Shown here piece by piece: positions 1 to 64,000 of a DNA stretch of 64,000 bases. The DNA is from Proteromonas lacertae (lineage: Eukaryota). The translations under genes were made by a program, and so were the position numbers. The stretch covers positions 1 to 64,000 of the forward strand of contig NGBS01000900.1 of assembly GCA_002245135.1 (NCBI GenBank). Reading direction: 5' to 3'. The notes beneath the pieces were generated by a model. It was not told the origin of the DNA and made no database searches. It saw only the letters and a list, made by a program, of their open reading frames with translations. Position 1 is the first letter of the stretch. Every line of letters begins with the position of its first letter.

Positions 1-3000
1 TCCAGAGAAATTGATATACAATAAAATCGTATTAGATGCAATAGAAAAGTTGAGTTTCAACTATTTGACAATAGTAAATATATCCTATTTAAATTCTGAT
101 GATAATTTTGATGCAATTGAAAATTTTATTGATATATCTTTATATCACGGATCTGAAGATTTTTATATAATTAATACATTATCATATGATAATTTAGTGA
201 TTTTCTTCGATATATACAAGAAAAGAAGTGCTGTGCTCAAAGTTTTCCCTGTGTTTTGTATTGACACTTCAATGACAAAAATTGATAGTAGTAAAACAGA
301 AGGTAATTATTTAGTATCTTACGAAATAAATACATCTTCAGAAGAAGAAAAAGTTCGTTCTGTAATTCATCAATTATTAGGAGATGATTATGTAATAAAT
401 GGTAAAGAAATAGGCTATATAATTGCATTATTCTTTTTAGGTGAAAGTTTAATATCAACCAAAGAATTATCAAGAGAATGTGATAATCAATTATTTATAT
501 AAGACTAAAACAGATACATTATTTGGTCATTTACAGTTTGCGACAAGATAATACAATCACAAGATCAATAGTATTAAATAAGATCAAAATCTAGTGGAAT
601 TGTGTTTGATAAGTTCATATTAAAGACATCCTATGAAGCAGGTGTATGGAATGATCAGTTTATTCAAAAAGAGAGTATACTAGTTGTAATTGGAGAGATT
701 CATTCAACTGATAAATTTGAAAGATCAACTATAAAGATTGGTATTATTTTATCACTCTCTCAGGAGCATATTCTCATAATGATAGAAAATCATTTAATTT
801 ATATTTAATGATTATTGATTACTATAATATAGAAATGAAAGGTATTAGAGGGTTGATAATTGTTCCTACATTTGTTGATGTAAAGTCAGATGTGAGTTTA
901 GTTAAAGATTCTCTTTTATATCTAAGTTCGAATAATATAAACAGTGTAATTGGCTTGTCAAATTCTGAGATGAGAAAAGCATCATTAGCTACTTTGGAGG
1001 AGAAGAATTTGGTACTTTTTTATCCACCATAATTATGAAGGTCCTTGAATGCAAGAGAAACATAATATATGTTGGAGTACCATTTACTAGTCATGTTAGT
1101 GTTAGATATTATATACAAAGAGATGTATTACAAACTAAAAGGAGAGTTGCAATAGTTTATACAAACACTTTGTATTACAAAACAGCGGTAGAGATATTGA
1201 CAGAAGATTTAAACGCTATTGGAATTACAGTTTCATATGTTTCAAAAACTAATTATGATGCTTCAGATATGAATTCAATTGTAAATGAATTATTATATAT
1301 GTTATTGGGAGGTGGAATTATTATATCTTTAATTGATGGAGATTTGAAATATCAATTTTATGAAGTAGCTTATCAGAATTTTTTAGTAGAACCAGCATAT
1401 ACATTCTATACATTTGGTATTGATTCTAGTGTATTACATACAGAATATGCAAAATACTTCTCAAGTCATTATCTAATTACTGAAGCCATTGAAGTAGATA
1501 ACGAAATAACACAAATTATTAAGAAATATAAGGATGATTATTACCCATACATTGATTATTTTGATAATGGTATGTATTATTCTATTTTGTCGATTATGTT
1601 ATGGAGAGAAACAATAGAAAATAAAAAATCTTATCAAACAGAATTAATTTTACAATCAGTTAACAAATTGTCATTCTCTTCACCATTCGGTGTTATTTCT
1701 ACTTCATCAAATCATCATATTTCAATACCTAGAGTAATTGCTAGAGTGATAAAATCAGATAATAATAAATATGAATTTAATTTCAGCTTAAATAGTGGAT
1801 TTACAGTTCCAAGCCCTTATTCTACAAAATATTTGGGAAATGTTGTATTTATATGTGATTGGAGGAAATCAGTAGAACAGCAACCCACAATTTCTGTAAA
1901 CTTTCTTATTGTTCTTTCACCAAATGATGAAACATCATATTTATCTATCATAGCAGTAACAGTATCATGTATTGATGATATAAATTCAAAGAATGGGATA
2001 ATGGGTTATACAGTAAATCCTTTGTTCATTATATACAATGATGAAGATGTAACATTGAAAGATAAGCTTGAAAAAACTATGGTAGAAAATCCATTGAATT
2101 TATTGTATATTGGATGTACAACATCATTCTGTTTAAATACAATTTCTCCATTATTAATAAAATATCACAGATTATTACTTTATCCAATAAAATTCCAAGC
2201 AGAAATATGTCATCCAGCAATGTTAGCAACAGGACCAATACCCAATCAAATAATTGGTTCTGCAATTACATATATTTCTAGTTTGTTAGTCACTAAGAAT
2301 ATAGTTTTATTGTATTCTAGTAATACTAAGTGGAATGTATTTAAAGAAGTTTTTAAAGAAAGTATAGGTGATCAATACTCAATTGTTTATGAAAAGGAAA
2401 TTGATGATTATTCTTATTTTTCCATGTCAATGGTCAATAATATAATAGGATTATTAGCAAATGGAGGGTTTATCATTAGTTTCTTAAGTGAAAAACCACT
2501 ATTAAGTATTTTGAATTATTTGAATGTGATGATTGTTGATGTAAGTTACATAAATTTTGAAATATATAATTTCAGAATTCCACCATATACAATTAAGACA
2601 GAATTGCCAGATCTAAAATTTCCTTATTATTACGTTTCAGGCTTAGATGATCCCGTAGAAGATAGTGGATCATTAAGAGATATAAAACAGATATTGGACA
2701 AATACTATGGAAATATGAATATCACTGATGATAGTGTATCTGTAGCAATTACTATATATGGTCTTGTTAAACTTGCAGAAACAGCTAAAACAATAAATAT
2801 TACAGTATTAAAACAATACTTATTTACAACATATTTAACAGATGATAAAACAACAAGATTCTCAACAAGCAATTATATGGTGAGAGATATTTATATATAC
2901 AAATATGCGAATAATGTTGGAAGCATTGTAAGAACATTCCAAGGAACAGAACCACAATCTTTCAATTGGAAATTAGATGGTAATTATGGTAAAATGTGTG

Positions 3001-6000
3001 ATACAAGACTAGTAATAGATTTTGTAGGTAATCCAGTTATAACAGTGGATATAATGAATGTTATATTAGTTACTTCTACAACAGGTGCAAATCAACTAGA
3101 TTATAGAGGAATATCTGAAGTATTTCAACAAATAATTGATAATATAAACTCAAATGGTGGTTTAAGAAACAAAAGAATTAATTATGAAATAATTGATGAT
3201 CAATCAGATACAACAATTTGTTCTGATTCAATTAAAAGAAGATTAAGTGAAATAGATAATTTAACTGCAATATTCACTACAGGAGGTCAATTGTGTGTTG
3301 ATTTAGTAGTTAGTTCATTAATACAATATAATGTGAAACTATTCCATATTGGTATATTTGGAGGTGAAAGTTGTGAATCAAATGTTTTTCATTTTGGAAT
3401 AGAACCAACAACCATAGAAAGACATATAGAAATAATGATGAATAAAGGAATTAATAATTTTGGTATTATATCGACATCTGAAGCTTATCATATGAAATTC
3501 TATACTTATGCTGAAAGATATATAAATTATTTGTATGGCACTGTATCATTAGCTGCAACAGTAGAAGAAAGTATTAATGACTGTAAATCTTTAGCTCAAA
3601 ACATAAAATCAAAATTAGTAACGCAAAATACAGCCTTGTTGCTATTTGTTAATGTTAATGTTCATAGATTATTATCTACAGCATTGAAGTATGTGGGAAT
3701 AAATGATAATGACTATACAATTTTTTCATTTTCAACATATGAGAATGTGGCATTTTTAGATGATGGAAATATATTACCATTCTATTCAGTTGCTCATTAT
3801 TTTAATACAATCAAAAGTGAAGAAAATTCAAATTTTATTGAAGAGATTAAACTAAGTTTATCTAATGATGTTAAAATAAATGCATATCATGAATCAATTT
3901 ATACTGCTATAGAATTATGGGAAAGAACCGTTAAAGACTATAGTAATATTGAGATTAAAGATTTGAATTTGCAGTATTATAATTTGAATCTAAGCACTGC
4001 TGCTGGTTATATGGTAATGCATAGTAATAATATTGTTTATAGAAATATATATTTATCATATTATGATGGAAATGAATATGGTGGTTTTACTATTGTTTCA
4101 AACTCAGATTATGGATATCCAACTGCTTGGAAACAGTTTATTAACAGTGGTATTTATGTATGTGACTTTATTGATCCTTCAATTGGCCAAAAGTATAAAT
4201 CTCCAAGTATTTCAATCGGTATTATGGCATCTTTGACAGGAATTGACGAATTAAGAGGAAGAGAAATAGTATGTAGTGTGTTGCTAGTGACTAGACGAGT
4301 AAATAGAGAAGGAGGTTTAATTGGAAGTAGAATAGAAGTAGAAATATTTGATACAGAATCAAATTTTGATACATATAAGCAGAAAGCTTTATCTATTTCT
4401 CAGATACCAGAATTAAGTGCTGTATTTGGAGCAGCATGGGATGATGAATATAAAATGTTGATTCAATACTTCAATAAAGTTGGAAAACTATTCTTCTTTT
4501 CTGGAACAGCAACAAGTGATGGTTGTGAGAATTATGGTGTTGTTACTCAAGATACTTTTATACAACTCATTACTGTTACACAGTATACTTTAGTGAAAGA
4601 AGGTACAAATGAATATATAATCATTTATTCATCTCATCGTTTCAGTGTAGAGAATTTGAAGATATTTTCAGGGTTTTTAGATAGTATTAATATTAAGTAT
4701 ATTAAATATGAATATGATTCAACGAACAATGAAATATTTGAAGAAATAAGACAACTATATCCGAATGGAGTTAAAATCGTTGATGTTGGTTCTACATGGT
4801 ATGCTCTTGAAATGTCTATACGAGCAACAAAAGCTGGACTTGTTTATCCAAAGTATAAATTCTATCATTATTTTGTTGATGAATATCTATTGAATGGAAA
4901 TGAAAAATATTTTGAAGGACATATTTTCTTAAGTTCTTGGTTTGCTGTAGTGGGTAAAGCTATTTCAAAAGGTTATGAAAATCAAAGAAGTTTTTATAGA
5001 GAGTATGTAGAAACTTATTCAGATTCCATTAGAGTATCAAGTACAGCAGAAGCAACATACACAAGTGTGGAGCTATGGATAAGTGGAGTTAAAGAAAGTT
5101 ATAGTTTTGAATCATCATTAGTGAAAAAGGGAATGTTAGGCAAAAAAATAAAAGCTGGTTCAGATAGGATAAGATTAGAAATTAATAATATTGTTTCAAG
5201 AAAAATATATACAGCACAAGTGATAGATGGAGTATTAGTATTAATTACTTCAACTACTGAAGCTATCTATCCTTACTCTTATGCTAATTGGATGCCTGAT
5301 AATCAAGGCAAAGAATGCGATTGGGTAAACAATAATGGTACATACATTAAACAGAATATTAAAAGAGTAGGAATTATATTAGAGTCTGATTTTAGAATTA
5401 ATACAGAAATTTATAATGCATGGATATCTTTTAAAGATGCTTTAAATGAAATTAATCTAGAAGGTGGTATTAATGGAATAGACTTTTATGAATCATCTGC
5501 AATTGTACCACTTGATGATGTTGAGAATAGCACAATTCAACTTATAGAGAATGAAAAAATATATGCATTATTTGGATGTTTATCAATCAAATGCAGAGAT
5601 ATAGTAAGTGTTATTGCTGAAGAATATAAAAAGATGTTTTTCTATATTGGTAATAATGGTGGAGAATATTTTTCAAAATACACATTTTCTATTTCTTCAA
5701 CCATAATCCAAAATTTAAATGTAGCATTAGCATATACTAATAAAATGTATAAGAATTATTATTTGCTAATTGATCAACAAAATTAATATCTTTTTTTTTA
5801 TCATTATATACACTCAATTAGTTACTTAATTTTGTATTGATTTATACTTTGATAAAATAACAACCTTCATATCAGCACATACTAATAACCAATTGTTAGG
5901 TTATTATGAAATAACAGATAAAATAAAATGTAGTATAATTATGAGGAATATAGCATCAGCATCAAGTATTTATAATCACATGATTAGTATTTATATTTAT

Positions 6001-7716
6001 GTATTTTATGTATTTTTAGTAATTACTGTTTTGTCAAAATCAAATTTTGAAGAATGTATGGAGTATTATGTAAATAATAGGTTAATAAGATATAGATACT
6101 ATCTACTAATATTAAATTATAATCATTATGAATATTTAGATATTGATATAAATACAATAGTTGGAAGTTATATATCATTGTCATACCATCAAAGTAATAC
6201 TTATTTCAGAAATTATGCATTTAAAAAGAGAGTTAGTTCAGTATTAGATGCAATGTCTTACATATCGCCATATTATGAGAATTGCTATTCATCAATTAAT
6301 ATATTCAAATTAGCAGTTGAAAAAGCATCGCAATATGATTCAAGAAATGAATTACCTGAAAGTGACTATGTTAGATTAACTATTCCAAAAATACAATATC
6401 AATCACCTTCAGGGGTTATTACAATGACAATAAATAATTATGCAGAAAGACCAATGTATTTATTGGAAATAATTAGAGAAGATAAATTCCTTCAAGTTAA
6501 TCCAGAAATAGGTACAATTGAGTCTTACAATCCTTATCCGTTTATAACATATTTACCAAAAGAAAGTGAAAATGTAAAAAGTATAAGAATACTTAAAAGA
6601 AGTGAAATAATGAAGTGGTTTGGCTTTTGTTTATGTTTGTTTAGCATATTAGTTTCGTTATTATGTTTAATATATACAATAAAATTTAGAAAGAACAGAA
6701 TAATAAAATGTAGTTCACCACTTTATTATTATTGTTTAATATTTGGTTTAATTATGTCAGCAATAAGTATAATATATTTGACAGCCACTCCAACTTCATC
6801 TTCAGTTATATGCTATATTAGAATCAACTTATGTTTATTCTCAGTTATGTTTGTATCTTCAATGTTATTTGTAAAAGCTGCGAAATACAATTTCAGTAGG
6901 AAGAAGAGAATACATAAAGTATTATTTATCTTAATAATTAAAATAATAGATAAAAATCACTCCATTTTATATTGTAAAGATATTTTTATTTTCTTACTTT
7001 TTCCCATTGGTAGTGTCAGTAGTTTATCAAATTGTCTCTCAACCATCTTATACTTTACAGTTGAGTGAAAAAGATTCATCGTTCTTAGTTGATTCTTTTT
7101 ATGAAGAATGTTCTCAAGATGATATATTTAAGTATATTTTTTTATCTTTATTTTTCCATATAGTATAATCATCATTGTTTATGTAGTAATATATATTTTG
7201 TATGGTTTATACTTATCTTTCCACTCAAGACAAAAAGCTATTGAATTTGGTGATTCTTATTCGTTGCTTATAACTTATATTGTTGAATATATCCTTTTAC
7301 TTAATGATTTATTCTGATAGATATTCTTTAACATTCGTTTAATCTTCATGTTGATCATTTTATTCGTTTTAGAATTTGTAATAAACTCAACTCCAGATTA
7401 TTTATTGTTATTTAGAGGAATTGGTTATCCTTTAGTAATAATAGCTATTACATTAGTCCAATTCGTTCCAAAGATATTGTTTATGTTTACTGATGAATTA
7501 GCACTTGATGTAACAGACAGTAGTATGACAGAATCAATGAGTGTTCGCCAATCTCAATCATATCTTTTTTTTATCTTTACATAATCATCTTATTATTTCT
7601 TAATCATATTTACTTCAGTATCTTATTCAATGAATCATTCTATAAATCATTCAATAAACCGTTCTGCATCTCGTGCTATGTCTCAATCTCAGTCTATTAA
7701 TAGAAAGCATATATAG
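1..7716 (+). CDS. Giant class C (GABA-B-like) 7TM receptor with at least 6 tandem UrtA/AmiC-like periplasmic-binding-protein domains; 5' end lies outside the window
   Basis: Repeat units such as ISIGIMASLTG..E......VN..GGLIG..IEVEIFD are separated by C(D/N)x linkers at 685, 1854, 2997, 4161 and 5316. The 7TM region has KNRIIKCSSPLYY..., CYIRI..., FVKAAK, EFGDS and QFVPKI. GT-AG introns at about 5987, 6919-6949 and 7132-7163, plus three U12-type introns. Stop TAG at 7714-7716. Several 1-nt frameshifts in 480-1045. Confidence 0.8.
5786..5837 (+). other. U12-type intron candidate, AT-AT, 52 nt (3' end uncertain)
   Basis: 5' ATATCTTT at 5786 overlaps the apparent TAA. Branch TTACTTAAT at 5822-5830. 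Ending at 5837 rejoins the frame (QQNY-DLYFDK). Confidence 0.55.
7289..7342 (+). other. U12-type intron, AT-AA, 54 nt
   Basis: 5' ATATCCTT, branch TTCTTTAAC at 7324-7332. Removal gives DSYSLLITYIVEFFMLIILFVLEFVINSTPD...QFVPK, which is gap-free with the class C TM6-TM7 spacing. Confidence 0.7.
7560..7613 (+). other. U12-type intron, AT-AC, 54 nt
   Basis: 5' ATATCTTT, branch TTTCTTAAT at 7596-7604, 3' TTTAC. It removes an in-frame TAA and continues the Ser-rich tail to TAG 7716. Confidence 0.8.
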
Positions 7717-7872
7717 AAATAGTTTGTTACTAAGATAGTCAGTTGGTTGTATGCATTCATAAAGTTTCTTTTGCTCAACTATGAATATTGTTTATTTACG
7801 TTTTTAACCAAAAAACAAAATACTAACAAACGACTAAAATAATATGTTCGTTGGCTTGAAATATTAATTTGA

Positions 7873-9082
7873 ATGATGTTGAATTTCTCTAGATCAGTTA
7901 AATCTTTTGGTAGAATCTACCCACTAATGCAGTGCAAGAATGTTCTATTTTCAATGTCAGCAATTAGAACTCATATACCAGAAGCAGAAGACTATCGAGT
8001 GGTATTTAGCAAATTAATAAATAAATCCAGTTGGTTGAATTTAGACAAAATCACTGTTGTCTCAAATGAAGATAGATTCTATAGAGGAAAAGGCTTATAT
8101 CTAATTTGGTTAAAGCAACATTATAATGTTTCAGCATCATCTCTCGCTTACATATTTTACTTTTTAGGTACTGTTGGGCGTTGTGATGAATCAATTAAGA
8201 TGTTTGAAAAGCATAAATCAAATCTGAAGTCTTCTTATCCAAATATAGAAATATGTTCACAATTTTTAGCATCTATAAGATATTTAACAGATGTAAATAC
8301 GGTAGACAAATACTTCAAAGAAATTCTAAATTATTATCCAAAGGATATTGATATAACAACATCATATGTTTCATTCTTGTTTAATAATAAAAGCTATACA
8401 AATATTTATGAAATATATGACAATATAAAATCTCAATCAGTTCATTTATCACCAACAATGTTTAATATCATGTTATTAACATGTGTAAAACTCAAAGATG
8501 TGGAAAAGATGAAGAATATATGGAATTATCATTGTTCATATAATGGAATAACAACGTCAAATGATTATCAAATCTACATGAGTGGTTTATATGAAGAAAA
8601 ACAGTATAACGAAATACTTGAGATATTTAAGACGATGCCAGACAATGATATAACAAAAATAAATGTTGGTATGGTTATGATATTAAGTAATTGTTCAAAA
8701 TACTTAAATTCTTATGAAAAATTAAAGGATGTTTGTATGAAAATGTATAAATCATATATTCAAGAAAATAAGGATGAAGTTATCAAAGATGAGTTATTAT
8801 CTAATCCTGAATTTTTCAATAATATATTGTTCTCAAATGCTATAACAAAGTCTGAATTGAGTGAAGAAATGAAATTATATTTGGAAGAGGATAATAAAGT
8901 ATTTAAAAATGCATTTATCAAATCCAACAAGTGAGTTGTTTTATTCTGTTTCATATTATAATAATGGTTTATACAACAAGATACTTTCAAAATCATCATC
9001 TAAAAACAAAGAAAATAAACAAATGAAAAGAAATAAAGTATTAATTGATGAAGTAAATAAGTATAAGGAGATGAACAAATAA
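7873..9082 (+). CDS. PPR-like helical repeat protein, probably organelle-targeted
   Basis: 353-aa ORF with an Arg/Ser-rich N-terminus and PPR-like units (TMFNIMLLTCVK..DVEKMKNIW; DYQIYMSGLYEEKQYNEILEIF). An intron starts GTGAGT at 8931; the last exon is uncertain. Confidence 0.55.
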
Positions 9083-9206
9083 GAATTTACATCAATCTTT
9101 TTTTCTATGTATTTTTTTTCATATAGACAATAAATATATGATAATATTAAACAACATATTTAAGGTTTAAAAAGAAAAGTAACACAAACTAATTTAATCT
9201 GTCGAT

Positions 9207-9917
9207 TCATTCAATTTTCTCTTTTTTTCTTTGAATTCTCTCTAATTTTTCTTCTTTCTTTCTCTTAGCTATTTTCTCTCTCATTATTTCACCTTGTTTC
9301 TTCAAAATCTTCTTAATTGTATGTTTACTTGCTGTATTAGTTTCATCTACTTTAGTTTCTGTTTCTTTCTTCAATTGATTTTTACTCTTTTTATTACCAA
9401 ATGCAGTAATTAAGTCTTGCCTCTTTTCTAAATAAGATCGTTCTTTTTCTGTTTCTTTAATTTCAGATATAGTAGTGTTTTACTGTTGATTCTAAACTAT
9501 ATACTCTATCAATCTTTGTAACATCTAAATTATTGTTTGAAGAATCAAAAATTCCAAAATATATACTACAATAACAATAATAATGTAATCTATACTTTTG
9601 AGATGAATTAGAAAAATTTGAATCATAATTATTGCCTTGATATAGAATCATTGGTGTTTCTGCAACTAGTTTTCTTCTCATTTGACCTTTTTTTGATAAT
9701 TTCTTATATTCATTAAGAAAAATATTATATAATATAAATAGACATAAAAGATATTCATATGACTGGAATTTTATATGATCTTCTCCTTGATTTGACAGAA
9801 TTGATGAAGTTGGTGGACCTCCAGGAAAGGAAACTAATAGATTATAGAAAATATAATACCAACAAATGGCGGTTGTACATCAGCATTAAGTTTATGGCAA
9901 GTTATATGACATTTCAT
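9207..9917 (-). CDS. RNA polymerase I subunit RPA49/POLR1E-like (N-terminal part only)
   Basis: Spliced model reads MKCHITCHK...VSFPGGPP...RRKLVAETPMILYQGNNY...YFGIFD...QDLITAFGNKRVKNQLK. Two GT-AG introns, one U12-type intron and one 1-nt frameshift near 9480. Confidence 0.55.
9704..9754 (-). other. U12-type intron, AT-AA as assembled, 51 nt
   Basis: Minus strand ATATCTTTT from 9754, branch TTTCTTAAT at 9720-9712. In-frame join SYE-KLSKKGQMRR. It would be AT-AG at 9703 if the nearby A7 run is one base short. Confidence 0.7.
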
Positions 9918-10008
9918 TTTTGATCAAGCTTTTTGTTTGACTATTTTTTTAAATATTTGAAAGTTTTAAAGGAATTAGTGAATATTTACTCCGATCAAAT
10001 ATTTCTTA

Positions 10009-11049
10009 ATGTCTAGTAGTGAAATAAAAGCCAAATTAGATAGTATAATCGCCGATTTAAATCCTTCAAAAGAATGGGATAAGAACGAGAAAGCTTTAAA
10101 TGAGATAATTGTATTTATTGATACATTATAATTGAAATAGAAAATATTTAATGAATCAAATGAAGGAAATGTAGAAGATTTACAGAATATAGCTATTAAA
10201 ACGAAAGAGCTAATATGCAAAGCTATTAAGAATTTAAGATCAAAATTGTGTATAAGTGCATGCAATTGTATCACAACTATGTCAAAAGTCTTAAAATCAA
10301 ATTTCAACTGTTGTTCAGATTATTATTTTCAAATATTAATGAATAACACAAATAATGGTGTGTCTGTAATAGCAAATTCATGTCTAAATACATTACAATC
10401 CATAATATCATCAACAAAAATTGGTTATTCAAAGCTTTTGTTAATCATTTATAACTCTTCAAAATCTAAAAATTACTTTACTCGATTATCAGGTGCAAAA
10501 TGTTTTCATTTAGCAATTACAAATTGGATAAATTTCGGCCATGAAAACCACTTTCAAGAATATTCAACCTATTTAGTTTCATGCTTAAATGATTCAAATC
10601 AAATGTGTAGAAATGAAGGAATAGAATGTTATAATTCTCTGTTGAAATTATTCCCAAATAAAATGAATGCAATATATGATAAATGTAATAGAATGATACA
10701 AAAGAAAATCAATACGTTTGATAAACATACTGTATTAGATAACAATATACCAACAGAAAATAAATCAAAGCTTACAAAAATAGATAAGCCAAAAGTAATT
10801 TCAAAAAATGTTATCATAAAGCCAATAATCAAGAAAGAAGAAATAGTTGAGATGAAAAAGGATGTGGAAACAACAAATCAAAAATCATCTTTTGCTATAG
10901 GAAAGAAATTGTTCAAGAATTTGAAAACATTAGGAAAGGCAAAGAGAATGAATTTATCTAAAGCAAGTGATCTCAATAAGAGGAAGAAGATAAATGAGAA
11001 TGAAAATAAAAGTAAAAGAATTTGTTTATCAGATATAACAAATAAATAA
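10009..11049 (+). CDS. CLASP N-terminal (TOG/HEAT) domain protein
   Basis: EWDKNEKAL...IKNLRSKLCISAC...VIANS...SKN...LNDSNQMCRNEG; 30-nt GT-AG intron at 10111-10140. Confidence 0.7.
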
Positions 11050-11210
11050 TCCATTATTTTATTGTTTTTATTTGATTATTACATTAGCATAAAAGAAGAT
11101 GAAGAATTAACAAAACAATATTTTTCAAATCTATTTTGAATAAGCTTGTAACTCACTTCAAGCCATTTGTGTTATAACACTAATTTTTTAGAACTGCATT
11201 GTTATATAAG

Positions 11211-13454
11211 ATGAAAATAAATTCAGTTTTTATACTACTTATCCTTTCATCCCTGTCTTCATACGCATTAGGTTTTAAAATCAATCAAAAATTGATTTGT
11301 GATGGAAGTAGAAGATTTAGAGCAGATACAAAGCTCAAGTCCTGTATAAAGGTTGGTTATATTAATAATTATTACGCATTGTATGTTAATCAATACAACT
11401 CAATAAAACCAATACTTTCTTCAAATTCAACAGAATTATATTTTTCTATATATCCTCCACTTCCCGATGGTTTAAATTTAAATGCAAAAACAGGTGAAAT
11501 TAGTGGTACTCCAACAGTAGAACAATCTCTTCAAAATTATGTTGTTACTGTTAGATATTTCTTCTCAAAACCAACTAACTTCTTTGTATCAATTTCAATA
11601 GATAATAGGAACAAAAGATCTCTTGAAAATGAAGAAATATTCTTAACATCAGAAAAACACTTCAAACCATGCATACACTATAAACAAGAGAGTTATGAAT
11701 TTTTCATAGGTTTTGAAGATTCGACAGATGAAGCGTTTTGGTTAAATCCGGAAGAAGATGCTGAATTAGTTTACTCATTTGGTGAATCTAACAACAATCT
11801 ACCCTCTACTATAACAATTGATGAAGAAACAGGTAAAATAAGTGGAATTGCTCCATTAGGTTCAAACGGAACATACACTGTATCAATAGTTGTACAATTG
11901 AATATATCATCTGAAACAAAATCAGATCCTTATTATTTAACAATTAATATTATTCAACCATACTGTCCAAGTAGTAATAATTTCCCAGTAGGATTACCTG
12001 GTCAAAAAGTAGAAGGTGAATGTGATGGAGGTATGAAATTTGCTGTATGTCCAAGTGGTGAAAAATTACCAAAGTATTCTCAACCAGATACAACTTTGTG
12101 TAATCTTCAATTCACCTATACTAGTTATACATTTAAGTTCTTTTCATATTTTATGAATTCTAGTAGTGAAGCTAATCTTGGTGGAGGTATTGGTAGTTTT
12201 GTAATGGATGGTATTCCAGATAATTTGAAACATCTTTTTTCAATTGATGATTATGGAAGTGTAACTTATGATGGTAGAAATAATGCATTTAAAGCTACAA
12301 CATCCACAACTGTAAAAATAACTGGAACAGCTCCTGATGGGAAAAAATTAACTGTAAATGTAAGATATACAATTCAATTAAACAAGTGTCAAGGTGATAA
12401 AGAATACTCTTCCGTAAATATTGGTTCAAAATCAGTCAGTAAATTGGGATGTAAAGATGGTTATGTTGGTAGTGAGAAATATAGAGATTGTCTAGCAACA
12501 TCTTACCCAGCTGAATGGTCTGAAGAAAAAGGATGTACATTAGGTCCACAAATTACATATCCTAAAACCCTTTATACTTATTATTATAACTTTTACGATT
12601 CTTATGCAAAACCAAATTCTAATGATGAATTTGATGAGTATTACATTACAGCTGGTGTATTACCTACTGGTTTAGTTATGCATCCAAATGGTACAATCTC
12701 TGGCGCTCCAACTGCTGGTGGTATATATGAAATTACTATTCAAGGTAAAAAAGCTGATTATACATCCAATTTCCTAAATATTACAATTTTCGTTTATGAA
12801 CCGTTCTGTGAAGATGAAAGTGGTAAAATAGCTCATAGTGGTGAATATTATAAGAATTATACTGAATGTCCAAGATTATATGAAGGATATGTTGGGTATT
12901 ATTGTATGTTGGATAAATTAGATCCACAATTTGCACCTAATAACACAGGAATGGAATATTGTACTGTTATTAGAACTTTAGCACCAACTACTCCTTATAT
13001 TCCAATTGATTATACTTATACTGCATTTACTATATTCATAAATGGAGTTGGTAAAAAAGAACTGAGTGTATCTGAAGATAGTGTATTGATAAATTCTGTA
13101 ATAGATGTATTTAATAAGATTGATAATACATTGTATTTTACTGAAGATGATGTATTAATCACCTTAATGGATTATTCTTCAGGAACTCTTTTAAGATTCT
13201 TACAAAGCAGTTATACTGAGATTGTAGTTCAAATCACACACGAAAAATCAGAAGCATCATCTGTTACTGCTGTTATTAGAGATTTAGTTTCAGATTCATC
13301 AATGTTAGTTCAAACAATTAAAGATTTTTCAGATGATCAATTCAGTGATATGACTTCTATTACTGTCCAACAAGGAGCTAAAGGATATGATGGTAGTTGT
13401 GTATCAAATCCAATAGTGATTGTTGTGTTAGTGTTAATAATGGTTTTACTATAA
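11211..13454 (+). CDS. Secreted/surface protein with putative Ig (He_PIG) repeats, Cys-rich spacers and a C-terminal hydrophobic anchor
   Basis: Signal peptide MKINSVFILLILSSLSSYALG. Repeats LPDGLNLNAKTGEISGTP, LPSTITIDEETGKISGIAP and LPTGLVMHPNGTISGAP. Ends in IVIVVLVLIMVLL, possibly a GPI signal. Confidence 0.8.
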   Translation: MKINSVFILLILSSLSSYALGFKINQKLICDGSRRFRADTKLKSCIKVGYINNYYALYVNQYNSIKPILSSNSTELYFSIYPPLPDGLNLNAKTGEISGTPTVEQSLQNYVVTVRYFFSKPTNFFVSISIDNRNKRSLENEEIFLTSEKHFKPCIHYKQESYEFFIGFEDSTDEAFWLNPEEDAELVYSFGESNNNLPSTITIDEETGKISGIAPLGSNGTYTVSIVVQLNISSETKSDPYYLTINIIQPYCPSSNNFPVGLPGQKVEGECDGGMKFAVCPSGEKLPKYSQPDTTLCNLQFTYTSYTFKFFSYFMNSSSEANLGGGIGSFVMDGIPDNLKHLFSIDDYGSVTYDGRNNAFKATTSTTVKITGTAPDGKKLTVNVRYTIQLNKCQGDKEYSSVNIGSKSVSKLGCKDGYVGSEKYRDCLATSYPAEWSEEKGCTLGPQITYPKTLYTYYYNFYDSYAKPNSNDEFDEYYITAGVLPTGLVMHPNGTISGAPTAGGIYEITIQGKKADYTSNFLNITIFVYEPFCEDESGKIAHSGEYYKNYTECPRLYEGYVGYYCMLDKLDPQFAPNNTGMEYCTVIRTLAPTTPYIPIDYTYTAFTIFINGVGKKELSVSEDSVLINSVIDVFNKIDNTLYFTEDDVLITLMDYSSGTLLRFLQSSYTEIVVQITHEKSEASSVTAVIRDLVSDSSMLVQTIKDFSDDQFSDMTSITVQQGAKGYDGSCVSNPIVIVVLVLIMVLL

Positions 13455-13518
13455 ATGTATATGTTATTATTGCTTATTTTTCACTAAACATTTTTATTTT
13501 TTGGAAATTTATAAATAA

Positions 13519-14715
13519 TTAAATTAACAAAACAATCTTTTGATTGATTCTATCTATTTTCAATATTCCATCAGCATATAACTTATACATATATTTCTTA
13601 ACTTCATTTATACTTATCTCCAAATATTCACTTACACTATTCTCATACTCTTCTATAATCATTTCACCATCATGAATATCTAATAAATATAAACATATTC
13701 CATATATATTATTTGTTTTTGCACTTTCTATAATTATTTTTCTCAATTCATCTTTCATTTCTTTCAATTTATCACAACTATCATTGTTTATATTTACTTT
13801 ATAAGGAGTACGAATTTCATTCATTGATTCAATCTCTAAATGAATATTCTTACACTCTCTTTTCAGTTTTTTAATTTCTTTTTCTTTTTTGCTTATTTCT
13901 TCTCTTATTTCTTCATCACTCTTTTTATTCTTTTTGTTTTCATTTATATTCTTTAATTTTACTTCATTACTATCATATTGAACTTGTAATTTTTCATATT
14001 TCTCATTCAATTCTTTCACATTATACTATAAATATTAATTGAAATTCTATATATACTAATTTGTGTTCATATTCTTTTCTCAATTCAGCACATTCTTTTT
14101 CATAATTACTTAATAATTCAATTTGTTTTTTCTTCTCGGTTAATTCTTTCTCTAAATCTTCAATTTCGTGGTTATATTCTCTTTCTTTTAACATTAATTC
14201 AGTCAATTCTGCTTCTTTGCTGTGAAGTTCATTTTCTAACTCTTTTTCTTCCATAGATTCTTTTTTAGCAACAGTTTTCTCTATCTCATCTTCTTCATAC
14301 TAAATAACAATAGTAATGCATAGAATACTTTACTTAATTCTGAATTAATACTTCTTATAGACGATTGTAAACCAGCATAAGTTGATCTTAATAAATTTAC
14401 CTATATAATATATGATTTATTTGCCTTTTATACTTGAGATATAATTTCATTTAATCCCTGAGAAGAAGCGATTAACTCAATCTCATCAAATACTTCCGTG
14501 ACTGTCTTTCTATTTGCATATTGTCTATTATTAGTATTAACATTATTACAATACGGATTATCACAATAGCTATGTAATCTAGCAATTTCTGAATTTCTTG
14601 CTAATCTTCTTTTAAATGGTCTAATTTCATTTAAATGGTCATCTTCAGGACATAGCTGCTTAGTTGATTCTGCCAAATTCTGTAAACACTCCAAGATTGT
14701 TGAAGAATAAGCCAT
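13519..14715 (-). CDS. Coiled-coil protein of unknown function
   Basis: Three ORF fragments joined by short GT-AG introns; E/K-rich heptads. Confidence 0.6.
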
Positions 14716-14786
14716 TTTTGTTTATGTATTTAAATTTGTATTTCAAGCCGATTGTCAAGCATTTCGTATTGAAATTTTCTATTTAC

Positions 14787-15479
14787 ATGCAAGGGATAGC
14801 AGAAAATAATTTCGATTACCTATTTAAATTATTATTGATAGGCGATACTGGTGTTGGCAAGAGTAGGTATGTCTATAATAATAATTAATATGTGTTTAGT
14901 ATTTTGATAAGATATACAGAAAATAATTTCAGTCATAGCATTCAGAGTACAATCGGAGTAGATTTTAAAGTAAAACTAACCGAAGCGAAAGGTAAGAAAA
15001 TAAAAATGACAATTTGGGATACTGCAGGTCAAGAACGTTTTAGAACATTAACAAGTTCATATTATCGAGGAGCGCAGGGAATTATGCTAGGTATTTCTAT
15101 CTGATTATAACATTTTCTAGTTTATGATGTAACAAGAAGAGAGACCTTTGAAAATTTAGGTGCATGGGTAACAGAAGTAGATACTTATAGTCCTAATGGT
15201 GGTAAAGATGTAATAAAGTTACTAGTAGCAAATAAAATAGATATGGAGGATCAAGCAGTTTCAAGAGAAGAAGCTGAAGCTTGGGCACGTAGTAAAGGGA
15301 TGTTATTTGTAGAAGCAAGTGCAAAGACACGAGTGGGTGTAGATCAATGTTTTGAAGAATTAGTTCATAAAATATTAGATAGTCCAGTATTAATTGCTAC
15401 AGCTACAAGGAATCAAGGTCCTACTCATACAATACATGATCCATACACTCCCGCATCAGAACCTGGTGGGTGTTGTTAG
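14787..15479 (+). CDS. RAB18: Rab18 small GTPase
   Basis: [48 protein letters not shown] and a C-terminal GGCC; two GT-AG introns. Confidence 0.9.
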
Positions 15480-15576
15480 ATTTAACTAATTAATACATTA
15501 TAATTTTTTTTATTGGATATAAATACTATTGAATTATTTAAGCAAAAGCAAAATTTATAAATAAGTATAAATATAT

Positions 15577-16626
15577 CTATTTGTTAACATGCTTATTCTT
15601 ATCAAATGCATTTAGATTATCTTTACTTCCCCATAATTTACTAAAAATATCTCTATCCCTTTTCAGTAATTTAGCATCTAATGGACTATCTTCAGCATTA
15701 ATAATCAACTGTTTTACACCTTGAATTGAAGCAGAAGGATTCTTAGCAAAAGGATCAATGAAATCATTTATATCTAATAAAAACAATAAACATATATATA
15801 TATATTATATATTATACCTTTCTCTAAATCTTCTTTATTACTAATCATTTCAATATAACCCAATTCTTTAGCCACTGCAGGATGTATCTTCATACTACTA
15901 CCAATTAATTTCAACGCTTTATCTTTCCCTAATATATGTACTAATCTACCAGCACCACCCCAACCAGGTATTAATCCTAATTTACAATGAATAAACTGAA
16001 TCATTGCTTCACTTCGTCATTATACGATAATCACAGGATGTTGTAATCTCTGCACCACCACCAATAGCATACCCTTCTATTATGCAGAGTGTGATTAAAG
16101 GAAGATTTCTTATTCTCATTAAATTGTCTTGCATCATTGCACACATTCCGATTTTAGAGACTTTGTCATTGAGAAATTGCTTAGAGGTTGAGAGATCTGC
16201 TCCTGAACAAAAGGTATGATCGGCTCCTTTAAGTATTAAAACATTTCCATTGAAAGATTCAAGTGCAGTTAAATGAATTGAGAGTTGTGCAACCATTTTT
16301 GCATTTCATTGTTAAAGAATCACATGATTAAAAAATTTATAACATAAAAGATATCTAATAGCATTTTTCTTTGTTGGATTATTGATTGTTAAAGTGGCAA
16401 CATTTCCTTTCGTTTCTAATATGAAATTACCTGATCCAGGTCCTATCATAGTATAAATTAAAATATAAACATACTTGAAGAGAAACTCTTTTTGTAACAT
16501 TTCCATTTGATAAGGTTCATATCCCACATATTCTCCTAATTTTGATCTTCTTATCAGTGATTTAGAATATTGACAAAATGAATTAGCGAAACTTCTTTCA
16601 AATGAATGAGATAAAGCGAAAAACAT
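15577..16626 (-). CDS. Enoyl-CoA hydratase/crotonase family, ethylmalonyl-CoA decarboxylase (ECHDC1)-like, with probable organellar presequence
   Basis: LTINNPTKKNAI, TFCSGADL, AIGGGAEITTSCDYR, HCKLGLIPGWGG; one U12-type intron; 1-nt frameshift near 16010. Confidence 0.8.
16304..16354 (-). other. U12-type intron, AT-AA, 51 nt
   Basis: Minus strand ATATCTTTT from 16354, branch TTCTTTAAC at 16319-16311. The join AG|T restores the crotonase NA-x-S-x-x-M pattern (NAISAKM). Confidence 0.75.
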
Positions 16627-16706
16627 ATTCTGCAAAATGGGTTATTGAAAAAAGTTGTATCATTTTTGATAACCAATTTAGACATTTAAAAAGCATTATA
16701 TTTTTA

Positions 16707-17752
16707 ATGGCTGTTAGACCTCTCGATGCTCAAATAGAAGATGTATTTTGCAAAGTGCATATATTTCTTACTAGTTATACCAATGCAAATGTATATCAGA
16801 AGCTGAAGTTAAATCTCTTTGCAACAGAGCAAAGGAATTATTAATCAATGAAAATAATGTGAAAAGAATCCATTCACCTGTCACTGTATTACAGTTATAT
16901 TCATTATATAGGTGTGTGGTGATATTCATGGTCAATTCCATGATCTTTTGAAGTTATTTGAGGAGGGAGGTAAATGTCCTGAGACTAACTACTTATTTTT
17001 AGGTGATTATGTTGATAGAGGCTATCGTTGTTGTGAAACATTTTTACTTCTTCTTGCGTTAAAGGTACGATATCCAAACCGTATTACATTATTACGTGGT
17101 AATCACGAAACAAGACAAATTACTCAGGTGTATGGTTTCTACGATGAATGTTTTAAAAAATTCGGATCAATCAATGTATGGCGTTATTGTACAGATATAT
17201 TTGATTATTTAACAATAAGTGCAATAATTGATGGATCTATATTTTGTGTACATGGTGGTTTATCACCAAATATTATTTCATTAGATCAAGTATAATTTAT
17301 ATATGAAATCACATTATTTATAAAATATAGATCCGTTTAATTAATCGTAGATGCGAAGTACCTCATGAAGGTGCTATGTGTGATTTATTATGGTCAGATC
17401 CTGAAATTGTTGAATCTTGGGATATTAGTGCAAGAGGTGCTGGTTTCGTGTTTGGACATAATCAAGTGTCTGAGGTATATATATTATATATCATTATAAT
17501 ACATAGTTTAACAGATTTAATTGTTTGTCTAAGATATGTAGAGCCCATCAGTTGGTAATGGAAGGTTACAAAGAAATGTTTGATAAACAATTAGTAACAG
17601 TGTGGTCTGCACCAAATTATTGTTATAGATGTGGAAATTTAGCCTCAATAATGAATATCACAAATATTACCTATAATTATACTGTATTTGAAGCATCAGA
17701 TCGTCAAGACTCTGATCCTCCTGTCCCCACAGTGTCTGAATATTTCTTGTAA
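16707..17752 (+). CDS. PPP4C: Ser/Thr protein phosphatase 4 catalytic subunit
   Basis: [60 protein letters not shown] and a C-terminal YFL; four GT-AG introns. Confidence 0.88.
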
Positions 17753-18001
17753 TAATAGATATATTTATAGGTATAAATAAATAATCATATATTTTAATAA
17801 TAAATAATTAATTCATATATACAGATCTATTATTAATAATATTATTATTATTACTGCTAACTTGATTGTTGATTTATGTTTTTGTGGGAGTATCTATTAT
17901 TAAATAAATACATATAATATTACAAACACTAAACAAATAAAACATATTAGATTTTCCTAATAACACTAGACTAACTAATTATAATTAAACTAATCTACGA
18001 G

Positions 18002-18637
18002 TCAATTGGTATCAATTTTTGGCATTTTATTTGGAGCATTACTACTACTATCAGAAGAAGAGAGTAAATTTCTAGAATCTACTAATGCTTCTGGAATATT
18101 GTCCATAGCTAATGGTCTCTTGTATGTTGCTCTTTTATGAGATATTATAATATTATCACCTGCTTCTATTCTTGCTATATCAAACAGTAGTTTTTGATAT
18201 CTTGCTCTAATATCTTCTGGGCTTTTTCCTGGTATTCTTTGACTAATTAGAACCCAACGATCAGTAGAATCTCCTACATCTCTCAGGCCTTGTTCAAATA
18301 ACGCATCTTCCTCATAAGTCCACTCAGAATCAGAACCGTTCTTGGGATATAATTCATCAACATTTTGTGAAGCTGTATTAGCAATCTCCTTTATAATATA
18401 CTTATTCTAAATATAAATACTTGTAATTTTAGAAAATATTTATGCGCGTGCCTTTTAACCTCATTAAAACTTTTGGTAGCCACATAGTCTGTGATTGCTT
18501 GCCAACCTATACAAATTATTCACATTTTCATACCTTTATCATCATTAGCATATCTTTCGAGACCTTCTACAAATTTCTGATGTTCAACAACTGTCCAATT
18601 CTAAAATATATTTTTGAAATATTTATACATCTTCCAT
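18002..18637 (-). CDS. Two-Myb/SANT transcription factor (SHAQKYF class)
   Basis: Not in the ORF track. Spliced model reads WTVVEHQKFVEGLERY..GWQAITDYVATKSFNEVKRHAHKYF and WTYEEDALFEQGL...DRWVLISQRIPGKSPEDIRARY; three GT-AG introns. Confidence 0.85.
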
Positions 18638-18793
18638 AATGAGAAATTACAAATTAAAAATTATTAACTACTCAAGCTTGCTCAAACCTTGATACTTCAT
18701 CCAATCATTTTTCTTTTGTTGATATTTTCATCAAATAAATAAGAATACTAAAAAGAAAACTCATATAAACAAAAATCTAATTATTAATAAGGA

Positions 18794-20367
18794 TTAGCAC
18801 GTTAAATTCAATGGTTTCGATGAATATCCACCTGTTTTTTCGTACTATTTCAAGTATAGATAAAAATAATGAAATATTGTGTATGTATATATATACGAAA
18901 TTCTTTACTTGTTGAAAATACTCTTTTGCTTGAGGATAATTACTATCTGCATTTAAAACAGTTTGAAAATCTTTTATTGCTTTCTGCAAACTATTCTGAT
19001 TAGTTAACCTAGTAAATATATTTTATAATTAAATAATACGCAACAGCTCTTACAAAATATGCATCAATATAATCATCACAAATTTGAATGGCTTGTGTAA
19101 GAAGGTCAATAGCTTCTTTGTATTTCCCTTCTTGAGTCTTTTGCTTTCCTAACATCGTTCTATTAAAATAAAATAATATAGATTATTCCTTTCTTTTGCC
19201 CATTTTTGATTTTGTGATTCTCTCATATGATCAAAATAGAATCTCTCTTCAAATGTGTCTGTATTGATTAGTGATTTATTTGGATATACTCCATAGAATC
19301 TAATCATATTGTCTAACGAATAAGGATTATTGAAATAATCATCATTTTCTAAATCTTTATTATACCTAATAACAATTATAATTCTTATATAAAATACGAT
19401 TTGTCTTTATTATCGATATAATACTGTAAATTATTCATTTTTGAAAAACCAAAGTACGGATTGTCATCAATAGGAATATTATTCTTATAATGATTGTTGT
19501 GATTTCACAATATCACCATTTTCAATACCACAATTTGATAAAGCTTTATCAACTGATTTATTACTTCTCATATTTTCAACAATTTCATGTATTGATGGAA
19601 TAATACTTGGTTTATCATTTTTATTGGCTGTTTCAAATGTTGGTATAATAATTGGGGAATGTGGTGGTGAAGGTAAAGGTAATGCTGATGATAATAGTAT
19701 TTGTTAATTTTGAATCACGAGGAGTATTTGGATTATGTTCAACATTGTTATTAAATTTAGGAGGTTGTTGTAATTCTTTTGATCTTTTCGGTGAAGGTGA
19801 AGGTGAATGTGAAGAAGTAGTAGTAGAAGAAGAAGAAGAGGAGGAGGAGGATATTGATATATGTGAATGAGAATGAGAATTATATTTTTGATGAAAATTT
19901 GTGTAAGAATCTTTTATTTTTGGTTTATATTGTTGTTGTTCTTTATCTATTATCTGAGATGAACTATGATGCGAATGAGTAGAACTAGAATGATATCTAT
20001 CTCTATAATTCTTTGAACGAGATCTGGAATGGGATTTATGTGACTTTGATGAATGCGAAGATTGATGAGAATTGGGCGAATTATAATGACTGTGATGATG
20101 TTTTGGAGAATGGTAGTGATGAGTTTTTCTAGTTCTACTATCTGTTTCATAGTTATTTTTCATTTCATATTCATTATTCTCTGATCTCTTCCTTTTATAA
20201 CTATTATCATCCATTCCATTATCTCTACAATCTTCATTTCTTTGTTTGTTTGAATTACTACTTCGATGAAGGAATATTGGTGGTTTATCTTGCTTATCTG
20301 TTGTTAAACTACTTAATAAAGGTCTTGTTGGTCTTATTGAATTCGAAGATGCATTATTTAACGACAT
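18794..20367 (-). CDS. TPR protein, TTC14-like, with a His/Ser-rich N-terminus
   Basis: FNNPYS...RESQNQKWAKERTMLGK...EAIDLLTQAIQI...DAYFVRAVAL...QKAIKDFQTVL. Several frameshifts in 19400-19700; 3' end approximate. Confidence 0.6.
19160..19188 (-). other. Putative non-canonical GA-AG intron, 29 nt
   Basis: AG|GAATAATCT...TTTAATAG|A. Removal is needed to keep the frame WAKE-R-TMLG, and no GT or in-phase GC donor is nearby. Confidence 0.55.
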
Positions 20368-20454
20368 AAATCAAATTCAAAATTACCAAACGAATCTATT
20401 TTACTAATTATTCCAAAAAATAGGGTCGTTTTTAATTTTGCATTATGATAAATT

Positions 20455-22893
20455 ATGGCTACTAAGAGAAGAAAACTAGCTCAATCTGCAGATAATGATG
20501 AGGAAGTAAGATAAATATTGCATTATATTCATAAACTAGGGTGAAGATGAAGTGTTTATACTAAAACATAAGAATACTGCTTTAGCAGATCAGTTTTTTC
20601 TTCAGAAGGGTGAAATAAATAGACTAAAGGAAGAAAATGCAAAATTAGCGATTGATATTCAACATAGAGACTCATATGTCCAATGTCTGTCCAATCAGTG
20701 GAATAATTTGCATGATTCAATTGAATTACTTAAATCAACAATATCTCCTCCGACTGACGTATAAATATATACAATTATTAATTATATTTTCTTTTAACTA
20801 GTCCCCATCCTGTAATATATATGAATCCTACCTTCAATCCTTAGACTCTTTCCTAGACTTAGATTATTCAATGATAGGCAACATAGACATTGATAAATAT
20901 GAAGGAGTATAATATTATCAATTTTAATTGTTCTATTAGACTGTTGATGTAAAAACTGACACTTGTAAATTTGAATCAGAAATTACATCCCAGTTTAATT
21001 GGGTAAATGCTACAATCAAAGACTTTATTTCGTTATTAGGTAATATATCAATAAACAAAGAAGCAGTTATTGAAGCTCAAATATCTGAACTAGACAAAGT
21101 AAATGCAACGCTACAAAGCTATAAACATACAGTATATATATATATATATATATATATCTGTAAATAGAAGAGAGAATCTGACAATAAATACAATAGTTTA
21201 TTACACAAATATAATACTTTAAGTAAAGATTTATTATCAATGGAAAAGAAGTTGCATCTCTACGAATTAGAGATATTAAATTATAAGAATAATACAGTTA
21301 GTGCTAATTCTAGTGCTACAAAAGAAGAACCAGTAAATATTAAACAAGAACAATCATCATCATCTTCATTATCATCCTCAACAACAACAACAACAACAAC
21401 AAATAATAATAATAATAATAATAATACAATATCAGAACCTCTTCAAACTTCAACTCAAGCCTCTTCAAAACCACTTTCAACCTCTACAGATCCTAACGAC
21501 ATTAACGACGTCTCTGAATTAAGACTAATGTTAAAAGATAAAGATAACAGACATGAAAAATTACAAGAACAATTTCAGAAATTACTTGCAAGATTGAATC
21601 AACTACAGTATCAACAATCTGATGAAGCTAATGGTGGTGGAAGTGATGGTAGCAATGGTAATACTACAAATCCAACAATAGTAGCATTGCAAACAAAGGT
21701 AGATGAATATGAGAAACAGATAGAGGACTTTAAAAAAGAAATAGAGAAATATCAAGAGATTAAAGTAGAAAAAGATGAAGAGATTATGTATGAAAAATCA
21801 AATTATAAAAATGTAATATCAGAGCTGTCAAAAAGATATGATAATGAATTATCAAGAATTACAAATGAAAGAATTAAATTAAATGAACAAATTAAATCAT
21901 TAAAAGATCAAGTGAAGGAGTATCAAGATAAAGAAAATGAAAGGGAAATATCTTCCAAAACATTTAAATATTATGAAGAGATGATTTCTAACTTGACTAA
22001 ACAATTAGAGACTGCAAATAAACTGAATCAAGATTTAGGAGCTAATTGTAAAGATCATCCTGATGAAGAAACACTATTGAAACAGATAGATACACTTAGT
22101 ATATATATATATATTGTATGAATTATATAAAATTAGATGTTCAATTACAACAACTGACTGAACAAAATAAGAATTTATTGACTCAAGTAAGAGGTAAAGA
22201 TTTATATATTGGTAAACTAACATCTGATAAATTGAACGCTGAGAATCTCAAAATCGATTTAATGAGAGAAAAAGAATTGTTATTAAAGCAAGTCTCAGAG
22301 AGTAAGAAGAATGAAGAGAACTGTCAAAATACACTTAGCGACTATAAAGCAACATTTGACTTGTTTGAAAGACATGTATGATCAAGTTTTATATATATAT
22401 ATAGAAGAAAGATGTAGAAGAAGAAAATGGACAGTTGGCTAAAGATAAACAACAATTAAGTTATCAACTTACTGATATCCAATCAAAATATAAAGAATTA
22501 TCAACGAAATCTGAAACCAATGAATTGAAGAATAAAGAGATGTACACTAAGATCACTGAACTTACTACTGCATTAGAAAACTGTAAGAAGAAAAAACGAA
22601 AAGCTGAAGACGATATTAAGGTGTATAAGAGAAGATTAGAGAATAATGGACAAAATGTTGATTTAATTGATTCTGCAGAATTAGAAACTTTGAAATTACA
22701 AAATCAGGATTATAGAATAGCATTAATGTGTAGTTTGTGTAGCGATAATAGAAAGAATTGTGTTATCACTAAGTGTGGACATATGTTTTGTAGTGAATGT
22801 ATTGAAAAGAATTTTAAAGCAAGAAATAGAAAATGTCCCAAATGTGCTTGTCAATATGGACAGGAAGACTTCAAATCAGCATGGTTGGATTAA
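20455..22893 (+). CDS. BRE1: E3 ubiquitin ligase BRE1 (RNF20/40) homolog
   Basis: Long coiled coils and a terminal RING, CSLCSDNRKNCVITKCGHMFCSECIEKNFKARNRKCPKC; about six GT-AG introns. Confidence 0.85.
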
Positions 22894-23037
22894 GAAATAT
22901 ATATTAATTTTATTTGTTTTCTTTTTCTTACTACATATATAGGTTTAAAAGACACTCACTTCTTTACATAAATTTTTCATTTTTACTTACACCAAGCCAA
23001 GCTTATTTTTCATTCTGTTTGTTATTGTAATTGATGA

Positions 23038-23616
23038 ATGGATAACTGTGATTGTAGTTTTGAACATGATTTTAAATTAAATTCTTCTGAAAAGCCAGAT
23101 TATAATTATGATATATATCAGACTTTGTGTTTCGATTATGATTTCTTAGATGAACAAAACAAATCGCCCGACTGTTCTGATAAAGAACAAACGAAAGACA
23201 GTTATACAAATGATTATTTGTTTGATGATACAGATTATACAGAAAACGAAGTACAAGAAGATAGTTTTATTATATATACCCCTAAGAATGTACTACAGAA
23301 ATCTATTGATTTTATCGAAGACCCAGATAAAGTTATTTGTAAATATTGTAATACAAAAATAGAGAAATCAGAGTGTTTTGTTTTTAAAGAAGATTCTAAT
23401 TCATTTGTATGTATAAATTGTGCAATTAAAGGACATATATCACAAAAGAATTTGATAGATTGGGAAGAAACTCATTCAAAACATGATTATCCTAGACTAA
23501 AAAGATGTACTAGGTGTGGTAGATACAAAAATAAGAATAGATTTAAAGATAGAATAAAGTATTGTAGTTATTGTTCACTAAAAAAGAAACTGTCTTATGT
23601 GTATAAAAATAAATAG
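23038..23616 (+). CDS. Hypothetical protein with CxxC zinc-finger pairs
   Basis: 192-aa intronless ORF with CKYC/CINC and CTRC/CSYC pairs and an acidic N-terminus. Confidence 0.6.
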   Translation: MDNCDCSFEHDFKLNSSEKPDYNYDIYQTLCFDYDFLDEQNKSPDCSDKEQTKDSYTNDYLFDDTDYTENEVQEDSFIIYTPKNVLQKSIDFIEDPDKVICKYCNTKIEKSECFVFKEDSNSFVCINCAIKGHISQKNLIDWEETHSKHDYPRLKRCTRCGRYKNKNRFKDRIKYCSYCSLKKKLSYVYKNK

Positions 23617-23750
23617 AATTTTAACTTAACTACTGTGTCTATATATCATTTTTATTTAATAAAACAAGCAATAGTAAAATTCATTTTAATTTGTTTAAAT
23701 TATTGTATATTAATATATGCTTATTATAACTATATAACAATTTGCCATTT

Positions 23751-24249
23751 TCATGGTAAAAATTGTGGTCTTTGTACTGGTATGTCTAAAGAATTATAAA
23801 ATGGAGTACTTTCATCATCTGTTAGAATAGTCATTGTCGAAAGTATGTCAACAGTAACTGCTTCAACTGGGGGAGGTCTGATTGAACATGGACAATTACA
23901 ATTACCATGCTTTGGACACATAAAGGTTTTGGCTGGAATTACTGGAACTCTATTACGATGAGCACAATTAATCTAAAATTTATAATAACATTAATAACAA
24001 TACTATGATAAATATCAACAGAAAAATCAAAATCAAAATTAGAAAACAATATGGATTTAAATTAAATATGAAATAGAGTGTAAATAGTCCAATGCACAAT
24101 ATAAGCCACTGAAAAGTTAAGAAAACATAATAGTCTATAATACAAAGGATATAACTATAGCAGAACCACAATAAGAGTGTAAACACCTTGTATTTGACTC
24201 ATTTAGCTTCTAGAATATGAATAATAATAATTTATACTGTTGGTAACAT
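23751..24249 (-). CDS. Small two-TM protein with a Cys-rich cytosolic segment
   Basis: Four-exon model MLPT|KLNESNTRCLHSYCGSAIV|WLILCIGLF...IFII|INCAHRNRVP...QFLP*. The frame is consistent only with the U12-type intron removed. Confidence 0.65.
24109..24152 (-). other. U12-type intron, AT-AG, 44 nt
   Basis: Minus strand ATATCCTTT from 24152, branch TTTCTTAAC at 24124-24116, 3' TTTTCAG. A phase-0 join links two different reading frames. Confidence 0.8.
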
Positions 24250-24333
24250 CAGAAAAACGAGAAAAACAATGTGTTTTGTGATTTTTGAAATACATTTAGA
24301 TACAAGTGTATAAATGTATTAATTCAAATTACT

Positions 24334-26031
24334 ATGAAACTTTTTGATATTGTAATATACCTGCTAATTATAGAAATCTCATGTATAATAATTCATTTAT
24401 TTCTGTGGATAGTATGTTCTACGGTTAAATATTTAACGAGAGAAGATAAAATTAGTGATGCTAAGGAATTTGAGAAGAAAATAAGGGAGAAACAGTCTGA
24501 ATGTTGGAAAGTATGTTTTGAAGAATATTAATTTATAGAATGCTGTGTTGAATATCAATGGTAGTTGCAAATCCATTGATGTGAATGAGCAAAGACTACT
24601 TGCTGTAAAATTTACTCAATGCCACATGGATGCGGTTGGTATTTAGAATTTTTTAATATCTATAGGAAGAAAATTACCAGATTACACAGTCGATACGAAT
24701 TTCAAGCTTTATAACACAAAGTACTTAAAAGATGATGCTTTTAATGCATATACAGCTTTTTTTATTCACGTTGATAACCTCTGCTTTTATTTACAGAATG
24801 AAATATGGTGTGAAAGTACAGACAAAACAATTGATGAACTAAACACTAATACAGACACAATGAAGCATTCTTTGTATAATATATATATAATAATTATTAT
24901 AATATAAATAGAGATATTCTATTAGAAAATGAATATCAGCTTGTTTCAAATCAAAATATATCATTGAAACATCATCAAATGATAATTGAAAATGAAATTC
25001 TTCTAATTGCTGAAAGTGAAAAAGCTAAAAATATGATTTCTAATATGCAAACTGAAGTAAACCAATCATTTTCAACTTTAGATAACATAATGTTGAAGAA
25101 TAATAGAACTGTTACGGATTTTGTTTCTATCATTGGTAGATATCTTACAAAAATTGAATTCTTGCAAAGATATCTTGTGAATGGAATATTTGATTTAGAA
25201 TCAATATTTTATTACGTTTTGGTTATCTTTATCAGTCTGTTTTTAACTTCACCAGTGTCTGTAAGGAAAGCAAGACCTACAATATTCGTTTCAATATTTA
25301 TAAATGTAATGTTAGAAAGATATATACTAAACCTATTGATAGATACAATATATGAAAATGATATTATTAATTATAGATCAATATTAAGATCAATGCTACT
25401 GATAGTGATTGTTATTGAATTTATTTCACATTTACTTACATATAATGATTTAGATGAAAAGAGTTATGTAGTTTTGATTGATTTGAATAAGAAATTATCA
25501 ACTACTAAACAAGAGAATGTAAAAGAAGAAGAAGAAGATAAACAGAAAGAAAATGAAAATGAAAAGAATGATAATAGTTATATACATAAATGTTTTAAGT
25601 TTATTCCAGTGTTTATGAATAATATAAGAGAAAGATTCTCCAGTAATAGCAGTATTGAGAATAGTATAAATGAAATAACTGAAGAAAATGATAATAATAA
25701 AGAGAATAGTGCAAAACCAGCAAAAGTAATATATAAAACACCATCTAGAAAGAAGAGAGGTAGAAGTAGTGCTCCAGGAACACTACAAAGCACAGCAAAA
25801 GTAAATGGAAGTGGCAGTGGTAATAGAGGAAGATCTAAAAGAAGAAGGACTGATAGTACCAGTTGTAGAAAGAGAATAAGAAGTTCTAGTAGGTCAGTAT
25901 CAAGAAATAGTAGAAGAAGTTCGTTTGATTCAATTGCAGGAGATGAAGAAGACATCTTTCCAGCAAAGAAATATGAAACTCCTTATAATATCCCTCGTAA
26001 GATGTTTACACGTACTAGTAGTATGGAATAA
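24334..26031 (+). CDS. GEX1: GEX1/KAR5/Brambleberry nuclear-fusion (karyogamy) family protein
   Basis: Spliced Cys-rich domain SECWKNAV....SCK....EQRLLAVKFTQCH...GR....DDAFNAYTAFFIHVDNLCFYLQNEIW, followed by a coiled coil, three hydrophobic segments and a basic tail. Confidence 0.82.
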
Positions 26032-26209
26032 GCCAAAATTTAGTCTTTTTAATTTATTCTTTTATTTACACTTTTTTGTTGAGTTATATAATAGCATAGA
26101 ATTGTTTTCATATCACATAAAATGTCTGATAAAGAACAAAATTTAAAATAAAAAAATTCAACTGTCAAACTTGATTCAAACCTTTTTTGAATTTGAATTT
26201 TTAATTCAA

Positions 26210-27685
26210 ATGGATCAAAGAACTATCAACCAATTGTTCTCACCAACAACCTATAATGGATCAAATGAGGAACCCTTACCAACACCAGCAGTTAAGCAAC
26301 TAAATAAAAGAGTTGATGAATTGCTAGCTTACACGCCCTCACAATTTTCATTCTCTCCTAACGATGTCAATATATCAAATACAGTCACTCCATCAAGGCT
26401 TATTATCTCTCCAAGTACTCCAATTACAAAAGACAAAATCCCATTTAGTAGATCTAATACAGCAAAGAAACATTTTCATGGCGTTACTTTAACACCAGAA
26501 GATTTAACATCGCCTCCAAATCATTTCAGCCCACTTCTTTCTTCAAGAAAGAAATTCAAATCAAGCACTTCAAACAACCAAAATGGAAATAGAATTATAT
26601 TATCTCAATACGATCAAAACATCACAGTAATAACTGAAGATACTGATAATTACATTCTAACCAACAAGCCAATCGTTTCATTCGGAGGAGTACCAATAGG
26701 TGAACCACATATAGAAACATTAACATTAAGAAATAATAGAAAATATGATTTAAAAATCAAATTAGAAATGCATTTTGAAGATCAAGACATTACAGAATCT
26801 GATGGTTATAAACTCCTATCCACAAATACTTTAGACTTAAAAGCATATACAGATACAGTAATAAACATCCAATTCTCACCAAAAAGGAATAATCAATATT
26901 CTGGTATTATATTTGTATCAGTAGTAGATACAGATGCATTATATCAAATACCATTATATGGGTATGGAGGAATATCAGATTTAACATGTTATGTCTTACA
27001 AGATCCAGTAGAAATGAAACACAATAAGAATAATAGTGTATGGGAAGGTATAATTGAGATAGTGAATAGTGGTACAAGATGTGCTACAGTATATGCTTTA
27101 TTAGATGATCCTGAACATGAATTAGGTAAAGAATTTGCTAATAGATTAGAGATTACACCAAATTGTTTTACACTGAATCAAAATGAAAGACAAACAGTCA
27201 ATGTAACCTTCTCAGAATGTCCTGAAGATAGAGATAATATTAGAATCAATGGTAATTTAGTATTCTCTATATTAATCTCATGGGGTGATGAAATACAAAG
27301 AATGAAAGCATTTTATAAAAGACCAACTGAGTCAAACTCATTCAAATCACCATTATATGAACTAATAGGAGATAATGCAGAATTAAAAGCTGATATTACA
27401 AGAGAAGAATTGAAGTATATTGAACAATTACAAAGCCAAAAAGCTATTGATCTTCGCGTATTGAATGAAGAAGATAATAAAGAAAGTGGTAAAATGATTG
27501 AATTAAATGATTTTGATAAGATATTTGAGTATTTCAATTGGACTAATTCATTACATTCTAACTTTGTTGATTTTCATCGTAGATCATTATTATTAGATTC
27601 ATCTTCATCATCAGGTTCATCGCCTCTACAACCAATACAAGAACCAAATCATATAAGTGATGGATCATTAAGTGATATATCACCA

Positions 27686-27738
<53 letters not shown>

Positions 27739-29576
27739 TAGTATTCCATTACATATGCAAATACAGTCACAGAGTCTCAATATTCAGAATTCACCTGTAG
27801 TAATGACTACAATTAGTAATTCAATTACATTAACTGGTAATCAAACACCATTAATGAATAATAATAATAATAATAAATTCATTTGAGAATATATCTAAAG
27901 ATACTTCTTTCACTAATATCTCACCATTACCTACACCTCATTATGTTAATGGTAAAGTTAAGTTTTATGATGATGTATCAATAAGTAATGAAGATACTTC
28001 GAGAGACACGACATATAGTCATTATACACCATTACCTACACCACATTATGTTAAAGAAGAAAGTAGAAGTGGTGTTATTAATAACAATGGATTATTACCA
28101 AATGAACAAATATCAACATCATCAGTTGCATCATCATTATCATCACAGCAACAACAACAACAACAACAAATTCCAAAATTACAAGAACAGATCAGTATGG
28201 AGAATATGTCGAACGATACATTGAATAGTGCAACATTATCACCATTAGCAACTCCATATTATGATAGAATATCAGGTAAAGTAATATATTTACAACCAGG
28301 TGAACCAATACCATCGCAACATGTAACACATGTTCAAGGTCCAGTATCAGTATCAACATATTCAACACCATCATCTGTAAATGATAGTTTAAACAATAAT
28401 AAAACAACTAATAGCATTACTTCGACCAATAATAATAATAATAATACAATGATTAAGAATCAAGAACAATCATTTCAAAGTACAATATCCAATATATCAT
28501 CCTTACCATCACCTCATTATAATTCCAACAACAGGAACAGTTGAATTAAGATTATCATCAACATCATCTCAACAATTACCACAATCATCATCAATTGGTA
28601 GTATTCATAAGAGTATTAATAAAGGAAGTAGCAGTGGCTCTGAAGAACAATCTTTATCACCAGAAATAAGCAAACATTCAATACCAATGACATCTATATT
28701 CTCACCGACTCAATAATAGTAAAGATACTCAAAGTGAATCATTAATTAATAAACCAATATTAACACCATTATCATCACAAAATCAACAACAACAACAACA
28801 ACTAGATGAAGCTCATTCAGAGATATTAACATCAACAAAGAATCAACCAACTACTCAATTATATGAACCATCTATATCATCAACAATTAGTGATATTTCA
28901 GCATTACCATCTCCTCATTTTAATAGAGAAACTAACAGAGTTGAATATCTACAACATAACAGTAATAGTAATGATATTTTACCTACCATTAATAGTAATA
29001 ATACATCTATATTACATCAAAGTCAATCTCATAAATCAACTGGTAGTAATAGTAATGAAAGTAGTAAAACAGATATTGACGTTAATATAGAAATTAATCA
29101 TTCATCATCCCAACAAAATCAACAAAAATCAACTGATAATAATGCAAGTGGATCATTTAGTGATATATCTTCACTATCATCCGTTACACCAGTGGATAAA
29201 ATATTTCCACCTGAAGAATCTAATAGTAATGTTATTAAGAGCAATATAATATCTCCACCAAGAGCACCACTATCACAACCATCATCACAAAGAAGTTTCC
29301 ATTCGCATTTATTCAATAGCAATAATAATAATGAAAATGTTGATGAAAACATACCATCTGCTTATATTAATAGAGTTTCTAATCATATTGAATTAAAGAA
29401 TACTGATGATACATTGAGAGATATACAAGTACCTGCATCTTATACATCCACTAGTAATTCATCCATAACACATCAATCTAATAAAGAATCATCATCATCT
29501 TCATCATCTTCAACTAATGGTAGAATATCAAGACAATCTGATAATATTGTATTAGAAGGAAATAGTATTAAATTCC

Positions 29577-29608
<32 letters not shown>

Positions 29609-31702
29609 CCATCTTCATCAAAATCAAATGGATTGAGTTATAATCTTAGCGATAACAATAACGATGATAATGATGCACAACATTCTATTTATTCTCAATC
29701 ACAACAAAACCAACAACAAGATAATGAAGAAGATAATTCTCAGAATACAAGTTCAGATATATCATTATTATCACCATATTACAATAGAAGTACAGGTAAA
29801 GTAGAATTTAGAAAAAGTCAAAACTCTGGTGAAATAGAAAATAACTTATCAATTTCACAACAGCAACAACAAAATCAACAAGATTCTAATAATAATAATA
29901 ATAATTTTAGTGATATAGGAAGTATATCTCAATACCAATCATCAGGAGTTGCATCTACAACTGCATCATCAACATTAACATCAACCATATCAAATCTCAA
30001 AGCCATTAGATTCTTATACTCAAAAAGAATCTATCTCAAGTCATAATTTGGATGTTATAAATGAAAATCTATCACCATTAAACAATAATAATGATATTAA
30101 TAGATCAAACCCTGAATCAAGCTCAAATCATAGTATTTCCCACTCATTGCATATAACAGAAGCACAATCATTCAATTCACGTCATAGCAGTAATAAACCA
30201 CAATCTACAAATACATCATTCACCGATATATCACCATTACCATCACCCTATTATAATAGAGAAACTAATCAAGTGGAGTATAGATTAACACCATCAAAAT
30301 CACAACAAGAACCAAGCAGTGAAGATGAAAATAATAATAAAAGTATTAGTGAGAATGATGGATCAAATAAATCATTACAATTATCAGAACAACAACAAGA
30401 ACCATTATCATCAATATCAAATCATTCTATACGAAATGTTAATAATAATAATAATAATAATAAGTCAATAAGTGATAATAATATATCATTACCTGTTATA
30501 TCAAACAGATTAATGAATAATATTACTACATCATTACAAAGTAATAATACAAATGAAAGTGATGTATCATCATTACCATATATTCAACAACAACCGCAAC
30601 AAGATGATAATGATATATATATAAAGATGAGTGATAGTTCAATAAATCAATCATTATTACAGCCACAAAAACCAGAATCATCATCAATAACACCTGAACA
30701 ATCGCACCATAGTATAATAACAAGTAAACAAAAAGAAGAATCACATAGTAGTACAAGAATGGGATCATTATCACCATTATCTAATAGTAATAACTTATAC
30801 TCAGCAGAAATATTAAGACAATCACAAGAAGAAGAAGAAGAAGAAGAAGAAGAAGAAGAAGAAGAAGAACAGAATCAACAATTATCATCATCATCAATCC
30901 CAGTATTACCAGTAATATCTAATAAAGATACTCTTCTGGATATGATACAAACACAACAGCCAATATACAATAGTGAAACAGGTGAAGTACAATTCCAAAC
31001 TAGTAATGATATTGGTAGTGGAATATTACCAACAATATCTAATCATTCTACACCATTACAGCAACCACTACAATATAACACTCTAAGTTCATATCAACAA
31101 TCATCAATACATCCAACTAAATCACCATCTCAAAGTCTTGGATCATCATTATTACAAAATAATGGATCAATTAATGGAATACCAGTTGAGAATAATTCAA
31201 ATAGTAATCTATCAGATTTAACACCACCATCACCATTACAATCAACATCTGTTAATGGTATGAACAATAATATTAATAATAATAATATATCAAACTTACC
31301 AACAAATAGTTTTCATTCAGAAAATATATCAAATCATTTAACTTCATTAAACTCATCACCACAATCACAGCAGAATGAAATTATTACATCAATTACTAAC
31401 ACACCTTACAATAAAACAGAAGTATCAACAACACCAGGTGTAAGCAACATCAATATTATCTCAAAATAATGATGAAAATATTGAATATTCTCCATATTTT
31501 GATAAAGAAACAGGTGAAGTTAAATTTATTGAGAAATCTCATTCTCATTCATCATTATCATCAATTAATCAACAAAATCCACAACTATCACAACAACAAC
31601 AATTATCTATGTTAGAGAATAATTCTATCAATTCTGAAGATTTACAAAGATCTATTCAACAGAATTTATCATCATCAATACCTATTAATACATCAATTAG
31701 TC

Positions 31703-31741
<39 letters not shown>

Positions 31742-33325
31742 CACAGATTATGAGTAATAGTGGTATAATCAGTCAATCTCTGAATAACAATAATGAGAGT
31801 TACTCAAACATTACTCCAGAATCAATAGGTAATTATAATCAACAGCAACAGTCACAATATTCACTACAGCAAGAACAACAACCTATTTTAAGTCAATCTT
31901 TACATAATAGTAATAATTATGGAAATAGTAAACAACAAGAACAACAACAACAACAATATCAGAATTCATTATCACCAAATAATATGATGAATGAAATATC
32001 TATCAATAATAATAACAATATCAATGACTATTCTGATTTAGATTTACCACCACCTTCAACTAATTCAATATATACATCATCATCAGCAATACATAGCAAT
32101 AATTATGGTTCAATTACAAACACTCAAATCCCTGAACAATCTCCAATGATTCATTCAGATCATTTACCAGTAGATAGTACAATATTAAGAGATCTTACAC
32201 CAATACCAACACCAATATATGACAGAGTAACTAATGAAATATCAATGAACAACTCTATAAAACCAACTACATCACCACAAAGACCAGATTCATATACACA
32301 TCAAAGTACATCACCCACAATGGAGACATTGAATAGTGTAAAATCAACATTAACTGAATTATCACCAATACCAACACCTTACATTGATAAATCATCAGGA
32401 TATTTAAAGTTCCATACTTCAAGTATATCACAACAACAGAATATGATGAGTCAACAACATTCATTACAATCAATTGGTTATAATAATAATAACACAAATA
32501 ATTCATCAATCAATTCATTCAATAAAATACAACAACAATCCGATGTTTTACCTCAACAAAGTGTAATTAGTCAACAAAACAGTGAGAATATGAATTATAC
32601 CAATTTATTACCTGATTCAATCACTAATAGCAATAATTTGAATAATAATTATGTAAATGAAAATTCACCAAATCAAATACCATCTCCATTATTGCACAGC
32701 AACAACAACAACAATTATCACCATGATTCAATCACAACAGCAATTATCCAATAATAATTCACCAATGTATAGTTCAATACAGAATGATAATAACGATATG
32801 AATAATGATAATATGATTAAAACACCATCACCACTGACTACAAGTCAAATAGTGTCATCTGCAATGGAACATACAGGATTAACGCCATATATGAGTAATG
32901 ATAATAATATTAATAACAATGTAATAATTGATGAATTATCACCATTACAACAACAACAACAACAACAGATGAATCAATCATCATTAAGATATAGCCAATA
33001 TAATAAGTCCCCAGAATATACTCAACAACAACAACAATCTTCACTGTTATTATCACCACCACAACCAAATCCATTAATCACAAGTATTGATAATTCACCA
33101 GATGTACAACAACAACAACAACAGTCATATATGATGAACAAATCACTTAATAATAATACATCACCATCAATGAATGAAATACCAATAATCAGTGGAAATA
33201 ATAGTAACAATACCTCACCAAACATAACAACATTATCTCCGCAGCAACAATTCCAACAGTCACAACAACCAAACATATCAAGCCAATATCAAACTAATGA
33301 TCAATTATCGCCATTATATCAGAGT

Positions 33326-33362
<37 letters not shown>

Positions 33363-35998
33363 TTATATCATCTCCAAATCAACAAATATCTCCATTACAA
33401 CAACCATCAATAAATGAAATATCTCATAATCAATCCAATCATAACTCTCCGCTATTAGAATCAATGCAATTTTCATCTCTTAGACAAACATCACCAAATA
33501 GCAACAATAATAATTACACTAATCATAATACTAAATTACAATCACCTTATGTATCTGATATAAACACATCATCAGTTAATAATATAAATGGAAATATATC
33601 ACCATCTTTACAATATAAGTCATTATCACAACAACAACAATCAAATCAATTATCTTCATTACCTTCAATTACCAATATATCAAACAATCAATCACCATTA
33701 CAGCAGCAACAACAAAACAACAGTCAAATTCACCAAATATCTCATCAACATCTCCATTTATACCAACTTCATTATCTAATCCAAATATATCCAATTACAA
33801 TGAAGCAACAACAACAACCATCAGGTTCATTATCAATTCATTCATTACATAGTATTCATGATACTGGATATGATGCTCCAAATATAAATAGTTATAATCA
33901 ACCATCAATACAAGGATATAATAATAACAATAACACCACTACAACAACAACTGATTCATCATTACCATCTCAACCAAAGATTATTCAGAGCAATAGTAAT
34001 TTGAATTATCCAACTATTGAATCATATAACAGTAATAACAGTAGTAATCAACCAAGTAGAGCAGCATCTATCATAAGAACTAATAATAATAACAATAACA
34101 TAGGAGGAATATCACCACCAAGATATCTTAATAATAATAGTCCAATGTATTATGATGGTAATGGTTTAACACAATATAATAATAAAGGTAATAATAATAA
34201 TAATGTAATAGGTAGAATAATTGGTACTTACAATTATCTAGAACCAGAGAGAATAAGATCTGATCAAGATTACAATAACAGTTCATCATTACCTCCACAA
34301 CCATCACAACCATCAATTGATATTATACACAATAATGATAATGATGGTGATGTTAGTATACATTCTAATATAACTAATCCAGATAATAATCGATCACCAT
34401 TATCTAATAACAATAGTCCACTATCTATACCATCTAATAATACATCAACATCCTCGGAAGGTATTAATCCAGTTACATCATCATTGAAGAATACATTACT
34501 ATCTGACTCTGATGTATCAGAATCACCATTAGAATCACACATTGTTCAGCATAGAATACCATTAACTGAACCTCATTATATTAGTGCATCAGAAGCAAAA
34601 AGAATAGGCTAATGGGAGAGGAAATGGATTAACTGAAGGAAATGATGAAATGGGAATAAATGGTATTAATGGTATAGGTGGAAATAATGGAGCAAATGGA
34701 ATGAATAGCGGATATATTAATAATGGTATTAACGGAATGAGTGGTATTAATGGTTCTAATGGAATAAATGAGTAAATGAAATAATGAAATAGGAATGAAT
34801 GGAGTGGATGGTGCAATGGAATAATGGTGTTAATCATTATTATCAAAGTGGTATTTACAGTGGTATAAATAACAATATTCCTCCAGTTACATCAAATCTC
34901 AATAACAATAACAATAGCAATAACAGTGGAATTAATAATAATGGTTATGGATTATTCTCTAATGGTATCGATACTGGAATATTAGCATCCAATGCCAAAG
35001 CATTAGTAATAACAGGTGAATTATTACCAGATGGTACAAGAAATAGAATAACCACATTCCAATTACTCAATAAGACAGATGAACCACAAGAATTCTCAAT
35101 ATTCCATCAAACTGAGTTTTTATCAATATCTCCATCACAAGGTACTATTCCACCTCATAGTGCTCAGACTATATCAGTAGAAGTAATAACATTACCACCA
35201 TCACAGCTAATAAAAGATGTTACATCTCAATTATTACCAACAGTGACAATAAAGGGAGTAAAAGTACCAATAGTTGTAGTTAGTGGAGGTAAAGATATGA
35301 CTTTAGAACTATTAGTGACTGATCCAGCATATAAAGGATTATCTAGAGGTAGTAGTGACAATAATAGAAGGAATGTTGTGGTTAATAAGAGAAATAAATC
35401 AAATACTAAGAAAGGAAAGAAGAATATTACATTTATGAAACAAAAACAACAAAAACAAAATCAATATAATGATGATGAATATGATGACGGAGATGATGAA
35501 AATGAATATTATAATGAAAGAAGAAATAGAAATAAAATCAACAGACCAACAGAATATAACAGTAAAGTAAATACTATTAATAATTATAATAGAATGAGCA
35601 ATAATAATGATTATGATGATGATGATGATGAAGTAGATGATGTGTATGAAAAAGGAGAAGCAATCTCTAAATTAAGTGTAAGAAGAAAAGGTGTTTATTT
35701 CTATGAAAAATCATTAAAGTTCCCAAGATGTACACTTGGTAAATATTGTGTTAAAGAAGTGAGATTATGTAATAATACTCACAGTAAAGTTAAAGTTAAA
35801 GTCATTCAACCTCAATCACCATTTTCAATAAAGAAATCAGTATATTTGGTAAAGCCATTATGTTATACTCATGTTAAAGTATATTTTAGACCAAAAACCA
35901 TTTGTCATTTAGGTAGAAATTTCAAGAATTTGAATGCAAAAATCATAACTGATAAAGGTTATGATCAACTTGATTTACAAGTTGAATCTGATATATAA
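26210..35998 (+). CDS. CEP192: CEP192/SPD-2-like centrosomal protein with a roughly 7-kb N/Q/S-rich insertion
   Basis: SPD-2-domain-like IPLYGYGGISDL...IVNSGTRCATV...ITPNCFTL...WGDEIQR. C-terminal ASH-like GVYF..LKFP...VRLCNN...PQSPFSIK...VYFRP. The ORF is broken by several frameshifts with no intron signals. Confidence 0.7.
27912..32415 (+). repeat. Dispersed peptide repeat (S/T)D(I/L)SPLP(S/T)PYY(N/D)RxTxxV(E/K)(F/Y) among (CAA)n/(AAT)n/(GAA)n microsatellites
   Basis: Copies near 27912, 28017, 28230, 28488, 28889, 29753, 30222, 30957, 31483, 32188 and 32353. Confidence 0.75.
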
Positions 35999-36390
35999 TC
36001 TGTTATTTTAATTAATTATTGTTTGAATTTATGTTTTGATATGTTGAATTGGGAGTATTAAATATTAATTGTGTTTTACATCAACAAAATAACTATATAA
36101 TCACTTCAACCCTCACAAAATTGATAAATTAGATTAATCATAAATAAAAATCTATTTCCTTAAACTATTGTAAAATAGTGTATATTTTCAGGAATATTCT
36201 TCACAATACATGAAAACCTTCATCACAAAAAACATTCTAAAACTTGGAAGGGGGTAAAAAAATAAAAAGAATGGCACGATCTGATACAAGTATGAGTTTA
36301 CTATTTGCAAAATAGATTTGAGTATAAAAACCTCACTTGTCAAGCCAAACAATTCAATTAAAGATCTTTAGATTTTGATCCAATATCTCG

Positions 36391-37296
36391 ATGAAAACAT
36401 CAAATCTATTGGTGGTGCTAGTACTTGCAGTATGCTTGTATGAAGTGACACCTTTAACATGTACACATGCCTTCCCTGATGGTATTACCTTTGATCTTTC
36501 AAATCTACAAAAACTTGGTAAAATTACAGTGCAGAGATATTCGTCATCTTAATAGTGAAGAGGTTAATAGAACGTATTCTTATTTAAATATAGATATTTT
36601 AGATATATCTTCTCTTTCTGCAATTCACTTGAACCACCATTGGAAGCATGTAAAACAACTGAAGGAGATGACGGTGAAAAAAAGACTGGCCCTGCTTTTG
36701 CCTTTGTTTATGATGAAGTTACAAAAAAATGTCATCGTTTATCAGGTTCTTCTAATAGCACTGATGCTATAAAAAACACTGACTGGTATTATATAGATGC
36801 ACAAAACCCATCAACTGGTGTTATGTTATCCTATTTAAATGGTGATAAATTCACCAAATACAGTAGACTTGACTTGAATATGTATTGTTCGGCAATTAAA
36901 AGAACATTCCCAAAGGAAGCAACTGTTGAAATAACTGATAATTATAAATACACCCTTGGTATAAGATCAGAATATGCTTGTCCAATTGATTGTCCATTAC
37001 ACAACGATATAGTATGTAGTGGCAATGGTGCTTGTGGATATAACCCAGAAAAGCAATCAACATATTGTTTCTGTAGTGAAGGTTATTTAGGAACAGCTTG
37101 TAATAAGAAAGATAGTATGAGTTGGTTCTCAGTTAACATCATTTTATATATATTAGTATCCATTATTGCTTTGATGATTATTGGATTTGGCGTGTTTGTG
37201 ATGTGGAATAAATTGAGAAAGATTGATAGTATTATGAATAAAGAAGCTTATCAAAGTCTTGATGCACAATTCAATCAATTAGGCCAATTGGCATAA
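36391..37296 (+). CDS. Type I membrane protein with a mannose-6-phosphate-receptor-homology (ATG27-like) domain and an EGF domain
   Basis: Signal peptide, TFDLSNL, YIFSFC, GVMLSYLNGD, RSEYACP, CSGNGACGY...CFCSEGYLGTAC, a TM segment and a YQSL tail; one apparent 1-nt insertion near 36520. Confidence 0.75.
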
Positions 37297-37407
37297 ACTA
37301 ATTCTATTATTAATGTTATTTTCATTATAATTTCTATTCTTTTTTTGAGGTATAGAATCAAGCCATAATTTCGGCTTGAATTTTATTTTCTTTTTCAAAT
37401 TATCTAA

Positions 37408-38768
37408 ATGAAGTCTATATTTATTTTTTTGTGTTGTGTAATGCTAGTATTTGCAGATACATTGACTTTATCACCAAAAGGTAAAAATAAAGTATGTTTT
37501 TCAATTCGTTTTACTTTTCATAGTCTAAAAAAGTATATTCCAAAACAAAATGGTATGGAAACGATACTACTGGTGTTATGTATGCAGAACACAGTAATGT
37601 ATGCTTGAGAAAAACTCAATCTTCTTGGCAAATAGTATTCTTTAAGAAAAATAAAAAACCATTAATTAACAATGTAACTAAAGAATTTGATTATCCAATT
37701 GGATATGAAAAATCAATCGAAATTGTCATTGAAGAAAAACCTTTCCCAGATTCAAATATTGTAGAAGATAAAGATATATGGCTAGCTCATCCAAATCGTT
37801 TAGTACCAGAAGATGGATGGTTTGATCATCATTCTCTTTTTTGGCATATATCTCTAAATCAGAAAGAATTCCCTAAAGTTTCGAAGATAATTCTTCCAGT
37901 ATATGATGCTGATACTCAATATGAATGGAAAACATCATTATGGAATATAATGATGTCAAATTATGAAAATATACCATTCATCATAGACTCAAAGGAATTA
38001 ACCCATTATTATAAATCTGATAAAGATTTATTATGTTTTGAAAAATTATATCAAGCAGGAAGAATGATGGTTCAAGCAGAAGGAGGATATATATACAACT
38101 TCGAAGAAGGAGCAAAGTTAAGAGAATTAGCAATGAGTTTCTATAATATTGAATATAACACAACAGCTCCAGAAAAACTAAACACAATAATTGTACAAGA
38201 AGAAGTTACATCCAAATTCATTAATTATGACGCACTTATTAGAATTACCAATACTTTATTAGTGTTTGAAATATATCCAATCCATTCATTCAATAATGAT
38301 TCACTTGAAACAATGATTAGAGCTTTTGTTAATGCTGATATTGTGTATATACCACATAATTTACCATATCCCGCTTTATTATTTATGACAAATAATTCAT
38401 TTGTGATTGAAGCTTTGCCTTATCTATTTCATGGAGGTAAAACAACAATTCCTACAATATTATTGAATTTAGGATATGCTGTTAATTTCAGTACTAAAAA
38501 ACCAAATGCAACTTATGTTCCACCTGCTTGTCCATTTGAGTTTGATCAGAATCCTGTTTGTGAATATGAAAGATATAACATGGATTTGTGGATTAATATG
38601 GATTATGCTGATTTTAGTTATAGACAAGCATTAGCTTATTTAGAGTTTAATAAATATCAGAAATTTGATTGGCCTATTTGTGGAGATTATCAGATTGATT
38701 GTAAATGGAATGCTACTGATTTTAGAGAGAGTGGCATTATATTTGGAGAACCATTGACTGATGACTAA
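37408..38768 (+). CDS. Glycosyltransferase family 61 (DUF563)-like protein, degenerate
   Basis: Signal peptide, one GT-AG intron, LLCFEK and SLETMIRAFVNADIVYIPH....LLFM..NSFVIEALP. Confidence 0.65.
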
Positions 38769-38938
38769 GTTTGATAATTAATTAAATAAATCTTATTAAA
38801 TTTTGATGTTTATTAAAATAAAAAACATAATAATATTAATATAATCTATATTATTAAGTGATTTTTTAACCAAAATTAAATAAATATTATTTCGTTTCAT
38901 ATTGAACGAATAGTTTTTTAGCCGTTTTGGGATTTAGA

Positions 38939-40594
38939 ATGGATCAAATAGGCGATGAAATAAATGAAGCATTGGTTTTAAATGAAGATCTACTTGTAGA
39001 AAAAGAAGATCATCTTGAAAATTTCTTAACTTCATACATATTTTGTAACCATCCTATCGAAACGGCTGGTGGATCATGGAGAACAAATTTAAATAGTGTA
39101 ACTCAATCAATTCTTCAATTTAGTCATTGTAGCATTAAAACAAGTCCTAATATGAAGGGATATTATTGTAAACAGTGTTGTGTATAACATTAGTAGTTAT
39201 TGTAATTGCTATAGAAAGCTCCAGATACCGTTATATGTCATGAATGTTTCAGGGAAGATGATCATAAAAACCATTCTTTTGTTCTAGTTCCTTTTACAAA
39301 TCCAGTTCAATGTAGTTGCGGTACTAGTGATAAATATGTGCCACCCATGTGGTGTGGTCGTCATAGATTGTATAATTGGTTAATTATCTCATTTATAGGG
39401 ATAAATGTACAGTGTTCGCAAAGACAGAGCAAAGATATGGTAATTTGATCAGATTAATAATGCAAATGTTTAAAGACTATATAGCTGAAATAAAAGATAC
39501 ATATACAATTGAACCACCTCCACCACCTGAAGAAGAAGATGATGATGATGATAATGATGAAGAAAATAATGAAGAAAATGATGATGATGATAACAATGAA
39601 GAAAAAGAAGAAAAGAAAAAGAAAAAAGAAAAAGAACCAAAAATAATAAGAATAGGTGAAAGTGTAGATGAATCACAATTAGTAAAACCAAGTTACTTTG
39701 ATGAGAATAACAGTATTTTTATCTTTTTTTTATGTATAGAGTATTATATATATTTTCAATGCTCAGAATTATATGAATTTGATGTATATTATGATATATG
39801 TAACAAATGGAAATGTGTCGATTATAAACAAACTACTTCAATATTGCAAGGGTTGTATAACAATAAATGGAATTGTCTAGGAGTATATATATAAGCTATA
39901 TAAATTATTTATATAATTATGAATAGTGTTTTAGCTGTAATGATGCTATGAAATTATATGAAATAAACAAAGAATATAAACTGCAAATATCATATTTCAC
40001 AGAGAAACAAAATACAACATTAAAGGTATTATTAAAGACATTTGATTGGTTAACTGGAATGATGAATATTGGTTATAAATTTTGTGATCAAATTATTAAT
40101 GAAGTATATATATATATATGTTGATATTATTTATTTTATAAGTTGATTAAAGTTGATGTAGCTATAAATCCAAATGATATAAGTATAATAGATTTATATG
40201 TTGATAATTATTACTACTTTCCACCTCAATTTACAGTATCGATGAGATATATATTAACTCAATCTTTAAGAGATGATATATTTCTTGAGAAAATAATTAC
40301 ACTTTTAAATTCAAATTATACCAAAATGTATAGTGAAGTGTTGGATAGGTTAGTTCCAGTTGATTATACACTATTACCTGTTCTTGATAATGTATTGTTT
40401 TTATTATTATTTAATTCTATAGTGTTATCCTATATCAAGAATTGTTAGAAATATATTTAAAGACAGTAACATTCTCTTCACATTAATATCATCAATTCCA
40501 TTACTAGTAAAGATTCAAGAATATCCAAATCAATCATTAAGATTTATAAGTATTGCCAGGAACAAATTGTTGAAACAAATTATCAAGTATTACC

Positions 40595-40625
<31 letters not shown>

Positions 40626-43597
40626 TCATAGTCATATTTTGTTATTTTTGAACCCAATTTATTCTACTGTTTTATTGAACAAAGTTGGATTTATGGATAA
40701 TATCTTGAATGTGTTAGAAACATTTACAAATATGGAGAAATTACAGTTTGGTGTTGATTATTGTAAGTTTTCTCCAATTTATAATATCTCTCAAGTTCCA
40801 TTTAATATAATCCTACAGTCGCAATTATCAAGAATAATTAAACCATTAGCATTATTACTATATGATCCTGATTCTCCATCAATTTCAATCAAAATGCTTT
40901 CACAAATAAAAAATAGATATTTAGATTCATGTGCTGATATAAAATCTGATGTATAACTATAAATATATTATCATATAACTTGCATAGTCATTTGAGGATT
41001 ATCTATTGACAACTCCATCAAATGCTGGTAGTTCTCCTGTTTTTAACATTCTCTGTTCATTATACTCAGCTATATTCTATCTAAATATTAATCAAAACAA
41101 CGATATTGAAGATTTATTCTCAACTTACACAAATGTTCAATTATTCAAGTTATTAGATTATCCAATAAGAAGTCTGATTATATTTAGTTATTTAGTTTCT
41201 ATATCACAATACAATACTAAAACTTATTTTGGGTATTTAGCTAAAGAATATAGTGAATCAGGTCAATACTATTTCAATGTGTTATTATGTCAAATTATCT
41301 TAGCAAGATTTGATTCAATTCAAAGTTCTGATTTCTTATTAGATCTATTTAATATCAATCAAAAAGTGGATGATAAGTTCGTATTCAATACTGAAGCAAT
41401 AAAACAGTCATTTCCACAAGAAGATAAAAAGCCAAAAGAAGCATTGGCATTAATCAATTGGACTCAGTTCATTAATTATGTGACATCTATTATATTCACT
41501 TATTTGAGAATGTCTTATTCTACTCCATTACCTTTTACATTACATGACTCCGTTATTAACATGATTATTTCATATTCAAATATATTAAATAATGATGAAA
41601 AATCTACAGAAGGAGAATCTAGAATCATTGAGAGATGTATATATTTTTATTTATAATTTTGTTTTATATCATTTTTTTAGTAATTAATTCACTTGATTTA
41701 CAGGCGGCTAGTAATAGAGACTTAACAAGATCAGTAGTTGAAATATAACTCAGTTTCTGCAGGTAGTAGTGAATCAATATCTTCAATTCCATATAATCTT
41801 TTATCATTAGAAATAACACCATATCAGCATTTCGTTATACAAAGCAAAATAAAGAGTAAATCTGTTCCAATTCCAATAATGCCAACTTTACCATTTTATT
41901 TCCCAATTCAAGAATTATTAGCCAGTGTTCCATTTTTAACAACAATATATTCGTTATTCAATAACTTTGTTGAAACAGCTTATGCATTTAATAATTTCAA
42001 GACTGTGTTATGCTATTTCATATATTATTCCTCAATGAATAATTCAAAATTGGATGTATTTATTGATGGATTGACAAAACCGTATAAACCTGATACAATT
42101 CCAATGATATGCAAAATTAATGATGATAAATCTATTGAATTGAAAAATGTTATTAATACAACAATGGCTGAATTATTCAACTCGAATCCTGAGTTTAGAA
42201 AAATCATAAATCAATACTTGAAAGATAAGAAAGAAGTAGCAGCATATAAAAAGATGAAAGCTAATAATTTTGTTCCTGATAAATCTAAGATTTGTGCTTA
42301 TTGTAATTACTCGTTAGTCGAATTATACTGTATTAACTGTGAAGCTCAATTCTGTTCAGATTGTGCTGATACATTACACAATAAACCAAGATTTATGTCT
42401 CATTTTCTAAGTCCATTAGTAATATGTTGTTCTTGTTTTAAAAGAAAAGAAAGTGTATTTGCTGTATATCACTGTGAGAATTGTAATTTGGACTATTGTT
42501 CTGAATGTTGTACTAGTTTTCATAGTGATCCTGTCAATCAAAGTCATGTGATTTTACCTGTATTTACTCCAAAGAAACAAGTCGTATATATATATAATAA
42601 TAATTTAATCACATTTATTATAGAATACAGCTGAAGAAGAAAAACGAATGGAGTCTTTATCTTTGGGTTTATTGAATTCAAGAACATTCAGAATTATTCA
42701 ATATTTAGGTGAAGGTATATTTGGTAAGACATTCTTGGTGTATTGTACTTTAAAGCAATTAAAATCTTTTAGCAAAAAGTATGTGTTGAAGATTGTAGAT
42801 AGTTCAGACACATCAAATTATGTAGATCAAATGAATGAGTTAGATATTTATAGTATCTTACCTCAATCTCCTTATTTTGCCAATTTGATAGTAAAGTTTA
42901 GAGATAGTGTTGGTGGATCTGAATTTCAATCATATTTTCCAGAAAATGCTTGGAATTTATCAACAGTATTTGCATTATATAACTATTATCCACATGTATA
43001 ATACTAATTCTTTTTTCTTTTTATTTTATATAATAGACATTAAGTACATATTTATCTGGTTATACATTCCCATTAAGTTTAAAACTATCAATCGATATAC
43101 TATGCCAAATTGCTGATGGATTATTAACATTTTATTATAACCAAATAGTTCATCGAGATTTGAGATTAGAAAATATAATGGTAACTGAAGAGAATAATAT
43201 GGTTTTAAGTCATTTTGTATATTCTGCAAGATTAAATGATAATCACTTATATCGAGAAAAAATATGTAAAGGTGATGTATTATTCCGAGCTCCTGAGATA
43301 ATAGAAGCAATTCCAATAGGTCAACCATCTGAATATAAAACTGTAAATTATGAAAAACAACCAAGTTGGGAATTAGGAATAGTTGCTCATTATTTGTGTT
43401 TTAAGAAACATCCATATATGAATTATCCAGTAGGTTCAATGGAATATAAGAAAGAATCGTTTGATAGTTCTAATTATCCTGAAGAATTTGTAAATTTGAT
43501 AGAACAGTTGGTGTTAATTGATCCTTCAAAAAGACTTAGTCTAGAAAAAGCTGTAGAAAAGTTGCAAGATTTGAAAAGAAATAAAGATTATCATTAA
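38939..43597 (+). CDS. Multidomain protein: UBR-box zinc finger, helical region, two B-boxes and a C-terminal (pseudo)kinase
   Basis: UBR box YYCKQC...ICHECF...HKNH....CSCG....CGRH; B-boxes at about 42290-42550; kinase LGEGIFG, VLK, HRDLRLEN, RAPE, KQPSWELG. About ten GT-AG introns; one frameshift near 41740. Confidence 0.65.
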
Positions 43598-43708
43598 TAT
43601 AGATATATATTGATTTAATATATTGATTCTGTTTGTATTGATGAAAATGAAAAATTTATTCGTTTTATTATACAAATAAAGCTTGTATCTTTTCAAGAAC
43701 ATTCCATA

Positions 43709-46700
43709 ATGTCAACTACAACTGATGCTCAAAGACTAGAAGAAAATGCTGAATTGATGAATAAATACTCTAGACAGATAGGAACTTATGGAGTTGAGAC
43801 AATGGCCAAAGTATGGTTTTTACATCAACTCTGTTTATTTGAATAGTTACAAAAAATGAATGTGTTAGTAATTGGAATGAAAGGTTTGGGAGTTGAAATA
43901 GCCAAGAATGTGATTTTAGCAGGTCCAGGAAGTGTAACTCTTTATGACAGTATATTTCTAATGATTTATTGACATTAAAATAGATGAAAAAGCAACAGCT
44001 AGAGATATGGGTTCAAATTTCTTCATATCTGAAAAAGACATAGGAAAGCCAAGAGCGGCAATATGTCAACCAAAAGTATGAATATAAATAATAATAAAAT
44101 ATTAAAATATTAAAATATAGTTACAAGAGTTGAATTCTGGTGTTTCAGTCTCAGTTATTACAGAATTGAATGAAACAATCGTAGGTAAACAAACTGTAGT
44201 TGTGTTTACTGAAGGTAAACAATCAGAATTATTAAAATGGAACAAATTTTGTCGAAATCACAAACCTACAATTGGATTTATCAGTGGTGAGATATATGGT
44301 CCAAGTGGAAATGTATTCGTTGATTTTGGAGATAACTTTACCATTAGTGATAAAACAGGAGAAACCCCGATAGTAAAGGTAATTACCAACATCCACACTA
44401 ACAAAGATGGTTATATTTCATTATTAGCTCCACCAGATGGTACACCTCATGGTATTCCTGATGATGATCACAACGGATGGGTTGAAATTAGTGGTGTTGA
44501 AGGATGTTTAAGTAAAACTGAAGAAATGAAGAAACTTCATGGTGATAGTATTAATAGACTGTGGAGAGTTCATCATGCATCTAAGAGAGTATTTAGAAAT
44601 GAGAAAGTAGTAGAAGTATTTGATGCCTTTACTTTAAAAGCTGGAGATCTTACTGGTTTTACTGAGTATATTTTAAAAATATTTATATGTTTGTATAGTT
44701 ATCAAAGTGGAGGTATTATTACTCAAAAGGTGCAACCAATCACTGAACATTTCAAATCATTAGAAGAGATGTTATACAAACCAGGTGAAATTCCATTTAC
44801 TGATGGTTTAAAATGGGATAGAAATCCATTATTACATTTAACCTATTTAGCAATTGATAAATTCTATGATGAAAAGAACAAATTACCTACTGAAGCTGAT
44901 GTTAAAGCTGTAATTGAATTTGCAAAAGCTATCTTGAAGAAATTACCAGCAGATTTCTGTGAAGTAAAAGAAGATATTATCACACAATTAGTTAAATATT
45001 GTTCATTCACAATTCAGCCAGTCGCAGCTGCATTTGGAGGTATTATTGCACAAGAAATTGTCAAATTTACTGGTAAATATACACCAATTAATCAGTGGTT
45101 ATATATAGATTGGTTAGAAATATTACCAGATAAAGTGCCAACAGATACAAAGTTATTAAATTCAAGATATGATGATATGATAGGAATATATGGTAAAGAA
45201 TTCCATCAGAAATTAGAGAATGTAAAAACATTTATGATTGGTTGTGGAGCTTTAGGTTGCGAATTATTAAAGAATTTCGCATTAATGGGAGTAGGTTGTG
45301 GGGATCAAGGAAGAATTACTGTTACTGATAATGATACAATAGCTGTATCTAATCTAAATAGACAGTTCTTATTTAGAGAAGACAATGTTGGTCAAAAGAA
45401 ATCAGAAGCTGCAGGAAATAGAGTAAAAACAATGAATAAAGATATTAAAGTTGAAGCATTACAAGAATTTGTAGGTGAAAGTAGTGAACATATATTCAAC
45501 GAGAAGTTTTGGAGTGATTTATCGTTTGTTATTCCTGCAGTAGATAATGTAAAAGCTAGAGCTTATATTGATAAACAATGCGTATTTTATGAAAAACCTT
45601 TAATTGATTCAGGTACATTAGGAACAAAATGTAACGTAGTGACAGTTGTACCACATTTAACTCAAAGTTATGATGATGGATCTAAAGAATCCAATGATGA
45701 AACAAACATACCAATGTGTACACTTCGTAATTTCCCAAGTTTAATTGATCATTGTATAGAATGGAGTAGATCTTTGTTTAATGATTGGTTTGTTGAACCA
45801 TGTAAAGCTGTTAATGCATTCTCTGATTCTAAGGATAGTTATTTGAAAGATGTTGAGAATATGTGTATTAATGAGACTAATGCTGCTAATAAAGCTAATA
45901 ATATTCAGAAATATTTGGATTTATTGAAAGATGTTAAACAAAATATTGAATTCTATCAAGAAAGAACGTATAATTATCATTTTGTTTCATAATAATTGAA
46001 TAGATTTGAAAATTGTGTGAAATTAGCTTATAATCGTTTTCATTTATTATACCGTGATAGAATTGAAAGTTTAATTCACCAATTCCCAAAGGATTACACA
46101 ACAGAAACAGGTGAAAAGTTCTGGAGTGGTAGTAAAAGATTCCCTCAAGTTGCTAAGTTTGATATGAATAATTCAGATCATATGGGATTTGTTATATCAG
46201 TTGCTAATTTATACGCTGTATCATTTGGATTAGTAGAACCACCACCACATTTTGTAGCTCCTGATGATAAATGGAGAGATGTGAATTATATTAAATCAAT
46301 ATTATCAAAATTAACTCCACCACCAATTCAAGAAGTTCAAAATACTAATATTAATAGTAATAACAATGAAGAAGATGAAACAATAGATACATCTAAAGAA
46401 GAGAAAGAGTTAACTGAATTAATTGAATATTTAAAGAAAATAGATTCTTCTAAATTACATATGGAACCTGCTGATTTTGAAAAAGATGAAGATTTGAATT
46501 TCCATATTGATTTTATTACTTTTGCTAGTAATTTAAGAGCATGGAATTACCATATTGCAGCAGCTCCAAGACATAAGTGTAAAATGATTGCTGGAAAGAT
46601 TATACCTGCAATTGCTACAGCAACTGCTACAATTACTGGATTTGTATGTTTAGAATTGTTGAAAGTTTTACAGAATAAACCATTATCATCTTATCGTAGT

Positions 46701-47156
46701 AGTTATAATAATTTGGGATTGAATCAATATTTATTTGAAGAACCATCTGAACCAGAAAAAGCTAAAGATAAATACGATCCAATTATGTTGACTGAGGTTA
46801 AAGCTATTCCTGCTGGTTTTACTAAGTGGGATAAGATATTGATTAAAGGACCATTGACATTGAAACAATTTTTAGAGACATTTAAGGAAAAGACTGGAGT
46901 GACTATTACTGAATTGTATCATAAAGTAGGTGAAGAGTTAGGAGGTAGATTTTTATATCAAGAATCACCTTATAAACCTGAAATTAAGAAGTATTATGAT
47001 GAACATATGAATCAACCATTTGAAAAATATATTGAAGAGAGATATAAAGAAAAGAATATTACAGAAGGTACAAGCATGGTTCAATTAGAAGTGAGTTGCA
47101 CAAATGCTGATGGAGATGACTGCTATACACCTGCTTTGATATACAAATGGAAGTAA
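43709..47156 (+). CDS. UBA1: Ubiquitin-activating enzyme E1
   Basis: [27 protein letters not shown], catalytic [29 protein letters not shown]; five short introns. Confidence 0.93.
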
Positions 47157-47264
47157 ATGTCATTAGAAAGTCTAAAATCTCTTTATTCTTCCTTTGTTGT
47201 TTGTGAAATTTGAAATAAAAATTGAAAATAAGCTTGATCATTTGCAAACTTTTGTCGTTATTGA

Positions 47265-50200
47265 ATGGACCAAGATCATAAAGCGTTGTGGAATGATATT
47301 AGAAAGCGTAGAGAGAAGTGGAGAACATTTATAGCAGAGAATTTTCGAAATAGTATGAATGATGATCCAATGTATGTTTATATTTAATATTATTCCAATA
47401 GAAATGAAACTAGAAGAAGTAGTATGGCTATTTAATTAATATAATTAGAAATTGTTGTTCCGTATGAACCTACATTCCCATTAACGCAGTTAGATCAAGA
47501 ATCTGCTTATAATACAAATGTATTTATTTAAAGTAATGATGGTTTAGATTTATGATTCACCTTTTGGAGAAAAAGAATACAAAAATGAAGCAAATGTGGA
47601 ACAAGCCATCGTTCCAATTAGAATACCTAAAGATGACTTTATTGATATGCCTCCATTTAGTCCATTGAGTTGTAGACAGCCATTATCAGCTAGATCCATC
47701 GGAACTCCATTTGCAACCACAAAAGAGTATCATGTAATAACACCATCGTTTGAAATATTAAATTCTGCATTAATGCTTGAAAGAAACAAGCCTGAAACTG
47801 AAGAGAAAAAAGAAAATCAAGATAATCTAATGCCTGAACAATCAGTAGATGATGTACCATTTGAAGCAAATGCATTAGCACCAGGAGAAGAAGTTGAACA
47901 AACACCAGAAATGATATATGATGCATTATTTGAAAGTATCATTTATTCAACAAATGTATAGTTTATTTATATGTTAATGTATGTATATAGAAAGAATTAC
48001 CATATACTCCATCCTATGTTCGTCCTATTTATCATGATGGTCATTCCACCTTAGATAAGAAATTTATGGATACAGTAACACCATGGTTTAAACCAAAACA
48101 TTTTGGACATATTTATAAAGACAGTCCAGTAGAAGATAAAATCAATGGCATTATAAACCAATGGCATAAAGAAATACAGTGTATTAGAATGAGAAATTTG
48201 AAAGTTGTTCCTGAAAGATGTTTGTTAAGAGTAATGAGAAATTATGCAAATTTAGAATCTTTAAAATACTTGGAAATATCTAATATGAAGTTGCCTTATG
48301 GTGTTTATAGATCTTTAGTATTACAATTACCTGCCTTGAGAATACAAACATTGAATTTAACAAGAATAAAACTAGAGCATAAAGAAATATTATCCATTGT
48401 ACAAGCAATTGAAGATAATAACTTTATAAAACGACTAGATTTGAGTTATACAAGCTTTGGTAGATCTGGTACTGAAGAATTAGCGTTGATGATATGTAAG
48501 AATAAATCAATAAAGCACCTTAATATATCAGCTTGTAAATTAAGTCCAAAATCAATAGCATATATATATGAAAGTTTATATAAAAATAACACTCTAATGT
48601 CATTAAATACTTCGCATATACAATTTGATTTTGAATGTATACAGAATTTAGCTCATGTATTATTATTATTATTATTATTAATTAGTCGTTATTATTGAAT
48701 AAAACACTTACTGATATTGATCTATCTGATTGTTGTATTACTCCAGCAGGATGTTATTTATTGTGTTATTCTATTATGAAATCTGTATATAAACAATATT
48801 ATTATTATTATTATTATTATTTAGAAATCATTAAAGTTAGTGTTGTTAGAAAAGAATCCAATAGGTATTCAAGGTGGAAGAGAAGTAGTTAATTTATTAT
48901 CAAAAGTGGGAAATGAAGTGGAAGTATCAATAGCTCAGTGTAATTTAAATGAACCTCCAATTCAAGGATTATTTGATAGAACAGCTGCTCCTGGTGTGTA
49001 TGATTTAGATTTAAAGAATGCAGTTGGTTATGTTACAGCTGAATATATGTTAGATTGTATATTTATTATTATTGTTATATTTGTACAGTCTTTAATACAA
49101 GAGGTAAGATTTCATTTGGTTATTGTTATATTAAATATAATGATAATATCAAACAATTGAATTTGGAACAAAGATTAAGATATGATGAAAAATCAAAGTA
49201 TTCATATGTTGTGGTTATTGATAAAGCTTCGGAATTCACTATACCAAAAGATGGTATTTTACATTTACAAATATCTTATCAACCATTACCATTAAAACCC
49301 ATTGAAAGAGTTGAAACAATTAAACCATTTATATATTATTCTGATGTATATATATATATATATATATATATTTATCAATATTTCTTATAGCCATCAAAAC
49401 CATTGGAATTGATACAGTTAGCTAGTGATATATGTTATTATACTTCTGATCAAATATATTCAGCTTTACCACTTGTTTCATTACAAAACCGAGTAGAATT
49501 CTTAGTGAAGTATATAACAATATATATATATATATATATATATTATTGTAGTGTATTACCTCGTTTGATAGATTATGATAATCATTTTGCAATTATTGAA
49601 CAAGCAATAGAAATAGATCAAATAATCAGATTAAAAAATCAATTGAATGAATTCTATTGGTTCTCTCCATCACATCCAACAGGTCGTTATGAAATAGATT
49701 TATGTAGTAAAACTGACAAAATTTTACTAACTCAATTAGTAATGAAGAATAATGAAGAAGCACAAATAAGAAATGAAAATAAACTATTTGATTTAAGTCA
49801 GCATTCCAATATGTCATGTTTTAGAAATGAAAAGATTCACAAAGGTAGTTTATTTGTATTAGATGAAGACTTTTATAATGGTATAAATGATCATACAGGA
49901 ATTATATCATTTGATTTCATTTCTACTTCAAGACCATATCCATTAGATAAGATAATAAGTTGGGAAGAAGTTCAAGGTTTAGCAAACAAATTAGGAGTAA
50001 TAACAAATGAATTGATTGAAAAGAAAAAAATTGAATTAACAATTGATGATGAAGATGTTTTTACTGAGTATATATATTCATATTAATTATGTTATATAGA
50101 GCTTTAAAAGGTTTTAAATGGTTATTAAGAGATTGTGTAATAACTACAAATACATTAGTAAATATAATGAATTCTTATGTTCCTAATTTGTTTCTCCATT

Positions 50201-50699
50201 TGAAGTTAGATATTTTAACATTCTTTTTTCCTAATATTATTGATTTAGAGAATTTTATGGAAGTATAATTATTTATATTGTATTATTAATATAGAGATGT
50301 GTAAGACATAATTTGACTGAAACATTAATAACAAAAATCATCGATGTTATTGGTATTTTGAATATTGTTAATCCAGTGAATATGTATGGTGAATTTGAAG
50401 TGAATTTAGAGTATAGTGATGGTAATTATTTTGCTATGTTCATACAGAAACTAATGACCGAAGAGAATAAACTGAATAAGACTAAATGTGTTAGTGAAAC
50501 TACATATGATGTATCAGGGGATGGTCAATTCAGTGAAGATTATAATTTGGGAATTACATTTGATGAAAAATATGAAATTCCAACAGAAGGTGTTTTAAGA
50601 TTTACTTATAATGCTGATCGTATTGATTTAGGACTTAGAAATGAAAGTAGAACATTCTTTTTGATAGGAAGTTTTTTGAATAGAACATATTTTATGTAA
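47265..50699 (+). CDS. Leucine-rich-repeat (RNI-like) protein
   Basis: IKRLDLSYTSFG, IKHLNISACKL, LTDIDLSDCCI; downstream PGVYDLDL / PTGRYEIDL / GEFEVNL units; about eleven GT-AG introns. Confidence 0.7.
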
Positions 50700-50884
50700 A
50701 ATATATACCTTAGTTTTAAATGATTTTTATTCCTACAAAGTTTAATATTTTCATCATTTTAATCTTATTCTGGTGATTTACAACCAAAATTTATTATTTT
50801 TAATTCTATTCTTAATCTTTTACATATAAAGCAACAATAAATGCTTCAATATAATAGATATAATAATTGTTTTTCTTATTTTGT

Positions 50885-53006
50885 TTATTCGTTAACCCAC
50901 CATTTAGATAGTTCTATAACTCCTCTCTCACTTGTGCATGTGTAAAGATTCAAGCCACTTGGAATATTTGTGAAGAGAATTATGTTTTCACCATTTACAT
51001 CTTTAATTGAGAAAATTTTATTGTTCATGTCAAATAACACTTCAAATTTATGTAGATCGACATTTTTAGGATAATTATTAATTTCTACTCCAATGTTACA
51101 TTTGCTTAAGTTATAAGAATGTAAGTAAACTTCACAAAATTTGCCACACTTATTATACTTCATATGATATGAATCTAAAACACCACCTACTTGCGTGGAA
51201 TATGTAGAAGTGTAGAAAATGAAATGATAGACGCCCTTTTCCATCTTTATATCATAAAAAGTTCTTCTGTAATACTCTCTTCTATAGCTTAAGAATATTT
51301 CTGTTTTCATTCCTTTTTTGTAAGCTTTATTTATACATGAGTAATTATCTACTTAATTAATATAAATATATATATACTGTCATATTCCCAACAGATCTTT
51401 TCCATTTTATAATGAATTTCATCCCAAACATTTTTAATAGATATAGTTATATGTCCTGAATATGATTTATGGACTTTACCAATTATTTCTCCATTCCTTA
51501 TATTAAAGAACATATCAGGTAAACCTATACAAAATATATTTTAAATACTAGCTTCTATAAGAGAAAACTCTTCAACATCTCCATCAATTCGTGGTTTTAA
51601 TATTCCATTTTCATTATTAAATAAATCTCCATCATAATCCGCACTTTTAATTCTTCGATCTATAATTGAATATATAAAAAATATTACATTTTATTTTCTT
51701 TCTTTTTGTTTCATCTTTTATTATTTCATTTATTATTTCATTTTCTCTATCTTCAATACCTCTTTTATGAATATAATAATATATTATGTTAATATCATAA
51801 TTTCTATTTAAAAATATTTTGTCATTCTCAATGAAATCATATATTAATTCCATCTTACATTTCTTTACCATTATATCAAGGAGATTATCAATATCATTAC
51901 ATCCAATCATAAATACTGAAATACACTTTAAAATATTCTTACTCCTGTTATTTCTTTTCAAATAATTATCCCATTTATTATCATTATACTCATTTAGTAA
52001 TTCATTCAATACTTCCTTGTATTCTTTATAATCTATTATCTCGTTGTATTTATAGAATAATAAAAGTATAAACATTTTGATTATCATATTTCCTTTACTT
52101 AGTAACACACTTTTGTCTCTCTTTTTATTAATTCACAAATTTCTTTTTCATTATCTTCATCATCTAAAAATATGTGAAAATCTAATATATACTTTCAATT
52201 TCTATTTCTTCATCTTTTTGGGGATAATGTTCAATAAGATACTCATATACAGTTTGATTTTTTATTCTAGGCACTGGAGTGTATTCAATAAAGCGATTTC
52301 TTTCATTTTCATGAAATCTTTTCAGTTGCGTTTCTATTAAACATTTATCTTCATATGAAAAATATTCTTCGTTCTTCTTTATATAATTTTCAAAAATTGT
52401 TTCTAATTCTTTTTTGTTTCCATTGAATTTTATTTTATTCAGAAATATTTCTAGTAATGTATTTACATTCATTTCATTTATAAGTTGTTCATTTAATAAT
52501 CTATAATTCTTTACACTTAAATAGTTTTCTATTTCTATTTTCATCTCTAATAATTGTTTGTTATACAGTATACTCTTTTCATTTAATAATTCAACTACTA
52601 TTCTTACATTTTCATTTATTCTTTTCATTATATAATCTTTCAGAATATTTAATAATCGATTCTCATTATAACAAACACAAATTAATAACATTTTCACACA
52701 ATTATGATCATGTATGTTTATTTCATTTCCTTTATAATATCTTTCTAGTAAAAGAAAACTTTCTTTACTACATCGTTCATATATTTCTAAAGGTTCTTTA
52801 AGCTCTTTATCTTCTAAGATTTGGCGAAATGTGTCATTAAAATAATAAAATAAAAACTTAGATGTTTTTATTTCTTCTCTCTCAACCACTACTCTCAAAT
52901 CATCAAATCCATATTTTATTACTTGACGAATCGCTCTAATTATAAAAATTATATCCGAATAAAAATAATACCCTTCATTATTACATAAATCAGATCTTAT
53001 ATACAT
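50885..53006 (-). CDS. BTB/POZ + helical + putative Ig + SPRY-like protein (paralog of 59604-61749)
   Basis: GFDDLRVVV...F+++ BTB start, GLPDMFFNIRNGEIIG and IKMEKGVYHF...FEVLFDMNNKIFSI; shares the first-intron position with its paralog. Confidence 0.6.
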
Positions 53007-53236
53007 CTATATGTTTATCTAAAACAAAACGATAAAAGAGGTAAATTGATGTAAATTACATTAATCATGTCAGAAGTTCATATTTGACTTTATGAATGAA
53101 TATATAATAAATATCACTATTAACTACTTTAACAGTTATATTCATAGTTTAAGCTAATACTTTTGCTATTATAATGTGAATTTCTTATTTATTAAGCGTA
53201 GATGTTTTAAATAGGGAAGATGAGAAATTTTTAAAA

Positions 53237-53308
53237 GGGGATTTGGTGTAGTGGTATCACGTTTGCTTTGCACGCAAAAGGTCACGGGTTCAATTCCCGT
53301 AGTCTCCA
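53237..53308 (+). tRNA. tRNA-Ala (anticodon UGC)
   Basis: Acceptor stem GGGGATT/AGTCTCC with the G3:U70 Ala determinant; anticodon arm TTTGC-TTTGCAC-GCAAA; T-loop GGTTCAATTCC; followed by a T-run. Confidence 0.95.
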
Positions 53309-53437
53309 TTTTCTTTTTTTTTTCTTTCTTTTAACTTTTGAATATGACTTTTATAATGAACAATTTGCTTAATACCCACAAATCAAAAATATATAAACCA
53401 ATCAATGATTTTTATCATTTAATTCTTTTAAATCGCT

Positions 53438-54940
53438 TTACTTGAATTGAGCAAATAATTGAACTGGTAAATTGTCAAATGTTTCTTTGCTACACCATCT
53501 ATCAGCTAATTGTTTCTTTTGTTCTTCATTATCAAGTTTTACTTCAGTCCAAGTGAAATATTCAGCATCGGGATTGTTTTCTAACATTGGTTCGATTGAA
53601 TGACCTCTTATTAACCAAGCACCTTTCACTTTGTATGGTTTATGTTCTTCATCACCATAAATTATCATTGTTCCAAAGGCATATTTTCTTAAAGCATCAC
53701 ATCTTTGAATATAACCATCAACCTATTCATTATTATTATATATATATATATATTATATATAGTTTATAATATTATCTTAGTGCAAATCCAAATATATTAT
53801 TTAAATTCACTATATTGGTGACGTAAAAGATATTTCATTATATGTTCTTTTATATTCATAAATATTTATTTATATTAAATATTCATTAGCAATAAAAAAA
53901 CAAAACACAAGAACAATAGAAGAAATAGAAGAGAGATATAATAATAATATAATATAATATATATATATATACAAAGTTAGCAGTCATGAATAATACTTCA
54001 TTATCAGTATCATACATGTAATCACTAAGCCATAAACTCCAACCTTCAGCATCATACACTGGATAGAATAAATCCATTACTTTATGGAAATCAGCTTCAT
54101 GATAATTGGAATAAGTTCTTAACCAATCATCTAATACCATCTTTGTTGGTGGCTAATTCTTCAAATGGATTTTTAGCTTTAGGTTTTGGAGCTTCTTCAG
54201 CTGGAGCTTCAGCTTTTTCACTCTTGTTTTCTTTTTTACCTTCTTTTTCTTTCTTAGGTTTTTCATAAGTCATCATTTTTTCACATAATTCAACTTTTCC
54301 TAACACAGCTGAGAATTCAGGTTGATTGATTAAAGTTATAAACCAACGAGTAACATTTGGAATTCCTTTACGATAACTAGCATCGAATAAATTCTTGAAA
54401 CCCATCATAAGTGTACAGCATAATACAATATCAGCTAAACTGATTCTTTCACCTGCAATAAAGGTATGATGTAATAAATAATCATCCATGATTTTAAGTA
54501 AAGTAGCTGTCTTAGCTTTAGCTTGGGTTTCTTCGTTTTGACGGTATTGACCATATCCAAATAATGGACCTAACCAAGCCAACAAAGCTGGAGCCAATTC
54601 AGTGTTATTCCAGTCACACCATTGATCTACTTGACCACATTCATAAAAACTGTTTCCACATAAACCAACATCTGGTCTCATTCTAGCTACATAACGAGCA
54701 ATGGCGTTACTTTCGAATAAACAACCTTCTGGGGTTTCTAAGGTTGGTACTTTACCATTTGGATTCTTTTTTAAGAATTCTGGTGTTTTGTTTTCTTCTC
54801 CAAACTTGAAGGCTGGTACATTGATCTTTACATTACAGTATTGAGCTGCAATTAAAGCCTTGTTGGAGTTAATGCTGTTTGGATATGTATATAATGTCTA
54901 CAATATAAAATAAATGCATTATATTCTATACAAGACTCAT
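53438..54940 (-). CDS. EEF1G: Elongation factor 1-gamma, copy A (1-nt insertion at about 54153)
   Basis: GST-like N-terminus (KNPNGKVPTLETPEG, FESNAIARYVAR) and EF1G C-domain; the extra base is seen relative to copy B. Confidence 0.88.
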
Positions 54941-55073
54941 TTCGATTGATTTAAAATATGAATTTTGATCTAAGAAAATGATTGGTTGAAAATATAACGA
55001 ATAGTATTTCAAAAACTCATATCACAAGAAATACAAAAACAATTGCATAAATAAATACAATTTACTGTTACTA

Positions 55074-56337
55074 CTAATTGTCTGAATTATATAACTCACT
55101 TATATCCTCATAATTCAATTCTACTGTCTCATTCTTATATTCACCATTCAACAGCAATACAGTACAATTATATTTATTAATATTAATAGAAACAATCTCT
55201 CCAATTGAATTCCTAAATGCACCATTCAAAACCAACACTTTCTTACCTTTCTTTGGAATTACAGTTTCTAAGTCTTCTTGATCCATTCCTATTTCAGTTC
55301 CACTATCAATAACTTTCAAATATGCCAAATATTTATCTTTTACAGATGTAATACAGGCTTTTCTTTTATATAATTTTCCTTCTAAAATGTCTTTATTTTT
55401 TATTTTCACAATTATATTTGGATATACCCAATTATCACTTCTATTTTCTTTTTCTAATCTTTCTATCTTTCTTTTCTTTTTTCCTTCTTCTTCTTTCATT
55501 ATTAAATCAACATTTGACATATTTATCTTTCGTTTTTTTGATACTATATCGATTTTTATAGAATTATTGTCTTTTATGAAATTATCATTGTTTTTTATTA
55601 TGTTTTGTTTAGCTTGCTTTATTTCTATAGCTATTGGTTTATTAATATTTTCATTTTCTTCTATTTTAGTAACATTTTCTTCTTCCTCTTCTTTATTTTC
55701 TTCATTTTTATTTTTTTCATATTGCTCTTCTTCTTTTTTCAATTTCTTTAATTGTCTTTTCATTTCTTTTATTTTTCTTTCTTCTTCTATTGCTTCACTT
55801 TTTATTCTACTTTCTTCTTTTTCCTTTTCAATCATTTTCAATGGATCTTGGTTAATAAATTCTATATAATATCCTTTATCACTATTTTCTATATTACACT
55901 TTCCTGTTTGGCCTAAATGTTTTATAAATGCATTTAATGTTTCCCAACGAGTAGAATTCATGTGTTGGTGATATTTATCACTAATAAATTCTGTATAGCT
56001 ACAAAATATATATATTATTTATAAATTATACACTATATTTGCTAAAACTTTACGATCATGATATCTAAATTCTAATAATTTCAAAAACTCATTTTCAAAT
56101 ATTTGGGAGTTTCTTTCTAGTATTTTAGGTGCATTTTGAGAAAATAGTTCCATTTGTCTAACATGTGCTTCAGAACTGCAATGACATTTAAAACCATTTT
56201 GATCTCTACATTGTTTTTGACACATTTGACAATACCACTTTAACTTTTGCATTGAAGCATTCTATTTAACATAATTATATTTCTTTCTATACTTTCATTC
56301 GATTTGAGCTACTATTATCATAAGAATTAGAAGACAT
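55074..56337 (-). CDS. KIN17: KIN17 DNA/RNA-binding protein
   Basis: QKLKWYCQMCQKQCRDQNGFKCHCSSEAHVRQM, HMNSTRWETL, DQEDLETVIP; two GT-AG introns. Confidence 0.93.
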
Positions 56338-56604
56338 GCTTCAAAAAACAAAAAATAAAATTCTATCAAAACAGGTTTATAAAAATATTTTTCACTCCCC
56401 ATAACTGTCAAAGTAATATTAATTCCAGTGTATTACATAGTTATGAATGATTAAATGCAATTTATAATAAAATTTCTGGGTTTAAATGAAAAATTCGGAA
56501 GATTACACAGAAAAAAAGAAATATTATTCCAAAATTAAATCCGTTTTTAAAGTAAATTAACCAATCATATTGTTGCATTTCTATTCATTAATAAATCAAT
56601 CGAA

Positions 56605-58107
56605 ATGAGTCTTGTATAGAATATAATGCATTTATTTTATATTGTAGACATTATATACATATCCAAACAGCATTAACTCCAACAAGGCTTTAATTGCAGC
56701 TCAATACTGTAATGTAAAGATCAATGTACCAGCCTTCAAGTTTGGAGAAGAAAACAAAACACCAGAATTCTTAAAAAAGAATCCAAATGGTAAAGTACCA
56801 ACCTTAGAAACCCCAGAAGGTTGTTTATTCGAAAGTAACGCCATTGCTCGTTATGTAGCTAGAATGAGACCAGATGTTGGTTTATGTGGAAACAGTTTTT
56901 ATGAATGTGGTCAAGTAGATCAATGGTGTGACTGGAATAACACTGAATTAGCTCCAGCAGTTTCAGCCTGGATATATCCATTACTTGGATATGGACAATA
57001 CCGTCAAAACGAAGAAACCCAAGCTAAAGCTAAGACAGCTACTTTACTTAAAATCATGGATGATTATTTATTACATCATACCTTTATTGCAGGTGAAAGA
57101 ATCAGTTTAGCTGATATTGTATTATGCTGTACACTTATGATGGGTTTCAAGAATTTATTCGATGCTAGTTATCGTAAAGGAATTCCAAATGTTACTCGTT
57201 GGTTTATAACTTTAATCAATCAACCTGAATTCTCAGCTGTGTTAGGAAAAGTTGAATTATGTGAAAAAATGATGACTTATGAAAAACCTAAGAAAGAAAA
57301 AGAAGGTAAAAAAGAAAACAAGAGTGAAAAAGCTGAAGCTCCAGCTGAAGAAGCTCCAAAACCTAAAGCTAAAAATCCATTTGAAGAATTACCACCAACA
57401 AAGATGGTATTAGATGATTGGTTAAGAACTTATTCCAATTATCATGAAGCTGATTTCCATAAAGTAATGGATTTATTCTATCCAGTGTATGATGCTGAAG
57501 GTTGGAGTTTATGGCTTAGTGATTACATGTATGATACTGATAATGAAGTATTATTCATGACTGCTAACTTTGTATATATATATTATATTATATTATATTA
57601 TTATTATATCTCTCTTCTATTTCTTCTATTGTTCTTGTGTTTTGTTTTTTTATTGCTAATGAATATTTAATATAAATAAATATTTATGAATATAAAAGAA
57701 CATATAATGAAATATCTTTTACGTCACCAATATAGTGAATTTAAATAATATATTTGGATTTGCACTAAGATAATATTATAAACTATATATAATATATATA
57801 TATATATAATAATAATGAATAGGTTGATGGTTATATTCAAAGATGTGATGCTTTAAGAAAATATGCCTTTGGAACAATGATAATTTATGGTGATGAAGAA
57901 CATAAACCATACAAAGTGAAAGGTGCTTGGTTAATAAGAGGTCATTCAATCGAACCAATGTTAGAAAACAATCCCGATGCTGAATATTTCACTTGGACTG
58001 AAGTAAAACTTGATAATGAAGAACAAAAGAAACAATTAGCTGATAGATGGTGTAGCAAAGAAACATTTGACAATTTACCAGTTCAATTATTTGCTCAATT
58101 CAAGTAA
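56605..58107 (+). CDS. EEF1G: Elongation factor 1-gamma, copy B
   Basis: Intact frame with a short first intron and a 251-nt intron at 57572-57822; LDDWLRTYSN, EGWSLW, QRCDALRKYAFG. Confidence 0.93.
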
Positions 58108-58268
58108 AGCGATTTAAAAGAATTAAATGATAAAAATCATTGATTGGTTTATATATTTTTGATTTGTGGGTATTAAGCAAATTGTTCATTTTAAAAGTCA
58201 TATTCATAATTAATGCTATAAATACATTTCAAATAATTAATAAAACGAAATTAAGTATTTATATATAG

Positions 58269-59402
58269 TTTTTTTGAAGAGGAAAAGAATCAATCATCAA
58301 ATTAATTCTTCAGTTTAAAAGATTTCAATTACATTCTATACTAAAAACAATAGCAGATGTTATAGAGTCTATTACCTTTGCTTTGTATGAAGATTCAGTA
58401 GATTTGGCAGTGTATTTTATTTGTTATATAATGGAAGAACAGTTTAAGGATTATTATGCTTATGTTGTAGCTGTTTTAAATATAAATCATTATTGTCATA
58501 CAACAATTCATCATGATAAAGAGTTTAAAGAGGAAGAAGAAATTGTAAGAAAACATAACATTGAAAGTATATTGGATTATGATTTTGATGATAAAAGAAT
58601 TCTGTATGAATCATTTTCAAAGAGTATTTATCACGAGAGATTGGAGTATTTAGGTGATGCAATATTAGATTGGATATTATTTTTAGATATTTATTCCAAA
58701 TATAAAGAATCATTAACTCCGCTTATTATATATGGTATATATGATAAAGAGTATATATATTTATATAGATCTAAGAGCTAACTTAACATCAAATGAAGCA
58801 CAATGCTATATTTTTTGTTCTTTAGGATTACATAATGTTTTGATAGATACAACAACTGATCATTCCAAAATTGATGAATATGTATTTATATATTCATGAT
58901 TATATATATTTAATAGATTGAAAAGTTAAGAAAAGGTCAAATTAATTTTGGAAATGGAAGTGAATTCAAAACAATCTCTCCTTTATGTCCTTCCTCTGCA
59001 TTATTAGAAATTGAAAAAATAGATGAATTTGGATGTGGAAATAGAAATATAACCTGGAAAGTATTAAGTGATACTTTTGAAGCTTTAATTGGAGGTGTAT
59101 TATTAGATGGTGGAATAAGCAAGACAATTCAAGTTGTACATAGAATAATGGAACCTTTTCTGTCTAAACATATGAATATTGATAATATTAAACACCATCC
59201 TGCTACTAATCTACAGCTTTATGTTCAGGAGAATAAAATGAATATGTCTATTGAATGTACATTACTTTCAGATGATCAATACGAATGTAAAATCATTATA
59301 GATAACACACTATACGCAACTGAGAAGGATTTCAAAAAGAAAGAAGCAGTGTATAAAGCTTATATTACTGCAAATCGTGTTTTAAATATTGCTAATAAAT
59401 AA
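58269..59402 (+). CDS. Dicer-like C-terminal module: end of RNase IIIa, RNase IIIb and dsRBD; 5' part missing
   Basis: KTIADVIES, ERLEYLGDAILD, DLRANLTSNE, KVLSDTFEALIGGVLLDGG, HPATNLQLYVQE...KKEA..KA; two GT-AG introns. Confidence 0.8.
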
Positions 59403-59603
59403 ATATATATCTTCATTAATACTCTAATTTTTAATTTCATTGTTATTAATACCCAATTGTTGAATCATACTTATCATCAGAACACATGCATTAGAATTAT
59501 AACATTTTTGTTTATCTATAGCAACTCTGTGATTAGAAAAATGAAATTAATACCAATTTACATTGACATTGTCATTATTATGTAACAATTTGCATTTCTT
59601 AAA

Positions 59604-61749
59604 ATGAAAGTATCTGATTCATATATTAGTGAAAATGGGTATTATATATATTAAATGTAACAAAAATAGACTATGCAGACAAATTGCAAATCAAGGCTTT
59701 GGAGATTTAAAAGTTTTAGTTGGAGGAGAAGAAATTATTAGTTCAAAGGCCGTTTTCATAGTTTCAAACCCTATATTCAAAGAATTGATAGAAAATAGTG
59801 AAAATGGTAATGTTATTGAATTTAATGAGGATTGTAGTATTGAATCATTTTTTGAGCTAGAAAAGTATTACAGTGGAGGGTGTATGAATATAAATCAGAA
59901 TAATGTATGTGACATGCTATCAACATGTATTTATTATAATGAATGTAAAGTAATTCCAAGTTGTTTGAAGTTTATAAAAGAACATTTAAATGAAGAAGTC
60001 ATTATGAAACTGATAAGAATGATTAATGCATATGAAGATAATATTGAAAGAATGAAAGAAGTGATAAGAGAGGTAAAGGTTATAATTGATAATTATGTCA
60101 AGAAAAATGGATATAAACTATTGAAAGAAGAATATTTGAATGAATTAGAATTGAAAGATTTGAGAATAATAATAAAAGAAATGAAATATATAAAGAATAA
60201 TGAGAATTGGTTATTTAATATTTTGTTCGAAAAATATGAAAAAGAAATGGAAAAAGAAATATATAATGAAAAAGAAAAGATTGAAATAGAGAATGAATAT
60301 ATAGATTTAATAACAAAATCAATTAATTTTGATAAAATAGAGATGAGATTATTAAGACCAAGAGAAGTTGATTTTATAAAAGATAAAATGAGTTTGTCAA
60401 AACTGTTTTACAAAAGTAATAATAAAAATAATAATCATATATTCATTAATTTGAATAAGATAGAAGATAAAGAGATAGAAGAAATAATATTTAAATATTA
60501 TATAGAAGATGAGTTAATATTAATAGAAGAAAGAGATATAGAAGTATTAGAAAAGAGTGATGTAAAGAAGGTAATAGAAATGCTAATACAACATGAAGAT
60601 ATAAAAATGAAAGAAATAAGCATGATGATCATTCTTGATAGTAAAATGAGAAATGAAAATGTAGATGAAATAATTAGTAAAGAAGAAATGTCTAATCTAA
60701 TTATGTTATTAGCAAATGAATATAAATCCAATGAAAGTGAAAGATTATATAAATGCTTTTGTTTATTCATTAAAGATACAGATACTATATCAACAATTAG
60801 ATATTTATGTGGAATAGAAATATTCTTTCATATATTGAATTACTGCTGTTATTTAACTAATGATATAAAAGAAAAATTAATCACTTATATAAGAAATCAA
60901 ATTTGTAATGATAATGAATATGAAATGATGATAAAAACAGTGTACAATAAAGAAATAATATCAGAATTAATAAAAGTTACCTCATTTACCTATCCTTCAT
61001 CAATAATAAAAGTATATGGCAAATTCTCAATTAAACCAACATATGATGGTAAAAATTGTAAATTTTCAATAGAACCACAATTACCAGATGGAATTATGTT
61101 AAATTCTAAAACAGGAGAAATTAATGGTTGTATTGATAAAGAAATTGATAACACTGAAAATTTAGTAAGATGTCATAATACGATTTACAATTTGGAATAT
61201 AAAATAACATTAGTTTATGAAAATATTGTATTTTCTAAGGAATATAAAAATAAATATGTGACAGTCAGTTATAATGACAAAATAATAACTAATAATGATA
61301 GTAATAATGATGATGATGATATTAATGATCATTGTTTCATTGAGATAAAGATGGAAAGGGGGATATATCGTTTTGTGTATAAATTTTTGCAAAATAGATC
61401 AGATAATGATTCACTATCGTTTAGTTTATCTATTGTAATGTGTGGAGGATATTATGGTAATTATGAGTTTTATTCATGTGGATATGCTATAGAAAATGGT
61501 AGAAGTCTAGATATTACAGGTTTTTGTAATATTGGAAGAGTTGTTAATAAAAATCCAAATTTCAATGATTGTGGAGATGGTTCAATTTATGAAGTGATTG
61601 TTGATATGAATAAAAGAGAATTTTGGATTAGTCATAATTATTCATCTCCTGTTTTACTTGTTAAAGATTTACCTTCTCCATTATATCCATGCTGTGAATC
61701 AGGATCAAAATGTTCAATAGAATTAATATCATATATGCATTATGAATAA
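59604..61749 (+). CDS. BTB/POZ + helical + putative Ig + SPRY-like protein
   Basis: GDLKVLVGGEEIISSKAVFIVSNPIFKELI; PQLPDGIMLNSKTGEING; IKMERGIYRF...DGSIYEVIVDMNKREFWI; first intron near 59639-59669. Confidence 0.72.
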
Positions 61750-62481
61750 TTATTATTTGAGATATTATTTGCTTTGTATGGGTAGTTTAATACTCCTAAT
61801 CATAATAGTAATAGTAAATAACAGAATATCAATAGAAAGCATTTTCTTGATGATCATATTGGCTATATTTCTTTTTTCATCATTTATTATTTTTTGAATT
61901 ATTATTGTTTTAGATTGTATAGTCAGTTGTATTAAGATCTATTTCAACTAGCAAATTATAAAAATGTTTTGTTTGGATACCTAGTAGTTTATACTTAATT
62001 TACTATATTGTAAACAAAAAAGTCCAAGCTATGCTGTGTATAAAATATTACCTGCTTAAAGTAAAAGACTCTTTCTGAAGTAGAAAACCAACAAACATGT
62101 AACATTAAAACCAAATGAAACTAAATTAACCATTTAATTAAATGCAAAGAGTGGAATGAAAATAAAAAATTGAATAAAAACAAAAAAGAATATGAAGTAA
62201 AATAGATGAGAGTGATTGTAAGATATATAGAAATGTTTAGACGGAAACAAGATCTTCATCATTAGTTGATAATAAAAAAATTATAAGTACATGTTTACAA
62301 ATTATAAAATTACAGTGAATCTAAATTTAAACATAATCATAATAGTCATTATTAAATAATCATTTACATATACAATTATTACATATAAGTGATGTTATTA
62401 AGAGAAAATAAAATTACACCTACAAAGCATAACGACTATATTATTTAATTTGATTTTCTGTTTTAGTTTAGTAGTTGGTAT

Positions 62482-63965
62482 ATGGGTAATAAAACTTCTA
62501 AACAATTAGGATTAGGCTTTTTAAGTAATTATAAAGTATAGTAGTTATAATTTTTACACTAGATACTGAAAAATTTAGATGCTTCTAACCACATGAATAT
62601 ATTTCTTGTAAAGAACAGAGAAAATGGCAGGATTGAGAGACTTAAAATGGTAATTTGTGAAAACTTTCCTGATCAAAATGTAGGTTACTTTTATAGTAGG
62701 TTAAACATCATTCAATCATTTTGTTCATATTATATAACTCCTTACATTATGATAAGAAGAACCCCAGAATATGTAGTATTTTCAGTTCCAGAATTTGAAA
62801 CGTCACTATCGAAGGTAAATATTAAGGAGTACTTTAGAGAATTAGACAGATATACGCTTATTTTAGAAATATGTTATGCAACCAAAATATTACATCATTT
62901 TCATGGATTAATAAATGGTAATATAAAACCAAATAATATTCTAATTAGTAAAGATGGGCATTACTATGTTTCTGATTTGTCTTCATATTTATTATATTCT
63001 GATACACCAAGTGGCTACCCTTTAAATGTAAATAGTATTGATTATATGCCTCCAGAGATGTTGTATAATCAAGAAATCACCACTAAATCAGATATGTGGA
63101 ATATTGGAGTTATTATGTATTATATATTCTTTGGAATAACTCCATTTCATGGTAAAAATATAACGGACATTATATTGAATATTAAATTATGTTCTTATTC
63201 AATGAAACTTATTGGATCAACTGATGAAAGTAGTAAAGTAGAACAAGAAATATTTCAAGAAGAATGTAAAAGAGTATACAAAATAATCCAGAAATTAATT
63301 GTAAAAGATGAAGGTAAAAGAATTAATATTGATGAACTATTTGAAGAAATAAAAAGTATGTACATTGTTTATATTTTTATATATTTTGATTAGATGCAAA
63401 TGGAATAAACGCTATGACAAACAAAGAAAATGAAAAAAGTGTGAATTTAGATATTCATTTTGCTAAAGATTATAAACACAAAAACATTGATATTGATGAA
63501 GATGATCCTAAATGTATAACTAATATAAAATATAAGAAATCAACTTGGCCGCATTGCTATACAAACATTACAATGAATGTAAATACAGGTGTTTATCATA
63601 TCATATTTCAAGTATTTGTGAGTAGAAAAGAAGGAGGACAATTCTTCTTTGGAGGTACAAATAGTTTAAAATATAAAGGAAATGATGTTACAGATGGTAA
63701 AGGAACGTGTTGTATTTCTGTTGGTTGGAATGGATCGTTGATTTATGGTAAAAATGGTGATATAATTCAAAAACCTACAGGTTATGCTAGTGATGGTGAA
63801 AAATATGAACTTATATTTAATTCTAATCATAATAGTTTCAGTATCAAATTTGAAGATGGAAGAGAAGAAATTCTTTTCAAAAACATCAAATATCCCTTAA
63901 AAGTATTTGCAATACCTGCCTATTTGGGAGATTCTGTTGAGGTTATTAGTTGTTGGAAGTTGTAA
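62482..63965 (+). CDS. Probably N-myristoylated pseudokinase fused to a SPRY-like domain
   Basis: Starts MGNKTS. NGNIKPNNIL replaces HRD and DLS replaces DFG; YMPPE and SDMWNIG are present. Intron 63356-63393 joins in frame to HCYTNITM..GVYHIIF...DGEKYELIFN. Confidence 0.72.
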
Positions 63966-64000
63966 GATATGTATATATTATTTAATTTATTTAATACACT

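Follow-up and report, generated by a model that had tools for sequence, protein, structure and literature searches.

The window under study, a 64-kb stretch of DNA, contains four genes whose coding frames are interrupted by six short segments that begin with AT (Table 1; each is named here by the position of its first nucleotide). The GPCR-like gene is part of a family of 38 members. Among the proteins of the window, the closest homologs share 81% identity for UBA, 88, 85 and 65% for EF1B-gamma and 63% for the enoyl-CoA hydratase (ECH)-like enzyme. A metagenome scan with the ECH alignment returned 67 pattern matches and 2 loci with no close relative among them, and the animal-like locus L001 shows no intron at the 16354 position. 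For the A49-like frame, a search of the PDB found no match and a search of the ESM Atlas no usable one. An Rfam search of the 64-kb window retrieved one tRNA as its only match and no snRNA. Introns were called by a self-trained gene model that was seeded from the 71 best introns of an earlier, over-calling model (243 introns, discarded). Over three penalty settings it finds 93-98 U2 introns (84 with a score above 0; median length 33 nt), which among the 84 start with GTAT in 78 cases and end with TAG in 79. When constrained to an A at position -2, the same model selected precisely the six coordinate pairs proposed in a preliminary description of the sequence, whose donors, boxes, lengths and ends are all present as described.

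Table 1. Putative U12-type introns and their host genes in the window
Feature	Position	Strand	Length (nt)	Ends	Phase	Donor +6	Branch box	Remarks
Putative U12-type intron	5786..5837	+	52	AT-AT	2	T	5822-5830	class C GPCR-like gene
Putative U12-type intron	7289..7342	+	54	AT-AA	1	C	7324-7332	GPCR-like gene 4..7716
Putative U12-type intron	7560..7613	+	54	AT-AC	2	T	7596-7604	GPCR-like gene 4..7716
Putative U12-type intron	9704..9754	-	51	AT-AA	2	T	9712-9720	RNA polymerase I A49-like gene
Alternative ends of the 9704..9754 intron		-	54	AT-AA				AT-AG if an assembly indel is present
Putative U12-type intron	16304..16354	-	51	AT-AA	2	T	16311-16319	enoyl-CoA hydratase/ECHDC1-like gene
Putative U12-type intron	24109..24152	-	44	AT-AG	0	C	24116-24124	small hydrophobic protein, no known family
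Host gene: repeated periplasmic-binding domains and class C GPCR 7TM	4..7716	+						PF13433, PF13458, PF00003; three of the six introns; 5' end uncertain
Host gene: RNA polymerase I A49-like (weak)	9207..9917	-						PF06870, E 0.00097, below curated cut-off; model with one frameshift
Host gene: ECHDC1-like crotonase-fold enzyme	15577..16626	-						PF00378; homologs named ethylmalonyl-CoA decarboxylase
Host gene: small membrane-like protein	23751..24249	-						gene model; two GT-AG introns flank the U12-type intron; 5' end uncertain

The signals within the segments resemble the consensus sites of U12 introns, which are RTATCCTT at the donor and TTCCTTRAC at the branch box. Their donors conform to ATATC[C/T]TTT, matching the consensus perfectly in two cases and carrying a T at position +6 in the other four, with a TTT at +7 to +9 found throughout. 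The branch box, TT(A/C/T)(C/T)TTAA(C/T) in all six, deviates from its consensus by one or two changes, mostly from C to T, and places the branch A at -9, -12, -11, -10, -9 and -9 relative to the intron end (in the order of Table 1), a short interval lacking a pyrimidine tract, with an A at -2 in each case. According to a review, the optimal distance from branch to end is 11-13 nt in U12 introns and AT-AG intermediates are disfavoured. Retention would introduce stops or frameshifts in five of the segments, the exception being 9754, which is in frame and free of stops. The donor by itself is not enriched (29 sites compared to 22.3 +/- 5.2, a number reached in 13 of 100 shuffles). Its combination, as ATATCYTT, with a TTNYTTAAY box within 60 nt occurs six times, compared to a mean of 0.49 and a maximum of 2 in 100 simulated windows, in a test that is somewhat circular since the box pattern was derived from the initial finding. 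The equivalent motif with a GT donor was observed 0 times with 0.14 expected, and no further convincing U12 intron emerged from 111 sites combining RTATCY with a weak box, as judged by eye against the gene model.

Together, donor, box, branch distance and restored reading frames suggest that the six segments are probably U12-type introns that would be removed by the minor spliceosome, as initially proposed. The related claims that all of them start with AT, with no U12 intron of the GT type, and that the last base is free and a change from C to T at +6 tolerated are consistent with the absence of the GT motif and with AA or AT ends and +6T donors in four of the six introns each, and a branch A located 9-12 nt from the end makes it likely that the acceptor is set by the distance from the branch site. 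The suggestion of a separate size class holds insofar as the introns are longer than their U2 counterparts (p=0.0004), but their lengths overlap with the tail of the U2 distribution (4/84 at 45 nt and 6/84 above 50 nt).

The ends of the introns are defined to different degrees, by protein homology in two of six, weakly so in one and by frame only in three. The AT-AA ends at 16354 and 7289 appear to be fixed by homologous proteins and the other four mainly by the reading frame. At 16354, the junction aligns without gaps to those 12 homologs, out of 15, that extend across it, with a summed score of 1747 compared to 1551-1609 for other ends, and there is neither an AC or AG within 20 nt of the box nor a GT-AG alternative. 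At 7289, where AC and AG are equally absent within 20 nt of the box, the end obtains the top summed score for the seven spanning homologs (1000 compared to 947-977 for other ends), and a GT-AG alternative was rejected with a score of 939. As read from peptides, the position of this intron is apparently common to divergent relatives, with read-through in their ORFs giving Y-I-F-F (P0145) and Y-I-F-L (P0173), which fits an AT donor, and C-I-I-Y (P0158), which fits a GT donor; it is intronless in 8 of the 11 family members that contain the anchor motif. Another relative (P0153) ends in I-Y-L-F near the 7560 position, which would fit read-through of that donor.

For the 5786 intron, 52 nt is the sole in-frame length with an A at -2 near the box and is preferred by the best homolog, P0147 (379 compared to 367-369), although summed scores tie 49 and 52 nt and the internal repeats of the GPCR slightly favour 61 nt; an AC is located another 10 nt downstream but off frame by one base. 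The 7560 intron has an in-frame AC 9 nt past the box and would introduce a stop if retained. The end at 24152 was assigned by frame and motif only, and both GT-AG alternatives were rejected since they give stops. Frame and motif also define the 9754 intron, where an AG follows 1 nt past the AA beside a run of A and where a GT-AG alternative of 57 nt is in frame but starts with the atypical donor GTCTAT. The weak A49-like match extends over 98 residues compared to 72 profile positions, an excess that nearly matches the 27 codons which two in-frame introns comprise. In light of the about 20 frameshifts in the gene model of this assembly, the ends assigned at 9754 and 5786 are less certain, and a single indel would turn them into AG or AC.

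The preliminary description regarded this design as remodelled. Most of it is not new: its restriction to AT donors, miniature size, AT-AN ends and own size class are already present in the intron table of Blastocystis ST1 (PMC5608401 S11 Data; see also PMC10639083), and it is these features of a Blastocystis-type minor system that are found here. The U12 introns of ST1 are AT-only, with 339 starting with ATATC, and account for 0.94% genome-wide. Their lengths are between 37 and 44 nt in 92 of 99 cases (median 39 nt), the 25 GTATCCTT rows of the table all measure 29-33 nt, and a hand tally of 102 introns gave 59 AC, 37 AG, 3 AT and 3 AA ends, with 43/102 thus not being AC (PMC5608401). The AT-AG share of about 36% finds no discussion in the available part of the accompanying text. 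Common to both systems are further the location of the box near the end, several introns per gene (three in OAO18147 of ST1; PMC5608401), the occurrence of all four AT-AN ends and a U12 size class that is about 10 nt or more above U2. In contrast, a T at +6 is found in 4/6 donors here compared to 3/339 in ST1 (p=9e-7) and AA or AT ends in 4/6 compared to 6/102 (p=0.0005), whereas the difference in non-AC ends overall is not significant (5/6 compared to 43/102, p=0.09). The introns described here are also longer, the distance from their branch A to the end is by eye greater by a few bases, and donor positions +7 and +8 are not relaxed, unlike in ST1. The differences in +6T, AA/AT ends and length are all as expected from a drift towards AT, with a GC content of 26.9% in the window, 27.0% in P. 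lacertae and 55% in ST1.

Blastocystis itself is probably not the host. Among the domains encoded in the window are GPCR family 3, leucine-binding, BTB and CEP192, for which a published table lists 116, 54, 105 and 3 instances in P. lacertae compared to 0, 0, 0-1 and 0 across eight Blastocystis genomes; no TGTTTGTT pattern was found at gene ends in the window. Both GC and domain content thus fit Proteromonas, and the host is probably a Proteromonas-like protist, although a tree recovers its clade, of 5 rows, without placing it. For P. lacertae, U11/U12-25K, RNPC3-like, RBM48, CCDC84-like and ARMC7 domains are tabulated, which would bear on the present introns only if this lineage is right, and a search of the literature found no report of U12 introns in Proteromonas.

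AT-AN introns are also known in human and Physarum. The introns of Physarum polycephalum share with those described here the +6T donors, the AT-AG, AT-AA and AT-AT ends and a distance of 9-12 nt between branch A and end, but its perfect donors are mostly GT (3021 compared to 627 AT), its branch motif is a TTTGA box accompanied by a changed U12 snRNA, instead of the near-canonical TTAAY-type box, and non-canonical ends are a minority (bioRxiv 10.1101/2020.10.12.336362). Neither the TTTGA motif nor a prevalence of GT donors was found in the window. With the A-type AT-AN introns of animals and plants, the introns have in common the donor and branch consensus, a variable last base and a distance-dependent 3' site, but in these organisms GT-AG is the main subtype, non-canonical ends make up about 4% of conserved minor introns, and minor introns in total less than 0.5% of all introns (PMC8280824; PMC10639083; PMC3584512).

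A tentative alternative holds that the minor system is expanded to several percent of all introns with mostly AA or AT ends, the result of a gain like that of Physarum but in a second lineage. This reading differs from the preferred one only in genome-wide numbers. Six of about 100 introns would be improbable at a rate of 0.94% (binomial 0.0004; in the sampled ST1 table, 29 of 10,322 sliding windows of 100 rows attain this number), and a large GPCR family with common U12 positions could multiply such introns. Conversely, the window was selected for having this feature, three introns reside in one gene, the Physarum TTTGA box is not used, and all six introns are located in the first 24 kb next to 34 U2 introns, with none in the last 40 kb among 50. 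The excess per gene is marginal (4/28 genes compared to 319/6544, p=0.045-0.069), and the local U12 share of 6% has, for this one window, an exact interval of 2.2-12.6%. Since ST1, at 0.94% genome-wide, also has local runs of six U12 introns among 100 rows, the ratio does not show the expansion that was initially claimed. Clustering is the likely source of the local density, three of the introns being in a single gene of a large GPCR family, and the genome-wide share is perhaps 1-3%. That minor introns constitute at least 3% of introns in a Proteromonas-like opalinatan, all starting with AT and mostly with AA, AT or AG ends, is possible but doubtful. If true, this would be the first genome where 'non-canonical' AT-AN ends are the rule and the 3' site is picked by a ruler alone, and hundreds of genes would be mis-annotated through such introns.

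It appears improbable that the segments are ordinary AT-AC or AT-AG U12 introns whose AA and AT ends stem from assembly errors. The frameshifts of the gene model, a one-base excess in the ECH gene and the displaced AG and AC at 9754 and 5786 would fit such errors, but the 16354 and 7289 introns align gapless as AT-AA, and curated AA and AT ends are also found in ST1. Moreover, the observed errors are indels, at about one per 1-3 kb, and not substitutions, as in the two copies of EF1B-gamma, which differ by 2 indels and no substitution along an alignment of about 1,200 columns, although homogenisation of the copies in the assembly may lead to an understated error rate. Substitution errors thus look too rare to produce four AA/AT ends. 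Still less probable is that the segments arose by copying of a small mobile intron (introner), or that they are AT-type introns spliced by the major machinery. Their similar lengths and local clustering speak for this reading, but the similarity of their interiors does not exceed that of shuffles (15 pairs, z from -0.7 to 1.8), the 7289 position appears common to divergent relatives, and the GTAT starts and TAG ends of the U2 introns are unlike the six segments. That the segments are unspliced and their motifs a product of chance, as the unenriched donor and the open 9754 frame might suggest, is hardly credible given the consequences of retention in the other five, the absence of the segment from homologs at 16354 and 7289 and the excess of the compound motif.

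We thus consider minor-spliceosome AT-AN introns, with a 3' end set by distance, an inherited AT-only design and ends that have drifted under AT pressure, as the probable explanation. According to established U12 biology, the donor would be recognised through pairing with U11 and U6atac and the box through pairing with U12, and the minor spliceosome might then take the first suitably spaced A-N after the branch A, so that the 3' cut is likely set by the distance from this residue and not by the last base. Changes from C to T would retain a G-U wobble with unchanged snRNAs, and compensatory snRNA changes are for this reason probably not needed. The short AT-only design with AT-AN ends could have been inherited from an ancestor common to Blastocystis, with the AT mutation bias having shifted AC and AG towards AA and AT ends because the last base would be weakly selected.

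Whereas a short AT-only system with AT-AN ends was known, the variant with mostly +6T donors, AA/AT ends and lengths of 44-54 nt is new. Minor introns of the short AT-only kind found in Blastocystis would, if the proposed lineage holds, be older than this genus. Larue and Roy have considered recent gain as a possible origin of the Blastocystis minor introns and wanted relatives for comparison, one of which would, with the same proviso, be supplied by the present introns. Gene finders restricted to GT-AG or AT-AC introns would split such genes and might lead to false reports of gene loss, for which the A49-like gene may be a candidate because of its weak match in the window compared to 0 such domains listed for P. 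lacertae, a discrepancy that would point either to a gene overlooked there or to another organism as host. Finally, a last intron base that drifts with base composition would offer a natural test of 3' site choice by distance only in the minor spliceosome, and a test case also for the role of CENATAC where every minor intron is of the A-type.

The window, a eukaryotic contig of high gene density and 26.9% GC, harbors six introns which by their sequence are genuine members of the U12-type. Their donor motif ATATCYTT is by itself not enriched (29 occurrences compared to 22.3 ± 5.2 by chance) and its combination with the U12 branch box TTNYTTAAY within 60 nt is found exactly six times, whereas 100 simulated windows contain it 0.49 times on average and at most twice. 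The equivalent combination with a GT donor is absent from the window. The six sites are exactly those listed in the preliminary description, and all of them interrupt coding frames which are restored by the ends proposed there. Retention would introduce a stop or frameshift in five of the six, with the intron at 9754 (introns are named by their donor position) being in frame and free of stops. The same coordinates were selected by a self-trained gene model, in which an A was forced at the next-to-last position (-2) of U12 ends, alongside 93–98 GT-AG introns, of which 84 had scores above zero, with a median length of 33 nt. Inspection by eye of 111 weaker donor-plus-box sites in the window provided no additional convincing U12 intron. 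At the sequence level, the signals and spacing of the six introns and the A at -2 can be regarded as established, as can two of the ends, and their AT-AN ends are likely real.

The two fixed ends are those of 16354 and 7289. In the ECHDC1-like gene, the 51-nt AT-AA end of 16354 is gapless with respect to the 12 of 15 homologs spanning the junction and scores 1747, compared to 1551–1609 for five other ends. Similarly, the 54-nt AT-AA end of 7289 in the GPCR-like gene scores 1000 against 947–977 for four other ends and is preferred outright by four of the seven spanning homologs, on which a GT-AG alternative reached 939 and was rejected. In both cases, the 20 nt next to the box are free of AC and AG. 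For 5786, the closest homolog aligns best with a 52-nt intron (AT-AT), the summed homolog scores tie 49 and 52 nt and internal repeats of the gene lean slightly towards 61 nt, while the ends of 7560 (AT-AC) and 24152 (AT-AG) are based on frame and motif. The least secure end is that of 9754, where an AG follows one base past the AA, next to a run of A. Assembly indels are evident in about 20 frameshifts of the gene model, one surplus base in the ECH gene and 2 indels between the two EF1B-gamma copies, and such errors could change the ends of 9754 or 5786, but not those of 16354 or 7289.

Indirect evidence of intron positions was obtained from ORFs of relatives, which extend into introns up to a stop. 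At the codon of 7289, the window reads Y-I-L-L and two relatives read Y-I-F-F (P0145) and Y-I-F-L (P0173), which would fit an AT donor of identical phase, whereas the C-I-I-Y-I-Y of P0158 would fit a GT donor; of the 11 family members that contain the anchor motif, the remaining 8 show no intron at this position. A further relative (P0153) terminates with I-Y-L-F close to the position of 7560. These patterns suggest that the intron positions may be old and common to relatives, with a single change between the U12 and U2 types. Since the interiors of the six introns are not alike, they do not constitute a recent mobile family.

The preliminary description had proposed a remodelled minor-splicing system with AT-only donors, small introns in their own size class and a free last base. 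Although these features hold, they are not new, as all of them, together with clustering, are already contained in the published data for Blastocystis sp. ST1. Gentekaki et al. (PMC5608401) count 346 U12 introns, spread over 319 genes and 'typically' AT-AC, and Larue and Roy (PMC10639083) list 253, with 77% AT-AC and a median of 39 nt. In the ST1 intron table (S11 Data, PMC5608401), 339 introns begin with ATATC, of which 336 carry C and three T at donor position 6. A tally by hand of 99 of the former and all three of the latter (n=102) gave 59 AC, 37 AG, 3 AT and 3 AA ends; about 36% of sampled U12 introns thus end in AG in a dataset whose text, in the passages considered here, calls them only typically AT-AC. 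One 140-nt row may be mis-annotated, and many branch boxes are CTTCAC, CTTCAT or CTTGAC. Lengths are 37–44 nt in 92 of 99 introns, and all 25 rows starting with GTATCCTT measure 29–33 nt, the size of U2 introns. One ST1 gene contains three U12 introns, and, assuming that row order equals gene order, six U12 introns per 100 consecutive rows are reached in 29 of 10,322 sliding windows in the sampled parts. The window differs from the ST1 data in the frequency of T at position 6 (4/6 compared to 3/339), in that of AA/AT ends (4/6 compared to 6/102) and in intron length.

In the sections of the wider literature considered here, AT-AN minor introns form a recognized class (PMC8280824), the branch-to-end distance matters, with an optimum at 11–13 nt, and AT-AG is termed disfavoured (PMC3584512). 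Physarum (bioRxiv 10.1101/2020.10.12.336362) resembles the window in having T at donor position 6, AT-AG/AA/AT ends and a distance of 9–12 nt between branch A and intron end, but its box is TTTGA and its donors are mostly GT. Our search, which did not cover the possibly relevant Zahonova et al. 2023, found no report of U12 introns in Proteromonas.

The preliminary description had also called the system expanded. U12 introns account for 6 of about 100 in the window (interval 2.2–12.6%), which is improbable at a share of 0.94%, the genome-wide value of ST1 (0.0004), and reasonably likely at 3% (0.08). However, this feature was the reason for choosing the window, three of the six introns reside within one gene with none in the last 40 kb, and the per-gene excess is marginal (p=0.045–0.069, with approximate gene counts). 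A raised share is plausible, and it is doubtful that genome-wide share and end spectrum both match the window.

The window probably derives from a Proteromonas-like opalinatan. In Lind et al. (PMC12129017; preprint PMC10690189), Blastocystis spans 21.5–55% GC with none near 27%, and P. lacertae is at 27.0%. Their Table S5 covers ten genomes, so that another AT-rich protist is a less likely but conceivable source; it lists for P. lacertae 116 GPCR family 3, 54 leucine-binding, 105 BTB and 3 CEP192 domains, compared to 0, 0, 0–1 and 0 in eight Blastocystis genomes; all four are present in the window. The table also contains the minor-spliceosome domains 25K, RNPC3-like, RBM48, CCDC84-like and ARMC7 for P. 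lacertae and, in its consulted part, no A49-like domain. Given the weak A49 match in the window, this counts against the proposed origin, or is possibly a false gene loss. In a tree of EF1B-gamma (27 chosen rows) the window falls into a clade of five. Its genes end in encoded stops and the TGTTTGTT pattern was not found at gene ends. One gene has intron position and size in common between Proteromonas and Blastocystis (PMC5953543), and a GA-AG class described in ST1 (PMC5608401) has one probable counterpart in the window, where a GT donor may however have been misread in sequencing.

Among other features, the EF1B-gamma copies carry 12 substitutions clustered in one 46-nt coding patch and otherwise none, with 2 indels in about 1,200 columns, suggestive of patchy gene conversion. 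Within their long intron, ATATCTTT is found without a branch box. In the CEP192-like gene, Pfam domains D5 and D6 are separated by a very long insert rich in Q, N and S, and at least seven frameshifts resemble assembly indels. For the class C GPCR-like receptor, 38 relatives were found, several exceeding 2,000 residues.

Coordinates of introns and other features in the window
Feature	Position	Strand	Remark
U12-type intron 5786	5786-5837	+	GPCR-like gene
U12-type intron 7289	7289-7342	+	GPCR-like gene
U12-type intron 7560	7560-7613	+	GPCR-like gene
U12-type intron 9754	9704-9754	-	A49-like gene
U12-type intron 16354	16304-16354	-	ECHDC1-like/ECH gene
U12-type intron 24152	24109-24152	-	gene of small membrane-like protein
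Class C GPCR-like receptor	4-7716	+	tandem array of about five periplasmic-binding domains
Weak RNA polymerase I A49 match	9207-9917	-	carries AT-AA intron and frameshift
Probable GA-AG intron, TPR-like gene	19160-19188	-	29 nt; frame restored on removal
CEP192-like gene	26210-35998	+	roughly 10 kb, intronless
tRNA gene	53237-53308	+	Rfam RF00005, 69 bits
EF1B-gamma gene, first copy	53438-54940	-	near-identical and inverted to second copy; the two flank KIN17
EF1B-gamma gene, second copy	56605-about 58100	+	
AT-rich intron in EF1B-gamma	about 57577-57822	+	about 246 nt, unusually long; found in both copies

In minor splicing, the U12 donor is read by U11 and U6atac, and the box by U12. Most changes in donor and box are C>T, which would retain G-U pairs, and unchanged snRNAs are therefore predicted. 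The 3' site would be defined as an A-N at the right distance from the branch site with a nearly free last base, and AT bias would move the AC/AG ends found in a genome of 55% GC to AA/AT in one of 27%. Collectively, the introns of the window are best read as the Blastocystis system in a drifted form, probably in the sister lineage of this genus.
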